DNA from: Kiritimatiellia bacterium
GTDB taxonomy: Bacteria > Verrucomicrobiota > Kiritimatiellia > RFP12 > UBA3636
Length of the DNA: 38,745 nt
Direction of reading: 5' to 3'
Assembly (NCBI GenBank): GCA_017424105.1
Contig: JAFPBK010000083.1
Span: forward strand, 1-38,745
Below, one piece after another: positions 1 through 38,745 of this stretch; within the stretch, counting starts at the first letter, position 1; the number at the start of each line of letters is the position of its first letter. Under the pieces are notes generated by a model, which saw only the letters and a list, made by a program, of their open reading frames with translations, searched no databases and was not told the origin of the DNA. A program made the position numbers and the translations under genes.

Positions 1-72
1 GCCTACTTGCTAGGTCCGTTCTGTAAGTCACGCTCAACTTAACGTTTCGTTTTTTGTGGCGCAACGGGGAAT

Positions 73-102
73 AATTTAGCAAAAAACGGATTTGAAAGTC
101 AA
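73..102 (-). promoter_or_regulatory. sigma70-type promoter (TTGACT-18-TAAATT, extended TG) firing off the left edge
   Basis: Minus strand reads TTGACT N18 TAAATT with TGc before the -10, a very AT-rich UP-like tract upstream (103-300) and a GC-rich stretch downstream; the target gene lies outside the window. Confidence 0.55.
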
Positions 103-339
103 CACCTTTTTTAAAAATTTTTTATTTTTTTTTGCGAAATTCTCTGAACCCCCTTATTTTACTAGGGGTTCAGCAAAATAAAATTTTAAAAAAATTGTAA
201 AAAAATCAAAAAAATGAAAAAATATTTTTTTAGAATTTCCCGAAATTTGCGATTTTTGAGAGATTTTTTGAAAGAAAAAATGAAAAAAAGTGAAATTTTG
301 GGAAATTTTGGGAAAAAGGTGGTAAAAGGGACGGCTAAA

Positions 340-362
340 GGACGGCTAAAGCCGCCCGCTCC
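340..362 (-). repeat. GGAG-footed REP-like palindrome
   Basis: Minus strand GGAG-CGGGCGGC-TTTA-GCCGTCC; half-site GGACGGCTAAA duplicated at 329-350. Confidence 0.5.
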
Positions 363-460
363 GATGTCTTTAAGGAGAAGGCTAATTAAAAATGCCGCCA
401 ACTACGATGTCTTTAAGGAGGAGGCAAATTAAGAATGCCGCCAACTCCGATGTGCTTAAT
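351..460. repeat. 43-bp tandem repeat, ~2.5 copies
   Basis: Units start at 351, 394 and 437: GCCGCCMRCTMCGATGTCTTTAAGGAGRAGGCWAATTAARAAT. Confidence 0.85.
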
Positions 461-468
461 GTGAAATT

Positions 469-509
469 AAAAAACCTCACACTGCTCAATGTTGCGGTGT
501 GAGGTTTTT
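469..509 (-). terminator. intrinsic (likely bidirectional) terminator
   Basis: AAAAACCTCACACTGC-8nt-GCGGTGTGAGGTTTTT, just after the kinase stop. Confidence 0.8.
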
Positions 510-520
510 AGCGCGCTTGC

Positions 521-1795
521 TTAACCAAGGCTATAATTGCATGCAGTTGCTAAGGCCTTAACAAAATCTGTTACTGTTTGATAACGATTATCAATATCAA
601 CATCAGTTGCCTTTTCTAACACTGCTGCTATTTCTGAATTTACTCCAGTAAATGATGGACGTAATCCATTAAAGAAATCTTCAAGTTTTGTTCCAACAGG
701 GAATGGGAAACATCCTGTGAACATCATGTATGCAATAACACCTATCGCATATATATCACCTTGAGGGCCCACTATGTCGCCCCTCAATTGCTCAGGGCTC
801 ATAAATTCTGGAGTACCCACAATTACATCATTTTCATGAATTTTATTATGAAGTGTTGCTGTTCCAAAATCAATAATTTTTACAGAACCACTTTCTGTGA
901 TAACAATGTTCTCTGGCTTCAAATCTTTGTGCACAACATTATGGCTATGCACATAATCCATTGGTCTTGCTACCTGAAGCAAAATTTGAAGAATTGTCTC
1001 TACATCCATAGGACCATTGCTTGCTAAAACATCTCGCAATGAATTACCATGTATCACTTCCATGACCATGTAATAACATCCATTGTATGTGTTGAAATTA
1101 TAAAAGCGTAAAATTCCTGTATGGCTGAGCTGCATTGTAATGCGTGCCTCATCTTTGAATGATGCCATAACTGCTGGATCTAATAGCAAATCAGGATTGA
1201 TTACCTTAATGGCAACATCCATCTCAAGAAATTTATCGCGAGCTAAAAATACACTACCGGTTCCACCTGTACCAATGAGATTCAACAACGTATAGCGAGA
1301 AGGATCTGGACCTAACATATCCTTACCTAGCTTTACAGTTTCGTCACCATATGCCTCAACCTGTTGATTCTCTTCTCGAGCTGGTTTCAAAGTAAGTTTC
1401 TTCTCACCTGAATTATTGGTTGAGTCTAAATAATTTTGAATTTCATCGCTTACTGCTTTTTTAATTTCAGCAGGCTGCCATGGACGAGGCACGAAGCAAG
1501 AACCACGACCTGCAGAAATCAAATTCTGTGCACGAAGAGCGGCGCCCTTTGGCCCTGTAAACACAACTCTAAGCATAGGGTTGGTACAATTTGCAATAGC
1601 AAGAATTGATTTAAAATCCATACCTGGTGTTGTAATATCACAAATCCATACACCTACTAGCATTGTCTGAAGAGCATGACGAGCAAGCGAAGGTGATTTT
1701 ACTGATACCACTACCCTGTCTGGTCCGCCTATTAACTGTCTCAAATTTGAGACAGGCTGCGGATCAAGAACTAAAATTGTTATTGGAGCTGCCAT
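521..1795 (-). CDS. Hanks-type Ser/Thr protein kinase with N-terminal atypical receiver domain
   Basis: GTGGTGSV, VAIK, HKDLKPEN, DFG and GTPEFMSPE motifs; N-terminal ~125 aa REC-like (ILVLD...WICD...FTG...PRPW). Confidence 0.9.
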   Translation of the reverse strand: MAAPITILVLDPQPVSNLRQLIGGPDRVVVSVKSPSLARHALQTMLVGVWICDITTPGMDFKSILAIANCTNPMLRVVFTGPKGAALRAQNLISAGRGSCFVPRPWQPAEIKKAVSDEIQNYLDSTNNSGEKKLTLKPAREENQQVEAYGDETVKLGKDMLGPDPSRYTLLNLIGTGGTGSVFLARDKFLEMDVAIKVINPDLLLDPAVMASFKDEARITMQLSHTGILRFYNFNTYNGCYYMVMEVIHGNSLRDVLASNGPMDVETILQILLQVARPMDYVHSHNVVHKDLKPENIVITESGSVKIIDFGTATLHNKIHENDVIVGTPEFMSPEQLRGDIVGPQGDIYAIGVIAYMMFTGCFPFPVGTKLEDFFNGLRPSFTGVNSEIAAVLEKATDVDIDNRYQTVTDFVKALATACNYSLG

Positions 1796-2346
1796 TATTT
1801 GCTCTCCTTACTTTTCTGAGCAATTGCAATTGCTGCTGCAGCAATTGCTGATGGAGCAGGAAGCTTACCCTTGGCATTGACACCACAAGCTAAATCACCA
1901 GAATCTGGATCAATAAAATTTATACCACGCTGCTCAAGCAATGAAACATTTGCTTGCGTTGCTGAATTCTCCCACATATTAACATTCATGGAAGGAGCAA
2001 TAAGCACTGGAGCCTTATTAGCAAGGAATGTTGCTGTTAATGCATCGTCTGCAATTCCATGAGCCAACTTTCCTAAAACATTTGCTGTACATGGTGCAAT
2101 TACAAAAGCATCGGCAAAGTTTGCAAGCTCTATATGTGCAGGCATCCAATTCTCTGCGTTTTGTTCAAAAAGTGTTACTGCTACTGGATTTTTTGAAAGT
2201 GTACGAAAGGTCAAAGGAGTAACAAATTCACATGCAGATTTTGTCATTACAACTCGAACTTCATGACCAGCTTTTACAAATTCACGAACTAACTCGCATG
2301 CCTTGTAAGCTGCAATTGAACCCGTAACACCAACTACAAAATTCAT
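1795..2346 (-). CDS. coaC: phosphopantothenoylcysteine decarboxylase (stand-alone CoaC flavoprotein)
   Basis: GVTGSIAAYK, APCTANVLGKLAHGIADD, APSMNVNMW, LACG; start MNFVV at 2346 overlaps the gmk stop (ATGA); no CoaB domain. Confidence 0.88.
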   Translation of the reverse strand: MNFVVGVTGSIAAYKACELVREFVKAGHEVRVVMTKSACEFVTPLTFRTLSKNPVAVTLFEQNAENWMPAHIELANFADAFVIAPCTANVLGKLAHGIADDALTATFLANKAPVLIAPSMNVNMWENSATQANVSLLEQRGINFIDPDSGDLACGVNAKGKLPAPSAIAAAAIAIAQKSKESK

Positions 2347-2939
2347 TTTGAAGCCTCCGCAAGTATACTGCACAAATTTGTATATGCGCACTCTAAATCA
2401 TCATTAACAACAATGTGCTGATATTCATTTGCACGAGCAATTTCGCCCTTTGCATTATTCAAGCGCTTTTGAATAACATCCGGAGCATCCTCTCCACGCT
2501 TATTTAAACGAGCCTCTAGCTCTTCTATTGATGGAACTGTAATAAAAATATCTATAAAAGAATTGCGAATAAGATCATCCTCTGGAAGTCCGTTAATTAT
2601 ATCGCGAACTTGAGCGGCACCAGCAACATCAATATCCATAATGATAGATTTACCTTGATTTAATGCTTGCTCAACTGTGCTACGGAGGGTGCCATATCGA
2701 TTACCATGTACTATAGCATTCTCAAGGAAATCACCATTTTCAATTCTTTTAACAAATTCCTCTTCTGTAAGAAAATGATATGCTACTCCATCTTTTTCTT
2801 GTCCACGAGGTTTGCGAGTAGTACAAGAGATAGAGTAAACCAAGCTTTCAGACTCAGCCAAAAGTTTATTGCAAAGGGTTGATTTACCAGCTCCGGATGG
2901 AGCGGAAACAACTATTAGTAATGGTCTATTGAAATTCAT
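2343..2939 (-). CDS. gmk: guanylate kinase
   Basis: SAPSGAGKST P-loop, SISCTTRKPRGQEKDGVAYHF, YGT, DIDVAG. Confidence 0.97.
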   Translation of the reverse strand: MNFNRPLLIVVSAPSGAGKSTLCNKLLAESESLVYSISCTTRKPRGQEKDGVAYHFLTEEEFVKRIENGDFLENAIVHGNRYGTLRSTVEQALNQGKSIIMDIDVAGAAQVRDIINGLPEDDLIRNSFIDIFITVPSIEELEARLNKRGEDAPDVIQKRLNNAKGEIARANEYQHIVVNDDLECAYTNLCSILAEASK

Positions 2940-3077
2940 TTTGCTTATAAATCCTTAATCTACAAAAAATAAGATTTAATTTCATTGTAATTATAAGGGT
3001 TTTGGCTTATTGTGTCAAGTGAATGGCAAAGTTACCTGCTCCAAATTGGCTTTAAATTCATGAATGAAATACCAAAT

Positions 3078-4007
3078 TTAGGTATCCCAGGCCATATCAC
3101 CTTGATAAATGTCATTTATTTGCAAATACTTATCTATATCTGCCAAAACCTGAAGTTTATTAAGGCTCCACTTTGGAGCAATCAAACGCTGATGGGAGCC
3201 ATCGCCTGTGATGCGTTCTATCACCACATCTGACGAGAAAAATCGCAATTGCTCACAAACGATTCTAACATATTCCTCTTGGCTTAATGCTTCAAACTCA
3301 CCCCGTTGATATTGCTCTGCCAAGGCAGTTCCTTCCATGACATGCAAAAGATGAAGCTTTACAGCACTCGGTGCTTGTTTGGCAACAAATTGAGCAGTTG
3401 CTAGCATATCTGACTCTGTTTCGCCTGGTAATCCATTTATCAAATGTACACAGGTGCGTACACCATGTGCTTTAAGCTGCTGATGTGCCTCACAAAAGCA
3501 CTCTACTGTATGCCCGCGATTTATTCGAGCAAGCGTTGTATTATGTGATGACTGCAGGCCTAACTCAACAGTCAAATATGTACGCTTTGCCAACTCCCCC
3601 AAATATGGATATAGCTCTTGCGAAATGCAATCGGGTCTTGTGGCAATACTTAATCCAACTACTCCATCACAACTAAGTGCTTCCTCATAAAGCTGCTTTA
3701 ATTTTTCAAAATCGGCATTTGTATTAGTACCAGCTTGGAAGTATGCAATCAGCCCTACTTCACCATATTTAGAAAATATTCGCTCACGTTCGAGCTTGAG
3801 TTGCTCTGTAATTGATAACGAACTTGAATGAGAAAATTCGCTTCCATTTTCTACACAATATGTGCAGCCTCCTGTAATTGCATGAGGGCAATTCAGCCCG
3901 GCATCAATTACAGCCTTAAACACCCTGCCACAAAATGTCTTTTTCAAATGATAACTGAGCGTGTGATAACGCTTATTATCGTCAGAATATGGGAAAGGCG
4001 AACTCAT
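3078..4007 (-). CDS. radical SAM protein, TIGR01212 (YhcC) family
   Basis: CP...GGCTYC, YFQAGTNT, SIATRPDC, ELGLQS, KLHLLHV. Confidence 0.9.
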   Translation of the reverse strand: MSSPFPYSDDNKRYHTLSYHLKKTFCGRVFKAVIDAGLNCPHAITGGCTYCVENGSEFSHSSSLSITEQLKLERERIFSKYGEVGLIAYFQAGTNTNADFEKLKQLYEEALSCDGVVGLSIATRPDCISQELYPYLGELAKRTYLTVELGLQSSHNTTLARINRGHTVECFCEAHQQLKAHGVRTCVHLINGLPGETESDMLATAQFVAKQAPSAVKLHLLHVMEGTALAEQYQRGEFEALSQEEYVRIVCEQLRFFSSDVVIERITGDGSHQRLIAPKWSLNKLQVLADIDKYLQINDIYQGDMAWDT

Positions 4008-4021
4008 ATATATGTTTCCAC

Positions 4022-5809
4022 CTAATTTTCAACAAATGGAAGTGGTAACACAGCACCATTTAGCTGTGCTTGCTCTAAGGCCTCTGCCCTATCCTCATCA
4101 TACCACCAATAAGCAATCGCATCATCTTCACTGCCATATTTTGAAAGAATTTTCTCTGGAACGCCAAATTTATTCCACCAAAGAAGACGTGTACTTGCTG
4201 TATTCCATAAGAGGATGTATGGACACTCATTTGCTACAATCCCATCAATTTCTCTGCAAATTTCATTACGACGAGCCAAATCAAAGCATGTTTTCTGCTC
4301 TTCAATCAATTCATCTACTCTTGCATTAGCAAAGCCTGTTATATTCACACCGCCATTTATTGCAGCATGCTTTGATGACCACATACCCTCTGGGTCTTTA
4401 AATAGTCCAGCACCCCAAGCACACCATGACATCTCAAAGTTGTAGGAATCCATATCTCGTGACCATGCAGACCAATCCTTACGCTCAATCTTAAGTTGGA
4501 TACCAACCTTTTCTAAATCAGAGCGATATAGAGCGATAAATTTATCTGTTGTACCTGAGTCATTTGAAAGAAATGTAATTACAAATTGCTTACCATTCTT
4601 TTCTAACCAGCCTGTATTTGGATTGATTTTCCAGCCGGCCTCATTCAACAACTGGATTGCCTTTTCAGGATTGTAATCATAGCCTGAATTTGGGCAAGGT
4701 GTATTCTCATCATACAAATCCTCATAATATGACTTATGAAGGAAATATTGTCCATACATCATTGTTGAATTCATTGTAGGACGATCTAAAAGATGTGCCA
4801 ATGCCTTGCGAACCTTAACATCGTTATATGGCTCTCGGCGCATATTCATTGCAAAACCCTGAAAACCGATTGGCTTATTGTTGTTTATTGCTTTAGCAAC
4901 AATCCAATTTTTATCAAAACGCTCACCCTTGATTTCTTGCACCCAAATTCGTGCAGAATATATTGGATATAAATCAAAGCCTCCCTTTCTAAATACCTCC
5001 CATGCATTCTCTCTATCTGTATGGAAACGATATTCAATAAAATCAAAATTAAAGAGATTCTTATTGGCAGGGCGATTACTTTGCCACCAATCGTCACGAC
5101 GCTTCATCGTGAGCGAAATATTCTCCTTCATACCTGCGAGTTGGTAAGGGCCAGACACTACAGGAAAATCAAAATTTATTTTATTAAAATCTTTTCCTTC
5201 AAAGCAATGCTTAGGAAGGATTGGGAAACCACCGATAGCGCCAAGATTTCTCCAATGAGATTCTGCCGCTGTAAATTTGATTGTGCGCTCATCTAACACA
5301 ACTGGTGGTGTTTCCAAAAATGTAGCAAGACCTATTTTATATGGACCAGTGAGATGCTTTGGGTCCATTATTGCGTTAAAGCTCCAAAGTACATCGTGAG
5401 CAGTAATTGTTGTACCATCACTCCACTTGGCTGCTGGGTCAATTTTAAATATAAAGGCATTGCCACAGCATGGAGAAACACACCACTCGCTTGCTACATT
5501 TGGAGCATAATCAGCCGTGATTGGATCACGTCCAAGCAAGGTTTCATACATCATATAAAACACTTGGCTTGAAAAAGAATTATTATCCAAAAGTGCATTT
5601 AGACTTTTAGGTACTGCACTGCCCCATATCGCGAGTTTTCCTCCGCGCTTTGCATAAGGTGAAGAATATGGACTTGGTTTCTCAACCCACTCTTTTTTAG
5701 GAAACCATTCGTGACGACATTCTGGCTTTGGTGGCTTAATAGCTTCATTAGACTCTGCCACAAGCATTCCGCTTAACGCCATTAAAAATGCAAATACTTT
5801 TAGCTTCAT
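4022..5809 (-). CDS. ABC transporter solute-binding protein, family 5 (YejA/OppA-like)
   Basis: Signal peptide; AKRGGKL, YETLL, KWSDG..ITAHDV, SGPY, DVKVRKAL; no permease genes nearby. Confidence 0.9.
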   Translation of the reverse strand: MKLKVFAFLMALSGMLVAESNEAIKPPKPECRHEWFPKKEWVEKPSPYSSPYAKRGGKLAIWGSAVPKSLNALLDNNSFSSQVFYMMYETLLGRDPITADYAPNVASEWCVSPCCGNAFIFKIDPAAKWSDGTTITAHDVLWSFNAIMDPKHLTGPYKIGLATFLETPPVVLDERTIKFTAAESHWRNLGAIGGFPILPKHCFEGKDFNKINFDFPVVSGPYQLAGMKENISLTMKRRDDWWQSNRPANKNLFNFDFIEYRFHTDRENAWEVFRKGGFDLYPIYSARIWVQEIKGERFDKNWIVAKAINNNKPIGFQGFAMNMRREPYNDVKVRKALAHLLDRPTMNSTMMYGQYFLHKSYYEDLYDENTPCPNSGYDYNPEKAIQLLNEAGWKINPNTGWLEKNGKQFVITFLSNDSGTTDKFIALYRSDLEKVGIQLKIERKDWSAWSRDMDSYNFEMSWCAWGAGLFKDPEGMWSSKHAAINGGVNITGFANARVDELIEEQKTCFDLARRNEICREIDGIVANECPYILLWNTASTRLLWWNKFGVPEKILSKYGSEDDAIAYWWYDEDRAEALEQAQLNGAVLPLPFVEN

Positions 5810-5815
5810 ACCTAC

Positions 5816-7758
5816 TTATTTTTTCTTTGAATCATTGATTAGTTCCAAGGCTGGGAGCACCTCTAAATCAAGATACTCTTCGAGGCTATAAAAAGATACG
5901 CCTCTAAGCTTCTTAAATCCTGCAAAACGGAGCTGATGAAATACCTGAGTTACATTTAACAACCCCTCAAACGAATTAACACCAATTCCTGAAACAACTC
6001 TATCGCGATACTTTGGATTTGATTGCACACTTACCAATTCGCGATAATAATTCATATCTGTTGTATAGTTCATAGGAACAACAAAATCAACGAGTCCTTC
6101 ATCTAGCCACGTATACCAATCCTGACCAACGGTATTGACGCACTTTGGGTGCTCTCCAAAAACAGCAGTTGAAAAAGTAACATTTGGCACTGCTTTTTTA
6201 AGCGATGTACCTACTGAGCGGACAAACCCTGCCACATTTTTGCTACGCCACTTATCATATTGCTGGCGATATTTTCCATCAATCGCAATATCCTTTGACC
6301 AATCAATTTGCTTGAGTTTTGCATACTGCATAAATTTAGCTTTATCGCTAACAGACTTCAAATCATTTGCAGGAAAATCTGGATAGCGGACATAATCTAA
6401 ATGAACACCATCAAAACCATAAGTCTTTACTAAATAAATTGCTGTATCGCTAACGATTTTCGCGACATCTGGATGGCTTGGATTAAGCCAACGGATAGTT
6501 GTTTTTTCAGATTCGCCCTCAATTGTCATTCCACGCTTTTTATATATATCCCAGTTCGCTTGAGGCATATATTCTCCGCTAAGCGAATATATCCATGCAT
6601 GGGTGCGAATACCTGCGGCCTTGTAAAGAGCAATCATTTCACGCAAATCCTTTTCAATTGACTTATCCTTAGGCAATGGAAGATTTGGCAAAGAAACACG
6701 CCCCCAACCAGGTGCTGCCATTTCCATATACACATCTGTCACACCAGTTGCCTTAAGCTTTTCTACTGCAGCCTTTTTGTTTTGGCATGAGCAAGAACAG
6801 TTGATTTATCCCACGCTGCCACAACCTTTAGCTTTACAGGTCCATCAAGAAGTGCTTGCGTAATATCCAATTCCTTACGTAGCTTACAAAGCTCTGGCAC
6901 TGCTTTTGCAAAAAGTCCTTTAGAAAAGCATACATCTATCTCTGAATTTATATTTCGCAAAATATCCAGCTTTTGCTTTACCTTTGGATATGGTGTATAC
7001 TTATATTTCTCATAAAGAGCTGGAACAGATTTCTGAGGGATTGACTCATTTATTTCTTTACGCAAATTTTGAGCAGCAGAACGCCATAGCGATTTATCTT
7101 TCCCGCAGACAATAGAGGCGACAAAATATGTATAATCTGACTGATTTGCATATTCGCTAGGAAGAAAGCCTACCCAAAAACCATTAGACACCTCAATTAC
7201 AGCAGCAGGACCTTTTGTTTTAGAAGAGCTCTCCCAATTACCAAGCACCTTGCCACCTTTTTGTGGTGTTACCTGCAACACAGATGTTAATTTATGAGAA
7301 TAGCTTTCAGGCATATGAACTGGGCGAGGCCATGTAGAGACGATGCGCTCCCACCACTCTTCCTTGCCATCAAGCTTAACAAATTTATCTATCTGAATCC
7401 CCATTGTCTGTGCTAAAGCAGGAGAATCTGAATAAAAAACGCAAACCTTTCCGCCTCGACCAACAAAACTGTTTATTCCTGCCAAAAATTCCTTACTTGG
7501 ATTTTGGCACATAATAAGACTGGCGGTCTTGCAATCTTTTGATAAAGCATCCTTAAAATTCTTATCTGAAAAGACCTCTGCAGTCACACCAACACGCTGT
7601 AGGTGTCGGCTCATCCCTTTAGCTCTGCGAGCAACAAATGAAACCTCTTTTTTATTTCTTAAAGAATCCTCGCCATAAATAATAGCAACCTCAGCGGTGC
7701 GCAATAATGGCATCGCTAAAAAGAGGAAAATAAAAAAGAATAGAAGCTTACGTAGCAT
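5816..7758 (-). pseudogene. secreted GHL10/DUF187-like glycoside hydrolase split by a 1-nt frameshift (ORFs 6763..7758 + 5816..6742)
   Basis: C-terminal WLNPSHP, FDGVHLDYVRYP, GQDWYTW, PMNY; the lower frame is open upstream as ..KKAAVEKLKATGVTDVY and joins the upper ORF if one A is added in the A4/A5 runs (6774-6783); may be a sequencing error. Confidence 0.7.
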
Positions 7759-7789
7759 TGGGAACAAAAAATACAGAGGTCTTAAAAGC

Positions 7790-7832
7790 ATTTGTCCTAA
7801 ACGGCGGCAATGCACCGTCGATTAGGACAAAT
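7790..7832 (-). terminator. hairpin/terminator downstream of araA
   Basis: ATTTGTCCTAA...TTAGGACAAAT inverted repeat. Confidence 0.6.
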
Positions 7833-7889
7833 ATTTAGTTTGCCTAGTGGCAAAATTGTGTAGCAACAATAATACTACATTGCTATGCA

Positions 7890-9382
7890 TTAGAATGAAG
7901 CATCATTCCAGCGTAGCTCATTGCGGAAGTTACGAATTGTTGTAGCTTCATCAATGTATACGCACTCAATACCCATAGCAGCAGCCCAATCACCCATCTG
8001 CTCTGCTGTCAGGTCATAAGAGAATGCAGTATGGTGAGCACCGCCAGCAAGAATCCAAGCCTCAGCACCTGTGATTAGGTTTGGCATTGGCTTCCACAAT
8101 GCTGTAGCTACAGGAAGCTTAGGCATTGGTGTATCCTGAGGCAAGCATTCTACCTCGTTTACAATCAAGCGGAAACGATGGCCAAGATCAACAAGTGAGC
8201 AAGCAACGCCACGACCTGGCTTTGATGTAAATACTAGACGTGCTGGATCCTCACGCTGACCCATAGATAGGAACTGAACCTTCATTACAGGCTTTTCAGC
8301 TGCAACTGTTGGGCAGATTTCAAGCATGTGAGACTGAAGAATTGCCTCATTACCTGCTGGTAGATGATATGTGTAATCCTCAAAGAATGAAGTACCCTTA
8401 GCATTCTTGATACCAGTTGTCATAATCTTCATCAGACGAACCATTGCAGCTGTCTTCCAGTCACCCTCTGCACCAAAGCCATAGCCCTCAGCCATTAGGC
8501 GCTGAATTGCCAAGCCTGGTAGCTGCTTCAAGCCACCTAGCATCTGGAAGTTAGTTACGATTGCATGGTAGTTATGCTCTTCAAGGAAGCGGCGGAAACC
8601 AATTTCAATTCCTGCCTGCACCTCAACATGCTTACGAAACTCAGCTGGCTTGCGGCCTTCTAGCACTACGCCATACTGCTCATAGTAAAGGTCTGTCAAA
8701 TCATTGATTTCTGACTTCTTTACAGCATCAACATACTCAGCAATATCTGTTACATTGTAAGCATCAATTTCCCAGCCAAACTTAATTTCAGCCTCAACCT
8801 TATCACCTTCTGTAACAGCTACATCACGCATATTATCACCAATACGTAGAACACGAATATGGCTGCTTTCCATAACACCGATAGCTGTACGCATCCATGA
8901 AGCAATGCGCTCTTGAACATTTGCATCACTCCAATGGCCAACGATAATCTTGCGCTCAATGCCCATACGGCTTACGATATGACCAAACTCGCGGTCCCAT
9001 GTGCTGACTGATTTGTATTCATGAAATCCATATCGATTGAATCATATGGAATTTCACGATTAAATTGTGTATGTAGGTGTAGCAATGGCTTACGATATTC
9101 CTGAAGGCCTAGAATCCACATCTTTGCAGGAGAGAATGTGTGCATCCAAGTAATAACACCTGCGCAATTTGGATCTGCATTTGCATCATTAAAGCACTTA
9201 CGAATAGATGCAGAGTCAATAAGTGTTGGCTTTAGCTCTACCTTAAATGGAAGCTTCTTAGAAGCGTTAAGTGCTTCTACGATAATTTGGGAATGCTTTG
9301 CTACTTCCTTAAGGCACTCATCACCATAAAGATCCTGAGAGCCAGTTGCAAACCAAAACTTATATTTCTTTGTCTTTAGCAT
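7890..9382 (-). pseudogene. araA: L-arabinose isomerase with a single frameshift (probably intact in vivo)
   Basis: GSQDLYG, WMHTFSPAKMW, GFGAEGDWK, EDYTY, HMLE, GGAHHT; adding one G at GGG (8996-8998) restores NQSAHGDREFGHIVSRMG. Confidence 0.93.
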
Positions 9383-9480
9383 AGGAAAAACCTTTCTTAC
9401 AAAATTATTTTTAATTTGATAAATCAAATTGTACCTAATTATAGAAAAAAAATCAATAAACAACGCATTACCAATTTATT

Positions 9481-9545
9481 CTAAATTCGTACTCGGATTC
9501 AGAAGAAGCAATGCAAGCGCTATGAAACATTGCTATGCAATATTT
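9481..9545 (+). repeat. degenerate relic of the 5' modules of the dispersed element
   Basis: CTAAATTCGTACTCGGATTCAG-AAGAAGC...TATGAAAC-ATTGCTATGCAAT resembles 19046-19110 and 38349-38450. Confidence 0.55.
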
Positions 9546-9590
9546 TTATAGAAATATCCTAAAATGGCAGTTGGAGTAAGAGCAATGACT

Positions 9591-9633
9591 AAAAACACAA
9601 AAAAACGCAGTGCATACGCTGAATATGCACTGC
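9591..9633 (-). terminator. intrinsic terminator after mraY
   Basis: CGCAGTGCATA-7nt-TATGCACTGCG with a U-rich tail on the minus strand. Confidence 0.8.
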
Positions 9634-9661
9634 GCTTATGTGAAAATGTTATAGAATAATC

Positions 9662-10849
9662 CTAACGGACCTTTAGAATTAACAATAAAAGCATTGGCAT
9701 CAATATTATCTGGATAATCATAAATCTGATTACCACCTGAACAATGCTCCAACCCTTTTCCTTACGGAAGTGGTCATGCACAGGGCAACGGAAGATAAAT
9801 GCAAGTGCATGATACCAAGGAAGTGCTTTAAATTCTTCCTGAGTTGTTGGCACCTTCTTAACCCCCTTACCAATCTTTTTCAGACCTTTAAGATAGATAA
9901 TTTTCAACAAGCCACAAATTCCATCAAAAAGAACTACTGGCATGATAGCAAAAATAATAAAAGGATTTCCTGTTGCCATTATTGCAACACCCATAAGCAT
10001 TCCAAGTCCGCGAGAACCTGCATCACCCATCAAAACTGCACTAGGAGCCGCATTATACCAAAGATAAGCCAATGTTGCGCCAGTGAAAGTAGATGTCAAA
10101 ATTGCCCAATAAGCTCCATTTGGATTGTGTGGAACAAGCAAATATGCAGAAACAGTTTCATGACCTACAACGCCATAAAGGAATACAGTCAATATTAGTA
10201 ATGAAACGATTGTCTGAGTACCAAGTAATCCATCAATTCCATCAGAGCAATTTGTTGCATTCAAACTTATAACTATAACAGTAGCTGCAATAATTGTATA
10301 TGTCAACCAATGCACATCAAATGTAACTTTAGTGAATGGAATCCATAATGCCATATTTTGGAATTTGCAAAGAGCTAAACCAGCCAAAATAGAAACAGCT
10401 ATATCTAATACAAGCTTTTTGCCTCTGCCCCATGGCTTTGTTGCCTTATCATCAAAATACCCACAAAGCATTGCAAGATAGATACATCCGACGCATAACC
10501 ACTCACTGCTTAAAAGCATGCTAAAGCCGCGCCATGTAAACTCTCCATTTTCTGCAAAAAACGCCTGATGTGTTGCTGGTAAAATTGGCAAAGCTAAAAT
10601 CAGCACTGGCAAAGACAATAAAAAGAAAATTATTCCAGCACCAGTAGGCTTTCCTTCAGATTGTTTTCCGTCCGGTGTAAGACCTTTACCTCTGTCACGA
10701 GGCAAGCGATTCCACAATTTAGGAAGCAAGAAATAAGTAAGAAGCAATGCCAAAGCTGCACCAATACAAATTAAAACAAGGTGGGAGCCAAACATACGAA
10801 GCGGACCAAGTCCACTAATATTAGAAAGATTCTTTAATAGATATAGCAT
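9662..10849 (-). CDS. mraY: phospho-N-acetylmuramoyl-pentapeptide transferase (GT4/MraY)
   Basis: KPTGAG, GYFDD, NATNCSDGIDGL, LWYNAAPSAVLMGDAGS, PVHDHF; polytopic; start MLYLL chosen. Confidence 0.88.
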   Translation of the reverse strand: MLYLLKNLSNISGLGPLRMFGSHLVLICIGAALALLLTYFLLPKLWNRLPRDRGKGLTPDGKQSEGKPTGAGIIFFLLSLPVLILALPILPATHQAFFAENGEFTWRGFSMLLSSEWLCVGCIYLAMLCGYFDDKATKPWGRGKKLVLDIAVSILAGLALCKFQNMALWIPFTKVTFDVHWLTYTIIAATVIVISLNATNCSDGIDGLLGTQTIVSLLILTVFLYGVVGHETVSAYLLVPHNPNGAYWAILTSTFTGATLAYLWYNAAPSAVLMGDAGSRGLGMLMGVAIMATGNPFIIFAIMPVVLFDGICGLLKIIYLKGLKKIGKGVKKVPTTQEEFKALPWYHALAFIFRCPVHDHFRKEKGWSIVQVVIRFMIIQIILMPMLLLLILKVR

Positions 10850-10939
10850 AACAATATAAAATTGAAATAGTGGAGAATAAAAAAATATATGCAAAATATA
10901 TTTTTAATTTCAAATGCATATATTAAAAAGAGAAAAAAA

Positions 10940-11016
<77 letters not shown>

Positions 11017-11204
11017 GCAAATACGTCTTTATATATTATGGTTTTTTGAAAAATATCTCAAGAAAAAAAATCAACAATTATAAAGAATTCATTGATTTTT
11101 TTGGAAAAGGCAAGCAAAATTTGTGAAAATGCCGTCAAGCGTAGCAGTCTCACCTATAAAAAATCAACAAGTGAGAAAACTGCTCTGCACACAACAAAAA
11201 TGAG

Positions 11205-11822
11205 CTAGGAATTAAAAATTCTGTCGCCAGCATCACCTAATCCAGGAAGAATATACTTCTTCTCATTCAAGCATCTGTCAATCACAGCTGTATAGATATT
11301 TACATCTGGATGCTGTGTCTGCATATACTCTATTCCCTCTGGACAAGAAATTAAGCATGCCAAAATAATACGCTTGTAGCCCTTTGCTTTGATATTTGCT
11401 ACAGCAGCAGCTGAAGAACCACCTGTCGCAAGCATTGGGTCAATTACAATTGCAATAGAATCTGCCTCTGGCTCAGGAATATTGCTATAATACTCTATTG
11501 GCTGAGCGGTTTCATGGTCGCGACACATACCCAAAAAGCCTACTCGTGCTGTTGGCACCAGCTTTGTTGCTGCATCAAGCATACCTACGCCTGCTCGCAA
11601 AATTGGAATAAAGATAATTGGTGCGCCCAACTCTTCACACTCTGCCACCTCAAGAGGAGTTTCCACAGCAACCTTGCGTGTTGGCATTTCGCGTAATGCT
11701 TCAAAAACAACAAATTCAGCCAGCTCACTTGCCAATCTGCGAAACTCCTCTGATGGAGTTGCTTTATCACGTAGCTTTGCCAGTTTATGAGAAACTAATG
11801 GATGCTTTACCTCTTTATACAT
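11205..11822 (-). CDS. upp: uracil phosphoribosyltransferase
   Basis: HPLVSHKL, PILRAG, DPMLATGGS, YILPGLGDAGDR; GGAGG RBS before ATG 11822. Confidence 0.97.
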   Translation of the reverse strand: MYKEVKHPLVSHKLAKLRDKATPSEEFRRLASELAEFVVFEALREMPTRKVAVETPLEVAECEELGAPIIFIPILRAGVGMLDAATKLVPTARVGFLGMCRDHETAQPIEYYSNIPEPEADSIAIVIDPMLATGGSSAAAVANIKAKGYKRIILACLISCPEGIEYMQTQHPDVNIYTAVIDRCLNEKKYILPGLGDAGDRIFNS

Positions 11823-11846
11823 AATTCTTTCCTCCAAAATTGCTTT

Positions 11847-12401
11847 TTATAGCTTGCTATTTGCAAATGCTTTGCCCACACACTCACCTATTGCATGGTA
11901 AGTGTGATTCATTGGATCGTATGTTATTGGATTAAGCTTTGCAATATCCAACTTTCCATCCTCATTAAAAACACGCTCATCTGCTGCTACATTTACAATG
12001 CGTCCTATCAAACGACAGCTAGGTGCATCATAAGAAATTACTTCGCACTCCAAAACCATTGGTAATTCAGCAAATATTGGAGCATCAACAAAGCTGCTCT
12101 TCTCTACTGTCCAGCCTGTCTTTTCTACCTTTGCGGAATCCTTGTTTCCTGAAACTATGCCAACAAAATCAGCTGCCTTCATATTGGCGACATCTGCAAT
12201 GCCTACAGTAAAGCCTTTGTGCACTTCAAGATTCTTTGCGGTCTTGTGTTCGTCACTAATACAAATTGTAATTTCTGTTTCTTCGCTAATGCCACCCCAT
12301 GCAGCTGTCATTGCATTAGCCACACCATTCTCATCATAAGTTCCAACAACCAATACTGGCATTGGATATAAAATTGCCTTTGCACCAAGATTCTTTTTCA
12401 T
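11847..12401 (-). CDS. flavin reductase family protein (flavoredoxin-like)
   Basis: YPMPVLVVGTYD..NAMTAAWGG, DFVGIVSG, APIF..LEC. Confidence 0.88.
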   Translation of the reverse strand: MKKNLGAKAILYPMPVLVVGTYDENGVANAMTAAWGGISEETEITICISDEHKTAKNLEVHKGFTVGIADVANMKAADFVGIVSGNKDSAKVEKTGWTVEKSSFVDAPIFAELPMVLECEVISYDAPSCRLIGRIVNVAADERVFNEDGKLDIAKLNPITYDPMNHTYHAIGECVGKAFANSKL

Positions 12402-12422
12402 GAACACCCTCCCCCTAAAAAA

Positions 12423-13631
12423 TTATTGTTCTGCAGCCAATTTACCTGAAGCTAATGCCCAAGTAATATTGTATCCACCACATGGAGCATCTACATCAAC
12501 TAATTCTCCTGTGATGTATAATCCTTTGATTGTCTTTGATTCAAGAGTAAATGGATCTAGCTCCTTGATTGATACACCACCATGAGTAACCATTGCACTC
12601 TCCCAATCACCTAGTCCAGTGATTGTAAGCTTAGTTCCACAGCAGAGCTCTGCAAGGCGCTCTGTCATTCCACGATTAAAATGAGCAACAATTGTATCTG
12701 ACTCAAGCCCTGCTTGTTTACACAATGCTTTAGCCAATGCTTTTGGCAAATATTTTGATAGCAAATTATTTACTTGGCTTGTACCATAAGGGCGGCGCCA
12801 AGAGTCAAACAAATCAATCCAATCCTGGAGCAGCATATCAGCAATGTATGAAAGCTTTAGGATATATGGCTCTTTTGACTTTGCAAAGCGTGAAGCAATT
12901 TGCCCTGAATAAGCAAGTGCAGCTGGGCCACTGACACCTGTATGAGTAAATAAAATTGCACCAGAAAGAGGCTCTACACCTTTTGCAGAAAGCAATGCAT
13001 TTGGACAAGAAATTCCTGATAGCTCTGCAAGCCATTTCTCTTTTATAAAAATAGGAGCCAATGCTGGCATCAATGGTGTAATTTTTATTCCGTGCTTAGA
13101 AAGCATTTCATAGGCGGCACCAGTAGAACCAAGTGCGCGGCGACACTTTCCGCCAGTACAAAAGATAACTTTATCTGCGTTAAACACCTTGCCACTGGCA
13201 GTCTTTACACCCACTACATGATTATCTTCAACAAGAAGCTCTGTAACTTCACAATCATATACGAAAGAGGCATTTTTCTCTGCTGCTGAATATAAAGCAC
13301 CAACAATATCTGTAGCCTTACCTGACTCTGGGAAGATGCATCCATCCTCCTCTACTATGGTTTGTACGCCATTTTGTGAGAGCAGCTCACAAATATCCTC
13401 AGGGGTAAATTGAGAAAGAGCAGGCTCTACAAAGCGATTTCGCTTGCCAAATGTAGCCATCAGCTCATCAATTGTGGCAGAGTGTGTCACATTGCAACGG
13501 CCACCACCTGTTGCAAGCAGCTTACGAGCTGGCTGTGAAAGCTGCTCCAAAACTAGCGTTCTGCCAGCCTTAGAGAAAATTGCTGCAGCTAAGCCTGCAG
13601 CACCAGCTCCCACAATCAGTGTTGTTCCCAT
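12423..13631 (-). CDS. HI0933/BaiN (YhiN) family flavoprotein
   Basis: GAGAAGL, KLLATGGGRCNVT, LFTHTGVSGP, VTHGGV, GELVDVDAPCGGYN. Confidence 0.92.
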   Translation of the reverse strand: MGTTLIVGAGAAGLAAAIFSKAGRTLVLEQLSQPARKLLATGGGRCNVTHSATIDELMATFGKRNRFVEPALSQFTPEDICELLSQNGVQTIVEEDGCIFPESGKATDIVGALYSAAEKNASFVYDCEVTELLVEDNHVVGVKTASGKVFNADKVIFCTGGKCRRALGSTGAAYEMLSKHGIKITPLMPALAPIFIKEKWLAELSGISCPNALLSAKGVEPLSGAILFTHTGVSGPAALAYSGQIASRFAKSKEPYILKLSYIADMLLQDWIDLFDSWRRPYGTSQVNNLLSKYLPKALAKALCKQAGLESDTIVAHFNRGMTERLAELCCGTKLTITGLGDWESAMVTHGGVSIKELDPFTLESKTIKGLYITGELVDVDAPCGGYNITWALASGKLAAEQ

Positions 13632-13636
13632 AACGA

Positions 13637-15127
13637 TTAGAAATAGAGATCACGCTCACCAGCGCAAATGCGGTTGTAGCGTTCTAATACATTTGGATAG
13701 AACAGAGGATATGTTTCCTCAATAGCCTTAAGCTCCTGCTGAATTACAGGCTCACAAATCTTAACGCTCTCAGGGGAAGCAAAATCATCCAACCACTCGC
13801 GATAAGTAAGCACAGCATTAATCTTGCAGAATGTGCCTTCCTTACCTGTCTTCAATGCATCCATAATGCAACCACCTGTGCGGCCACAACGATAGCCAGC
13901 AGTACAGAATGAAGTGATGATGCCCTTACGAGCCAAATCTACAATCATCTGCTCCAATGTGCGAGGATCGCCAAGCATAAACTGCTGCTCATCCATCTTC
14001 TGAGTTGTGTTGCGCTGTGAATAACCACCGATATCAATACGAGTAGATGCATCCATCTGAGTGATACCCAAATCTAAGCAGCGATCACGTAGCTCAGCTG
14101 TTTCACGTGCAGTAACAATAAGACCTGTATATGGCACAGATAGACGAAGCACTGTAACTGCGTGGATGAAATTATCATCTGTAAATGTGCTTGGTGAATT
14201 TGCTACATCTGAGCCACTGGCAGCATGCATACGTGGTACAGAGAATGTATGAGGGCCAATACCAACAAAACGCTCCAACTCGCGAGCATGTGTAATAAGC
14301 CCCATCACCTCAAAGCGCCAATCTGGCTGCAAGCCGAATAGTACACCCAAGCCAACATCATCAATGCCTGCATCAAAAGCACGATGCATACATGTCAAAC
14401 GCCAGCCATAATCACCCTTAACAGTATCTGCTGGGTGCATCTGAGCATAAACCTTGTGATTGTATGTCTCCTGGAACACCTGAAAAGTACCGATACCAGC
14501 CTGTTGAACAATCTTCAAATCATCAATAGAAAGCGGTGCAGCATTAACATTGATACGGCGAACATTGCTATTACCATGACGTGTCTTTACGTTAACTGAA
14601 TAGATTGCATCAAGGCTTTCTGCAATAAATTCTGCACCTGTCATTGGGTGCTCACCATAAACAGCCATCACGCGCTTATGACCATGTATACCTGTCATTG
14701 CCTCAGCTTCTGCCTTAATTTCATCCATTGTAAGGCAGCGGCGCTTCTGGTTTGGATTATCTGCACTAAAGCCACAGTAGCGGCAACGGTTAATGCAGTG
14801 GCTTGAGATATACATTGGAGCAAAGGTAACAATACGATTATCGTATACCTTGTGCTTAATTGCATTAGCTGTCTCTTCCATTTCCTTGCGAAGCTCTGGG
14901 TCTGTCACATAAAGCAATGCAGCAGTTTCCTCTGGCTCCAGTGTTTCAACAGCTAAAGACTTTGCTAAAATATCGCGAATGCGAGCTGGATCTGTATTCT
15001 TCTTACCAGCCTCTAGCTGGCGCATAATTAGCTCGTCATCAATAAAGTCGCGACCATTTGTGTAGTAGCGCGTAATTTCATCGCGCTTAATCATTTTATC
15101 TAATAAATTTTGCTTTGATGTATCCAT
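13637..15127 (-). CDS. hydG: [FeFe]-hydrogenase H-cluster radical SAM maturase HydG
   Basis: FAPMY, CINRCRYC, FQETY, GIDDVG, GPHTFSVPR, C-terminal CX5CX19C, GERDLYF end. Confidence 0.95.
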   Translation of the reverse strand: MDTSKQNLLDKMIKRDEITRYYTNGRDFIDDELIMRQLEAGKKNTDPARIRDILAKSLAVETLEPEETAALLYVTDPELRKEMEETANAIKHKVYDNRIVTFAPMYISSHCINRCRYCGFSADNPNQKRRCLTMDEIKAEAEAMTGIHGHKRVMAVYGEHPMTGAEFIAESLDAIYSVNVKTRHGNSNVRRINVNAAPLSIDDLKIVQQAGIGTFQVFQETYNHKVYAQMHPADTVKGDYGWRLTCMHRAFDAGIDDVGLGVLFGLQPDWRFEVMGLITHARELERFVGIGPHTFSVPRMHAASGSDVANSPSTFTDDNFIHAVTVLRLSVPYTGLIVTARETAELRDRCLDLGITQMDASTRIDIGGYSQRNTTQKMDEQQFMLGDPRTLEQMIVDLARKGIITSFCTAGYRCGRTGGCIMDALKTGKEGTFCKINAVLTYREWLDDFASPESVKICEPVIQQELKAIEETYPLFYPNVLERYNRICAGERDLYF

Positions 15128-15365
15128 AATTCACTCCTTGGGTTCAGAACATTCCTTACCTCAGAAAATTTGAAATATTATACCATATAATGCGCGTAAG
15201 AAACAAGTACGTATGCAAAACGAACAAGATTTATATTGGATTTATTTAATTAACCTGATATGTGAATTGTTTTTTTAATTAAAGTTTTTTTATTGTTGAT
15301 ATTAGAAGTTGAAATATGATAACATATGCGCATTCAAGAAACAAATATAGTTTGTTTTGTTTGTT

Positions 15366-15454
15366 GGAGAGGTGTCCGAGTGGTCGAAGGAGCAGCACTG
15401 GAAATGCTGTGTACCCCCCGGGTACCGAGGGTTCAAATCCCTCCCTCTCCGCCA
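15366..15454 (+). tRNA. tRNA-Ser(GGA)
   Basis: Anticodon arm CAGCA-CTGGAAA-TGCTG, long variable arm, CCA. Confidence 0.96.
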
Positions 15455-15466
15455 TTGAAACCTAAT

Positions 15467-15553
15467 GCCTAGGTGGCGAAATCGGCAGACGCAAGGGACT
15501 TAAAATCCCTTGGTGGAAACACCGTATGGGTTCAAGTCCCATCCTAGGCACCA
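15467..15553 (+). tRNA. tRNA-Leu(TAA)
   Basis: Anticodon arm AGGGA-CTTAAAA-TCCCT, long variable arm, CCA. Confidence 0.96.
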
Positions 15554-15563
15554 TTTACAAAAT

Positions 15564-15606
15564 ATGCTGAACCATTGGTATTTATTACGGGTTCGGCATT
15601 TTTTTG
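15564..15606 (+). terminator. terminator of the tRNA pair
   Basis: ATGCTGAACC...GGTTCGGCAT followed by a T run. Confidence 0.75.
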
Positions 15607-15639
15607 TTTTAGACGAGTTGTTCACACACATCTGTGTAA

Positions 15640-15805
15640 CTTGTGTATGGGAGCGTACGTAAGCGTGATGGCTAAACGTGCGAAAATAAAATAGGATGTC
15701 AAAATTTAGCAATATCGCTGAATTTTGACATCCCTTGTACACGTTGCGTGTGATTCTTTATCTCGGGGCGCTTAAGTTTAGCCCTGGCTGAGCACAGATA
15801 GATTT
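15640..15805 (-). repeat. inverted, degenerate copy of the type-2 tail of the dispersed element
   Basis: GCGTACGTAAGCGTGATGGCTAAA is the reverse complement of ~25961-25984; TTATCTCGGGGCG...GCCCTGGCTGAGCAC matches the reverse complement of 34395-34431. Confidence 0.7.
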
Positions 15806-17213
15806 AGCAATCAAAGATTAAGAATAAAGGATAATCTCGCAAAGGAATATGCTTTAAAAGAAACACCTTCTCATTCTCACGCTCTACCATAGAATCTGAC
15901 AACTCATATATAACACCTGTCATTGGGTCAACTAATTTTGGAGCATTTTTATATCCACCAAAACAAATTGTTATTGTTTCTTCTATTGAACAATTTATTA
16001 AATCAGTTGGTTTCCAATAGGTAAACAATTCTCTGCCATCTGACAACTTAAAGCCACCTGCTACGATGTCCTTAAAGCTTGCCTCTTGCTTCCAGCCCAT
16101 AAGCTGTGAAGAATTTGGCAAAATATTGTAGACAATATTATTGAGAACCTTTGGTTCTTCCTTAAATAATGAACCTAATACCTGCAATGCCTTAAATGAT
16201 ATTTTTGGTTTATATTCTCCAGTTGATTTTCCATCCTCATCAAAGGTTGCTGAAAGCACCCCGAAATAACCATAATCCAGATAGGTTGACTTATCTCCTA
16301 CCTTGCCATTTAATGCCTCAATCATATCCATTGTTGAGAAAAATGACATAAATTCTACATCACAAAGAAAATCAGATACTGTATGACGAAGTAATTGCTT
16401 TGCTTGCTTTTCCTCTGTCCAAGCCATGCCATTTAATGCTCCCGCACCATCTGGGCGTGACTGAGAACCAGACTCGCCTTGGATAATCTTTATTTCAGGA
16501 TTATACTTTTTCAATGCCGCTGAATACATACGCATACGATCAGGATTTTCTGATTCATCTGCAGAATAACAGTGATAAGTAAAGCCCCATGCTTTATCTA
16601 AACACCCTGTTTCAAGCATATCATAAAGCCAACCTAATTGATGCATACAGACAGAACCCACTATCACTTTTCCATTAGGATTTGCCTTATGTATAGCATC
16701 TGCTGTATGAATTACAAATTCGCCATACTCTTTTCCTGATTGACCATGCTTCCAGCACCATATTCCGTCAGGTTCATTCCACACTTCAAAGCGCTCTACC
16801 CCACGCTCCTTATATCGTGATACTAATGCATACACATAATTGTACCATGCATCCCTTTGTTCCTGAGTCTTTACAGGAGGAATACCAACGGCTCCAAAAA
16901 TCTTTGCTGCTTCTTCGTCGTACAACCCATTGCCATAGCAAAGACAAATCCAAGGCATGGTACCAATCTTTAACAGATTATCGACAATAGAATCAAGCCA
17001 CGCAAAATCGTATTCTCCCTTAACCTTCTCAGTACGAGCCCATCCCGACTGTATACGAATCCATTTTGCACCAGTCTGTGCTACATATGGATAAGCCTTT
17101 TCAGGATCAAACACATCACGATCCAGCTTTTCAAAGCCAAGCCCTAATTTTGATTTTTTTACATCTTTACCGGCAACTGGCTCTACTTCTCCAATTTTCT
17201 TTAATCTGAACAT
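15804..17213 (-). CDS. clan GH-A glycoside hydrolase (GH39-like), no signal peptide
   Basis: WIRIQSGW..EKVKGEYDF, EVWNEPD acid/base, TYHCY, QGESG nucleophile. Confidence 0.75.
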   Translation of the reverse strand: MFRLKKIGEVEPVAGKDVKKSKLGLGFEKLDRDVFDPEKAYPYVAQTGAKWIRIQSGWARTEKVKGEYDFAWLDSIVDNLLKIGTMPWICLCYGNGLYDEEAAKIFGAVGIPPVKTQEQRDAWYNYVYALVSRYKERGVERFEVWNEPDGIWCWKHGQSGKEYGEFVIHTADAIHKANPNGKVIVGSVCMHQLGWLYDMLETGCLDKAWGFTYHCYSADESENPDRMRMYSAALKKYNPEIKIIQGESGSQSRPDGAGALNGMAWTEEKQAKQLLRHTVSDFLCDVEFMSFFSTMDMIEALNGKVGDKSTYLDYGYFGVLSATFDEDGKSTGEYKPKISFKALQVLGSLFKEEPKVLNNIVYNILPNSSQLMGWKQEASFKDIVAGGFKLSDGRELFTYWKPTDLINCSIEETITICFGGYKNAPKLVDPMTGVIYELSDSMVERENEKVFLLKHIPLRDYPLFLIFDC

Positions 17214-17225
17214 AAGATATTGCCT

Positions 17226-18557
17226 TTAATCTCTTGAAGTTTCAAATTTCTCTGCCCATGGGGAAACATAACCATGATCAGAGCCACTATACCAAGTTGC
17301 CTTTACTGGCACCTGTAATGCATTATATAAAACAGCATTACTACGTGGAGAGCAAGTATAATCACCTAAACCAATTCGATCAAATTCCACAGGAACAGAG
17401 ATGCGCTTTGCATGATTTACAGCATCGTAATAACCAAGAGCATCTACCCAACCAGGATGCCATGAACGCAAAAGCTTATCATTTGTCTGGCTTCCAATAT
17501 CGCAGCACCATACAATACCAATTCGACACTTTGTAACATCATAATCGTGAGCTGCAGCCCATACAGATTGCAAACCGCCTTGACTACCTCCAGCAACTGT
17601 TAAATTTTTACCATCCCATTGAGGCAGACTCTTTACATATTGCAATGCACGAAGCACACGCAATAGCATATCATGAAAATAAGCTGTATCAGGATTACTA
17701 TTCTGATTTGGATCCATAGCATAGCTATGACCATTGCTTCTGATATTCTTATCATACTCTGAATAATATGCATTATCCTTACCTAATTCATAGCCATGTG
17801 CATTGATTTGGAAATATATATCATCTGTAGCATATCCTAGTGGATATTGCTTACTGCAACCATAACCCATAAATTCAACTGTTGCTGACTGAGTACCTGG
17901 CTTAGCATTTGGATCCATCACAATATAACCTGTCACTGGTTGTTTTGTTGGTGAGCTTACCTTTACAGCATAGACACACTTGCCATTCAAATTTGTATTT
18001 ACACAATTTAACTCAGCTTCAACTGGGACATCCTCAAGCTTAGAAATTTCTTTAGCCCAATATGCATCAAAATCTGCGGGCTCTGCTACTGTCTGCTTCA
18101 ACTCAGAAATTGCTGCACCTGCACCCATCATTGCACAAATATCGTACTTATGCTTGCCTCCCCAAAATTGAACAGTGTGCTTTAGGCGAGCTTTTGCTTC
18201 GTTCTCTATATGCGCACGCACATCAACAAAACCAGGAATTGAAATTGATGTTGTATAATCAACTGTTTCTCCAACCTTTATTGGGAAGCGCTTTGTTACA
18301 GAAACACCATCATCTCCGCGGCGGCGCACTACCAAATCAAATTTGTTTGTCACATCACCCTCTTTGCATTGCAAAGTAAAAGAAAATGTCATAGGCTCAT
18401 TAAGAGCAAATTCTACTGCATTTTTATTTGTTTTACCAACAAGTTCAAGAGACTCACTACTCTTTAGTGCCAAAGATTGTTCGTCTGCAAACGAAGAAGT
18501 AGCATTAAAAATAAATGCGCTTAATAATCCAACTGATAAGATTGATTTTTTATTCAT
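17226..18557 (-). CDS. secreted acetylxylan esterase/cephalosporin deacetylase-like (AXE1/CE7-like)
   Basis: Signal peptide from MNKK (RBS AAAGAGGA); EPADFDAYW, GYG, GGSQGG nucleophile, GLGDYTC, DHG. Confidence 0.82.
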   Translation of the reverse strand: MNKKSILSVGLLSAFIFNATSSFADEQSLALKSSESLELVGKTNKNAVEFALNEPMTFSFTLQCKEGDVTNKFDLVVRRRGDDGVSVTKRFPIKVGETVDYTTSISIPGFVDVRAHIENEAKARLKHTVQFWGGKHKYDICAMMGAGAAISELKQTVAEPADFDAYWAKEISKLEDVPVEAELNCVNTNLNGKCVYAVKVSSPTKQPVTGYIVMDPNAKPGTQSATVEFMGYGCSKQYPLGYATDDIYFQINAHGYELGKDNAYYSEYDKNIRSNGHSYAMDPNQNSNPDTAYFHDMLLRVLRALQYVKSLPQWDGKNLTVAGGSQGGLQSVWAAAHDYDVTKCRIGIVWCCDIGSQTNDKLLRSWHPGWVDALGYYDAVNHAKRISVPVEFDRIGLGDYTCSPRSNAVLYNALQVPVKATWYSGSDHGYVSPWAEKFETSRD

Positions 18558-18606
18558 ATTTTCCTCTTTTAAATTTATTATTTTCAAAAATCTTTTTACT
18601 TATTCT

Positions 18607-18957
18607 CTAACCTTGCAACTCAAATGCTGTTGCATCACAGCCATCCATTGCTGCTGGTTTTTCCACATAGACGCGTACCCATCCCACTTTAGGCAGAGCT
18701 TTGATTTCTGTAAAGATATCATAAGCAAAGCTCTCAATTAGTTTATATTCTTTTGATGCAGCAAATTTATTTACTATTTCAAGAGCTAATTCATAATTAA
18801 AAGTGTCATTAAGATCATCACTTGTTAAAGCACGTTCTATACCTAATGGGCTTAGTTCAATATCTACTACAGCAGGGCGAGGAGCTATTCTCTCCTCAGG
18901 ATAGTGCCCTAGTATTAGGTTAACCTTTATCCTTTTTACAAAAATCTTTGCTTCCAT
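18607..18957 (-). CDS. folB: dihydroneopterin aldolase
   Basis: ILGHYPEER, SDDLNDTFNY, LIE, VEKPAA. Confidence 0.9.
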   Translation of the reverse strand: MEAKIFVKRIKVNLILGHYPEERIAPRPAVVDIELSPLGIERALTSDDLNDTFNYELALEIVNKFAASKEYKLIESFAYDIFTEIKALPKVGWVRVYVEKPAAMDGCDATAFELQG

Positions 18958-19042
18958 AAAATCTCACATATATAAATTCATTTTGATTTTTTATAAAATT
19001 ATACACTATGATGTAATCTTTTTCCATAAAAAACCATACCTT

Positions 19043-19500
19043 AGCCTAAATTCGTAGCCGAATTTAGATGAAGCAGCACTGCGGCATATGAAGCATTGCG
19101 AAGCACTATATGCGATGGAATTATTTAAAGTTTCAGCAAGGCGAGGACGCCATGCCGCCCAGTTATTCTGTAAGACGGGGACGTCTTACAGCCCAGTTAA
19201 CGTGTAGGACGGGGACGTCCTACACCCCAGTTAAGCACACACAAAAAAATATTTTACCTAATCTATTCGTTATTCACTATTCACTAATTCTGCGTACTTA
19301 CGCTCCCATACTCAATTATCTTGTGGGCCGCACACGCTAGCGATTGGTAGTTGGCGTTATCTTGGAGCGGCTAGGCGTCGCCCTAGCCTCCAACAACAAG
19401 CGCTGGCGTATCATCCGGAACCACCACGCAAGCCCCCACACAAGCTCAGCGCACCTCAGCGCCCTTTGCGCTCTCTGCGTCCCTTCCCTTCGCACGCTAG
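19043..19500 (+). repeat. dispersed modular multi-hairpin element, copy 1 (type-1 tail)
   Basis: Core 19127-19230 is near-identical to the copies at 25656, 34245 and 38469; leader and tail are shared with copy 4. Confidence 0.92.
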
Positions 19501-19557
19501 CCGTCTTACTTGAATTCTACTGCAATTCAAGGACTAACAGTGCTTGTGCTGCTTAAT

Positions 19558-20439
19558 TTAAATTCTAGGGATTGATGGTGCAGCACCTGCTTTGCTGACA
19601 CAAATTGCAGAAGCACGTGTAGCTAACTGCATTGCTGATTGCACTGTGGCTCCAGATGCAATCTGTGCAAGAAAATATCCTATGAATGTATCGCCTGCTG
19701 CTGTTGTATCAACAGCCACAACCTTCTGTGCAGGCTCAAAATGCTGAGTACCATCAACACCAGCATATACACTGCCACGAGAGCCAAGTGTTAATAAAAT
19801 ATTTGTTGTCGGATAGCTCTGCTTTAGCTTTGCTAATAGTGGCTCATAATCATCGCTGTCACTGGCACCAACTAATTCTGCTGCCTCAACCTCATTAACA
19901 ACCAAAACATCTATTGATTGCAAATCTAATTTACAAATTGATTTATCCATCGGTGCAGGATTAAAAACGACCTTTAACCCCTTCTCTGCTGCAAGAGCAA
20001 TTATCTCAGCGATTGCTGATGTTTCATTCTGCAAAAGCAAATAATCCCCTGGTTCAAAGCCCAAATCTGATATAGCGGCAGCCACATCGCTGGCAGTAAC
20101 ACAACGATTTGCACCACCCTCAATCAAGATGCAATTCTGCCCTTCTGTATTAACCTGAATAATTGCATGGCCTGTAGGTCCATCTACTTGCGTAAGATGA
20201 GAAATTCCAGCACTTTCATTTGCCAAAAAATCAACAAGCCATGTTCCATCTGCACCTACATGTCCGACATGATGTACCGTTGCACCTGCACGTGCTAATG
20301 CAATGCTCTGATTAAGTCCCTTGCCACCAGGATAACGAGCATAGCCAGTAGAAGATAATGTTTCACCTGGCTGCACAAAGTGTGGTACTTGATAAACATA
20401 ATCAATATTCAGAGAACCAACGTTAAGTATCTTTTTCAT
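19558..20439 (-). CDS. rbsK: ribokinase (PfkB family)
   Basis: GSLNID, PGGKGLNQ, NPAP, VNEVE, VDTTAAGDTF. Confidence 0.9.
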   Translation of the reverse strand: MKKILNVGSLNIDYVYQVPHFVQPGETLSSTGYARYPGGKGLNQSIALARAGATVHHVGHVGADGTWLVDFLANESAGISHLTQVDGPTGHAIIQVNTEGQNCILIEGGANRCVTASDVAAAISDLGFEPGDYLLLQNETSAIAEIIALAAEKGLKVVFNPAPMDKSICKLDLQSIDVLVVNEVEAAELVGASDSDDYEPLLAKLKQSYPTTNILLTLGSRGSVYAGVDGTQHFEPAQKVVAVDTTAAGDTFIGYFLAQIASGATVQSAMQLATRASAICVSKAGAAPSIPRI

Positions 20440-20465
20440 TATCGGACTTTTCTCTTTGCTAATGG

Positions 20466-21650
20466 TTATTCAACGTGGCAGAGTACACCCTTCAAATATA
20501 GTCCCTCAGGGAAGGACATTGCCACAGGGTGATCAGGTGCCTGCATAAATCTGCGCTCCATACGCACTACACGCTTTGAATCAAGTGCTGCATCAGCCAC
20601 AACCTTTTGGAAAAGCTCTGGCATTACACTGCCTGAGCAAGAATATGTGGCAAGGTAGCCTCCTGGACGGAGAAGCTTAAATGCAAGTAAATTGATATCT
20701 TTATAAGCTCTGCATGCACGCTCAACATGCCCCTTGGAGTCTGCAAACTTTGGTGGATCGAGAATTATTATATCGAAGGTGCGTCTTGAATCGCGGAATT
20801 TTCTCAATGCAGCAAACACATCCGCACACTGCACTTCAAGCTTTGCTTCATCAAAGCCATTAAGAGCAACATTTCTCTTAACATTTTCAATTGCTTCCTC
20901 AGAGGAATCAATTGAGCAAATTGATTTTGCACCACCCTTTAATGCATAGAGAGTAAAGCCTCCATTATAACAGAAAGTATCTAATACATCGGCACCATTA
21001 CAAATTGCACCGACCTCCTGCCAATTATCTACCTGATCAAGATAGCAGCCAGTTTTTTGTCCTTTTTCAACATCAACTAACCAGCGTACTCCATCAACAG
21101 AAACCTCAACTAATGGAGAATTGAAATTTTGTGTCAGAGGACCTGTGCGCTCCTCTAAGCCTTCTAATGCACGGGTAGGAGTATCTGAGCGCTCATATAA
21201 GCTACATTCAGGGAAAAGCTCTTGAAATGCTTCTGTTAATTCCTTGCGCATTGCTTCAAAGCCAGCGGAAAGAATCTGAATAGAAATAACATTAACAAAA
21301 CGATCTGCAATCAAACCTGGCAAACCATCTGACTCACCATGAAGGATACGCACAGCATTATGTGTGGCAGAGTCCCAACGATTAGCACGCATTGCCCATG
21401 CAGCAGAAATACGATTTTTCAAAAATGTTTTATCTATTGTCTCTGCCTTATCAAAGGTAAGAATGCGCACTACCAATTGAGCATTAGGAGAATAGAAGCC
21501 ACGACCTAGAAATTCACCTGTACTTGTAACTACATCTACCACAGTACCGGCAGCTACTCCTTGTGGAAAGCGAGCTACAGCTCCGGAAAACACCCATGGA
21601 TGCTTACGAAGCAATGATTTTTCTTTACCCTTTTTAAGTACAATATTCAT
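20466..21650 (-). CDS. rlmI: 23S rRNA m5C1962 methyltransferase (PUA + SAM)
   Basis: HPWVFSG, GESDGLPG, GQKTG.YLDQ, LDPPKF, DHP..FPEG.YLK. Confidence 0.9.
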   Translation of the reverse strand: MNIVLKKGKEKSLLRKHPWVFSGAVARFPQGVAAGTVVDVVTSTGEFLGRGFYSPNAQLVVRILTFDKAETIDKTFLKNRISAAWAMRANRWDSATHNAVRILHGESDGLPGLIADRFVNVISIQILSAGFEAMRKELTEAFQELFPECSLYERSDTPTRALEGLEERTGPLTQNFNSPLVEVSVDGVRWLVDVEKGQKTGCYLDQVDNWQEVGAICNGADVLDTFCYNGGFTLYALKGGAKSICSIDSSEEAIENVKRNVALNGFDEAKLEVQCADVFAALRKFRDSRRTFDIIILDPPKFADSKGHVERACRAYKDINLLAFKLLRPGGYLATYSCSGSVMPELFQKVVADAALDSKRVVRMERRFMQAPDHPVAMSFPEGLYLKGVLCHVE

Positions 21651-21697
21651 AGTAATAAATCAAATTTTAAAGATTAAACGCAGCAGACTCATTTACA

Positions 21698-22879
21698 TTA
21701 AAAGCCAAATCCCTTTGTCATTTGCAACAATGGCAACAATACAGCAATTGCAATCAGGAATACAAAGCCGCCAATTGCGACGAGCATAATTGGTTCAAGT
21801 AACGCAAGTCTTACAGACATATATTTTTCCCACATACGGCGAGCCTTGCTTGCTGCAACCTCCAGCATCTGTGGAAGACAGCCACCTGTCTCACCGACAC
21901 GAGCCCAGCCAGTGAGCTCTGTACGTAGTACAGGCACAGCATCAATTGCATCGGACACAGCAACACCATTACGAACACGCTCTGTCTGCTCTAAAACCAG
22001 CTTTTTGAGCCAACGATTACCTGTACCTTCACCAGCAATAGGCAAAGCATTAACGATTGGCATACCTGCCTCAGAAAGCACAGAAAGAATTGAAGCAAAG
22101 CGCATACTTACAAGACCTGCCATTGCTGCTCCTCCTAAGTGAAGCAACACAAATCTATCAAATCGCTCTGCAAATTCTAAATTATTCTTAGCATAAGCTT
22201 TAGCAGAGAACCATGCCACAAGTGCACCAACAAATAGTGATGCAGAACCAATCACAAGAACCTTTGCCAGCACAATCACTACTTTGCTTAGCATTGGAAG
22301 TTCTGCTCCGGAATTTGAAAGCATATTAAGGGTGTGAGGAACAACAAAACCAAGCATCACTACACCGATAATAAAACCAAGTGCTAAAACAAAGCTTGGA
22401 TAAATCAAAGCTGAGCGAAGTTTATCTCGCACTGCCTCCATCGCCTCAATAAATTCAGCTGCCTTTGAACAAAGCTCAGGAAGCTTTCCAGCCTTTTCTG
22501 CAGCTGATAGTGCAGCCAATTCAAAACTGGAGACACTGCCACAATATTCACCTATGGCAGCAGATAAATCAACGCCCTCGCGAACTCGTTGTAGCACACC
22601 TGTAAGAAGCTTTGCTGCAGATGCACCTTCTGATTTAATTAAAAGTTCAAGAGCAGCATCTAGCTGTATACCTGCAGAAAGAAGAGCGCTCAGCTCGCGA
22701 TAAATTGCAGCACGTGCAGCTGGAGAAAGCTGACCTGTAAGCTTTGCAGTGCTCACTTGCTCAGCAACAATACCCTTCTCCATCAATAAACGAAGTGCAT
22801 GCTTTTCTGAGCTTGCATCAATTGACCCAGAGCAAGCTTCGCCTGTAGCAGTATACCCCTTATATTCGTACATTGGCAT
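21698..22879 (-). CDS. type II secretion F / PilC family inner-membrane platform protein
   Basis: MPMYEYKG start, two T2SSF repeats (LLSAGI..AL; ALIYP; VGETGG.L; LLEP). Confidence 0.9.
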   Translation of the reverse strand: MPMYEYKGYTATGEACSGSIDASSEKHALRLLMEKGIVAEQVSTAKLTGQLSPAARAAIYRELSALLSAGIQLDAALELLIKSEGASAAKLLTGVLQRVREGVDLSAAIGEYCGSVSSFELAALSAAEKAGKLPELCSKAAEFIEAMEAVRDKLRSALIYPSFVLALGFIIGVVMLGFVVPHTLNMLSNSGAELPMLSKVVIVLAKVLVIGSASLFVGALVAWFSAKAYAKNNLEFAERFDRFVLLHLGGAAMAGLVSMRFASILSVLSEAGMPIVNALPIAGEGTGNRWLKKLVLEQTERVRNGVAVSDAIDAVPVLRTELTGWARVGETGGCLPQMLEVAASKARRMWEKYMSVRLALLEPIMLVAIGGFVFLIAIAVLLPLLQMTKGFGF

Positions 22880-22912
22880 CGCTTCCCCCAGAATAAGATT
22901 TTACAAAAATGC

Positions 22913-23470
22913 TTAGCAAATAAGCATTCCTTCTGCTACTGCACTAGCGACCTTATGGCCCTGCAATAGTTCAAGAATTAAAATAGCAAACATAAGTGCT
23001 GTAGCTGGACCTTGAGATGTAATGATATTTCCATCTACAAGTACTTTATCTACAGAAGAATACTTTGCCTCTGGCATTCTTTCCTCTAAGCCAGGATAGC
23101 AAGTAACACGCTTACCATTCAATACACCAGCCTCATATAAAGCAACTGGTGAAGCACAAATTGCTGCAACAAATTTATTTTTATTTGAAGCAAAGCGAGA
23201 AATTGTATTTTGTACGCGCATATCCTCGCAAAATGCTTCCATACCACCCATTCCACCTGGAAGAATAATTATGTCAGCATCCTCAACTGCTTCCTCGTTC
23301 CACATTTCGTCAGCGACAAGACCAACGCCACGAGAGCCCTCTACGTCAAGTCCTGCATCTTCATCAATAGATAGAGCAATTACCTCTACTCCGCCACGGC
23401 GAAGCACATCAATAATTGTTACTGTTTCTAGCTCTTCTACACCGCTTACTACTGGAACAATTGCTTTCAT
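22913..23470 (-). CDS. DJ-1/YajL (ThiJ/PfpI) family protein
   Basis: GVEELE, DVLRRG, LPGG, AAICASP, TCYP, TSQGP. Confidence 0.92.
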   Translation of the reverse strand: MKAIVPVVSGVEELETVTIIDVLRRGGVEVIALSIDEDAGLDVEGSRGVGLVADEMWNEEAVEDADIIILPGGMGGMEAFCEDMRVQNTISRFASNKNKFVAAICASPVALYEAGVLNGKRVTCYPGLEERMPEAKYSSVDKVLVDGNIITSQGPATALMFAILILELLQGHKVASAVAEGMLIC

Positions 23471-23565
23471 AAATTTTCCTTTGCAAAAATGATTTTATTA
23501 TAGCACACCTACTCGCCATGCAAGTTTTATACTAATTTAACCAAGGTATGCTATTACAAAATATA

Positions 23566-24231
23566 TTATTTAGAAATTCCTAATAAATCAAGAAGCTTTG
23601 AATCTAGATTATATAATTTTGTTCCACGAAGGATGGAACGTGGGCTTCTGGAATATGTAAACACAAATTTTGTTTCAGGAGGAACGCGTCCATTAAGGTT
23701 GATATCAAAATAAACCTTTTCTCCCTTTTCAAATTCACGTGATAAAAGCTCGCGCTTAATCGCTTCATCAGTGAATGAAGTAGGTTTGATATCGCATTCA
23801 ACTTCAAAATTTGTTGTCAAATTAACATTATCTACACCATAGCGAGTATTAACACGATTAAGTGATTTAGCAATGTTTGTTTGAAGCTTAAAGTTGAAAG
23901 ATTTTCCTGGCAAATTATTTTTGTACTCTTCTTCTGTGCGTACTGTAAATACGCCAGTAATACGATTAGCAATAGCATTTGCCTCAACCTCTGTAAGTTC
24001 TGAGCAACGCATTCTTACGGACATACCTTCAGAACGGAAACGAACCTCATTAAACAAACGTTGATTTGACCCCTCGTGAACACCAGCACTGGTTGTAATA
24101 ATTGCATTAGGACGAGTCATTGCATTATATTGGCTGTCATAGAAATTTATCATCCACTCGATAATAAATGGAATGAGAGCCAATACAACAATATAAATTA
24201 ATATTTTTAATATTAGTTTAATAATTCTCAC
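23566..24231 (-). CDS. hypothetical protein with N-terminal membrane anchor
   Basis: Hydrophobic aa 3-30, then a soluble domain; start overlaps the upstream kinase stop. Confidence 0.75.
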   Translation of the reverse strand: MRIIKLILKILIYIVVLALIPFIIEWMINFYDSQYNAMTRPNAIITTSAGVHEGSNQRLFNEVRFRSEGMSVRMRCSELTEVEANAIANRITGVFTVRTEEEYKNNLPGKSFNFKLQTNIAKSLNRVNTRYGVDNVNLTTNFEVECDIKPTSFTDEAIKRELLSREFEKGEKVYFDINLNGRVPPETKFVFTYSRSPRSILRGTKLYNLDSKLLDLLGISK

Positions 24232-25334
24232 CGCATCACCCTACCAGAAGCATTGCCATTCATAAGAGAAGTTACCTCGCTAACAGAAACGCGGTTATAA
24301 TCACCATAAATTGAATGCTTTAAGCAGCTTGCTGCAACAGCAAATGCGAGGGCTTTTTGTGGCTCAGAATACTCTGTTGTATTCAGTGCATAAATCAAGC
24401 CAGCAGAGAAAGAGTCGCCACCACCAATTCTATCAAGAATATTTTCAATTCTGTATGAGCAATAGCTGCCATCTGGAGCAAGCGGTGCTAGGTATGATTT
24501 TGCTTCAGCAACATCATATAGCATTGCGCCCCAATTATTGTGATCAGCAGAATAGCTTTCACGTAGAGTGATAGCAATCTTAGATGCTTTAGGGAAGCGA
24601 GCTGCCAAAGCCTGAGCAACCTCTGTATAAGCTGCAATATTTAGCTGACCTGCCTCAACAGAAGTACCGCTTGCTGAAATACCAAACACATCAGAAGCAT
24701 CCTCTTCATTACCTACAATCACATCTACATAAGGAACAATCTGTCCCATGCATTCAGCTGCAAGAGCCTTTGGAGCAGTACCCTCACGCCACTTCCAAAG
24801 CTTTTTGCGGAAGTTCAAATCGCATGAGATTTTAATACCCTTCTCAGCTGCAAGCTTTGTTATAGCCAAAGTTGATTTGAAAGCAGCCTCTGAAAGAGAT
24901 GGTGTGATACCTGTAATATGTAACCAAGTTACGCCAGCAAGCATTGCTTCAAAGTCATAATCCTCTGGCTCTGCTAATGAAATTGATGAATAAGCGCGAT
25001 CATAAACAACTGATGAACCACGCTGATTTGCACCTGTCTCAGCAAAATAAATACCTAGGCGGCCTTTAGATGTTTTAAGGATTTTTGTGGTATCAACGCC
25101 TAGTCCACGCATTTCGCATAGCATTGCATCAACAATAGCATTTGAAGGGAGTGCTGTGAGGTATCTAGTTTGCAAACCAAACTGAGCAATACTTGCACAA
25201 ACATTTGCTTCACCGCCACCGAAAATAGCTTGTAGAGTTCCTGGCATAGCCTGAGCAAAGCGTAGGCTACCAGACGGAGATAAACGAAGCATTACTTCAC
25301 CAAAACCAGCAATACAAATTGGAGCTTTATCCAT
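24228..25334 (-). CDS. kdgK: 2-dehydro-3-deoxygluconokinase-like PfkB sugar kinase
   Basis: FGEVMLRLSP, GGGEANV, YDR, HITGITP, DLNFR.KLW, DRIGGGDSF. Confidence 0.85.
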   Translation of the reverse strand: MDKAPICIAGFGEVMLRLSPSGSLRFAQAMPGTLQAIFGGGEANVCASIAQFGLQTRYLTALPSNAIVDAMLCEMRGLGVDTTKILKTSKGRLGIYFAETGANQRGSSVVYDRAYSSISLAEPEDYDFEAMLAGVTWLHITGITPSLSEAAFKSTLAITKLAAEKGIKISCDLNFRKKLWKWREGTAPKALAAECMGQIVPYVDVIVGNEEDASDVFGISASGTSVEAGQLNIAAYTEVAQALAARFPKASKIAITLRESYSADHNNWGAMLYDVAEAKSYLAPLAPDGSYCSYRIENILDRIGGGDSFSAGLIYALNTTEYSEPQKALAFAVAASCLKHSIYGDYNRVSVSEVTSLMNGNASGRVMR

Positions 25335-25369
25335 ATGCGATACCTTTCACTGCACTACTACAAAAAAAA

Positions 25370-25461
25370 TGGCGGAGAGGGGGGGATTTGAACCCCCGGT
25401 ACAGAATTAACTGTACGACGAATTAGCAATCCGCTGCCTTCAGCCACTCAGCCACCTCTCC
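25370..25461 (-). tRNA. tRNA-Ser(GCT)
   Basis: Anticodon loop TTGCTAA, long variable arm, GGGGG-TTCAAAT-CCCCC T arm, CCA. Confidence 0.96.
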
Positions 25462-25499
25462 GCAAAGCATAATCTTTTATATGCATTTGATATTTGCGT

Positions 25500-25528
25500 A
25501 TAATACCTTATTATTTGCTCAGATTCAA
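25500..25528 (-). promoter_or_regulatory. sigma70-type promoter of tRNA-Ser(GCT)
   Basis: TTGAAT-17-TATTAT. Confidence 0.6.
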
Positions 25529-25604
25529 GCAAAAAAACACAAATTTCGCTTAATTTTCCTTAAAATGTTGCTTTCCATTTTAAATAAAGCTATTGAAGTT
25601 AGCG

Positions 25605-25984
25605 TGCCTAAGGCATATGAAGCATTGCAAAGCAATATATGTGGTGAGATTAAATAAAGTTTCAGCAAGGCGAGGACGCCATGCTGCCCAGTTATTCTGT
25701 AAGACGGAGACGTCTTACAGCCCAGTTAACGTGTAGGACGGGGACGTCCTACACCCCAGAACTATGCGCTACCTAATACAGGTTAATCCTGAAAAATCAT
25801 CTTGGTGCACAGCCAGGACGACGCCTGGCTGCTCCGAGATAATTGAATCACGAACACCACACATGCACAGCACCTAGCCATCACGCAAACCACCACACGC
25901 ACGCAACATCCGACAAAATCAAAACAAAATTATTGTCATTCCTGTCAAAAAATTCGCACTTTTAGCCATCACGCTTACGTACGC
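25605..25984 (+). repeat. dispersed modular element, copy 2 (type-2 tail)
   Basis: Core 25656-25759; tail shared with copy 3. Confidence 0.92.
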
Positions 25985-25997
25985 AAGACAGCGTGCA

Positions 25998-26939
25998 CTA
26001 GAATGATATTATGTTTTCGCGGTGCATACTATAAAAGCCCGGCGAATATACCTCTGGATCACCTACAACCACATGATCGATTACTGGAATTGACAATTGC
26101 AATCCAGCAGCAACAAGCTCTTTGGTTATCTCTATATCCTTGCGGGATGGACGTGCATCGCCAGAAGGATGATTGTGTGCCAAAATTACTAATGCTGCAG
26201 AATAACGTATTGCCTCACGAAATACCTCGCGAGGATGTACAAGTGACGAATCAAGAGTTCCAGAAGAAATCTCAATCGGCTGCTGTGTGCAGAGTCGGCA
26301 TCGCTTATCTAATGGAAAAACAAAAAAGCTCTCCGTTTGCGATAATGCTTTGATTCGTCTCACCTTTTGCGCGACAAGCTCCGGATCGTCAAATACACTG
26401 CGCTTATCTACATCACCTAGCATGACGCGTCGCGACAACTCAAGCATAGCAGCAAGCTCTATTGCCTTTACCTGCCCTATACCTCCATAGCTTTTGAGCT
26501 CCTCTACTCCGGCATTCATCAGCTGTGGGAGCGAACCAAATGAATCTAACAGTTGGTGAGCAAGCATAAGCACATTCTTTCCTTGCGAACCTGTGCGCAG
26601 CATTATTGCAAGGAGCTCTTCATCTAACAGAGCTTTTGCGCCAAATTTTGCCAAGCGCTCGCGTGGACGAAAATTCTCTGGCAGCGTTGATAGTGCTTGC
26701 GATTTTTCTTGATTGTCATCCACACAATTTTCTACACCATAAACTGCATTTTCTGTAGCATCCGCAACAGTCTTAACAGAACTGGACGCTGCCACAAATG
26801 GTGCTTCTCGTTTAACTAATTGGTGGGATTTTCTTGAATGGGGAGCAATATCACAAATGGATACTTTTTGCTCACAACCATCATACTTTAACCTCAGCTG
26901 GGCCATATTCATTCCAAACCTCCATGATCTTATCTGCAA
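25998..26939 (-). CDS. radC: RadC/JAB domain protein (start uncertain)
   Basis: RPRERL, ELLAIMLRTG, GIGQVKA, VHPREVF, HNHPSGD.RPS..D, DHVV. Confidence 0.92.
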   Translation of the reverse strand: MQIRSWRFGMNMAQLRLKYDGCEQKVSICDIAPHSRKSHQLVKREAPFVAASSSVKTVADATENAVYGVENCVDDNQEKSQALSTLPENFRPRERLAKFGAKALLDEELLAIMLRTGSQGKNVLMLAHQLLDSFGSLPQLMNAGVEELKSYGGIGQVKAIELAAMLELSRRVMLGDVDKRSVFDDPELVAQKVRRIKALSQTESFFVFPLDKRCRLCTQQPIEISSGTLDSSLVHPREVFREAIRYSAALVILAHNHPSGDARPSRKDIEITKELVAAGLQLSIPVIDHVVVGDPEVYSPGFYSMHRENIISF

Positions 26940-27843
26940 CTCTACTTACTTCTATAGCCGTATTGGGCGCTGACACCCATTTTACATTATTCTGATTACG
27001 GAACCACGTACGCTGACGCTTTGCCAGCTGACGAGTTCTTACAATTGTTCGCTCAATTGCTTCCTCTACTGAGCACTTTCCATCAAGAGCATCCTGTGCT
27101 TCTTGATAGCCAATGCCTGAGCCTGCAGTAGAAGAAAAATTCGGATATTGCTCGCGGAGGAGCTTTACTTCATCAAGCAAACCGCCTGTAAACATTTCGC
27201 GGGCACGCTTTTCAATGCGTAATTTTAAGAGCTCTGGCTCCGCCCAGAGTCCTGCAATTGCTGGTTGATTGTTTGCTGTCAGCTTTTCCTCAGAGGCAAG
27301 ATGCGCTGCATAGCTACGCACAGCATCCACTCCTTTTGCTTCAAGCATTTCAATCATACGAATCACGCGGCGAGGATTCTCTTTGTCTGCCATTGCTTCC
27401 AAAACCTCAGGCACAGCAGAAAGACGCTGCCACAAGACCTCAATTCCTCCAGCAGCATATTCTGCATTCAGTTTTGCCCGAAGTTCCTCATTCTCTGCAC
27501 CGGGTGCATCAATACCTTTAAGTAATGCGCTGATATATAAGCCTGTGCCACCAGCAACAATTACACTGCGCCCCTGTGCCTCTGCCTCAGCAAAGGCTGC
27601 TCGTGCTGCATCTAACCATTTTCCTGTGCTAAATGGAGCATCTGGAGCAACTATATCGGCACCACGAAAATCAATTCCAACAAGCTCTTCAGCTGTTGGT
27701 TTTGCTGTGCCTATATTCATTCCTTTATAGACAAGCATGGAATCAGCTGATATGAGTATGCTGCCTGTGCGGCGAGCTAGCTCATTAGCTGTAGCAGTTT
27801 TTCCTGTTGCGGTAGGACCGACTAATATCCATGCTTTTGCCAT
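26881..27843 (-). CDS. miaA: tRNA dimethylallyltransferase
   Basis: GPTATGKT, ADSMLVYKGMNIGTAKP, GGTGLY, NPRRVIR, AKRQRTWF. Confidence 0.96.
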   Translation of the reverse strand: MAKAWILVGPTATGKTATANELARRTGSILISADSMLVYKGMNIGTAKPTAEELVGIDFRGADIVAPDAPFSTGKWLDAARAAFAEAEAQGRSVIVAGGTGLYISALLKGIDAPGAENEELRAKLNAEYAAGGIEVLWQRLSAVPEVLEAMADKENPRRVIRMIEMLEAKGVDAVRSYAAHLASEEKLTANNQPAIAGLWAEPELLKLRIEKRAREMFTGGLLDEVKLLREQYPNFSSTAGSGIGYQEAQDALDGKCSVEEAIERTIVRTRQLAKRQRTWFRNQNNVKWVSAPNTAIEVSRVADKIMEVWNEYGPAEVKV

Positions 27844-27845
27844 AA

Positions 27846-28487
27846 TTATAAACTCTCGTCTGTATATTTTGATAAATCATCCAGTACAACATCTGCCAAA
27901 GAAACATCATGCTTGGGGTGATTTGGCAGAACGATTGCGACACAACGCATTCCTGCACGCTTTGCAGCTGTTACGCCTGGACAAGAATCCTCAAAAACAA
28001 CACAATCCTCAGGAGGGAGCCCCAGCTTTTCTGCAGCTAAAAGAAATGCGCTTGGATCTGGTTTACCAACTGGGTAATCCTCACAGCCAACATAAAATGA
28101 AACACAATCCTCAATACCCATATATTCAAGGCCTGCAGCAATTGTTGCACGAGGAGAACCCGACGCAATACATACTGGTGCTGTCTTTGACAAGCGCTTT
28201 AATAGTTCAATTGAACCATGAATACGGATATCGCTACTTTGCTTGATTTCATCAAAATACTTACGTGCCTCAGAATATAGAGCAGGTATAGCATCCTCAC
28301 TTACATTCAGATGCGCTGCAATATCTTGATATACCTCAATTGTTGAGCGCCCGCAAGCCAGTTCAACAGCAGCCTCGTGCGAAATAGGTGCGCCATGAAC
28401 ACTGAGTAGCTTCTCTGTTACTTCTACCCATACAAGCTCTGTGTCAAGTAGCGTTCCATCTAAATCAAATATATATCCTTTTGCCAT
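27846..28487 (-). CDS. HAD family phosphatase (subfamily IA)
   Basis: FDLDGTL, KPDP, FEDS..G..AA..AGM. Confidence 0.92.
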   Translation of the reverse strand: MAKGYIFDLDGTLLDTELVWVEVTEKLLSVHGAPISHEAAVELACGRSTIEVYQDIAAHLNVSEDAIPALYSEARKYFDEIKQSSDIRIHGSIELLKRLSKTAPVCIASGSPRATIAAGLEYMGIEDCVSFYVGCEDYPVGKPDPSAFLLAAEKLGLPPEDCVVFEDSCPGVTAAKRAGMRCVAIVLPNHPKHDVSLADVVLDDLSKYTDESL

Positions 28488-28557
28488 TCTTTCAACTTTC
28501 TAAATCTATGTGTAAAAATCAACTCTCTAAAATAACTTGGTAGGAATATCAAAGCAA

Positions 28558-30837
28558 TTATTTATTTGTTTTCTGAACTGTTTTCTTAACTACCTTTACA
28601 GAACTGAATATCTCTTTAATTTCTGTTGTACGAGGATTCTCACGAGTACCAGCATAATGTATTCTTACTGTAATTGGCATTGGCTTTGGCTGCTTAAATT
28701 TCTGCATTTGAGCATCAGTAAATACAATATAGCTTGGCTCTGAAACACCTTTTATCTCAATTATATCAACGCCTTCAGACTTCTTCTTCCAGTAATCTGC
28801 ATCGCCAGCCTTCATGCGCTCATCTTCTGATGTAAATTCACGAGGAACTTCCTTGAGATATAGCTCAACAAGCTTATTCATTGCAATAGCATCACCTAAC
28901 TCAGCTGCACGCTCATACCAGTGATATGCAGCTTCGTTAGATTGATTTGCATATCCCAAGAGGAACATTGTTCCCAAATTAACCATTGCATCTGCACGAA
29001 GTACATAATGTACTCTTGTATTATTAGCAATGCGACGATACCATTTTACCGCATTTGAATAATCCTTCTGCACATATCGTCCTTCATAATTTAGTCGAGC
29101 AAGAACTAACTGAGAAGGAACATGATCTGCTCCTGCAAAACGCTCTATTGCGTTGAAAAGAATAGGATATTCCTTTTCCTTTGGCATGCCACGTCCTTCA
29201 GACACAAAGTAAAGAATTCTATTCATTGCTTGAACAGAGCGTGGATTAAAGCCATATTCTGCTTTAATTGTAAGACGCCAATAGTTCATTGCTCTTGCAT
29301 CATTATCCTTACTCTCACCTGTTGTCTTTTGTGCATATAAATCACCAAGCAACAAGCTAGCCTTTGGCATATTGCCATTTGCAAGTTTATCAAGAATAGT
29401 CTCTGCCTCTATGCGCTGTGGCTCATAGCCAACACCTGCAAGCATCAAATAAGCACGCCAAAATTCAATCTCTGTATCGTACTTATACTGCTCGTCATAA
29501 TAGCTCTTATATCTTTCTACAAGCTCTACAGCCTCTTCACGATTCTTCTCTACGCCATTCTGACCAAACCATAGCATAATGGAATAACGTGCTGCAGCAA
29601 GTGGATTTATCAGCTTATTTGAAATCAATTGCTCTACAGTATATTCTTCCACAAGTGCAGGAAGACGACTCTTGTCATTATTATTCTCATCCTCGCCAAT
29701 AATAGAAATTGCGGAATAAGCAGACTCCTCTTTCATTGTCTGATTGATAAGAGAATCTTGCTCATGTTGATACAAGAAATAAGCAATACCTGCGCAACAA
29801 CCAACTAAGAAAAGCATCAAAAGCACAAACTTTGAATTGCGCATCATTTGACGATTTACTGCATCATGGTTTTTATGGGAAGAGTGTCTGCGCTGCTTGC
29901 TAAATGCACTCTTATGTCTATGCTTATGAGAATGAATCTTCTTTGCATTTGCTGATACTTCTGGCTTATTTTCTGTATTATCCTCAGAAGCATCTTCTTC
30001 TCCATGTGTATTATTATTGTTCAAAGATGGAATAAAATCCTCAACAGAACAGCGTTGATAGTATTTAATACCATTCTTTGAAAAGATGTCAAGAACATCA
30101 AGATATAATTGGCAAACAGCATCATAGCCATCCAAATTCTTTGCCTTTGAAGCCAGTTCTAAAAGAGCTGGTTTTGCATTAGCCCAATTACGATTATTTG
30201 GACTTGCTGCATTAGCAACCTTTTCTATTAAACGGCCTGCCTCAACAATATCAAGTGCAATTCCTTTATATGCCTCTGCTTGCTCTGGCCACATTGCACA
30301 AGGCACACGTGTAACTACACCTACAGGATTCAATTGTTTATCAAGCAAAGGATTTGAAAATGCACTTCCAACATACAAATCATAAGCATGTAAATTGGAT
30401 ACTGTTTCTAAAACATCGTAAAGTACTAATGAGCAATCATCACCAGCAAGTCCACCAGTTGTGGTACTTTCCGCAATCAATGAATCTAAATCAAAAACAA
30501 GCTTATTATTCTTTTCTTCAGATGTTTGGCAATTTATATCTGTAAAAAGATGAATCTGCTTTAAACCTGTAGGTCTTTCAGTACGAATCCAGCGAACACC
30601 ATCAGACTCTCCTGCTGCAAAGCACTTGATAATACAAGGGCTTTGCAGCTTGCGAACCTTCTTAATGTGCTCATTCAAAGCGTCTACTGTAACATTACTG
30701 TCTTCAGGAATAATATGAAGAGCATATTTTCTATTTGTAGATCCAAAAATTACAGAATAAGCTTCGCCAAATGCGCTGGTCCCAATATATTCAATGACCT
30801 TATGTTGTCCGACCTTTTGTCCATGAATTAGTTGCAT
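28558..30837 (-). CDS. membrane protein: N-terminal pseudokinase, His/Lys-rich linker, TM helix, Sel1-like repeats
   Basis: IGTSAFGEAY/YALH kinase N-lobe; TM FVLLMLFLVGCCAGIAYFLY; Sel1 motifs (AVKWY, AYHWYERAAELGDAIAM); AGGAG RBS before ATG 30837. Confidence 0.75.
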   Translation of the reverse strand: MQLIHGQKVGQHKVIEYIGTSAFGEAYSVIFGSTNRKYALHIIPEDSNVTVDALNEHIKKVRKLQSPCIIKCFAAGESDGVRWIRTERPTGLKQIHLFTDINCQTSEEKNNKLVFDLDSLIAESTTTGGLAGDDCSLVLYDVLETVSNLHAYDLYVGSAFSNPLLDKQLNPVGVVTRVPCAMWPEQAEAYKGIALDIVEAGRLIEKVANAASPNNRNWANAKPALLELASKAKNLDGYDAVCQLYLDVLDIFSKNGIKYYQRCSVEDFIPSLNNNNTHGEEDASEDNTENKPEVSANAKKIHSHKHRHKSAFSKQRRHSSHKNHDAVNRQMMRNSKFVLLMLFLVGCCAGIAYFLYQHEQDSLINQTMKEESAYSAISIIGEDENNNDKSRLPALVEEYTVEQLISNKLINPLAAARYSIMLWFGQNGVEKNREEAVELVERYKSYYDEQYKYDTEIEFWRAYLMLAGVGYEPQRIEAETILDKLANGNMPKASLLLGDLYAQKTTGESKDNDARAMNYWRLTIKAEYGFNPRSVQAMNRILYFVSEGRGMPKEKEYPILFNAIERFAGADHVPSQLVLARLNYEGRYVQKDYSNAVKWYRRIANNTRVHYVLRADAMVNLGTMFLLGYANQSNEAAYHWYERAAELGDAIAMNKLVELYLKEVPREFTSEDERMKAGDADYWKKKSEGVDIIEIKGVSEPSYIVFTDAQMQKFKQPKPMPITVRIHYAGTRENPRTTEIKEIFSSVKVVKKTVQKTNK

Positions 30838-30864
30838 ATTTTTTGCTCCTAAGCTCACAAGATT

Positions 30865-33800
30865 TTACGAATTTGCCCCGCAGCACTTCTTATATTTTTT
30901 ACCACTTCCACATGGGCAAGGATCATTACGTCCAACTGAAACAGCAGCCTTGACAGGACCACGTGCAGCACCATTCTCTGCTGCTGCGCGAGCTGCTTGT
31001 GCTTTCTCAGCCATTGCAAGAGCCTTGTCAAAAGCATCTGAGCTTACGCTGCTTGCTGCTGGAGCAGAAGTAACACGGCTAGCCTGAGCTGCTCTTGCTG
31101 CCTGCTGATTTACACCAGAAGCTGCAGCTGTTGCTTGAGCTAATACAGAAGCCTGTTCCTCAGGATTATTTGTCTTAACACGGCGTGACATTGCCATACG
31201 TGTCATAAAGCCTTGCATTGCCTCTAGTGAGGTTGCAGAACGGAATGCTGCTGTGCAAACATTAAGCTTAATGCGCTCCATCAAATCGTAGAACATGATT
31301 GAAGCCTCACGCTTATACTCAACTAGAGGATCGCGCTGTGCATAAGAGCGAAGACGTACATCACCGCGCAAATCATCCATTGAACGCAAATATGTTTGCC
31401 ACTCTGTATCAACACTGCGAAGCATTACATAGCGCTCCAAATCCATTAGGCGATCTGGTGTTTCCATTGAGCACTTTAGCTGATATGCTTCCTCAACCAA
31501 ATTCATAATAAACTTAGCTGCTTCCTCTGCCTTACCCTTGAATTGAACAAGATCTGCTTCTGCCAGCGGAATTGGGAATACGCTGTTTGCCCACTCAACA
31601 AGCTCACCTAAACGAGAGTCCTTTTCTGAAATGATAAACTTCTCGCATTGAGTCATGATAATATCATTGAAAATATCAAGAATTAAATCATGAACATTTT
31701 CGCTTGATAGTGCATCTGAACGGAAGCCATAAATCACCTCGCGCTGACGATTCATAACATCATCATATTCAAGTGTACGCTTACGAATTGAGAAGTTACG
31801 CTGCTCAACCTTGCGCTGAGCTGTTTCAATTGAGCGATTCAACAGACCTGCTTGAATTGGCTCGCCTTCCTTATAGCCCATGCGAGCCATCATTCCTGCA
31901 ATGCGGTCAGAACCAAACAGACGCATTAGAGGATCCTCAAGAGAAACGTAGAAACGTGAAGAACCTGGATCACCCTGACGAGCACAGCGACCACGTAGCT
32001 GGCGGTCAATACGGCGAGACTCGTGTCTCTCAGAGCCAATCACACGCAAACCGCAAGGGCGCTCTTCAAGAAGCTCGCGTAATGTCTTTGGATAACCCTG
32101 TGGCTTATCATCAAGACTTGTTTGTGACTGTATCAACTCACGAGGTGTCCAAACGACGCCCTCTCCAAGCTTAATATCAGTACCACGACCAGCCATATTT
32201 GTTGCAATTGTTACTGCTCCTGGCTGACCTGCAAGTGCAACAATCTCTGCCTCGCGTGCATGGTTCTTTGCATTCAACACATTGTGTGGAATACCAGCCT
32301 GCTTGAATAAGCGAGAAAGAATTTCTGATGTTTCAACTGCAACAGTACCAAGAAGCACTGGCTGCCCATTTCTATGACACTCCTTTACCTCGTCAATAAT
32401 TGCATTGAATTTCTCACGCTGTGTGCGATACATCAAGTCATTGCTGTCAACACGACGAATTGGGCGATTTGTTGGAATTACAACCACATCAAGGCGATAA
32501 ATCTCATTAAATTCTGAAGCTTCTGTTTCTGCTGTACCTGTCATACCAGCAAGCTTCTTATACATACGGAAGTAGTTCTGAATTGTAATTGTTGCAAGAG
32601 TCTGAGTCTCGCGCTCAATCTTTACGCCTTCCTTAGCTTCAACTGCTTGGTGAAGACCATCTGACCAACGGCGGCCTGGAAGGATACGTCCTGTAAATTC
32701 ATCAACGATAAGAACCTTGTTGTCCATAACAACATAATCTGTATCCTTTTCGTACAAGCAATAAGCCTTTAGAAGCTGGTCAATTGTATGGATACGCTCG
32801 CTTCTCTCTGCAAAATCTGCTTGAGCTGCCTGACGCTTCATCTGGCGCTCTTCATTTGACAAGCCTTCTGCATCAATTGCTGACATAATTGCAACAATAT
32901 CAGGAAGCACGAACATTTCATGATCTGCAGGATTTAATTCTGTGCAACCATTATCTGTCAAAATTGCTTCACGAGTACGCTCATCAATTGTGAAGTATAG
33001 CTCCTCTCTGAATCTGCGGGAGTCTTCCTTATGCATCTCTGTAAGCATCATGTTCTCAACATCCTCATGAAGCTTACGGATAGATGGCTCTTCAAACATC
33101 TGTAGCAAGCGAGGGTGCTTTGGCATTGCATGATAAATCTGATACATATACTTCAAAGAAGCATCACGATTCTCTTCCTTGATTGCTGCTTCAACCTTTG
33201 TAAATAACTGATCTACCAGCTGTAGCTGCTTACGATACAAGCGCTCAACCTTTGGCTGCAATAAAGAGTACTGCTGATTTGTTTGAGGTGCAGGACCAGA
33301 AATAATAAGTGGTGTACGAGCCTCATCAATAAGAATTGAGTCCACCTCGTCGATAATAGCAAAGCTATATCCACGCTGTACTTGCTCCTGAGCAGAGGTT
33401 GCCATACCATTATCACGCAAATAGTCAAAACCGAACTCAGAGTTTGTTCCATAAGTAACATCACAAGCATATTGCTCGCGGCGCTGCATTGGATTCATTG
33501 TATTTTGAATACAACCAACTGTCAGACCAAGCCACTTAAATACCTGACCAACCCACTGAGAGTCACGTAATGCCAAATAATCGTTAACAGTAACAAGATG
33601 AACATTATTTCCTGTAAGTGCATTTAGGTACAAAGGAAGTGTTGCAACAAGTGTTTTACCTTCACCAGTCTGCATTTCTGCAATCTTACCTTGGTGTAGA
33701 ACAATACCACCCATTAGCTGAACGTCAAATGGCACCATTTCCCATCTTAGAGTATGACCGCAAACCTCGTATTCATTACCGCACATTCTGCGACAAGCAT

Positions 33801-34011
33801 TCTTTACGACAGCAAATGCCTCACACATAATGTCATCAAGAGTTTCACCATTCTTTAGACGCTCTTTAAATTCAGGTGTCTTTGCACGTAGTTCATCATC
33901 TGAAAGTGATTTATACTGCTCATCAAAGCGATTGATAGCCTCTACATATGGACGCAATTTCTTTACATCGCGAGCACGCTTTGTTCCAAAAATTTTAGCA
34001 AAAAGATTCAT
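30865..34011 (-). CDS. secA: preprotein translocase ATPase SecA
   Basis: MQTGEGKT, VTVNDYLA, DEVDSILIDEARTPLIISG, TNMAGRGTDI, RQGDPG, SEC-C GRNDPCPCGSGKKYKKCC. Confidence 0.99.
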   Translation of the reverse strand: MNLFAKIFGTKRARDVKKLRPYVEAINRFDEQYKSLSDDELRAKTPEFKERLKNGETLDDIMCEAFAVVKNACRRMCGNEYEVCGHTLRWEMVPFDVQLMGGIVLHQGKIAEMQTGEGKTLVATLPLYLNALTGNNVHLVTVNDYLALRDSQWVGQVFKWLGLTVGCIQNTMNPMQRREQYACDVTYGTNSEFGFDYLRDNGMATSAQEQVQRGYSFAIIDEVDSILIDEARTPLIISGPAPQTNQQYSLLQPKVERLYRKQLQLVDQLFTKVEAAIKEENRDASLKYMYQIYHAMPKHPRLLQMFEEPSIRKLHEDVENMMLTEMHKEDSRRFREELYFTIDERTREAILTDNGCTELNPADHEMFVLPDIVAIMSAIDAEGLSNEERQMKRQAAQADFAERSERIHTIDQLLKAYCLYEKDTDYVVMDNKVLIVDEFTGRILPGRRWSDGLHQAVEAKEGVKIERETQTLATITIQNYFRMYKKLAGMTGTAETEASEFNEIYRLDVVVIPTNRPIRRVDSNDLMYRTQREKFNAIIDEVKECHRNGQPVLLGTVAVETSEILSRLFKQAGIPHNVLNAKNHAREAEIVALAGQPGAVTIATNMAGRGTDIKLGEGVVWTPRELIQSQTSLDDKPQGYPKTLRELLEERPCGLRVIGSERHESRRIDRQLRGRCARQGDPGSSRFYVSLEDPLMRLFGSDRIAGMMARMGYKEGEPIQAGLLNRSIETAQRKVEQRNFSIRKRTLEYDDVMNRQREVIYGFRSDALSSENVHDLILDIFNDIIMTQCEKFIISEKDSRLGELVEWANSVFPIPLAEADLVQFKGKAEEAAKFIMNLVEEAYQLKCSMETPDRLMDLERYVMLRSVDTEWQTYLRSMDDLRGDVRLRSYAQRDPLVEYKREASIMFYDLMERIKLNVCTAAFRSATSLEAMQGFMTRMAMSRRVKTNNPEEQASVLAQATAAASGVNQQAARAAQASRVTSAPAASSVSSDAFDKALAMAEKAQAARAAAENGAARGPVKAAVSVGRNDPCPCGSGKKYKKCCGANS

Positions 34012-34088
34012 TTTTATTCCTTAAAATCAAATATATAAATTTGGCATAAAAAATGCCAAAAAACTTTCATCACGAATTAAACATATAA

Positions 34089-34117
34089 ATATTAACAAAT
34101 TGTTAAAATAAAAGCAA
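34089..34117 (-). promoter_or_regulatory. putative sigma70 promoter of secA
   Basis: TTGCTT-17-TAATAT. Confidence 0.45.
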
Positions 34118-34186
34118 TTATTTATATGTGAAAGAACCCCTAAAAAACACATAATTTCGGCTATTTTTTGATAGCTCATTGACAAA

Positions 34187-34548
34187 ATGAAGCAACGCGA
34201 ACGCTATGAAGCGATATAGCGCAATTTATGCGATGGAATTATTTAAAGTTTCAGCAAGGCGAGGACGCCATGCCGCCCAGTTATTCTGTAAGACGGGACG
34301 TCTTACAGCCCAGTTAACGTGTAGGACGGGGACGTCCTACACCCCAGAAAAACCGCGATAGCCAATACACGTTAATCCTGAGAAATCATCTTGGTGCACA
34401 GCCAGGGCGACGCCTGGCTGCTCCGAGATAATTGAATCATGCACACCACGCGCACACAGCACCTAGCCACCACACTCACGCAGCACCTAGAAATCCTGCC
34501 ATCCTGCGCAATCCCGTAATCCTGCGTCCCTTCCCTTCGCACTTTTAG
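34187..34548 (+). repeat. dispersed modular element, copy 3 (type-2 tail)
   Basis: Core 34245-34347; tail like copy 2; CTGCGTCCCTTCCCTTCGCAC shared with copy 1. Confidence 0.92.
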
Positions 34549-34626
34549 AAACCACTCTTTGTGCAAGACGAGACGGCAAAATACCCCAGAAAAACAGACC
34601 CAATGAGCGTTCTGCGATAAAATAAC

Positions 34627-35355
34627 TTAAAGTGCTTGTACTGCCTCTGTTGCAACAGAAACAGCATACAATGCAGCTGTTTCAACACGCAAAATATTAT
34701 TGCCTAAGGTCACTGGTATTGCTCCCACAGCAATTGCTTGCTCTAATTCTGATGAAGACAAATCTCCCTCAGGACCAATTATTATGCCAAGCTTCTTTAT
34801 TGGCTGTGAAAGCTCGCGTATTGCAGTTGTGCAAGTGCGACTCTTCTCTCGCAAATCAGTAAGCAAAGTAGGTTGCTCAGAAAATTTTGCAACAGCATTT
34901 TTCCAACTGCATGCTGCCTCAATTTTCATCAAATAAGGACTGCTGCATTGCGTTACAGCTGCCTCAGCAATGCGTACCCATCGCTCCACACTGCTATCCT
35001 TTGGTTTTATCTGTACAAATTCAGAAACAATAGGAACAAGCCTATGCACCCCTAACTCTTGTGCCTTCTCTACAAGCCAATCCATGCGAGCAGGCTTAGC
35101 TATACACTGAAACAGTGTCAACTCCACTGCAGGTGGTGGCACAGTGATTACTTCACCAGTAAAATTTATTGATGCACTACGTTTTGCAAGCTGCGAAATA
35201 ACAGCTTCACGCTTATGCCCTTCTCCATCTGTTAAATCAAGCTTATCTCCAAGCTTAGCACGAAGCACAGTCACCACATGGTGCATCTGTGCTTCTGGCA
35301 ATACTTGCTCGCCGTCTGCTAACAATATTTCAGATGGAAGAAGTAATGTATGCAT
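34627..35355 (-). CDS. rsmE: 16S rRNA m3U1498 methyltransferase
   Basis: HHVVTVLR, EKAQELGV, IGPEGD, LGNNILRVETA. Confidence 0.95.
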   Translation of the reverse strand: MHTLLLPSEILLADGEQVLPEAQMHHVVTVLRAKLGDKLDLTDGEGHKREAVISQLAKRSASINFTGEVITVPPPAVELTLFQCIAKPARMDWLVEKAQELGVHRLVPIVSEFVQIKPKDSSVERWVRIAEAAVTQCSSPYLMKIEAACSWKNAVAKFSEQPTLLTDLREKSRTCTTAIRELSQPIKKLGIIIGPEGDLSSSELEQAIAVGAIPVTLGNNILRVETAALYAVSVATEAVQAL

Positions 35356-35361
35356 AATAAA

Positions 35362-36540
35362 TTACTTACTTAGCTTTTCGCGTTCTGCAGCAAACTTTTC
35401 AGCATACTCTTCGAACTTGCGTGCTTCAGGATAAGAAGATTTATCAAAGGCATCACGGAATGCCTCAAGAGCTGCTTTTTGTTTTGAATTTAACTTATGA
35501 GGTGTTTCAACAACAACCTGTACGCGTAAATCACCAAAATGACGAGCATTCAGAATTGGGCATCCCTTATCGCGCAAGCGGAACATTGTTCCAGACTGTG
35601 TACCAGCTGGAATCTTCAGTTTTGCCATACCATCAAGAGCAGGAACTGTTACCTCGCCACCTAATGCTGCTACATCTGGTGTAACAGGTACTGTGCAAAT
35701 CAAATCATCACCATCACGCTCGAACAATGGATGACTCATCACATCAATCACGACATGCAAATCACCGCTTGGTCCGCCACGTAAGCCGCCCTCGCCTTTA
35801 CCTGCCATACGTAGACGTATGCCTGTATCTACACCACGAGGAATCTTAAGGCTTATTGTAGATTTTCCTTTTACGCGACCTGCACCACGGCAAGTACGGC
35901 AAGGTGTGCGAACCACACTGCCTGTTCCCTTACATACAGGGCAAGGAGATTGGACCTTAAAGAATGCGGCACCACTGACAACATAGCCGGAGCCACCACA
36001 TTGCTTACATGTTTCTCTGCTTGTACCAGCAGCAGCACCTGTTCCCTTACAATCAGGACAATCATGCTCATGAGGTATTGAAAGCTCTTTGGTTGTGCCA
36101 AATAGTGCTTCCTCTAGTGTAATTCTTAAATCATAACGTAAATCTGCGCCCTTTTGAGGAGCATTTGGATTTGCTGAACGCTTTGAACGGCCTCCACCAA
36201 AGAGAGTATCAAAAATGCTTCCGCCGCCTTCTCCACCAAATAGACCTTCAAAAAGATCTCCAAAATCACCTGCATGAGAAAAATCACGACCAAAATCAAA
36301 GCCACCAGGACCAAACTTTGTTCCCTCATGACCAAAACGGTCATAATTTGCGCGCTTATTTTCGTCACTTAAAATCTCATAAGCTTCAGAAACTTCTTTA
36401 AATTTCTCTTCAGCGGCTTTATCTCCAGGATTTCTATCCGGATGATATTTCATAGCGAGCTTACGATATGCCTTCTTAATTTCATCAGCAGTGGCAGTTT
36501 TAGAAACACCTAAAAGCTCATAATAATCTTGCTTAGCCAT
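35362..36540 (-). CDS. dnaJ: chaperone DnaJ
   Basis: J-domain HPD, G/F region, four CxxCxGxG motifs. Confidence 0.98.
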
Positions 36541-36572
36541 AACTTGTTTTCCTAAACTCAGTATAAATTAAA

Positions 36573-37319
36573 TTATTCTACAGGTACTGAAACAATAACC
36601 TGAGCTGCACGAAGCACCTTTCCATTAAGAGTATAGCCCTTACGAACCTCAAATAGAACATGCTCTGGAGGAACGCTATCTGTAGGCATCTTTGAAAGTG
36701 CTTCATGATATTCTACATCAAAAGGCTTACCAAGAGACTCAACTGGCTTTAATCCAAATTTATCAAGTCCGCGTAGCAGCTCATTTTGAATAAGCTTAAA
36801 GCCTTCAATATAAGGATTTGGCTCTGCTGGCTTTGCTTCTTCTCCTTCTGCAGGAGCTGGAGCAGCAACGGTCTTCTCAAGAGAAGCAAGAGCGCTATCA
36901 ATATGATCTAGAGCTGGTAGCATTGCTGAAAGAAGTTCTGCATTTGCACTTTTAATCATATCTGCTTTATCGCGAGCCATACGTTTACGATAATTATCAA
37001 AATCAGCCTGAAGGCGCATTAAGCGTTCACGATAAATATCTGCCTCTGACTGTGCAGGAGCTTCTTCTGCTGGCTCCACCTCTGGTTCTTCTGCAGCAGC
37101 AGCAGCTTCCTCTGTTGATTCAGTTGCAGCCTCTTCTGCAGGAGCTTCCTCTGCTGTTGTCTCTTCTACAGGTGTCTCTTCTGTAGGAGCAGCTGGAGTC
37201 TCCTCCTCAACTGCAGGCTCTGCAGCTACAGTATTTTCTATTGTTTGCTCTTCAACAACTACATTTTCAGTTGTTGTTGTGTCATCTGCAGATACATTTT
37301 TCAAATCATCGCTATTCAT
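36573..37319 (-). CDS. grpE: nucleotide exchange factor GrpE
   Basis: RLQADFDNYRKR, FDVEYHEA, GYTLNGKVLRAAQV; long acidic N-terminus. Confidence 0.95.
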   Translation of the reverse strand: MNSDDLKNVSADDTTTTENVVVEEQTIENTVAAEPAVEEETPAAPTEETPVEETTAEEAPAEEAATESTEEAAAAAEEPEVEPAEEAPAQSEADIYRERLMRLQADFDNYRKRMARDKADMIKSANAELLSAMLPALDHIDSALASLEKTVAAPAPAEGEEAKPAEPNPYIEGFKLIQNELLRGLDKFGLKPVESLGKPFDVEYHEALSKMPTDSVPPEHVLFEVRKGYTLNGKVLRAAQVIVSVPVE

Positions 37320-37486
37320 AATAAACAAGTTCCTTCTAAATCAAATGGGTGTATAAAAACAAATTTATCAAAATACAAAACACCCAAAATCAGTATTAAA
37401 AAACATTTAAATTAAAAAAATATAGTTAAAAATTTTATCATTTTTTTGCTCTTTTGTAAACCAGAAATCAAAATCCACAAGAGAGA

Positions 37487-37526
37487 AAAATTCGCTGGCA
37501 AAACTCTAAAAAGCCAGCGAAATTTT
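37487..37526 (-). terminator. intrinsic terminator after the DUF1232 gene
   Basis: TTCGCTGGC...GCCAGCGAA stem with a T-tract on the minus strand. Confidence 0.7.
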
Positions 37527-37545
37527 AAATTAAAAACAGATAGAG

Positions 37546-37959
37546 CTATTTCTTAAAAATATCCTTTTCCATAATCACCTCTTCAGGCTCAACATCAATA
37601 ACTATACCAAGTTCTTTCTTTGTCTTCTCTTGTTCCAACTTATCCATCTTTGAGAGAACATACTTTAAAGCAAATGATGCTACTCCAAGGTCATCCAACC
37701 ATCCGATCAAAGGTATATAATCAGGAACAAAATCTAAAGGAGCAATGATATATAGCAAAGCTGCTCCGACTAGAATTTTTTCCTTCGCGCTAATTTTCGG
37801 AGAAACAAAGAAATTATACAGTTGCTTTGCTTTTTCTATTATACCTAGATTTTTAACTTTTTTTGACCAATCCACAAACATAGTTTTAATTTTCTCGTGA
37901 TTTTTTGGATCAGTAGCCTGCTTATACCATTTTGATTGAAAAAAATCTTTACCCTTCAT
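37546..37959 (-). CDS. YkvA/DUF1232 family membrane protein
   Basis: ALLYIIAPLDFVPDYIPLIGWLDDL signature; GGAGGAG RBS. Confidence 0.9.
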   Translation of the reverse strand: MKGKDFFQSKWYKQATDPKNHEKIKTMFVDWSKKVKNLGIIEKAKQLYNFFVSPKISAKEKILVGAALLYIIAPLDFVPDYIPLIGWLDDLGVASFALKYVLSKMDKLEQEKTKKELGIVIDVEPEEVIMEKDIFKK

Positions 37960-38019
37960 GAGTTAACTCCTCCGATGTATTTATTTAAGTAACTAATGTA
38001 AATTCAGTTAATTTACATG

Positions 38020-38036
38020 AGCAAAAAGTATGCCAA
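38020..38036 (-). promoter_or_regulatory. sigma54 (-24/-12) promoter
   Basis: TTGGCATACTTTTTGCT fits YTGGCACGRNNNTTGCW with exact GG-N10-GC spacing. Confidence 0.75.
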
Positions 38037-38087
38037 CAACTTTTTACATCAAAAACTCACACTTTTACTAATAAACCCGCTACTTTT

Positions 38088-38128
38088 TGTCACACTTCGC
38101 CCAATGATTGATGTCACATAATGCGACA
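38088..38128. promoter_or_regulatory. tandem putative enhancer-binding protein sites (UAS)
   Basis: TGTCACATAATGCGACA (38112-38128) and TGTCACACTTCGCCCA (38088-38103), ~80-120 bp upstream of the predicted start. Confidence 0.5.
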
Positions 38129-38184
38129 AACAACAAGGGTGCGTTTGCATCTTTTACGATGTAGCGCACCACTGTTGTTGTTTT
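38128..38184. other. long imperfect hairpin
   Basis: AACAACA..GGTGCG..TGCATC/GATGTA..CGCACC..TGTTGTT. Confidence 0.5.
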
Positions 38185-38345
38185 ATGCAAATGCTTCCGT
38201 CATAGCGCTTAATAAATTTGTCCCCAAGGTCCCCTAAGCGCTAAACTGACTGTACAATCGTCAAATCGTCTTTATGAAATAAGAGTTTTGCGCAATGCGT
38301 GCGTGCAAAGCACGCTAGGCCCGTTTTGAGTACAAGGCGGGATAA

Positions 38346-38745
38346 AGCCTAAATTCGTGTCCGAATTTAGATGAAGCAGCACTGCGTGCTATGAAGCGGT
38401 GCAAGCACCATGAAGCATGCCTTCGGCATATGAAGCATTGCGAAACAATATATGCGGTGGAATTATTTAAAGTTTCAGCAAGGCGAGGACGCCATGCCGC
38501 CCAGTTATTCTGTAAGACGGGGACGTCTTACAACCCAGTTACCGTGTAGGACGGGGACGTCCTACACCCCAGTTAAGCACACACTTTAAATATTTTAACC
38601 TTATCTATTCACTAATTCTGCGTACGCTCCCATACTCAATGATCTTGTGGGCCGTACACGCTAGCGATTGGCAGTTGGCGTTATCTCGGAGCGGCTAGGC
38701 GTCGCCCTAGCCTCCAACAACAAGCGCTGGCGTATCACCCAGAAC
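38346..38745 (+). repeat. dispersed modular element, copy 4 (type-1 tail; truncated by the window end)
   Basis: Fullest ATGAAGC array (38371-38449), core 38469-38572, tail like copy 1. Confidence 0.92.

Follow-up and report, generated by a model that had tools for sequence, protein, structure and literature searches.

The REP/REPIN-RAYT systems of Escherichia coli and Pseudomonas, in the parts of the published accounts that we drew on, combine short GC-rich extragenic palindromes in high copy number and a short conserved motif at the hairpin foot with a single-copy HUH/Y1 gene that carries inverted copies of the repeat unit (PMC5581495, PMC3479197). The same sections describe elements without terminal inverted repeats or target duplications, whose spread is vertical and restricted to particular lineages (PMC5581495, PMC3479197). 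In REPs a conserved tetranucleotide of the GTAG type precedes the hairpin foot on its 5' side (PMC3479197, in part), and the test applied to a RAYT uses the frequency of the 16-mers that flank the gene (PMC5581495, in part). Similarly limited portions of the literature on BIMEs, from enterobacteria, describe extragenic mosaics in which a small repertoire of motifs, palindromic and non-palindromic, occurs in set combinations (PMC2817692, PMC3479197). The BOX elements of Streptococcus pneumoniae and S. suis have fixed end modules and variable tandem inner modules in several permutations, with stem-loop potential and a locus size that differs between genomes; the part of that account used here names no mobilising enzyme (PMC3049150). 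The repeats described below are most like these REP/BIME and BOX repeats of other bacteria.

The window, the whole stretch of 38,745 nt that we analysed, is an entire contig (C50) of a Kiritimatiellia MAG of 1.78 Mb (78.6% complete, 141 contigs, 40% GC). It holds four intergenic look-alikes, which belong to a hairpin-mosaic repeat family of this gut bacterium that is very abundant and restricted to its genus. The four copies lie where the original prediction had placed them, in regions that we defined by at least five other copies in the genome (19042-19505, 25601-25979, 34187-34577 and 38219-38745). Copy 1 (19043-19505, plus strand) is a complete mosaic that reads L, two M, connector X, three H, AT-rich a, tail A and block c; HSP starts cluster at 19041-19049 and HSP ends at 19490-19509. 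Its L hairpin (19046-19067, plus) has a perfect 9-bp stem (CTAAATTCG / CGAATTTAG) and a variable 4-nt loop, and the two M units that follow (19068-19109, plus) each consist of an ATGAAGC heptamer and then a mini-hairpin with a 5-bp stem. The three tandem 34-nt H units (19136-19230, plus) form 8-bp stems at 19136-19155, 19170-19189 and 19204-19223, with the loop RGGA and then CCCAG. Tail A is a scaffold in the form of a long imperfect hairpin (19291-19421, plus) with an exchangeable apex, where an exact pattern match (19360-19383, minus) marks a REP-like unit (stem, GGRCGACGCC, stem, CYCCRAGA) in the opposite orientation to the element. Block c and a terminal TTCGCAC...AGCC block (19422-19505, plus; 65 HSPs) make up the right end.

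The remaining copies, all on the plus strand, are other combinations of the same parts. Copy 2 (25601-25979), between tRNA-Ser(gct) and a radC-like gene, has a truncated M, X, three H and tail B (modules b, B and d), with a forward REP-like unit at 25816-25839 (plus). Copy 3 (34187-34577) lies between secA and an rsmE-like gene and consists of two M, X, three H, tail B, whose REP-like unit lies at 34405-34428 (plus), and a module e with the block c motif. Copy 4 (38219-38745) begins with a pre-leader module P and continues through L, four M, X, three H and a into tail A, with an inverted REP-like unit at 38684-38707 (minus); the end of the contig, which the window covers entirely, truncates it. 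The near-identical core proposed as common to the copies is present, at about 145 nt and not the ~104 bp first given. By blastn the core of copy 1 (19087-19231) is 96.6% identical to 38429-38573 over 145 nt, 93.1% to 25616-25759 over 144 nt and 97.7% to 34221-34347 over 128 nt. The predicted pairing of tails was also found, with 95% identity for tail A (19299-19421 and 38623-38745) and 89% for tail B (25766-25884 and 34355-34473); the leaders at 19043-19099 and 38346-38402 are 88% identical, and the block said to link copies 1 and 3, CTGCGTCCCTTCCCTTCGCAC, is present in both (19476-19496 and 34522-34542). The two suspected relics are real, one a decayed L hairpin with two M-like (ATGAAGC-type) units (9480-9560, plus) and the other a remnant of a terminal d-type module (15642-15686, minus) with 11 other copies in the genome. 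In line with the expectation that the window holds no transposase, none of five transposase or reverse-transcriptase families sought across the genome matched there; the Pfam scan of the window covered 10 of its ORFs.

Throughout the genome the loci consist of small modules arranged in order, most of them a perfect or imperfect DNA palindrome adjoining a short fixed motif, and module order and strand are constant within a locus (mixed-strand flags in only 7 of 224 painted regions). The 9-bp L hairpin gave 168 matches over both strands, or ~84 loci, with loops that differ between copies. M units stand in direct tandem with a period of ~20 nt, canonically four as in copy 4, with an observed range of 2-4. 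Their stems are position-specific and their loops hypervariable; 371 units contain 1728 Watson-Crick against 127 non-Watson-Crick stem pairs, and the first stem occurs as AGCGC/GCGCT (43), AGCAC/GTGCT (14), AGCAT/ATGCT (8) and AGTGC/GCACT (5). H units (8-bp stem, loop RGGA, CCCAG) repeat with a 34-nt period, usually three in tandem (range 1-4). The loop is GGGA or AGGA in 213 of 270 matches to hairpin plus CCCAG, and the stems are of four types distinguished by compensatory pair changes. The stems hold their pairing through such changes while the loops vary freely, and a hairpin precedes each of three fixed motifs in 25-30% of occurrences, compared with 3-5% for reversed-motif controls.

Tails A and B are long scaffold hairpins with the unit stem-GGRCGACGCC-stem-CYCCGAGA at the apex. 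The apex cassettes of tail A are of three kinds (18, 10 and 28 of 56 tail-A copies), and the RAYT-linked one is restricted, among five aligned sequences, to the two from this species. Short strings are recycled at the junctions, where GRGGAC joins AATAGC-L after three different upstream modules and CCCCAG continues into at least four alternative sequences. The layout is BOX-like, with arrays of M (2-4) and H (1-4) between L and the tails, and the end modules too have alternatives, in the form of tail A and tail B. At none of the right ends is the left end, (AGC)CTAAATTCG, found in inverted form, which separates the family from MITEs as defined by terminal inverted repeats.

Self-comparison of the genome gave ~224 repeat loci, 3.7% of the assembly, the longest of which reach 928 nt. 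The genome-wide blastn count called for by the original prediction returned 132 HSPs on 63 contigs for the core and 62-66 HSPs for every other module, and the imperfect palindromes reach high numbers (~213 H units and 71 tail units beside the L and M counts above). A long ORF encloses only 4 of the 140 loci that were scored. The family is confined to a single genus, being present in 2 of 301 genomes of the class. Against Rfam the whole window yielded four tRNAs alone, with no element above the gathering threshold of any family, and copy 1 searched at E values up to 10 gave a single chance-level match that lies outside the element. Searches of plasmid and phage sequences gave no match to the element. 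A full-text literature search found no description of such repeats in Kiritimatiellia, a result that does not prove that such papers are absent.

For the RAYT or Y1 gene that had been predicted to exist in trans there is a candidate, exactly one match to PF01797 in the genome (37 bits, cut-off 23). It encodes a RAYT-like protein of 377 aa with intact HUH (NHVHL) and YxxNP (YVENNP) motifs, which are invariant in 9 relatives, and with an extra conserved C-terminal domain of ~100 aa after a variable linker. Against NCBIfam REP_Tyr_transpos the protein reaches 49.9 bits, under the cut-off of 80, and the profile of its family gives weak matches to the IS200/IS605 TnpA structures and to E. coli TnpA-REP (E 0.01-0.06). 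TnpB, rve, IS110 and reverse transcriptase gave no match in this 79%-complete genome. The pattern GGRCGACGCC-N6-CYCCRAGA occurs 71 times in the genome (reversed control, 0), 69 of them in tails, and the remaining two lie at the Y1 gene as an inverted pair, with one unit in the linker within the ORF and the second 42-65 nt beyond the stop. Because tails and gene both served to derive the pattern, there is some circularity in the count for this genome. Two exact matches occur in each of the sister species G001 and G004, both forming the pair at the orthologous Y1 gene, and G015, from a different genus, has its sole exact match inside the orthologue; the remaining 26 relatives have none, against a chance expectation by our own arithmetic of ~6e-4 per genome. 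The sister-genome matches are the independent part of this evidence, and as sequence evidence they link the tail unit to the Y1 gene. In Y1 paralogues from other species the same linker holds a different hairpin, then GCTCCGAT, and hairpins of this type form a second repeat family in our genome.

The check for a RAYT gene bearing the same hairpins came out in two parts. The tail-unit pair is there, but L, M and H motifs were not found at the Y1 locus, and abundant exact 16-mers were not found at the gene either (at most 2 copies for those in each flank and 3 for those within, against a genome maximum of 81 for a 16-mer that sits in the H unit). Following this result the link rests on a 10-nt core and a 6-8-nt tail motif at fixed spacing, with stems that differ. 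The Y1 gene family is present in 22 of 31 related genomes, most without these repeats; in G001 and G004 the gene is present with its hairpin pair and the tail unit is not expanded, and G003 has L, M and H modules and no close Y1 orthologue (best match 44% identical). Tail units are mostly solitary. Among 89 there are 7 adjacent pairs within 800 nt, one of them convergent, which is the pair at the Y1 gene.

The proposed comparison of empty and filled sites gave one clean pair, C28:371-1000, filled here and empty in the sister genome G003. The site lacks a target duplication, which together with the absence of inverted ends agrees with the claim of neither terminal inverted repeats nor TSDs. Its ends show an imperfect 9-nt direct repeat, 7 of 9 identical, so that deletion or recombination would also fit, and its left flank resembles the right end (TAGCCCTCC / TAGCCATCT); it is the single informative site for a target rule of the IS200/IS605 type, in which insertion takes place 3' of a fixed tetra- or pentanucleotide. 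Three further orthologous loci carry different modules in the two species, and modules have been gained and lost at orthologous sites. At such loci the terminal block is constant while the inner modules differ, and at one of them a 45-nt tandem unit is repeated a different number of times in the two species. The expansion is peculiar to this species, with ~213 H units compared with ~10 in 1.38 Mb of G003, a ~20-fold difference.

The picture of a non-autonomous, modular, REP/BIME-like family is therefore supported in outline, and the family nonetheless fails the strict definition of a BIME, as it does those of a REPIN and a MITE. It resembles REP/REPIN-RAYT in its short GC-rich extragenic palindromes at high copy number, the short motif at the hairpin foot, the single-copy HUH/Y1 gene with inverted unit copies, and the lineage-restricted spread without terminal inverted repeats or target duplication (PMC5581495, PMC3479197, each in part). 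Unlike in REPs, the H and tail hairpins are followed by their fixed motif (CCCAG, CYCCGAGA) on the 3' side, in place of a 5' GTAG, a string that begins one H type only and is paired there within the stem. Whereas REPINs are inverted doublets, H and M are direct tandems. The Y1 protein departs from RAYTs in the exact 16-mer flank test and the NCBIfam score given above, and in that one unit of its pair sits inside the ORF, before the extra C-terminal domain. With BIMEs, as far as the sections cited above describe them, the family shares an extragenic mosaic of a limited motif set; BIMEs, however, consist of regularly spaced, alternating REPs, whereas here H (34 nt) and M (~20 nt) keep one orientation per locus, and loci are longer (to 928 nt) with scaffold hairpins of exchangeable apex. 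It shares with BOX, on the same partial basis, the composite modular layout, the variable inner arrays, the several module permutations, the stem-loop potential and size variation at the same locus. The likeness to BOX is one of architecture, with no relation in sequence to be expected; our family has more module types, alternative tails, GC-rich hairpins in a 40% GC genome and a candidate enzyme gene that shares one unit. PATEs are palindrome-associated elements derived from IS200/IS605. They too have hairpins near their ends, no terminal inverted repeats or target duplication and a candidate Y1 HUH enzyme, but no multi-copy IS with tnpA or tnpB accompanies the elements described here.

Together these observations suggest that the family is probably a new REP/BIME/BOX-like variant mobilised by a RAYT, with the catalysis inferred. 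In the model that we hold with moderate confidence, the modules of a genus-specific, non-coding mosaic would serve the HUH/Y1 enzyme, encoded by a single-copy gene in this genome, as hairpin substrates in single-strand form; the enzyme would cut and rejoin them without target duplication, beside or inside earlier copies. Recombination among the many copies may then shuffle the modules, and both processes would lead to the mix-and-match architecture and the burst in one species. In this model the Y1 protein would be the enzyme, single-stranded DNA would be its substrate, and the head modules (L, M, H) would share it with the tail unit.

It is also possible, although we think it doubtful, that host recombination, gene conversion and replication slippage build and spread the mosaic without a dedicated transposase, and that the Y1 gene is one further site at which a repeat unit came to rest. 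Such an origin, which has a parallel in the process put forward to explain varying boxB numbers in BOX elements, would suit the short shared strings at junctions, the fixed terminal block with its differing inner modules, the variable 45-nt tandem and the 7/9 direct repeat that bounds the filled/empty pair. Gene order points the same way, with 2 of 25 element loci collinear with G003 compared with 147 of 180 control gaps. Recombination alone, however, leaves unexplained the arrival at new unique sites, the excess of H units over G003, the tail pattern whose sole copies in G001 and G004 are at the Y1 gene, and the matching hairpin type in the same linker of the paralogues. Loss of collinearity could instead reflect the assembly, if the copies are real and joins across a ~100-copy repeat are wrong, which would make neighbourhoods and synteny breaks unreliable. 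No contig from three DNA runs spans copy 1, many contig ends fall within repeats, the orientation of one flank of a locus is almost independent of that of the other, and 23 of 25 element loci are non-collinear with G003. We nevertheless consider even this partial artefact very unlikely. In all three DNA runs, from three studies, contigs from unique flanks enter the element from both sides and break inside it, and word depth summed across the element exceeds that of the flanks by a factor of about 20-600. Collinear loci match G003 at 95-98% identity on both flanks, and the 32 long ORFs of the window share one strand across every junction. The worry, raised with the original prediction, that the copies are assembly artefacts is dispelled for the copies themselves by these recurring flank junctions, and persists for joins across the repeat, which may be wrong.

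That the elements act as RNA, whether as structured UTRs, mRNA stabilisers, attenuators or a multi-copy small RNA whose hairpins are kept by selection for folding, appears improbable. Compensatory stems with free loops would be expected of such an RNA, copy 1 shows stronger folding than shuffled sequence on either strand (z -2.6 and -2.4), convergent gene gaps contain 24 of the 82 loci scored compared with 76 of 1203 in the background, and one metatranscriptome run contains short contigs with L-M and c modules, though these are contigs only and may derive from DNA. Against this, mismatches in the stems show no strand-specific wobble excess (G-T 41, A-C 48), no terminator-like sites were found in copy 1, and Rfam gave nothing for the element even at E values up to 10, a check that the original prediction had proposed. 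The single orientation and the setting between a gene's 3' end and the next promoter hold in the window, where all four copies point the same way and copies 1-3 are flanked by minus-strand ORFs, but not genome-wide, where 67 of 140 loci are co-directional with the majority of flanking genes; between tandem genes the count is 31 versus 17, and we judged the orientation random. A load of 3.7% of the genome and a burst in one species better suit selfish DNA, and the structured ncRNA first offered as an alternative gains little from these data. The remaining explanation, that the repeats are miniature derivatives of an IS missing from the assembly and moved by a transposase other than Y1, we regard as quite improbable. 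A genome 78.6% complete in 141 contigs leaves room for it, since such assemblies break at repeats, and our enzyme search spanned five families. Yet terminal inverted repeats are lacking, the one clean site shows no duplication, an ORF-bearing version is absent from six repeat-rich stretches of four sister genomes, plasmids and phages gave no match, and genome self-comparison shows no repeated family of transposase size.

Returning to mobilisation by the Y1 enzyme, a bolder form of this model is speculative and, in our view, rather unlikely in full. RAYT-like HUH enzymes of Kiritimatiellota, Lentisphaerota and Verrucomicrobiota may keep recognition hairpins within their own coding linker and paste units into scaffold apexes and ends, a form of 'cassette exchange', in place of forming REPIN doublets. 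This would generate combinatorial mosaics, and a runaway of the process could have taken them to ~4% of the genome of one gut species, where they would mark most breaks in gene order relative to the nearest sequenced relative.

Even for E. coli, the way in which REP-type repeats are copied has yet to be settled, according to the portion of the literature consulted (PMC3479197). The system described here could make that question testable in a compact and very rich case from a different phylum. Several hairpin classes stand side by side, apex cassettes differ within one genome, sister species differ ~20-fold in copy number, and the matched pair at the enzyme gene is the sole copy in two sisters; these features would provide clear biochemical substrates and a natural before-and-after of a repeat burst. 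Because of the repeat family the genomes of this gut genus fall into roughly 100 pieces, and contig joins and gene-order comparisons across the elements are unsafe.

The four repeat copies described in the window (copies 1-4, at 19043-19505, 25601-25979, 34187-34577 and 38219-38745) are real, with the core of copy 1 at 19087-19231 recurring at 38429, 25616 and 34221 with 93-98% identity. The mix-and-match composition was also borne out: tail A is common to copies 1 and 4, tail B to copies 2 and 3, and the CTGCGTCCCTTCCCTTCGCAC block is present in both copies 1 and 3. In addition, copies 1 and 4 share a leader hairpin. Both of the relics that had been claimed, decayed remnants near 9480 and 15642, were found. 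A search of the copy 1 region returned no terminator-like sites, and its promoter-like sites (three, against 1.5 expected) all lie within the AT-rich left flank. The pre-leader of copy 4 (38219-38345) consists of GACG-rich heptad repeats (TTAGACG-like), and the contig end falls within this copy. All 32 long ORFs of the window (1-38745) are on the minus strand, and plus-strand GC skew is negative over its entire length.

Every locus in the genome was painted with 12 seed modules taken from the window, and clusters of HSP starts and ends mark the module borders. Canonically, the head modules L, M and H, with X between M and H, lead to a, after which come either tail A and c or b, tail B and d or e; the non-canonical strings A-c-H-a-B-d and B-e-d-A-c were also found, and nearly all modules of any one locus lie on a single strand. 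Single-linkage clustering of the unpainted segments gave one 258-member network and no module catalogue. L, found at ~84 loci, forms a perfect palindrome (9+4+9) whose loop varies. M is a run of at most four units, each made of ATGAAGC and a 5-bp stem (371 units), with stems specific to each position and hypervariable loops. H is built from a 34-nt unit of an 8-bp stem, a loop and CCCAG, in which the loop is GGGA or AGGA in 213 of 270 matches and the four stem types differ through paired substitutions. Tail A forms a long scaffold hairpin with three apex cassettes, carried by 18, 10 and 28 of 56 copies; sister species also have the first two cassettes. We rejected the insertion of an L-M unit, as an element ending in GAGGAC, into the loop of an H hairpin, as the 3' arm that an interrupted hairpin should leave after the element is absent. 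The third H unit (window 19204-19212) starts with the same nine bases, GTAGGACGG, as the E. coli REP oligonucleotide reported in PMC3479197 to have been crystallised with TnpA-REP. The match is probably a coincidence; GTAG in the third H unit of our genome is paired within the stem. Sister genomes also carry arrays of 1-2 kb built from family modules, at ~2960-4770 of L040 (contig C64 of the sister species G003) and ~2680-3960 of L042 (contig C8 of G002), which include a GACG-rich heptad module (TTAGACG-like).

The genome of the window comprises 1.78 Mb in 141 contigs, with 40% GC and 78.6% completeness. Self-comparison revealed 224 repeat regions with at least five other copies after merging, making up 3.7% of the assembly and reaching 928 nt, and contig ends often lie within them. 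The family matches nothing in Rfam, where the search yielded tRNAs only, and plasmid and phage collections gave no match to it. Within the genus its modules are present in all four other species; none of 26 genomes from other genera of the family and order has them, and in the class as a whole 2 of 301 genomes do, both members of this genus. Using crude greedy ORF calls of at least 100 aa, which also underlie the synteny counts, we found 82 loci with a gene on both sides, 31 of them ++, 17 --, 24 convergent and 10 divergent relative to the element; convergent gaps make up 6% of the background. At 67 of 140 loci the element runs in the same direction as most of the genes near it; the uniform orientation that had been noted, which holds within the window and not genome-wide, is therefore only local. 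In a test of replication-strand bias by local GC skew, the G-rich strand was the plus strand of the element at 56 of 140 loci, and at 44 of the 99 where skew was strong; this measure is confounded by coding-strand skew (G>C in 1176 of 1344 ORFs), and the contigs are too short for origin placement.

A candidate for the predicted RAYT-type gene exists. The genome contains one Y1_Tnp match, a 377-aa ORF on contig C36 at 3055-4185 (880-2013 of stretch L001, minus strand). The protein carries HUH (NHVHL) and YVENNP motifs; beyond these come a variable linker and then a ~100-aa C-terminal domain (ISTFTSPQER...NKQRAxWCNEYV) that is conserved and has no Pfam match. The linker is of low complexity, is encoded by tandem GC-rich hairpin repeats and differs in every species. 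In the ESM Atlas the protein falls in Y1_Tnp clusters of 320-400 aa from Lentisphaerota, Kiritimatiellota and Verrucomicrobiota; it scores under the NCBIfam RAYT cut-off, its profile matches solved IS200/IS605 and TnpA-REP structures weakly (E 0.01-0.06), and phmmer against the PDB gave no match. A stand-alone 77-aa ORF at 2466-2762 of contig C136 resembles only the C-terminal domain (49% identity), with no upstream Y1 domain. The gene family is present in 22 of 31 related genomes and is widespread in relatives that lack these repeats.

What ties this gene to the family is a unit within the tails. Tails A and B share one unit, stem-GGRCGACGCC-stem-CYCCRAGATAA, which tail B carries in forward and tail A in inverted orientation; its pattern occurs 71 times in the genome against none for the reversed control. 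Of the 71, two lie at the Y1 gene as an inverted pair: the first falls in the linker, the second immediately beyond the stop. The sister species G001 and G004 each have only two exact matches, the same inverted pair at the orthologous gene, and a genome of a different genus (G015) has a single one, inside the Y1 orthologue. The other 26 relatives contain none, and allowing two mismatches added only chance-level matches. The same hairpins had been expected to flank the gene; the published 16-mer flank test, as set out in PMC5581495, fails, and the head modules L, M and H were looked for at the gene and are absent. REPIN-like pairing of tail units was rejected on pairing analysis. Y1 paralogues of other species carry a different hairpin plus GCTCCGAT in the same linker position. 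A second small repeat family of our genome consists of a hairpin plus GCTCCGATG; three tandem 43-nt units with GCCCGCTCCGATG at window 348-476 belong to it. Its copy number differs from G003 at another locus, and paralogous Y1 genes of sister species have its hairpin type in their linker.

Comparison with G003, the closest species (1.38 Mb examined), showed that the repeats turn over. A ~630-nt locus on contig C28 is filled in our genome and empty in G003; the lack of a target duplication that had been noted holds here, with the qualification that the borders hold a 7/9 direct repeat. For copies 1 and 3 no element is present in any of the four sister genomes, but their two flanks are split between contigs or separated by 14 kb, which does not make a clean empty site. 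Three more orthologous loci have flanks and some modules common to both species while others have been swapped, gained or lost, in one case an entire H array. H units number ~10 in G003 and ~213 in our genome, M units 62 and 371, and L hairpins 20 and ~84. Of the 25 element loci whose two flanks were both located in G003, two are collinear with it, compared with 147 of 180 control gaps, and family modules lie beside the matched flank in G003 in 17 of 77 cases versus 8 of 406 controls. This coincidence of repeat loci with gene-order breaks across the genome may come from rearrangement at the repeats, from a preference for operon borders or from incorrect joins in the short-read assembly.

The family could in principle have been built and spread by recombination alone, the next most probable reading but one we consider unlikely; it would not explain why the only copies of the tail unit in G001 and G004 lie at the Y1 gene. 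An RNA role for the elements seems less likely still. The M stem mismatches are symmetric (41 G-T, 48 A-C), so the folding constraint is not bound to one transcribed strand. The only true RNA run, X20, yielded ten contigs, most of them incomplete and derived from other copies, and they carry no weight for or against expression. Slightly below this we place mobilisation by an unseen transposase: searches for TnpB, rve, IS110 and reverse transcriptase found none of them in the genome, which is 78.6% complete. An artefactual context of the copies appears the least probable. Contigs of three DNA runs from three studies enter copy 1 from unique flanks on both sides, and the element has ~20-600 times the summed word depth of its flanks. 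The repeats are thus not artefacts, although joins across them are not thereby confirmed; over 18400-20400, no contig of these runs spans copy 1 or makes a joint that skips it. The public runs containing the region originate from animal gut and manure.

We give roughly even chances to the RAYT-like enzyme mobilising the family in combination with recombination. The family falls outside the strict definitions of REPIN, BIME and MITE; it works most like the REP/BIME (PMC3479197, PMC2817692) and BOX (PMC3049150) repeats.

Follow-up and report, generated by a model that had tools for sequence, protein, structure and literature searches.

A REP-like head-to-tail triplet of CCCAG-flanked DNA hairpins in a gut Kiritimatiellae bacterium and a candidate Y1-DprA-like enzyme

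Introduction

Three short hairpins in series, each followed by the same few nucleotides, raise the question of what kind of element they form and whether it is read as DNA or as RNA. They lie in a stretch of 38,745 nt, hereafter the window, taken from the forward strand of contig JAFPBK010000083.1 of assembly GCA_017424105.1 (Kiritimatiellia bacterium; RFP12; UBA3636). The assembly (G000) has a size of 1.78 Mb and a completeness of 78.6%, and represents an uncultured gut Kiritimatiellae bacterium. The reading favoured here, with a probability of roughly 0.55, is that the CCCAG triplet consists of REP/BIME-like dispersed DNA hairpins, probably handled as single-stranded DNA by a candidate Y1-DprA-like enzyme. 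So far, REP/RAYT systems have been described chiefly in Proteobacteria, Cyanobacteria and Bacteroidetes; here a PVC-group gut bacterium has REP-like repeats whose invariant flank differs and whose units form a fixed head-to-tail triplet.

Structure of the Triplet

Positions 19134-19233 of the window contain three hairpins of 24 nt with CCCAGTTA after each, at a period of 34 nt:

19134..19157, + strand: hairpin A, CAGCAAGGCG-AGGA-CGCCATGCCG, class A, with mismatches A.C at pair 2 and A.A at pair 6
19158..19167, + strand: foot and linker after A, CCCAGTTA plus TT
19168..19191, + strand: hairpin B, CTGTAAGACG-GGGA-CGTCTTACAG, a 10-bp stem without mismatch
19192..19201, + strand: foot and linker after B, CCCAGTTA plus AC
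19202..19225, + strand: hairpin C, GTGTAGGACG-GGGA-CGTCCTACAC, a 10-bp stem without mismatch, with GTAG and CTAC within the stem
19226..19233, + strand: third foot, CCCAGTTA

This arrangement matches the initial annotation of the locus, with CCCAGTTA starting at 19158, 19192 and 19226, as do the exactly two two-sided changes between B and C (pair 1, C-G to G-C; pair 6, A-T to G-C) and the GAGA loop variant, found in the B copy at 25697-25720. The 8-bp core given there for hairpin A corresponds to 19136-19155; the A.A mismatch at pair 6 is not mentioned there. The foot CCCAGTTA occurs 10 times in the window, always on the + strand, against 0.59 expected, and none of 100 shuffles reaches that number. 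Folded as single-stranded DNA, a 116-nt stretch is predicted to form the three hairpins on both strands (z of -6.85 and -6.74; 0/200 shuffles equally stable), each being a 24-nt palindrome within the 20-40 nt of the imperfect, stem-loop-forming palindromes of REPs. Three further triplets are present in the window:

25663..25764, + strand: second A-B-C triplet, B loop GAGA, C followed by CCCAGAAC
34252..34347, + strand: third A-B-C triplet, B loop of 3 nt (GGA), C followed by CCCAGAAA
38476..38577, + strand: fourth A-B-C triplet, B with one uncompensated change (...ACAA)

The triplet is embedded in a longer repeat. When 18901-19620 was compared with the assembly by self-BLAST, one match per base was obtained outside and 21-90 matches per base within approximately 19043-19495, which agrees with a k-mer repeat block at 19042-19495; such blocks make up 2.9% of the assembly. 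The following modules were distinguished:

19042..19500, + strand: whole mosaic repeat of ~460 nt with separable modules, delimited by self-BLAST and the k-mer block
19046..19067, + strand: left-end hairpin, CTAAATTCG-TAGC-CGAATTTAG, 59 BLAST copies, the start of many full elements
19068..19118, + strand: array of ATGAAGC-led mini-hairpins with 5-bp stems varying from unit to unit
19255..19290, + strand: module of the short words TATTCAC/TATTCGT, about 60 copies
19357..19388, + strand: hairpin of a second family, with the foot TTATCTTGGAG 5' of GGCTAGG-CGTCGC-CCTAGCC

The A-B-C triplet is the module of highest copy number and is always accompanied by other modules. The pattern ATGAAGC-N12-15-ATGAAGC has 216 occurrences in G000 and 43 in its closest congener (G003). 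The two ends of the ~460-nt element differ from one another, no terminal inverted repeats being found. Taking its foot as the 5' element, the hairpin at 19357..19388 is inverted relative to the A-B-C units.

Genome-Wide Census and Conservation of the Foot

A Hamming scan of the G000 assembly, in which hairpins were detected without using the foot, gave 234 hairpins of the CCCAG type in four sequence classes (A 62, a 20, B 78 and C 74), 185 of them identical to their class consensus. CCCAG directly follows 224 of the 234 and the longer CCCAGTTA follows 201, so that the genome-wide collection proposed by the initial annotation upholds its near-invariant foot. The GNRA loop also described there is not a conserved feature, since AGGA (105 copies) is about as frequent as GGGA (116), with 13 other loops; the loop is better written RGGA (221/234). 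The hairpins fall into 98 clusters, among which 46 ABC and 13 aBC make 59 ordered triplets, led by A or a and continued by B and C, and neighbours are 34 nt apart in 135 of 136 pairs, with a constant linker of 10 nt within the triplet. A CRISPR-like array was rejected because unique spacers are absent.

A sequence profile of 79 distinct CCCAG units (nhmmer, assembly, E up to 10) recovered 21 further places, all of them degenerate copies or D-type units. Beyond the assembly, the B-C junction was found in one public genome contig, a Kiritimatiellae MAG, and had 0 matches in viral contigs. A pattern of two feet matched at least 117 loci in metagenome contigs; among the matches listed, two are real arrays and the others chance, and therefore no bigger sample for covariation was obtained.

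Positions 3-6 of the 5' arm, where a conserved 5' GT[AG]G foot of REPs was looked for, read GTAG in class C, GTAA in B, GCAG in a and GCAA in A, and are paired; hence class C alone fits such a foot, in a double-foot manner. The statement that the hairpins have no canonical GTAG foot has to be qualified: the invariant flank is CCCAG, and in class C GTAG and its complement CTAC lie inside the stem.

Covariation of the Stems

The stems of the four classes differ at 5 of the 10 pairs by changes on both sides that preserve pairing. Across classes, 93.8% of cells are paired; shuffles give 79.1% (0/500 reaching the observed value), and sliding the partner column gives 15-45%. The covariation lies between four old, block-copied classes. 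Among copies of one class, uncompensated pair-breaking changes number 39 and compensated ones 2, so that the many copies give no sign of ongoing selection on the fold. Selection on both fold and foot, as first proposed, agrees with the near-invariant foot and the pairing kept between classes, but not with the almost wholly uncompensated variants within them.

Some hairpins are hybrids whose 5' and 3' arms come from different classes: G000 has at least 4 B/C copies, and congeners have both a/C and C/a. Such hybrids would be expected if the units were sites of duplex-DNA recombination in the manner of dRS3, the 10-4-10 inverted repeat binding a recombinase or serving homologous recombination and its fold being irrelevant, an explanation that we regard as unlikely. 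Slippage, or a crossover within the shared core ACG-RGGA-CGT, explains the hybrids as well; four classes with different half-site sequences but kept pairing suit recognition of a fold better than recognition of fixed half-sites by a single dimeric protein; and the stem mismatches conserved in classes A and a would make duplex sites asymmetric.

Distribution, Gene Order and Insertion Sites

The modules are present in 4/4 congeners and in 0/26 searched genomes of other genera, and thus the mosaic repeat is restricted, among the genomes searched, to one genus of animal-gut Kiritimatiellae. Hairpins followed by CCCAG number 172 in G000 versus 9 in G003 (1-8 per genome in the four congeners by a separate count), so that copy number differs roughly twenty-fold between sister species. 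The modules are shuffled between congeners, including at one orthologous locus with flanks 95-98% identical, where an aBC triplet and part of the next module are present in G000 and absent from G003.

Gene order around the repeats was compared with G003. Among 47 hairpin-bearing blocks, 1 was syntenic, 30 had both flanks within G003 contigs yet non-adjacent, 4 were at a contig end and 12 had no match, whereas 450 control intergenic sites gave 228, 112, 28 and 82, respectively. Considering the syntenic and non-adjacent categories only, the difference is strong (Fisher p 8e-13), and misjoins at repeats in short-read MAGs may contribute to it. If confirmed on long-read genomes, this association with breaks of gene order would indicate that repeats of this kind shape the genome structure of uncultured gut bacteria. 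Both the shuffling and the loss of synteny speak for recombination of duplex sites, as do two tyrosine recombinase genes in the genome, one of which adjoins an array; against it, the two recombinases are putatively Xer proteins by their size, and no IS110-type gene was found in the assembly.

The same explanation draws on a likeness to the neisserial NIME arrays in the portions of Bentley et al. (2007) cited here (PMC1797815), where short inverted-repeat units stand between many module families of 50-150 nt, and the arrays vary among closely related bacteria and have been connected with recombination. The dRS3 unit of that system (ATTCCCN8GGGAAT, 20-bp units flanking RS modules; PMC1797815) nevertheless has another sequence, and the units described here are 24-nt tandem hairpins with no modules between them, no phage or IS110-type recombinase having been found in the assembly; the likeness is confined to architecture.

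Quite unlikely, in turn, is that the hairpins have no recognition role and are a tandem-duplicated passenger in a MITE-like element moved by some other transposase, their uniformity reflecting recent copying and not constraint. The 185 consensus copies, the uncompensated changes within classes, the constant company of other modules and the expansion specific to G000 all fit such a passenger. However, the four classes are letter-identical across congeners whose genes diverge by 3-30% at the DNA level, the differences between classes preserve pairing, and the CCCAG foot is retained beside differing neighbour modules. The element also lacks terminal inverted repeats, and searches for three transposase families gave no further candidate in this 78.6% complete assembly.

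Neither arrays 1-3 of the window nor the whole-genome comparison with G003 yielded a clean empty site, a target duplication or an element end. The left flank of array 1 is non-syntenic in every congener. For array 2, both flanks are kept in G001 and G004, with an unrelated AT-rich spacer (94 and 290 nt) that has diverged too far for the element ends to be placed. For array 3, similarity with G003 ends some 100 nt ahead of the element, whose right flank is located elsewhere. Genome-wide, one syntenic hairpin-bearing block and zero clean insertions were found relative to G003. In contigs of three gut DNA runs, each flank was joined to the repeat edge and then ended, none spanning the element, so these contigs do not establish adjacency.

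Position Relative to Genes and the RNA Reading

Outside ORFs of at least 120 aa lie 78 of the 82 arrays, so that the hairpins, like REPs, are high-copy (234), dispersed and mainly extragenic, and also mostly 3' of genes. For the 45 arrays with two neighbouring ORFs, 15 lie between convergent and 4 between divergent genes, and the co-directional cases are 14 sense and 12 antisense, thus with no bias of array orientation to gene direction. A nominal association of array orientation with GC skew (Fisher p 0.008) is qualified by the skew tracking the gene strand (rho 0.86), by the non-independence of arrays on one contig and by a test against gene-strand bias that gave p 0.29.

The initial annotation had left open a protein-recognised structure in single-stranded DNA or in RNA. 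An RNA role is unlikely because there is no strand bias to genes, no Rfam match in a scan of 18500-20000 (E up to 1) and no terminator-like site, such as a GC-rich stem with a T run, on either strand of 18900-19620; recognition as single-stranded DNA is the part of that proposal that we infer. CsrA-binding sRNAs carry several GGA-loop hairpins in series, and short pieces of the repeat turn up in small contigs from one metatranscriptome run, weak evidence that does not show transcription, since these contigs lack strand information and could come from DNA. A triplet working as RNA, either by binding a protein like a CsrA sponge or by stabilising or punctuating mRNA, would account for the RGGA loops and for the arrays 3' of genes, but is very unlikely given that CsrA (PF02599) was found in 0/31 genomes, including 18 with completeness of at least 90%, that sense and antisense placements are nearly equal, and that the loop on the opposite strand reads TCCY. 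As a caution for annotation, the labels riboswitch-like RNA and CRISPR-like array should be avoided for the CCCAG hairpins.

A Candidate RAYT-Like Enzyme

The cognate type of enzyme envisaged at the outset is represented in the genome by one RAYT-like Y1 HUH gene, the only match to Y1_Tnp in the assembly (Pfam, 34.6 bits against a cut-off of 23); with the NCBIfam model REP_Tyr_transpos it scores 49.9 bits, under the cut-off of 80. The protein, encoded on the minus strand at 3055-4185 of contig C36, has about 377 aa, is fused to a DprA-like domain and carries the motifs NHVH, WQ and YVENNP; Table 1 of Quentin et al. (2018) (PMC6006769) gives Y---NP as the signature of class 2. The predicted model of its N-terminal half (Atlas) resembles the TnpA of ISDra2 and IS608 and the E. 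coli TnpA-REP 4ER8 (E 6e-6, rmsd 2.5 A over 140 columns), and that of its C-terminal part matches DprA 3UQZ (E 8e-3). A search of the PDB with the single protein sequence gave nothing, and one with its family profile gave marginal matches to ISDra2 TnpA (E about 0.06), which are not significant. Like the gene of a REPtron, it is present once and encodes a Y1 HUH protein with HuH and Y motifs and a predicted TnpA fold. No description of a Y1 HUH protein fused to a DprA-like domain was found in the papers cited here.

The repeats next to this gene belong to the second hairpin family, with the foot TTATCTCGGRG, the apex GGCGTCGYCC and 55 copies. One hairpin of this ATCTCGGRG family lies in frame within the Y1 gene and another, inverted, just 3' of it, the latter being retained at the orthologs in G001 and G004. 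No CCCAG hairpins were found in the flanks of the gene, where a REPtron would carry its own family. The feet can be arranged as a graded series (AACTGGGG, AACTCTGGGG, ATCTCTGGGG, ATCTCGGGG and ATCTCGGAG), and the CCCAG-unit profile, at E up to 10, misses both the ATCTCGGRG family and the flank of the Y1 gene, so that kinship of the two families rests solely on short motifs and layout.

The missing CCCAG flanks weigh against the enzyme link, as does the distribution, homologs of the enzyme being present in 22/31 related genomes and the hairpins limited to one genus. G001 and G004 have orthologs 95-98% identical, yet only 2 and 7 hairpins, and in G003, with 8-9 hairpins, the search gave only a 44% paralog. 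An IS200/IS605 element does not describe the data: there is one Y1 gene, outside any repeat element, the element ends are dissimilar, and no TnpB-type domain was found in the assembly.

Comparison with Known REP Systems

As described in the portions of Quentin et al. (2018) cited here (PMC6006769), REP/RAYT systems comprise hundreds of short imperfect palindromes, most of which lie outside genes and on their 3' side, with several sequence variants within one genome and a Y1 HUH gene in single copy that has the motifs NHVH, WQ and Y---NP, features all shared here, the motif YVENNP being nearest to YIxNNP of subclass 2.4. Insertion of a hairpin unit in frame in the enzyme gene is likewise a trait of TnpA-Y1 subclass 2.4, and class C, with GTAG and CTAC, recalls "double-foot" REPs, double-footed copies occurring in G001 and G004 (PMC6006769). 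The differences from the same account are that the invariant CCCAG(TTA) is 3' of the stem and not a 5' GT[AG]G, that units are head-to-tail in a fixed order of three with a 34-nt period, that a different hairpin family borders the enzyme gene, and that subclass 2.4 has a median of 194 aa, compared with about 377 aa and a DprA-like C-terminal domain (PMC6006769).

Orientation is the main departure from the other known arrangements. REPs normally occur in inverted pairs, in the parts of two accounts relied on here (PMC2817692; PMC3733652), and not head-to-tail, which counts against the favoured reading together with the 39 versus 2 changes within classes and the failure to recover a clean empty site, duplication or end. 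The array units share one orientation at 34 nt (135/136) and do not pair as the two inverted REPs of a REPIN, which form one larger hairpin. The BIMEs of E. coli (Y, Z1 and Z2 REPs) also consist of ordered REP variants with conserved linkers at many intergenic sites; their REPs alternate in orientation (PMC2817692, in the part cited), whereas here all units point in the same direction inside a longer mosaic of unrelated modules. With the GTAG/CGTC super-families, as far as the cited part of Di Nocera et al. (2013) describes them (PMC3733652), there is likeness in the unpaired tail after the stem (CCA there, CCCAG here), in neighbouring units with different stems ("heterodimers") and in sites between convergent or co-directional genes. 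The dimers of that account are head-to-head or tail-to-tail, head-to-tail CGTC dimers being negligible, and CGTC is at the stem apex here and not an unpaired end tag (PMC3733652).

The layout of a REP as an HUH substrate, suggested for this locus from the beginning, is accordingly retained for the hairpin with its invariant flank and for the presence of a Y1 HUH gene, and is weakened by the second family flanking that gene. By analogy, the CCCAG hairpins resemble known HUH-handled REP hairpins, in an unusual head-to-tail order.

Proposed Mode of Action

According to the REP/BIME-like reading, a single unit of hairpin plus foot would have been duplicated in tandem at a 34-nt period, and its copies would have diverged by pair-keeping changes, with each then folding alone. 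Carried within the ~460-nt mosaic, the triplet may have spread to some 60-80 intergenic sites of the species. The hairpins would act at the DNA level when DNA is single-stranded, for instance at the replication fork, since a stem-loop with an invariant flank is the type of substrate bound and cut by RAYT/TnpA-REP Y1 HUH nucleases; the flank may be read as CCCAG 3' on the + strand or as CTGGG 5' on the opposite strand. The candidate for this role is the single RAYT-like Y1-DprA-like protein of the genome, and homologous recombination among many copies could shuffle modules and genome segments.

A more far-reaching and rather unlikely proposal is that of a REP lineage which left the GTAG/inverted-pair plan, with ordered head-to-tail triplets of "orthogonal" hairpins made to fold singly by compensatory divergence of their stems, an invariant CTGGG/CCCAG flank read by the Y1 HUH nuclease with its fused DprA-like ssDNA-binding domain, and a burst of copies in one species that redrew its gene order. 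If the enzyme link is true, the hairpins would offer a clean substrate set for RAYT-type reading, consisting of four natural stems, one flank, and loop and foot variants.

Structure of the hairpin triplet

The triplet consists of three hairpins arranged head to tail with a period of 34 nt (window 19134-19233), all read on the plus strand.

Within 19134-19233, plus strand: hairpin A, CAGCAAGGCG-AGGA-CGCCATGCCG, then CCCAGTTA-TT
Within 19134-19233, plus strand: hairpin B, CTGTAAGACG-GGGA-CGTCTTACAG, then CCCAGTTA-AC
Within 19134-19233, plus strand: hairpin C, GTGTAGGACG-GGGA-CGTCCTACAC, then CCCAGTTA

The initial annotation, which described three hairpins each followed by CCCAGTTA and two-sided changes between B and C, is correct on both points, as the only differences between B and C are two-sided changes at pairs 1 and 6; hairpin A carries mismatches at pair 6 (A.A) and pair 2 (A.C). 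When folded as single-stranded DNA, a 116-nt stretch forms the three hairpins on either strand (z -6.85 and -6.74). Ten copies of CCCAGTTA occur in the window, all on the plus strand and distributed over four arrays (near 19158, 25687, 34276 and 38500), compared to 0.59 expected and to none of 100 shuffles reaching 10. The region is flanked by ORFs at 18607-18957 and 19558-20439, both on the minus strand. Between the element's left end and the start of ORF 18607-18957 there is a promoter-like site, TGGAAA-17-TATAAT (18998-19026, minus strand); this downstream gene need not rely on transcription reading through the repeat.

Genomic census and mosaic organization

The source assembly (G000, the window being its contig C50) has 141 contigs, 1,778,250 bases, 40.1% G+C and 78.6% completeness. 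Scanning it with the consensus sequences of the four classes, with as many as three mismatches tolerated and the foot left aside, gave 234 hairpins (A 62, a 20, B 78 and C 74), where class a is GTGCAGCACG-RGGA-CGTACTGCAC; 185 of them match a consensus exactly. CCCAG follows 224 of the 234, and the complete CCCAGTTA follows 201. They form 98 clusters, most commonly ABC (46), aBC (13), AB (8) and lone C (8), with neighbours spaced by 34 nt in 135 of 136 pairs. A fifth unit, D, with a shorter loop, GTGCAAGACG-(A)GA-CGGCGTGCAC then CCCAGAG, often stands behind C.

When the intergenic region is compared with the whole assembly by BLAST, window 19042-19495 recurs 21-90 times per base, the triplet being the top copy-number plateau (83-90) of a mosaic element with the following modules:

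Left end: hairpin CTAAATTCG-N4-CGAATTTAG
Series of mini-hairpins, each led by ATGAAGC
A-B-C triplet
TATTCAC word module
GC-rich modules, including the second hairpin type

Blocks rich in 13-mers with 8 or more occurrences amount to 51,972 bases, 2.9% of the assembly. The mini-hairpins form a second tandem array at 19068-19118, also found upstream of most arrays genome-wide, in which ATGAAGC is joined to 5-bp stems that vary from unit to unit yet stay paired (AGCGC/GCGCT, GGTGC/GCACC, ATGCC/GGCAT, ATTGC/GCAAT); G000 has 216 occurrences of their two-unit pattern, and the closest congener, G003, has 43. At contig C28 (~500-600), CCCAGTTA and the TATTCAC module come directly after a terminator-type hairpin that looks native (GGGGCTGTTGCAAA...TTTGCAACAGCCCC), looking as if the foot and the downstream modules can join an unrelated hairpin. 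In addition, a long palindromic module with GGGGACA-type 8-mers on both arms was observed at congener loci L012, L014, L015, L017 and L022 and in several G000 contigs, loosely recalling the GGGGWSAS motif that PMC3733652 gives for the inverted repeats flanking TIRYT genes. Palindromic modules of TAGACG-type words are also present in congeners.

Selection on the fold, and the loop sequence

Selection on the fold, as first proposed, holds between classes and not within them. Aligning ten units, 8 of them distinct, shows two-sided changes between classes at 5 of 10 stem pairs, and 93.8% of the cells are paired, compared to 79.1% in shuffles, none of 500 reaching 93.8%; sliding the partner column by 1-3 columns leaves 15-45% paired and 0-1 two-sided pairs. 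The classes represent only four lineages, so that the covariation amounts to a handful of events and does not constitute the evidence from many copies that had been claimed. Within classes, 225 units hold 39 single Watson-Crick breaks, some of them in B/C hybrids, 4 changes to G-T, 2 double changes that compensate and 1 that ends in G-T; either the copies are too young for a selection test, or the pairs go unrepaired. The loops (AGGA 105, GGGA 116, other 13 among the 234 hairpins) do not conserve the GNRA pattern previously assigned to them, the conserved feature being RGGA. That neighbouring hairpins differ in their stems is reasonable, as identical ones side by side might mispair or be lost by deletion, and Di Nocera et al. 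argue similarly for REP 'heterodimers' (PMC3733652).

DNA or RNA level

The possible RNA role also suggested at first is not supported by gene orientation. Forty-five arrays are flanked on each side by an ORF of 120 aa or longer: 14 are in sense and 12 in antisense to two co-directional neighbours, 15 stand between convergent genes and 4 between divergent ones. As sense and antisense counts are similar, the arrays are unlikely to have a strand-specific RNA role linked to host transcripts. The preference of the arrays for the 3' ends of genes resembles that of REPs. No Rfam family matches the repeat region, and no terminator-like site is present there. The RGGA loops recall CsrA sites, but a search of 31 genomes of the group found CsrA in none. 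Contigs from an RNA run hold pieces of the repeat, which proves little.

Distribution

The element modules are present in all four congeners (G001-G004) and absent from the 26 genomes searched that represent 18 further genera of this family and order. Hairpins with CCCAG number 2, 1, 8 and 7 in G001, G002, G003 and G004 (reversed-pattern control, 0), and a single regular expression finds 172 in G000 compared to 9 in a nearly complete G003 copy, indicating an old family of the genus that has grown in number in this species. Congeners whose genes are 3-30% different in DNA sequence share the classes letter for letter, which points to constraint, recent exchange or both. Among species-representative genomes, the B-C junction occurs in only one other contig (L211, labelled as a Kiritimatiellae MAG), and in none of the viral contigs searched; a scan of metagenome contigs gave 2 further real arrays among at least 117 loci, mostly chance. 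Window flanks are joined to repeat edges in contigs of three independent gut metagenomes, so the element is not an artefact of a single assembly. Our literature search found no paper on such repeats in Kiritimatiellae, and none among the hits listed joins the taxon with REP terms.

A candidate Y1 enzyme and its possible link to the hairpins

The assembly holds one Y1_Tnp match, a 377-aa ORF on contig C36 (3055-4185, minus strand), scoring 34.6 bits with Pfam Y1_Tnp (cut-off 23) and 49.9 bits with NCBIfam REP_Tyr_transpos, under the cut-off of 80. It carries NHVH, WQ and YVENNP; in Table 1 of Quentin et al. 2018 (PMC6006769), Y---NP marks class 2 (TnpA-REP-like), and YIxNNP, WQ and NH[IFV]H mark subclass 2.4. 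Its AlphaFold model (pLDDT 73, both domains well above 80) matches ISDra2 and IS608 TnpA as well as Escherichia coli TnpA-REP 4ER8 (E 6e-6, rmsd 2.5 A over 140 columns). The C-terminal part of the model matches DprA 3UQZ by Foldseek (E 8e-3), and an Atlas structure search names DprA for residues 265-377 of the protein (L001:880-2013 for the ORF), while PDB searches by sequence alone gave nothing significant. As modelled, the predicted enzyme is a Y1 HUH domain fused to a DprA-like domain, a fusion not found named in the sections of Quentin et al. 2018 consulted (PMC6006769). With E up to 1e-3 there are 812 relatives, and JGI labels some of these RayT; 22 of the 31 related genomes contain relatives.

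The flanks of the gene have no CCCAG hairpin. The gene is accompanied by a second hairpin family, read on the foot-5' strand as TT(T/A)TCTCGGGGTGC-GGGGGCGTCGTCCCCC-GC. One copy lies directly 3' of the stop codon (C36:~2952-3042) and is retained at the orthologs of G004 and G001, which are 95-98% identical. The other is inverted and in frame inside the gene (C36:3429-3530 with the foot copies), where it codes for RGTTPPHPEK; its foot is then repeated in three 24-nt copies, which translate into repeats of 8 residues. This in-gene copy falls in a linker disordered in the model (residues 216-274). The two copies, mutually inverted, bracket the part coding for the DprA-like domain. G000 has 55 copies of a dispersed form (TTATCTCGGAG, stem, apex GGCGTCGYCC) and G003 has none, and the second-family hairpin is itself a mosaic module, with the copy of the window element at 19357-19388.

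For subclass 2.4, PMC6006769 describes both 'double-foot' REPs and a REP inserted in frame in the tnpA-REP gene. Class C has GTAG and CTAC within its stem, qualifying the earlier statement of a layout without the GTAG foot, and true double-footed copies (CTGGGG...CCCCAG) exist in G001 and G004. Lined up, the feet of both families give a graded series: AACTGGGG, AACTCTGGGG, ATCTCTGGGG (in D), ATCTCGGGG (flank of the gene) and ATCTCGGAG. A profile of CCCAG units did not detect the second family, and hairpin numbers are out of step with the presence of the ortholog among congeners; consequently, the link between the CCCAG hairpins and the Y1-DprA-like enzyme is plausible only.

The hairpins are predicted to be REP-type DNA hairpins read by a protein. 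The initial interpretation was right in this kind, but not in its details (GNRA loops, lack of GTAG, RNA role and many-copy covariation). The system is unusual in its head-to-tail triplet of fixed order and linker, its invariant flank of the CCCAG type, its embedding in a long mosaic, its species-specific copy burst and its Y1-DprA-like candidate enzyme.

Genome dynamics

Unique flanks taken 300-1300 nt from each block were compared to G003.

Synteny with G003 of hairpin-bearing blocks and repeat-free intergenic sites
Hairpin-bearing blocks (47): syntenic, 1; both flanks inside contigs, not adjacent, 30; contig end, 4; no hit, 12
Repeat-free intergenic sites (450): syntenic, 228; both flanks inside contigs, not adjacent, 112; contig end, 28; no hit, 82

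The syntenic and not-adjacent columns differ with a Fisher p of 8e-13, the sites not being independent. Hairpin-bearing blocks coincide with breaks of gene order between G000 and G003; since both genomes are short-read MAGs and a 460-nt repeat in ~80 copies invites misjoins, true rearrangement and misjoins are indistinguishable here. The window join at array 2 (near 25687) is confirmed by synteny in G001 and G004, and that at array 3 (near 34276) has no support from any congener. At the sole orthologous hairpin-bearing locus, with flanks 95-98% identical, G000 holds aBC and the start of the next module, where G003 holds 32 unrelated bases; other modules also differ there. Hybrid hairpins reveal crossover or slippage within the core that the units have in common.

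The assembly has two tyrosine recombinase genes, and one of them (C129:10100-10651) ends ~50 nt before a triplet-bearing mosaic element (10700-11098), which may be chance, as about 1/8 of the genes border an array by rough reckoning. The DNA identity to G003 ranges from 84% to 97% between neighbouring genes (window 24300-27000 and 32800-34150), suggesting recombination between the two species.

Follow-up and report, generated by a model that had tools for sequence, protein, structure and literature searches.

Arrays of short hairpins joined by a constant ATGAAGC linker, of Gut-1-type layout, in the genome of a Kiritimatiellia bacterium

Close to the end of a contig of a Kiritimatiellia bacterium (JAFPBK010000083.1, 38,745 nt, analysed in full and hereafter the window), the 7-mer ATGAAGC occurs at 38371, 38391, 38410, and 38430 on the forward strand (start spacings of 20, 19, and 20 bases respectively), and each copy is followed by a different short palindrome. 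What kind of element is built in this way, and in which form would it be recognized? The original prediction, which likened it to a CRISPR array with reversed logic, gave 7-mer positions, a 19-20 period, and spacer sequences that are all borne out by the sequence. ATGAAGC is over-represented in the window (21 copies vs. 10.7 expected, a number reached in 0 of 100 shuffles). The ~5-bp stem predicted for every spacer is present in three of them, as Watson-Crick stems AGCAC/GTGCT, GGTGC/GCACC, and ATGCC/GGCAT; the fourth hairpin (ATTGCGAAACAAT) has only 4 bp in the window copy, its 3' arm being ACAAT instead of the consensus GCAAT. The array and its parts, with the other copies in the window, are as follows:

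38349..38370, forward strand: leader hairpin (CTAAATTCG, a 4-nt loop, CGAATTTAG), 5' of the array; it precedes most of the 93 arrays in the genome
38371..38449, forward strand: four ATGAAGC linkers, each followed by a hairpin (from sequence reading and genome comparison)
38378-38390, 38398-38409, 38417-38429, and 38437-38449, forward strand: hairpins 1, 2, 3, and 4 of the window array respectively
38450..38460, forward strand: constant tail ATATGCGGTGG, whose middle three bases differ among copies
38461..38499, forward strand: downstream module of type 'a' (AATTATTTAAAGTTTCAGCAAGGCGAGGACGCC...), with a GGCG-AGGA-CGCC hairpin
38500..38572, forward strand: second linker-plus-hairpin module, with CCCAGTTA-type linkers (family D2, 7 copies in the window)
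38573..38745, forward strand: more mosaic repeat modules up to the contig end (family D4; inverted pairs I3-I5)
19046..19268, forward strand: second copy, with leader hairpin, two units (from 19068), and type-'a' and CCCAG modules (families D1 and D8)
25597..25797, forward strand: third copy, with one full unit and a remnant, followed by the same downstream modules
34187..34347, forward strand: fourth copy, with two degenerate units, followed by the same downstream modules

As had been claimed, the other copies in the window thus carry one or two units: two at 19068 and at 34187, and one plus the remnant TGCCTAAGGCA at 25605-25640. The third copy lies ~135 nt from a tRNA-Ser gene (25370-25461, reverse strand). 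The array can be followed by any of at least four modules, among them type 'a', whose core occurs in the genome 33 times in a 21-nt form and 22 times in a 24-nt form; since the downstream modules vary, the right end of the element is undefined. The CCCAGTTA-type module contains two 8-10-bp hairpins with GGGA loops (at 38512-38531 and 38544-38567), of which the genome has 69 and 73 respectively. The window is the whole contig, and its end falls within a repeat, 38623-38745 being a repeat of 19299-19421. We rejected a coding reading of the array, because its period (19-20) is not divisible by three; only short ORFs cross it.

The window array belongs to a large repeat family. We found 93 arrays in the 1.78-Mb genome (~1 per 19 kb), and 67 of them have exactly four units; likewise in 67 of the 93, the same four hairpins stand in the same order. 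The leader hairpin motif has 67 sites. Together, the leader hairpin, the four ATGAAGC-plus-hairpin units, and the tail form a fixed module of ~112 nt, which is itself part of mosaic intergenic repeats that occur in many module combinations and in both orientations. The resemblance to CRISPR, i.e., a regular alternation of constant and "variable" segments with a period of tens of bases, is therefore superficial: the constant part of the array is only 7 nt long and unstructured, there are 2 to 7 units at each of 93 loci, and the "spacers" are four position-specific hairpins of a repeated module that recur rather than being unique. On this ground both a CRISPR array and the "reversed CRISPR" with differing spacers were discarded.

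At the DNA level, similarity to the arrays does not extend beyond the genus (all 4 of its genomes vs. 0 of 36 other relatives); one of the four, the 88% complete G003, has 27 triple matches. Among 301 genomes sampled from the class, arrays turned up nowhere outside this genus except at a single locus of the genome G007; a sample of the order added a single match (G141), a coding tandem repeat and not a hairpin array. By crude ORF calls, five of the 93 arrays overlap ORFs, and the orientation of neighboring genes follows no rule: the upstream gene is on the same strand as the array in 51 cases and on the opposite strand in 33, and the downstream gene in 31 and 32 cases respectively, i.e., without bias. 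Nor are the dispersed arrays near tRNA or tmRNA genes beyond chance (2 of 93 within 500 nt vs. 1.9% of random positions). The repeats are located where synteny with relatives breaks. When two window intervals were compared by BLAST with G001-G004, the marks of a MITE, a non-autonomous DNA transposon (empty sites in relatives, a target-site duplication, terminal inverted repeats), were not found for the dispersed copies, and the mobility of these copies is therefore something we only infer. The flanks of the window copies lie on different contigs or 14 kb apart in G001-G004 and are thus not adjacent, so that no empty site or insertion boundary could be aligned. In G003, the DNA beyond the flank shared with the fourth copy carries no such element. 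The repeats also break metagenome assemblies; this genome consists of 141 contigs, and the end of the window contig falls within a repeat.

High-copy intergenic mosaics of small hairpin modules are familiar from the REP/BIME repeats with their REP-associated tyrosine transposase (RAYT), the BOX elements of Streptococcus pneumoniae, and the NIMEs of Neisseria, in all of which the number of middle modules varies and loop variation is tolerated, but stem variation is not. The comparison is with the general descriptions of these elements. The units of the array are direct repeats joined by a constant 7-mer, whereas REP/BIME-type repeats consist of alternating inverted palindromic units, and, again unlike that type, its low-copy parents are fixed behind tRNA/tmRNA genes beside genes of the protein family PF05635 (discussed below). 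It is highly improbable, in our estimate, that the array is a repeat of the REP/BIME type, with hairpins and constant flank recognized and moved as single-stranded DNA by a Y1 HUH RAYT, even though a conserved motif flanks the hairpins of this intergenic high-copy repeat, its arrays are over-represented between convergent genes (19 of the 54 that have a gene on both sides vs. 76 of 1203 gene junctions), and the genome has one Y1_Tnp gene (34.6-37.1 bits). No repeats flank that gene (3055-4185 of contig C36), the module closest to it on the contig being at 18485, and Y1_Tnp homologs are present in 24 of 31 family genomes, whereas arrays occur only in genus g1 and at the one G007 locus. As the gene is neither flanked by nor co-distributed with the repeats, the RAYT link was rejected.

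If the palindromes matter, the spacers should be more palindromic than shuffled controls, a check that had been set beforehand. Genome-wide, 271 of 339 array spacers are perfect 5-bp hairpins, compared to 0.57 of 339 for shuffled spacers; outside the arrays, a perfect hairpin follows ATGAAGC in 6 of 540 copies. Pairwise diversity is lowest in the linkers (~0.00-0.14), is 0.03-0.17 in the stems of hairpins 2-4, and mostly reaches 0.4-0.7 in the loops. Hairpin 1 covaries: its arms are perfectly paired in 58 of 67 arrays, while partner-shuffled arms gave a mean of 22.2 and a maximum of 35, and seven perfectly paired arm types exist in the genome. These compensatory changes agree with the earlier idea of a constant linker with a hairpin of changeable sequence and kept pairing. 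In the dispersed arrays, mismatches (A-C 37, G-T 25) are without strand bias. Among 13 low-copy relatives described below, 98.5% of cells pair, 13 of 21 pairs show double changes, and the covariation score was reached by 0 of 500 shuffles; the pairing is nearly all Watson-Crick, with one G-U in 273 cells. The same linker is found with quite different hairpins in other subfamilies, in another genus, and in another phylum, and hairpin order is circularly permuted among relatives. A closing helix around the array has a mean of 8.6 contiguous pairs with its own partner vs. 6.6 with the partners of others in the 13 low-copy relatives, and is weakly supported because three sequences (L116 and both G498 copies) do not have it. 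Single-sequence folding of the window copy merged hairpins 1 and 2 into another stem and did not give four separate hairpins, with folding z-scores of -4.0 for a 235-nt RNA and -2.4 for a 125-nt DNA.

Selection thus keeps the 7-nt linker and the pairing, not the loops. This pattern bears on the possibility that the arrays have no sequence-specific function and are passive mosaic repeats spread by recombination or slippage, with palindromes kept by template-switch correction of quasi-palindromes. The range of 2 to 7 units, the duplicated units in some arrays (on contigs C133 and C81), the circular permutation, the many module combinations in both orientations, and the position at synteny breaks would all be expected of such repeats. 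Nevertheless, we regard this as quite unlikely: the linkers, which are beyond the reach of fold-back correction, are the most conserved part while nearby loops are near saturation, two phyla have kept this linker although their hairpins are unrelated, and the low-copy relatives have a fixed context of tRNA/tmRNA genes and one PF05635 clade.

Of the catalogued relatives, the Gut-1 motif (Rfam RF01706; Weinberg et al., 2010, Genome Biol 11:R31, PMC2864571) is the closest. That work rates Gut-1 as likely RNA, neither cis-regulatory nor a switch, and the supplementary seed alignment has the same layout as the window array. In both, a leading hairpin is followed by at least three short hairpins with tri- or tetraloops, a constant 7-nt linker contains a UGAA core, and the source is gut bacteria or gut metagenomes; our genome has 67 canonical arrays of this architecture. 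The alignment of the Gut-1 covariance model to 38369-38441 spans the entire model (1-77), with linkers on linkers and stems on stems. The score of 20.2 bits is below the Rfam gathering score of 50, and 58 arrays in the genome match at 17.2-28.5 bits, none above the cut-off. At the gathering score, Rfam gives four tRNAs only in the whole window, and a relaxed scan of the region of the second copy (18950-19560) gave no matches. The linker also differs, being AUGAAGC rather than GUGAAAU, with only the core UGAA in common. By its grammar, the window array is therefore of Gut-1 type, yet it scores below membership.

Continuity with true members was found in a relative and not within the window. A Ruminococcus record (L114) contains a true Gut-1 match (64.3 bits, 344-417 on the reverse strand) that adjoins an ATGAAGC array starting at 251 on the forward strand, and two further ATGAAGC arrays (L150 and L135) score 33.7 and 35.8 bits respectively; in another Verrucomicrobiota family, the model reaches 30-39 bits. 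Whereas the Gut-1 seed comes from the human gut, the window array is hosted by a Verrucomicrobiota (Kiritimatiellae-type) genome, and its module, unlike Gut-1, has multiplied to 93 arrays that form part of mosaic repeats. Both a second phylum and a high-copy variant are new for Gut-1-type arrays. In the literature searched, Gut-1 is named only by its original description and by a 2026 structure-prediction benchmark.

Besides the dispersed arrays, we found low-copy "complete" relatives in this genus, in other Verrucomicrobiota, and in gut Clostridia. A pattern scan of the whole collection gave at least 119 loci; 18 among the matches listed have two perfect hairpins and the remaining ones are coding or plain tandem repeats, and the taxon list is incomplete, so that these are minimum figures. 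Many relatives have tRNA or tmRNA genes inside their 250-nt flanks. In this genus and in another Verrucomicrobiota family, the complete elements lie directly after tRNA/tmRNA genes and beside a gene that is a clear PF05635 member (93 bits) encoding an Avd/S23p-like four-helix bundle. The only PF05635 genes of our genome (G000) flank the low-copy array on contig C26, where a 116-aa PF05635 protein is encoded at 22017-22367 and the array-proximal gene is broken; the arrangement is the same in G001, G002, and G004, and no PF05635 gene was found in the 88% complete G003. This combined context is present at the C26 locus, in G001, G002, and G004, and at four loci of family f71. The window copy does not have it, no PF05635 gene was found in the window, and one of the 93 arrays in the genome adjoins such a gene. 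Within 450 nt of 11 of the 21 PF05635 genes examined there are at least two units, compared to 2.9% of random windows, where seven genus rows represent one orthologous locus and are therefore not independent. PF05635 genes adjoining such arrays form one clade, and those beside heptamer repeats fall outside it.

PF05635 includes the 23S rRNA intervening-sequence protein and Avd, the accessory protein of diversity-generating retroelements. Its members are also encoded in insertions within 23S rRNA, another stable-RNA gene; the intervening-sequence PF05635 thus lies inside rRNA, whereas the complete elements lie behind tRNA/tmRNA genes. The resemblance of PF05635 to Avd is noted in a published account (PMC10053308). 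On casual inspection, neither a reverse transcriptase nor a template/variable repeat pair was noticed around the loci of the complete elements. In the genus, the complete element resides in a cassette of 1.1-1.26 kb that is 96.7-97.3% identical between species, compared to 71-85% for the flanking genes, and that starts with the last bases of the tmRNA gene in three species. Hairpins 1 and 3 are common to the cassette array and the dispersed module.

In the cassette, the ATGAAGC half is followed after a few bases by a TATAAT-like hexamer, which lies ~50 nt 5' of the array-proximal PF05635 gene, and in other genomes plain tandem heptamers without hairpins flank PF05635 genes. Along with a 19-20-bp period of about two helical turns, these features could suggest a double-stranded operator array, in which the 7-mers are regulator sites for an adjacent promoter, like iterons or operators, and the palindromes are incidental. 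We find this very unlikely, as a duplex site needs no pairing while the spacer pairing survives compensatory change and even complete sequence replacement, and as the dispersed arrays show no orientation bias toward downstream genes.

It is harder to choose between the two kinds of folded strand. If RNA only is involved, the array would be a structured domain of a small RNA or of mRNA untranslated parts, whose AUGAAGC linkers would pair with GCUUCAU boxes or soak up an RNA-binding protein. Such a role fits the cataloguing of Gut-1 as likely RNA by Weinberg et al. (2010; PMC2864571), a terminator-like hairpin and U-run after the array on the linker strand at all three low-copy loci scanned (L083, L045, and L040), three upstream GCTTCAT boxes at low-copy loci that pair with the ATGAAGC boxes in minimum-free-energy folds, and a closing helix that varies among three complementary forms. 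In addition, contigs of one RNA library cover 38350-38433, although DNA carry-over is possible and the contigs are strandless. The stretch is present in public metagenome runs from cattle, pig, manure, and other gut sources, with small shares in the metatranscriptome X20 and in an RNA-Seq-labelled library (X19, probably DNA); as these are contigs only, strand, level, and ends are unreadable.

Several features of the array suggest DNA over RNA, unlike the filing of Gut-1. The scarcity of G-U pairs in the low-copy relatives, and the failure of G-T to exceed A-C on either strand, speak against RNA. The low-copy relatives also have a single loop polarity: on the linker strand, 48 of their 64 triloops read TNC, i.e., C-GNA-G on the other, and the opposite polarity was seen in 0. 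The predicted GNA triloops, known as DNA mini-hairpins of the C-GNA-G kind, therefore hold for the low-copy relatives; in the dispersed copies, polarity is relaxed (TNC 76, GNA 47, ANA 67, and TNT 19 of 231). One loop polarity together with the near-absence of G-U fits DNA hairpins. Furthermore, at the full loci both the tRNA and the PF05635 gene run antisense to the linker strand of the tRNA-proximal half, with a promoter-like site between the element and the PF05635 gene; a promoter scan of the low-copy loci gave no site placed to drive the linker strand, and the window scan gave neither a promoter-like nor a terminator-like site at the window array. Dispersed arrays have no fixed orientation to neighboring genes, and the partner boxes of the Ruminococcus locus do not complement ATGAAGC but represent a second UGAA-type box on the opposite strand. 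An RNA-only role is, in our view, unlikely, though a serious contender.

We instead tentatively favor, at a little under even confidence, that the window array is a dispersed, non-autonomous derivative of a Gut-1-type hairpin-and-linker cassette and functions in the form of a folded single strand. With every 12-13-nt spacer snapping into a mini-hairpin, the 7-nt linkers would stand out at regular intervals like the teeth of a comb, and this comb may be read by a multimeric partner, for which the neighboring PF05635 protein is the best candidate. The folded strand is somewhat likelier to be DNA than RNA. The dispersed copies, including the window array, would be derivatives of the promoter-proximal half of the cassette's element and may spread or persist via the same recognition. 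The recognition of single-stranded DNA put forward in the original prediction is a live reading, though unproven, because no ssDNA-recognizing enzyme could be tied to the arrays and the closest catalogued relative is filed as RNA. Similarly, PF05635 is named as a partner through guilt by association. With a broken array-proximal gene in our genome, no PF05635 gene found in G003 despite its 27 triple matches, and a single adjacent array out of 93, the dispersed copies may not need the protein. The highest array copy numbers are those of G000 and G003, the two genomes that lack an intact PF05635 gene next to the array, a hint that the protein may keep spread in check.

Gut-1 has been an Rfam orphan since 2010, and the same grammar is now found outside the Firmicutes. 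In its most far-reaching form, which is speculative and rather doubtful, our proposal is that Gut-1-type arrays are the nucleic-acid partner of an Avd-like PF05635 clade in a new small mobile cassette at tRNA/tmRNA 3' ends, that they are read as folded ssDNA of C-GNA-G mini-hairpins, and that a half-element has escaped in this genus and multiplied to about a hundred copies. The fixed context of the complete elements already makes one directly testable pair of two orphans, the RNA motif and a widespread family of small proteins, and the question is raised of whether an "RNA" of Rfam is in fact a DNA structure.

The four ATGAAGC linkers lie on the + strand of the window at 38371, 38391, 38410 and 38430, and re-reading of the sequence confirmed these positions and the four predicted spacers, as well as the one or two units predicted for each of the remaining window copies (at about 19046, 25597 and 34187). 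Three spacers of the array (38371..38449) have a 5-bp stem, and the fourth one of only 4 bp. The window contains 21 ATGAAGC against 10.7 expected, a number that 0 of 100 shuffles got to. All four copies are intergenic with the linker on the + strand, and the long ORFs of the window are nearly all on the - strand, opposite to these linkers. The array is flanked by two conserved parts:

38349-38370: leader hairpin of 9 bp, 5' of the array
38450-38460: constant tail ATATGCGGTGG, 3' of the array

The source genome (G000) is a draft of 1.78 Mb in 141 contigs, with 40% G+C and 78.6% completeness, and one of its contigs (C50, 38,745 bases) makes up the entire window. The contig end (38745) falls within a repeat element, and in DNA runs the summed contig depth over 38300-38745 exceeds that of the unique flank by a factor of tens to hundreds, which fits an assembly that breaks at these repeats. 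The stretch is present in public runs from cattle, pig, manure, and other gut metagenomes. At the contig start (348-476), a 43-nt unit occurs three times in tandem with 65-100% identity to the first copy (family D6). On the - strand at 36573-37328, a GrpE-like ORF with a long acidic Ala/Glu/Pro-rich N-terminal extension and internal DNA repeats (family D7) has a DnaJ-like ORF directly downstream, without an intervening dnaK.

Defining an array as two or more linkers at a spacing of 17-23 bases, we found 93 arrays in the whole source genome (10 with two units, 14 with three, 67 with four, one with five, and one with seven). The original prediction saw a reversed CRISPR with differing spacers, which proved wrong: scattered base changes aside, all 67 four-unit arrays share one set of four hairpins in one order:

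Hairpin 1: consensus AGCRC..GYGCT
Hairpin 2: consensus GGTGC..GCACC
Hairpin 3: consensus ATGCC..GGCAT
Hairpin 4: consensus ATTGC..GCAAT

The predicted excess of palindromic spacers over shuffled controls was found genome-wide, as 271 of 339 array spacers form a perfect 5-bp hairpin versus 0.57 after shuffling; a perfect hairpin follows only 6 of 540 non-array linkers. Across the 67 canonical arrays, pairwise diversity is 0.00-0.14 in the linker columns (at most 0.06 in 27 of 28), 0.03-0.17 in the stems of hairpins 2-4, 0.24-0.44 at three stem positions of hairpin 1, and mostly 0.4-0.7 in the loops. Hairpin 1 occurs with seven different arm pairs that keep the pairing, perfect in 58 of 67 copies; random dealing of its 3' arms gives a mean of 22.2 (maximum, 35). 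Near-invariant linkers and stems together with near-random loops in about 90 copies argue that a folded single strand, which would display the linkers, is under constraint. Only 5 of the 93 arrays overlap crude ORF calls, and the arrays follow no rule of orientation relative to the genes beside them.

Besides these dispersed, high-copy arrays, a longer low-copy element (referred to as “complete”) is present in the source genome (contigs C26 and C38), in its genus, in another Verrucomicrobiota family (f71), and in named Lentisphaeria and Victivallaceae records. Its parts, in order along the linker strand unless stated, are:

Part 1: three GCTTCAT boxes (the linker complement) with short stem-loops in between
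Part 2: short segment able to base-pair with the distal array end
Part 3: three to five ATGAAGC-plus-hairpin units
Part 4: last unit, ATGAAGC-GAAGCC-loop-GGCTTC-AT, then a T-run
Part 5: long hairpin with an A/T-rich stem
Part 6: tRNA or tmRNA gene on the opposite strand, reached at its 3' end

A tRNA or tmRNA gene is beside the element at L040, L045, L046, and on C38, and in 12 of 20 named loci (L067, L138, L094, L083, L116, L154, L075, L161, L135, L102, L127, and L089). In an alignment of 13 complete elements, 98.5% of cells in the three hairpins and last stem are paired, changes on both sides occur in 13 of 21 pairs, and the covariation score is 0.586 versus 0.207 for shuffled alignments, with 0 of 500 shuffles as high. 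Part of this signal arises because whole hairpins swap places, their order being circularly permuted between genomes. The closing segment has three mutually complementary forms and is absent in 3 of the 13 sequences. In Clostridia, hairpin-plus-GCTTCAT units follow the ATGAAGC units, so that the half-arrays are oriented toward each other; those of Verrucomicrobiota point away from each other. Most likely, one half of such a Gut-1-type element gave rise to the window array as a dispersed, non-autonomous copy.

Gut-1 (RF01706) is an orphan Rfam motif, whose model the window array matched from end to end in a relaxed Rfam scan, stems on stems and linkers on linkers, with 20.2 bits (gathering score, 50). 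The linker is GUGAAAU in Gut-1, whereas it is AUGAAGC here. The model matched 58 arrays in the source genome (17.2-28.5 bits) and six f71 genomes in a 151-genome phylum sample (29.8-39 bits), and no match in either reached the cut-off. A true Gut-1 match in a Ruminococcus record (64.3 bits) directly adjoins an ATGAAGC array on the opposite strand, and two other Clostridia have ATGAAGC arrays with scores of 33.7 and 35.8 bits. Together, these matches indicate that the window array is a sub-threshold relative of Gut-1, outside its membership by Rfam's rule. In its original description, Gut-1 is a probable RNA, classed as neither cis-regulatory nor a switch and known from 43 human-gut sequences (Weinberg et al., 2010, PMC2864571). 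In the literature searched, Gut-1 or RF01706 is named only there and in a 2026 structure-predictor benchmark.

The folded strand could be DNA or RNA. TNC triloops closed by C-G prevail on the linker strand of the low-copy elements (37 of 47 triloops for Verrucomicrobiota, 11 of 17 for Clostridia) and GNA triloops do not occur there, so that the other strand carries C-GNA-G triloops, a class that reportedly (Hirao and Yoshizawa) forms unusually stable DNA mini-hairpins. This polarity counts for DNA, as do the scarcity of G-U pairs (1 of 273 cells in low-copy elements) and the stem mismatches of dispersed copies (A-C 37, G-T 25), which have no strand bias. Counting for RNA are the Rfam classification of Gut-1, a terminator-like stem and U-run 3' of the array on the linker strand in all three loci scanned, and, weakly, the coverage of the array by contigs of one RNA library. 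The window copy lacks promoter-like and terminator-like sites, and when folded alone did not give four separate hairpins. Loop polarity is relaxed in the dispersed copies (TNC 76, GNA 47, ANA 67, and TNT 19 of 231). Recognition of the arrays as single strands is plausible.

By DNA similarity, the element is confined to the genus: all 4 of the other genus genomes have it, and none of 36 genomes from other genera of the family and order does. In 151 genomes of the order, a pattern of three linkers with 11-14-base gaps, for which the reversed control pattern gave 0 in all 151, matched as follows:

G000, source genome: 124
G003, same genus: 27
G004, same genus: 12
G002, same genus: 7
G001, same genus: 4
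G007, another genus: 1
G141: 1, a coding tandem repeat

In a 301-genome class sample, only G000 (216), G004 (27), and G007 (6, all on one contig) had frequent matches to the two-linker pattern; other genomes had 0-3, with no hairpin among the matches listed. The G007 locus has an unchanged linker and quite different hairpins. Further, a three-linker scan of species representatives found at least 119 loci, at least 18 with two perfect hairpins; among the matches listed, the latter are in Lentisphaeria, Lentisphaerae, Lentisphaerales, Victivallaceae, and Kiritimatiellia, and also in Clostridia (Eubacteriales, Ruminococcaceae).

The dispersed elements, often in tandem in the source genome, can have at least four alternative modules 3' of the tail. 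Further repeat parts are:

38500-38572, 19158-19230, 25687-25759, 34275-34347: second linker-plus-hairpin module with CCCAGTTA-type linkers, 3' of the arrays
34401-34431 versus 19357-19387 and 38681-38711; also 25812-25842: 31-nt module, in both orientations relative to the arrays (inverted pairs I3-I5)
C22:28890-29110 and C32:24790-24960 of G000 (L052, L053): third array subfamily with the same linker and hairpins AGCACATGCGTGCT and GCTCATAAATGAGC

The second module, reached via one downstream module present in the window, has 8-10-bp stems and GGGA loops, and its hairpins GTAAGACG/CGTCTTAC and GTAGGACG/CGTCCTAC number 69 and 73 in the source genome. The two orientations of the 31-nt module indicate mosaic elements assembled from flippable modules. 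The third subfamily comes after CAAACTN heptamer runs and is multi-copy in G002 and G004.

A recurrent neighbor of the low-copy arrays is a PF05635 gene, of a four-helix-bundle family that resembles the Avd protein of diversity-generating retroelements (PMC10053308). Matches in the source genome are on C26 only, either side of the array, one gene intact (116 aa, 93 bits, pI 8.6) and one broken; in G001, G002, and G004 this array lies between two genes that are both intact, and no PF05635 match was found in G003 (genome 88% complete). The PF05635-containing loci are:

C26:21278-22534 of G000 (L051), and L174, L175, L176: cassette of two PF05635 genes with the hairpin array between, 1.1-1.26 kb
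L173, L177, L181, L184 (G007, four genes), L185 (G498), L182, L183; also noted, L015: heptamer-flanked PF05635 genes

The source cassette is 96.7-97.3% identical to those of G001, G002, and G004 (four species in all), and the housekeeping genes on either side of the window repeats show 71-85% identity with these three genomes. In these three the cassette starts within the last tmRNA gene bases, in the same direction; that of the source genome is located elsewhere, yet still ends in TGGTGG. Four f71 loci have, all on one strand, a tRNA (His, Val, Pro or Ser), a long hairpin, GCTTCAT units with GNA loops, the ATGAAGC part, promoter-like TTGTAA-17-TATATT, and a PF05635 gene. At least two linker-plus-hairpin units are within 450 nt of 11 of 21 PF05635 genes (ten genomes) versus 2.9% of random 900-nt source-genome windows, seven of the 11 being one orthologous locus in four related genomes, with about five independent cases. 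The heptamer-type genes have plain tandem repeats at their flanks, each cassette with its own heptamer; these repeats are inverted on the two sides of the gene in G007 and L185, and L182 and L183 are located directly after tRNA-Ser.

A tree of all 21 proteins places the 14 array-adjacent rows (ATGAAGC linker in 11, a linker variant in two, none in one) in a single clade with support 92/95. There, f71 genes and the array-proximal gene of the genus group together (98/100), and all seven heptamer-type rows are outside the clade. As related rows share labels, this link is suggestive only. The recurrent company of one clade makes the PF05635 protein the best candidate reader of the arrays. Three-linker counts are highest without an intact array-proximal gene (124 in G000, broken; 27 in G003, none found) and are 12, 7, and 4 with one (G004, G002, G001), only a hint from five related genomes. 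The state of this gene in G000 and G003 counts against simple dependence on PF05635, as do the single array of 93 that adjoins PF05635 and the 2 of 93 dispersed arrays within 500 nt of a tRNA (1.9% at random).

Hairpins 1 and 3 are common to the C26 cassette array and the window array. No empty site could be aligned for the dispersed copies. We considered spread by a REP-associated Y1 transposase (RAYT), which is unlikely. The source genome encodes one Y1_Tnp protein, with homologs in 24 of 31 family genomes:

C36:3055-4185 (L001:880-2013), - strand: 377-aa protein; residues 82-171 form an IS200-like Y1_Tnp domain, and the protein also has PHPEKMDS-like repeats in a run and a C-terminal part that is conserved

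To a known orphan family, these arrays add a new linker variant that has a high copy number and occurs in a second phylum.
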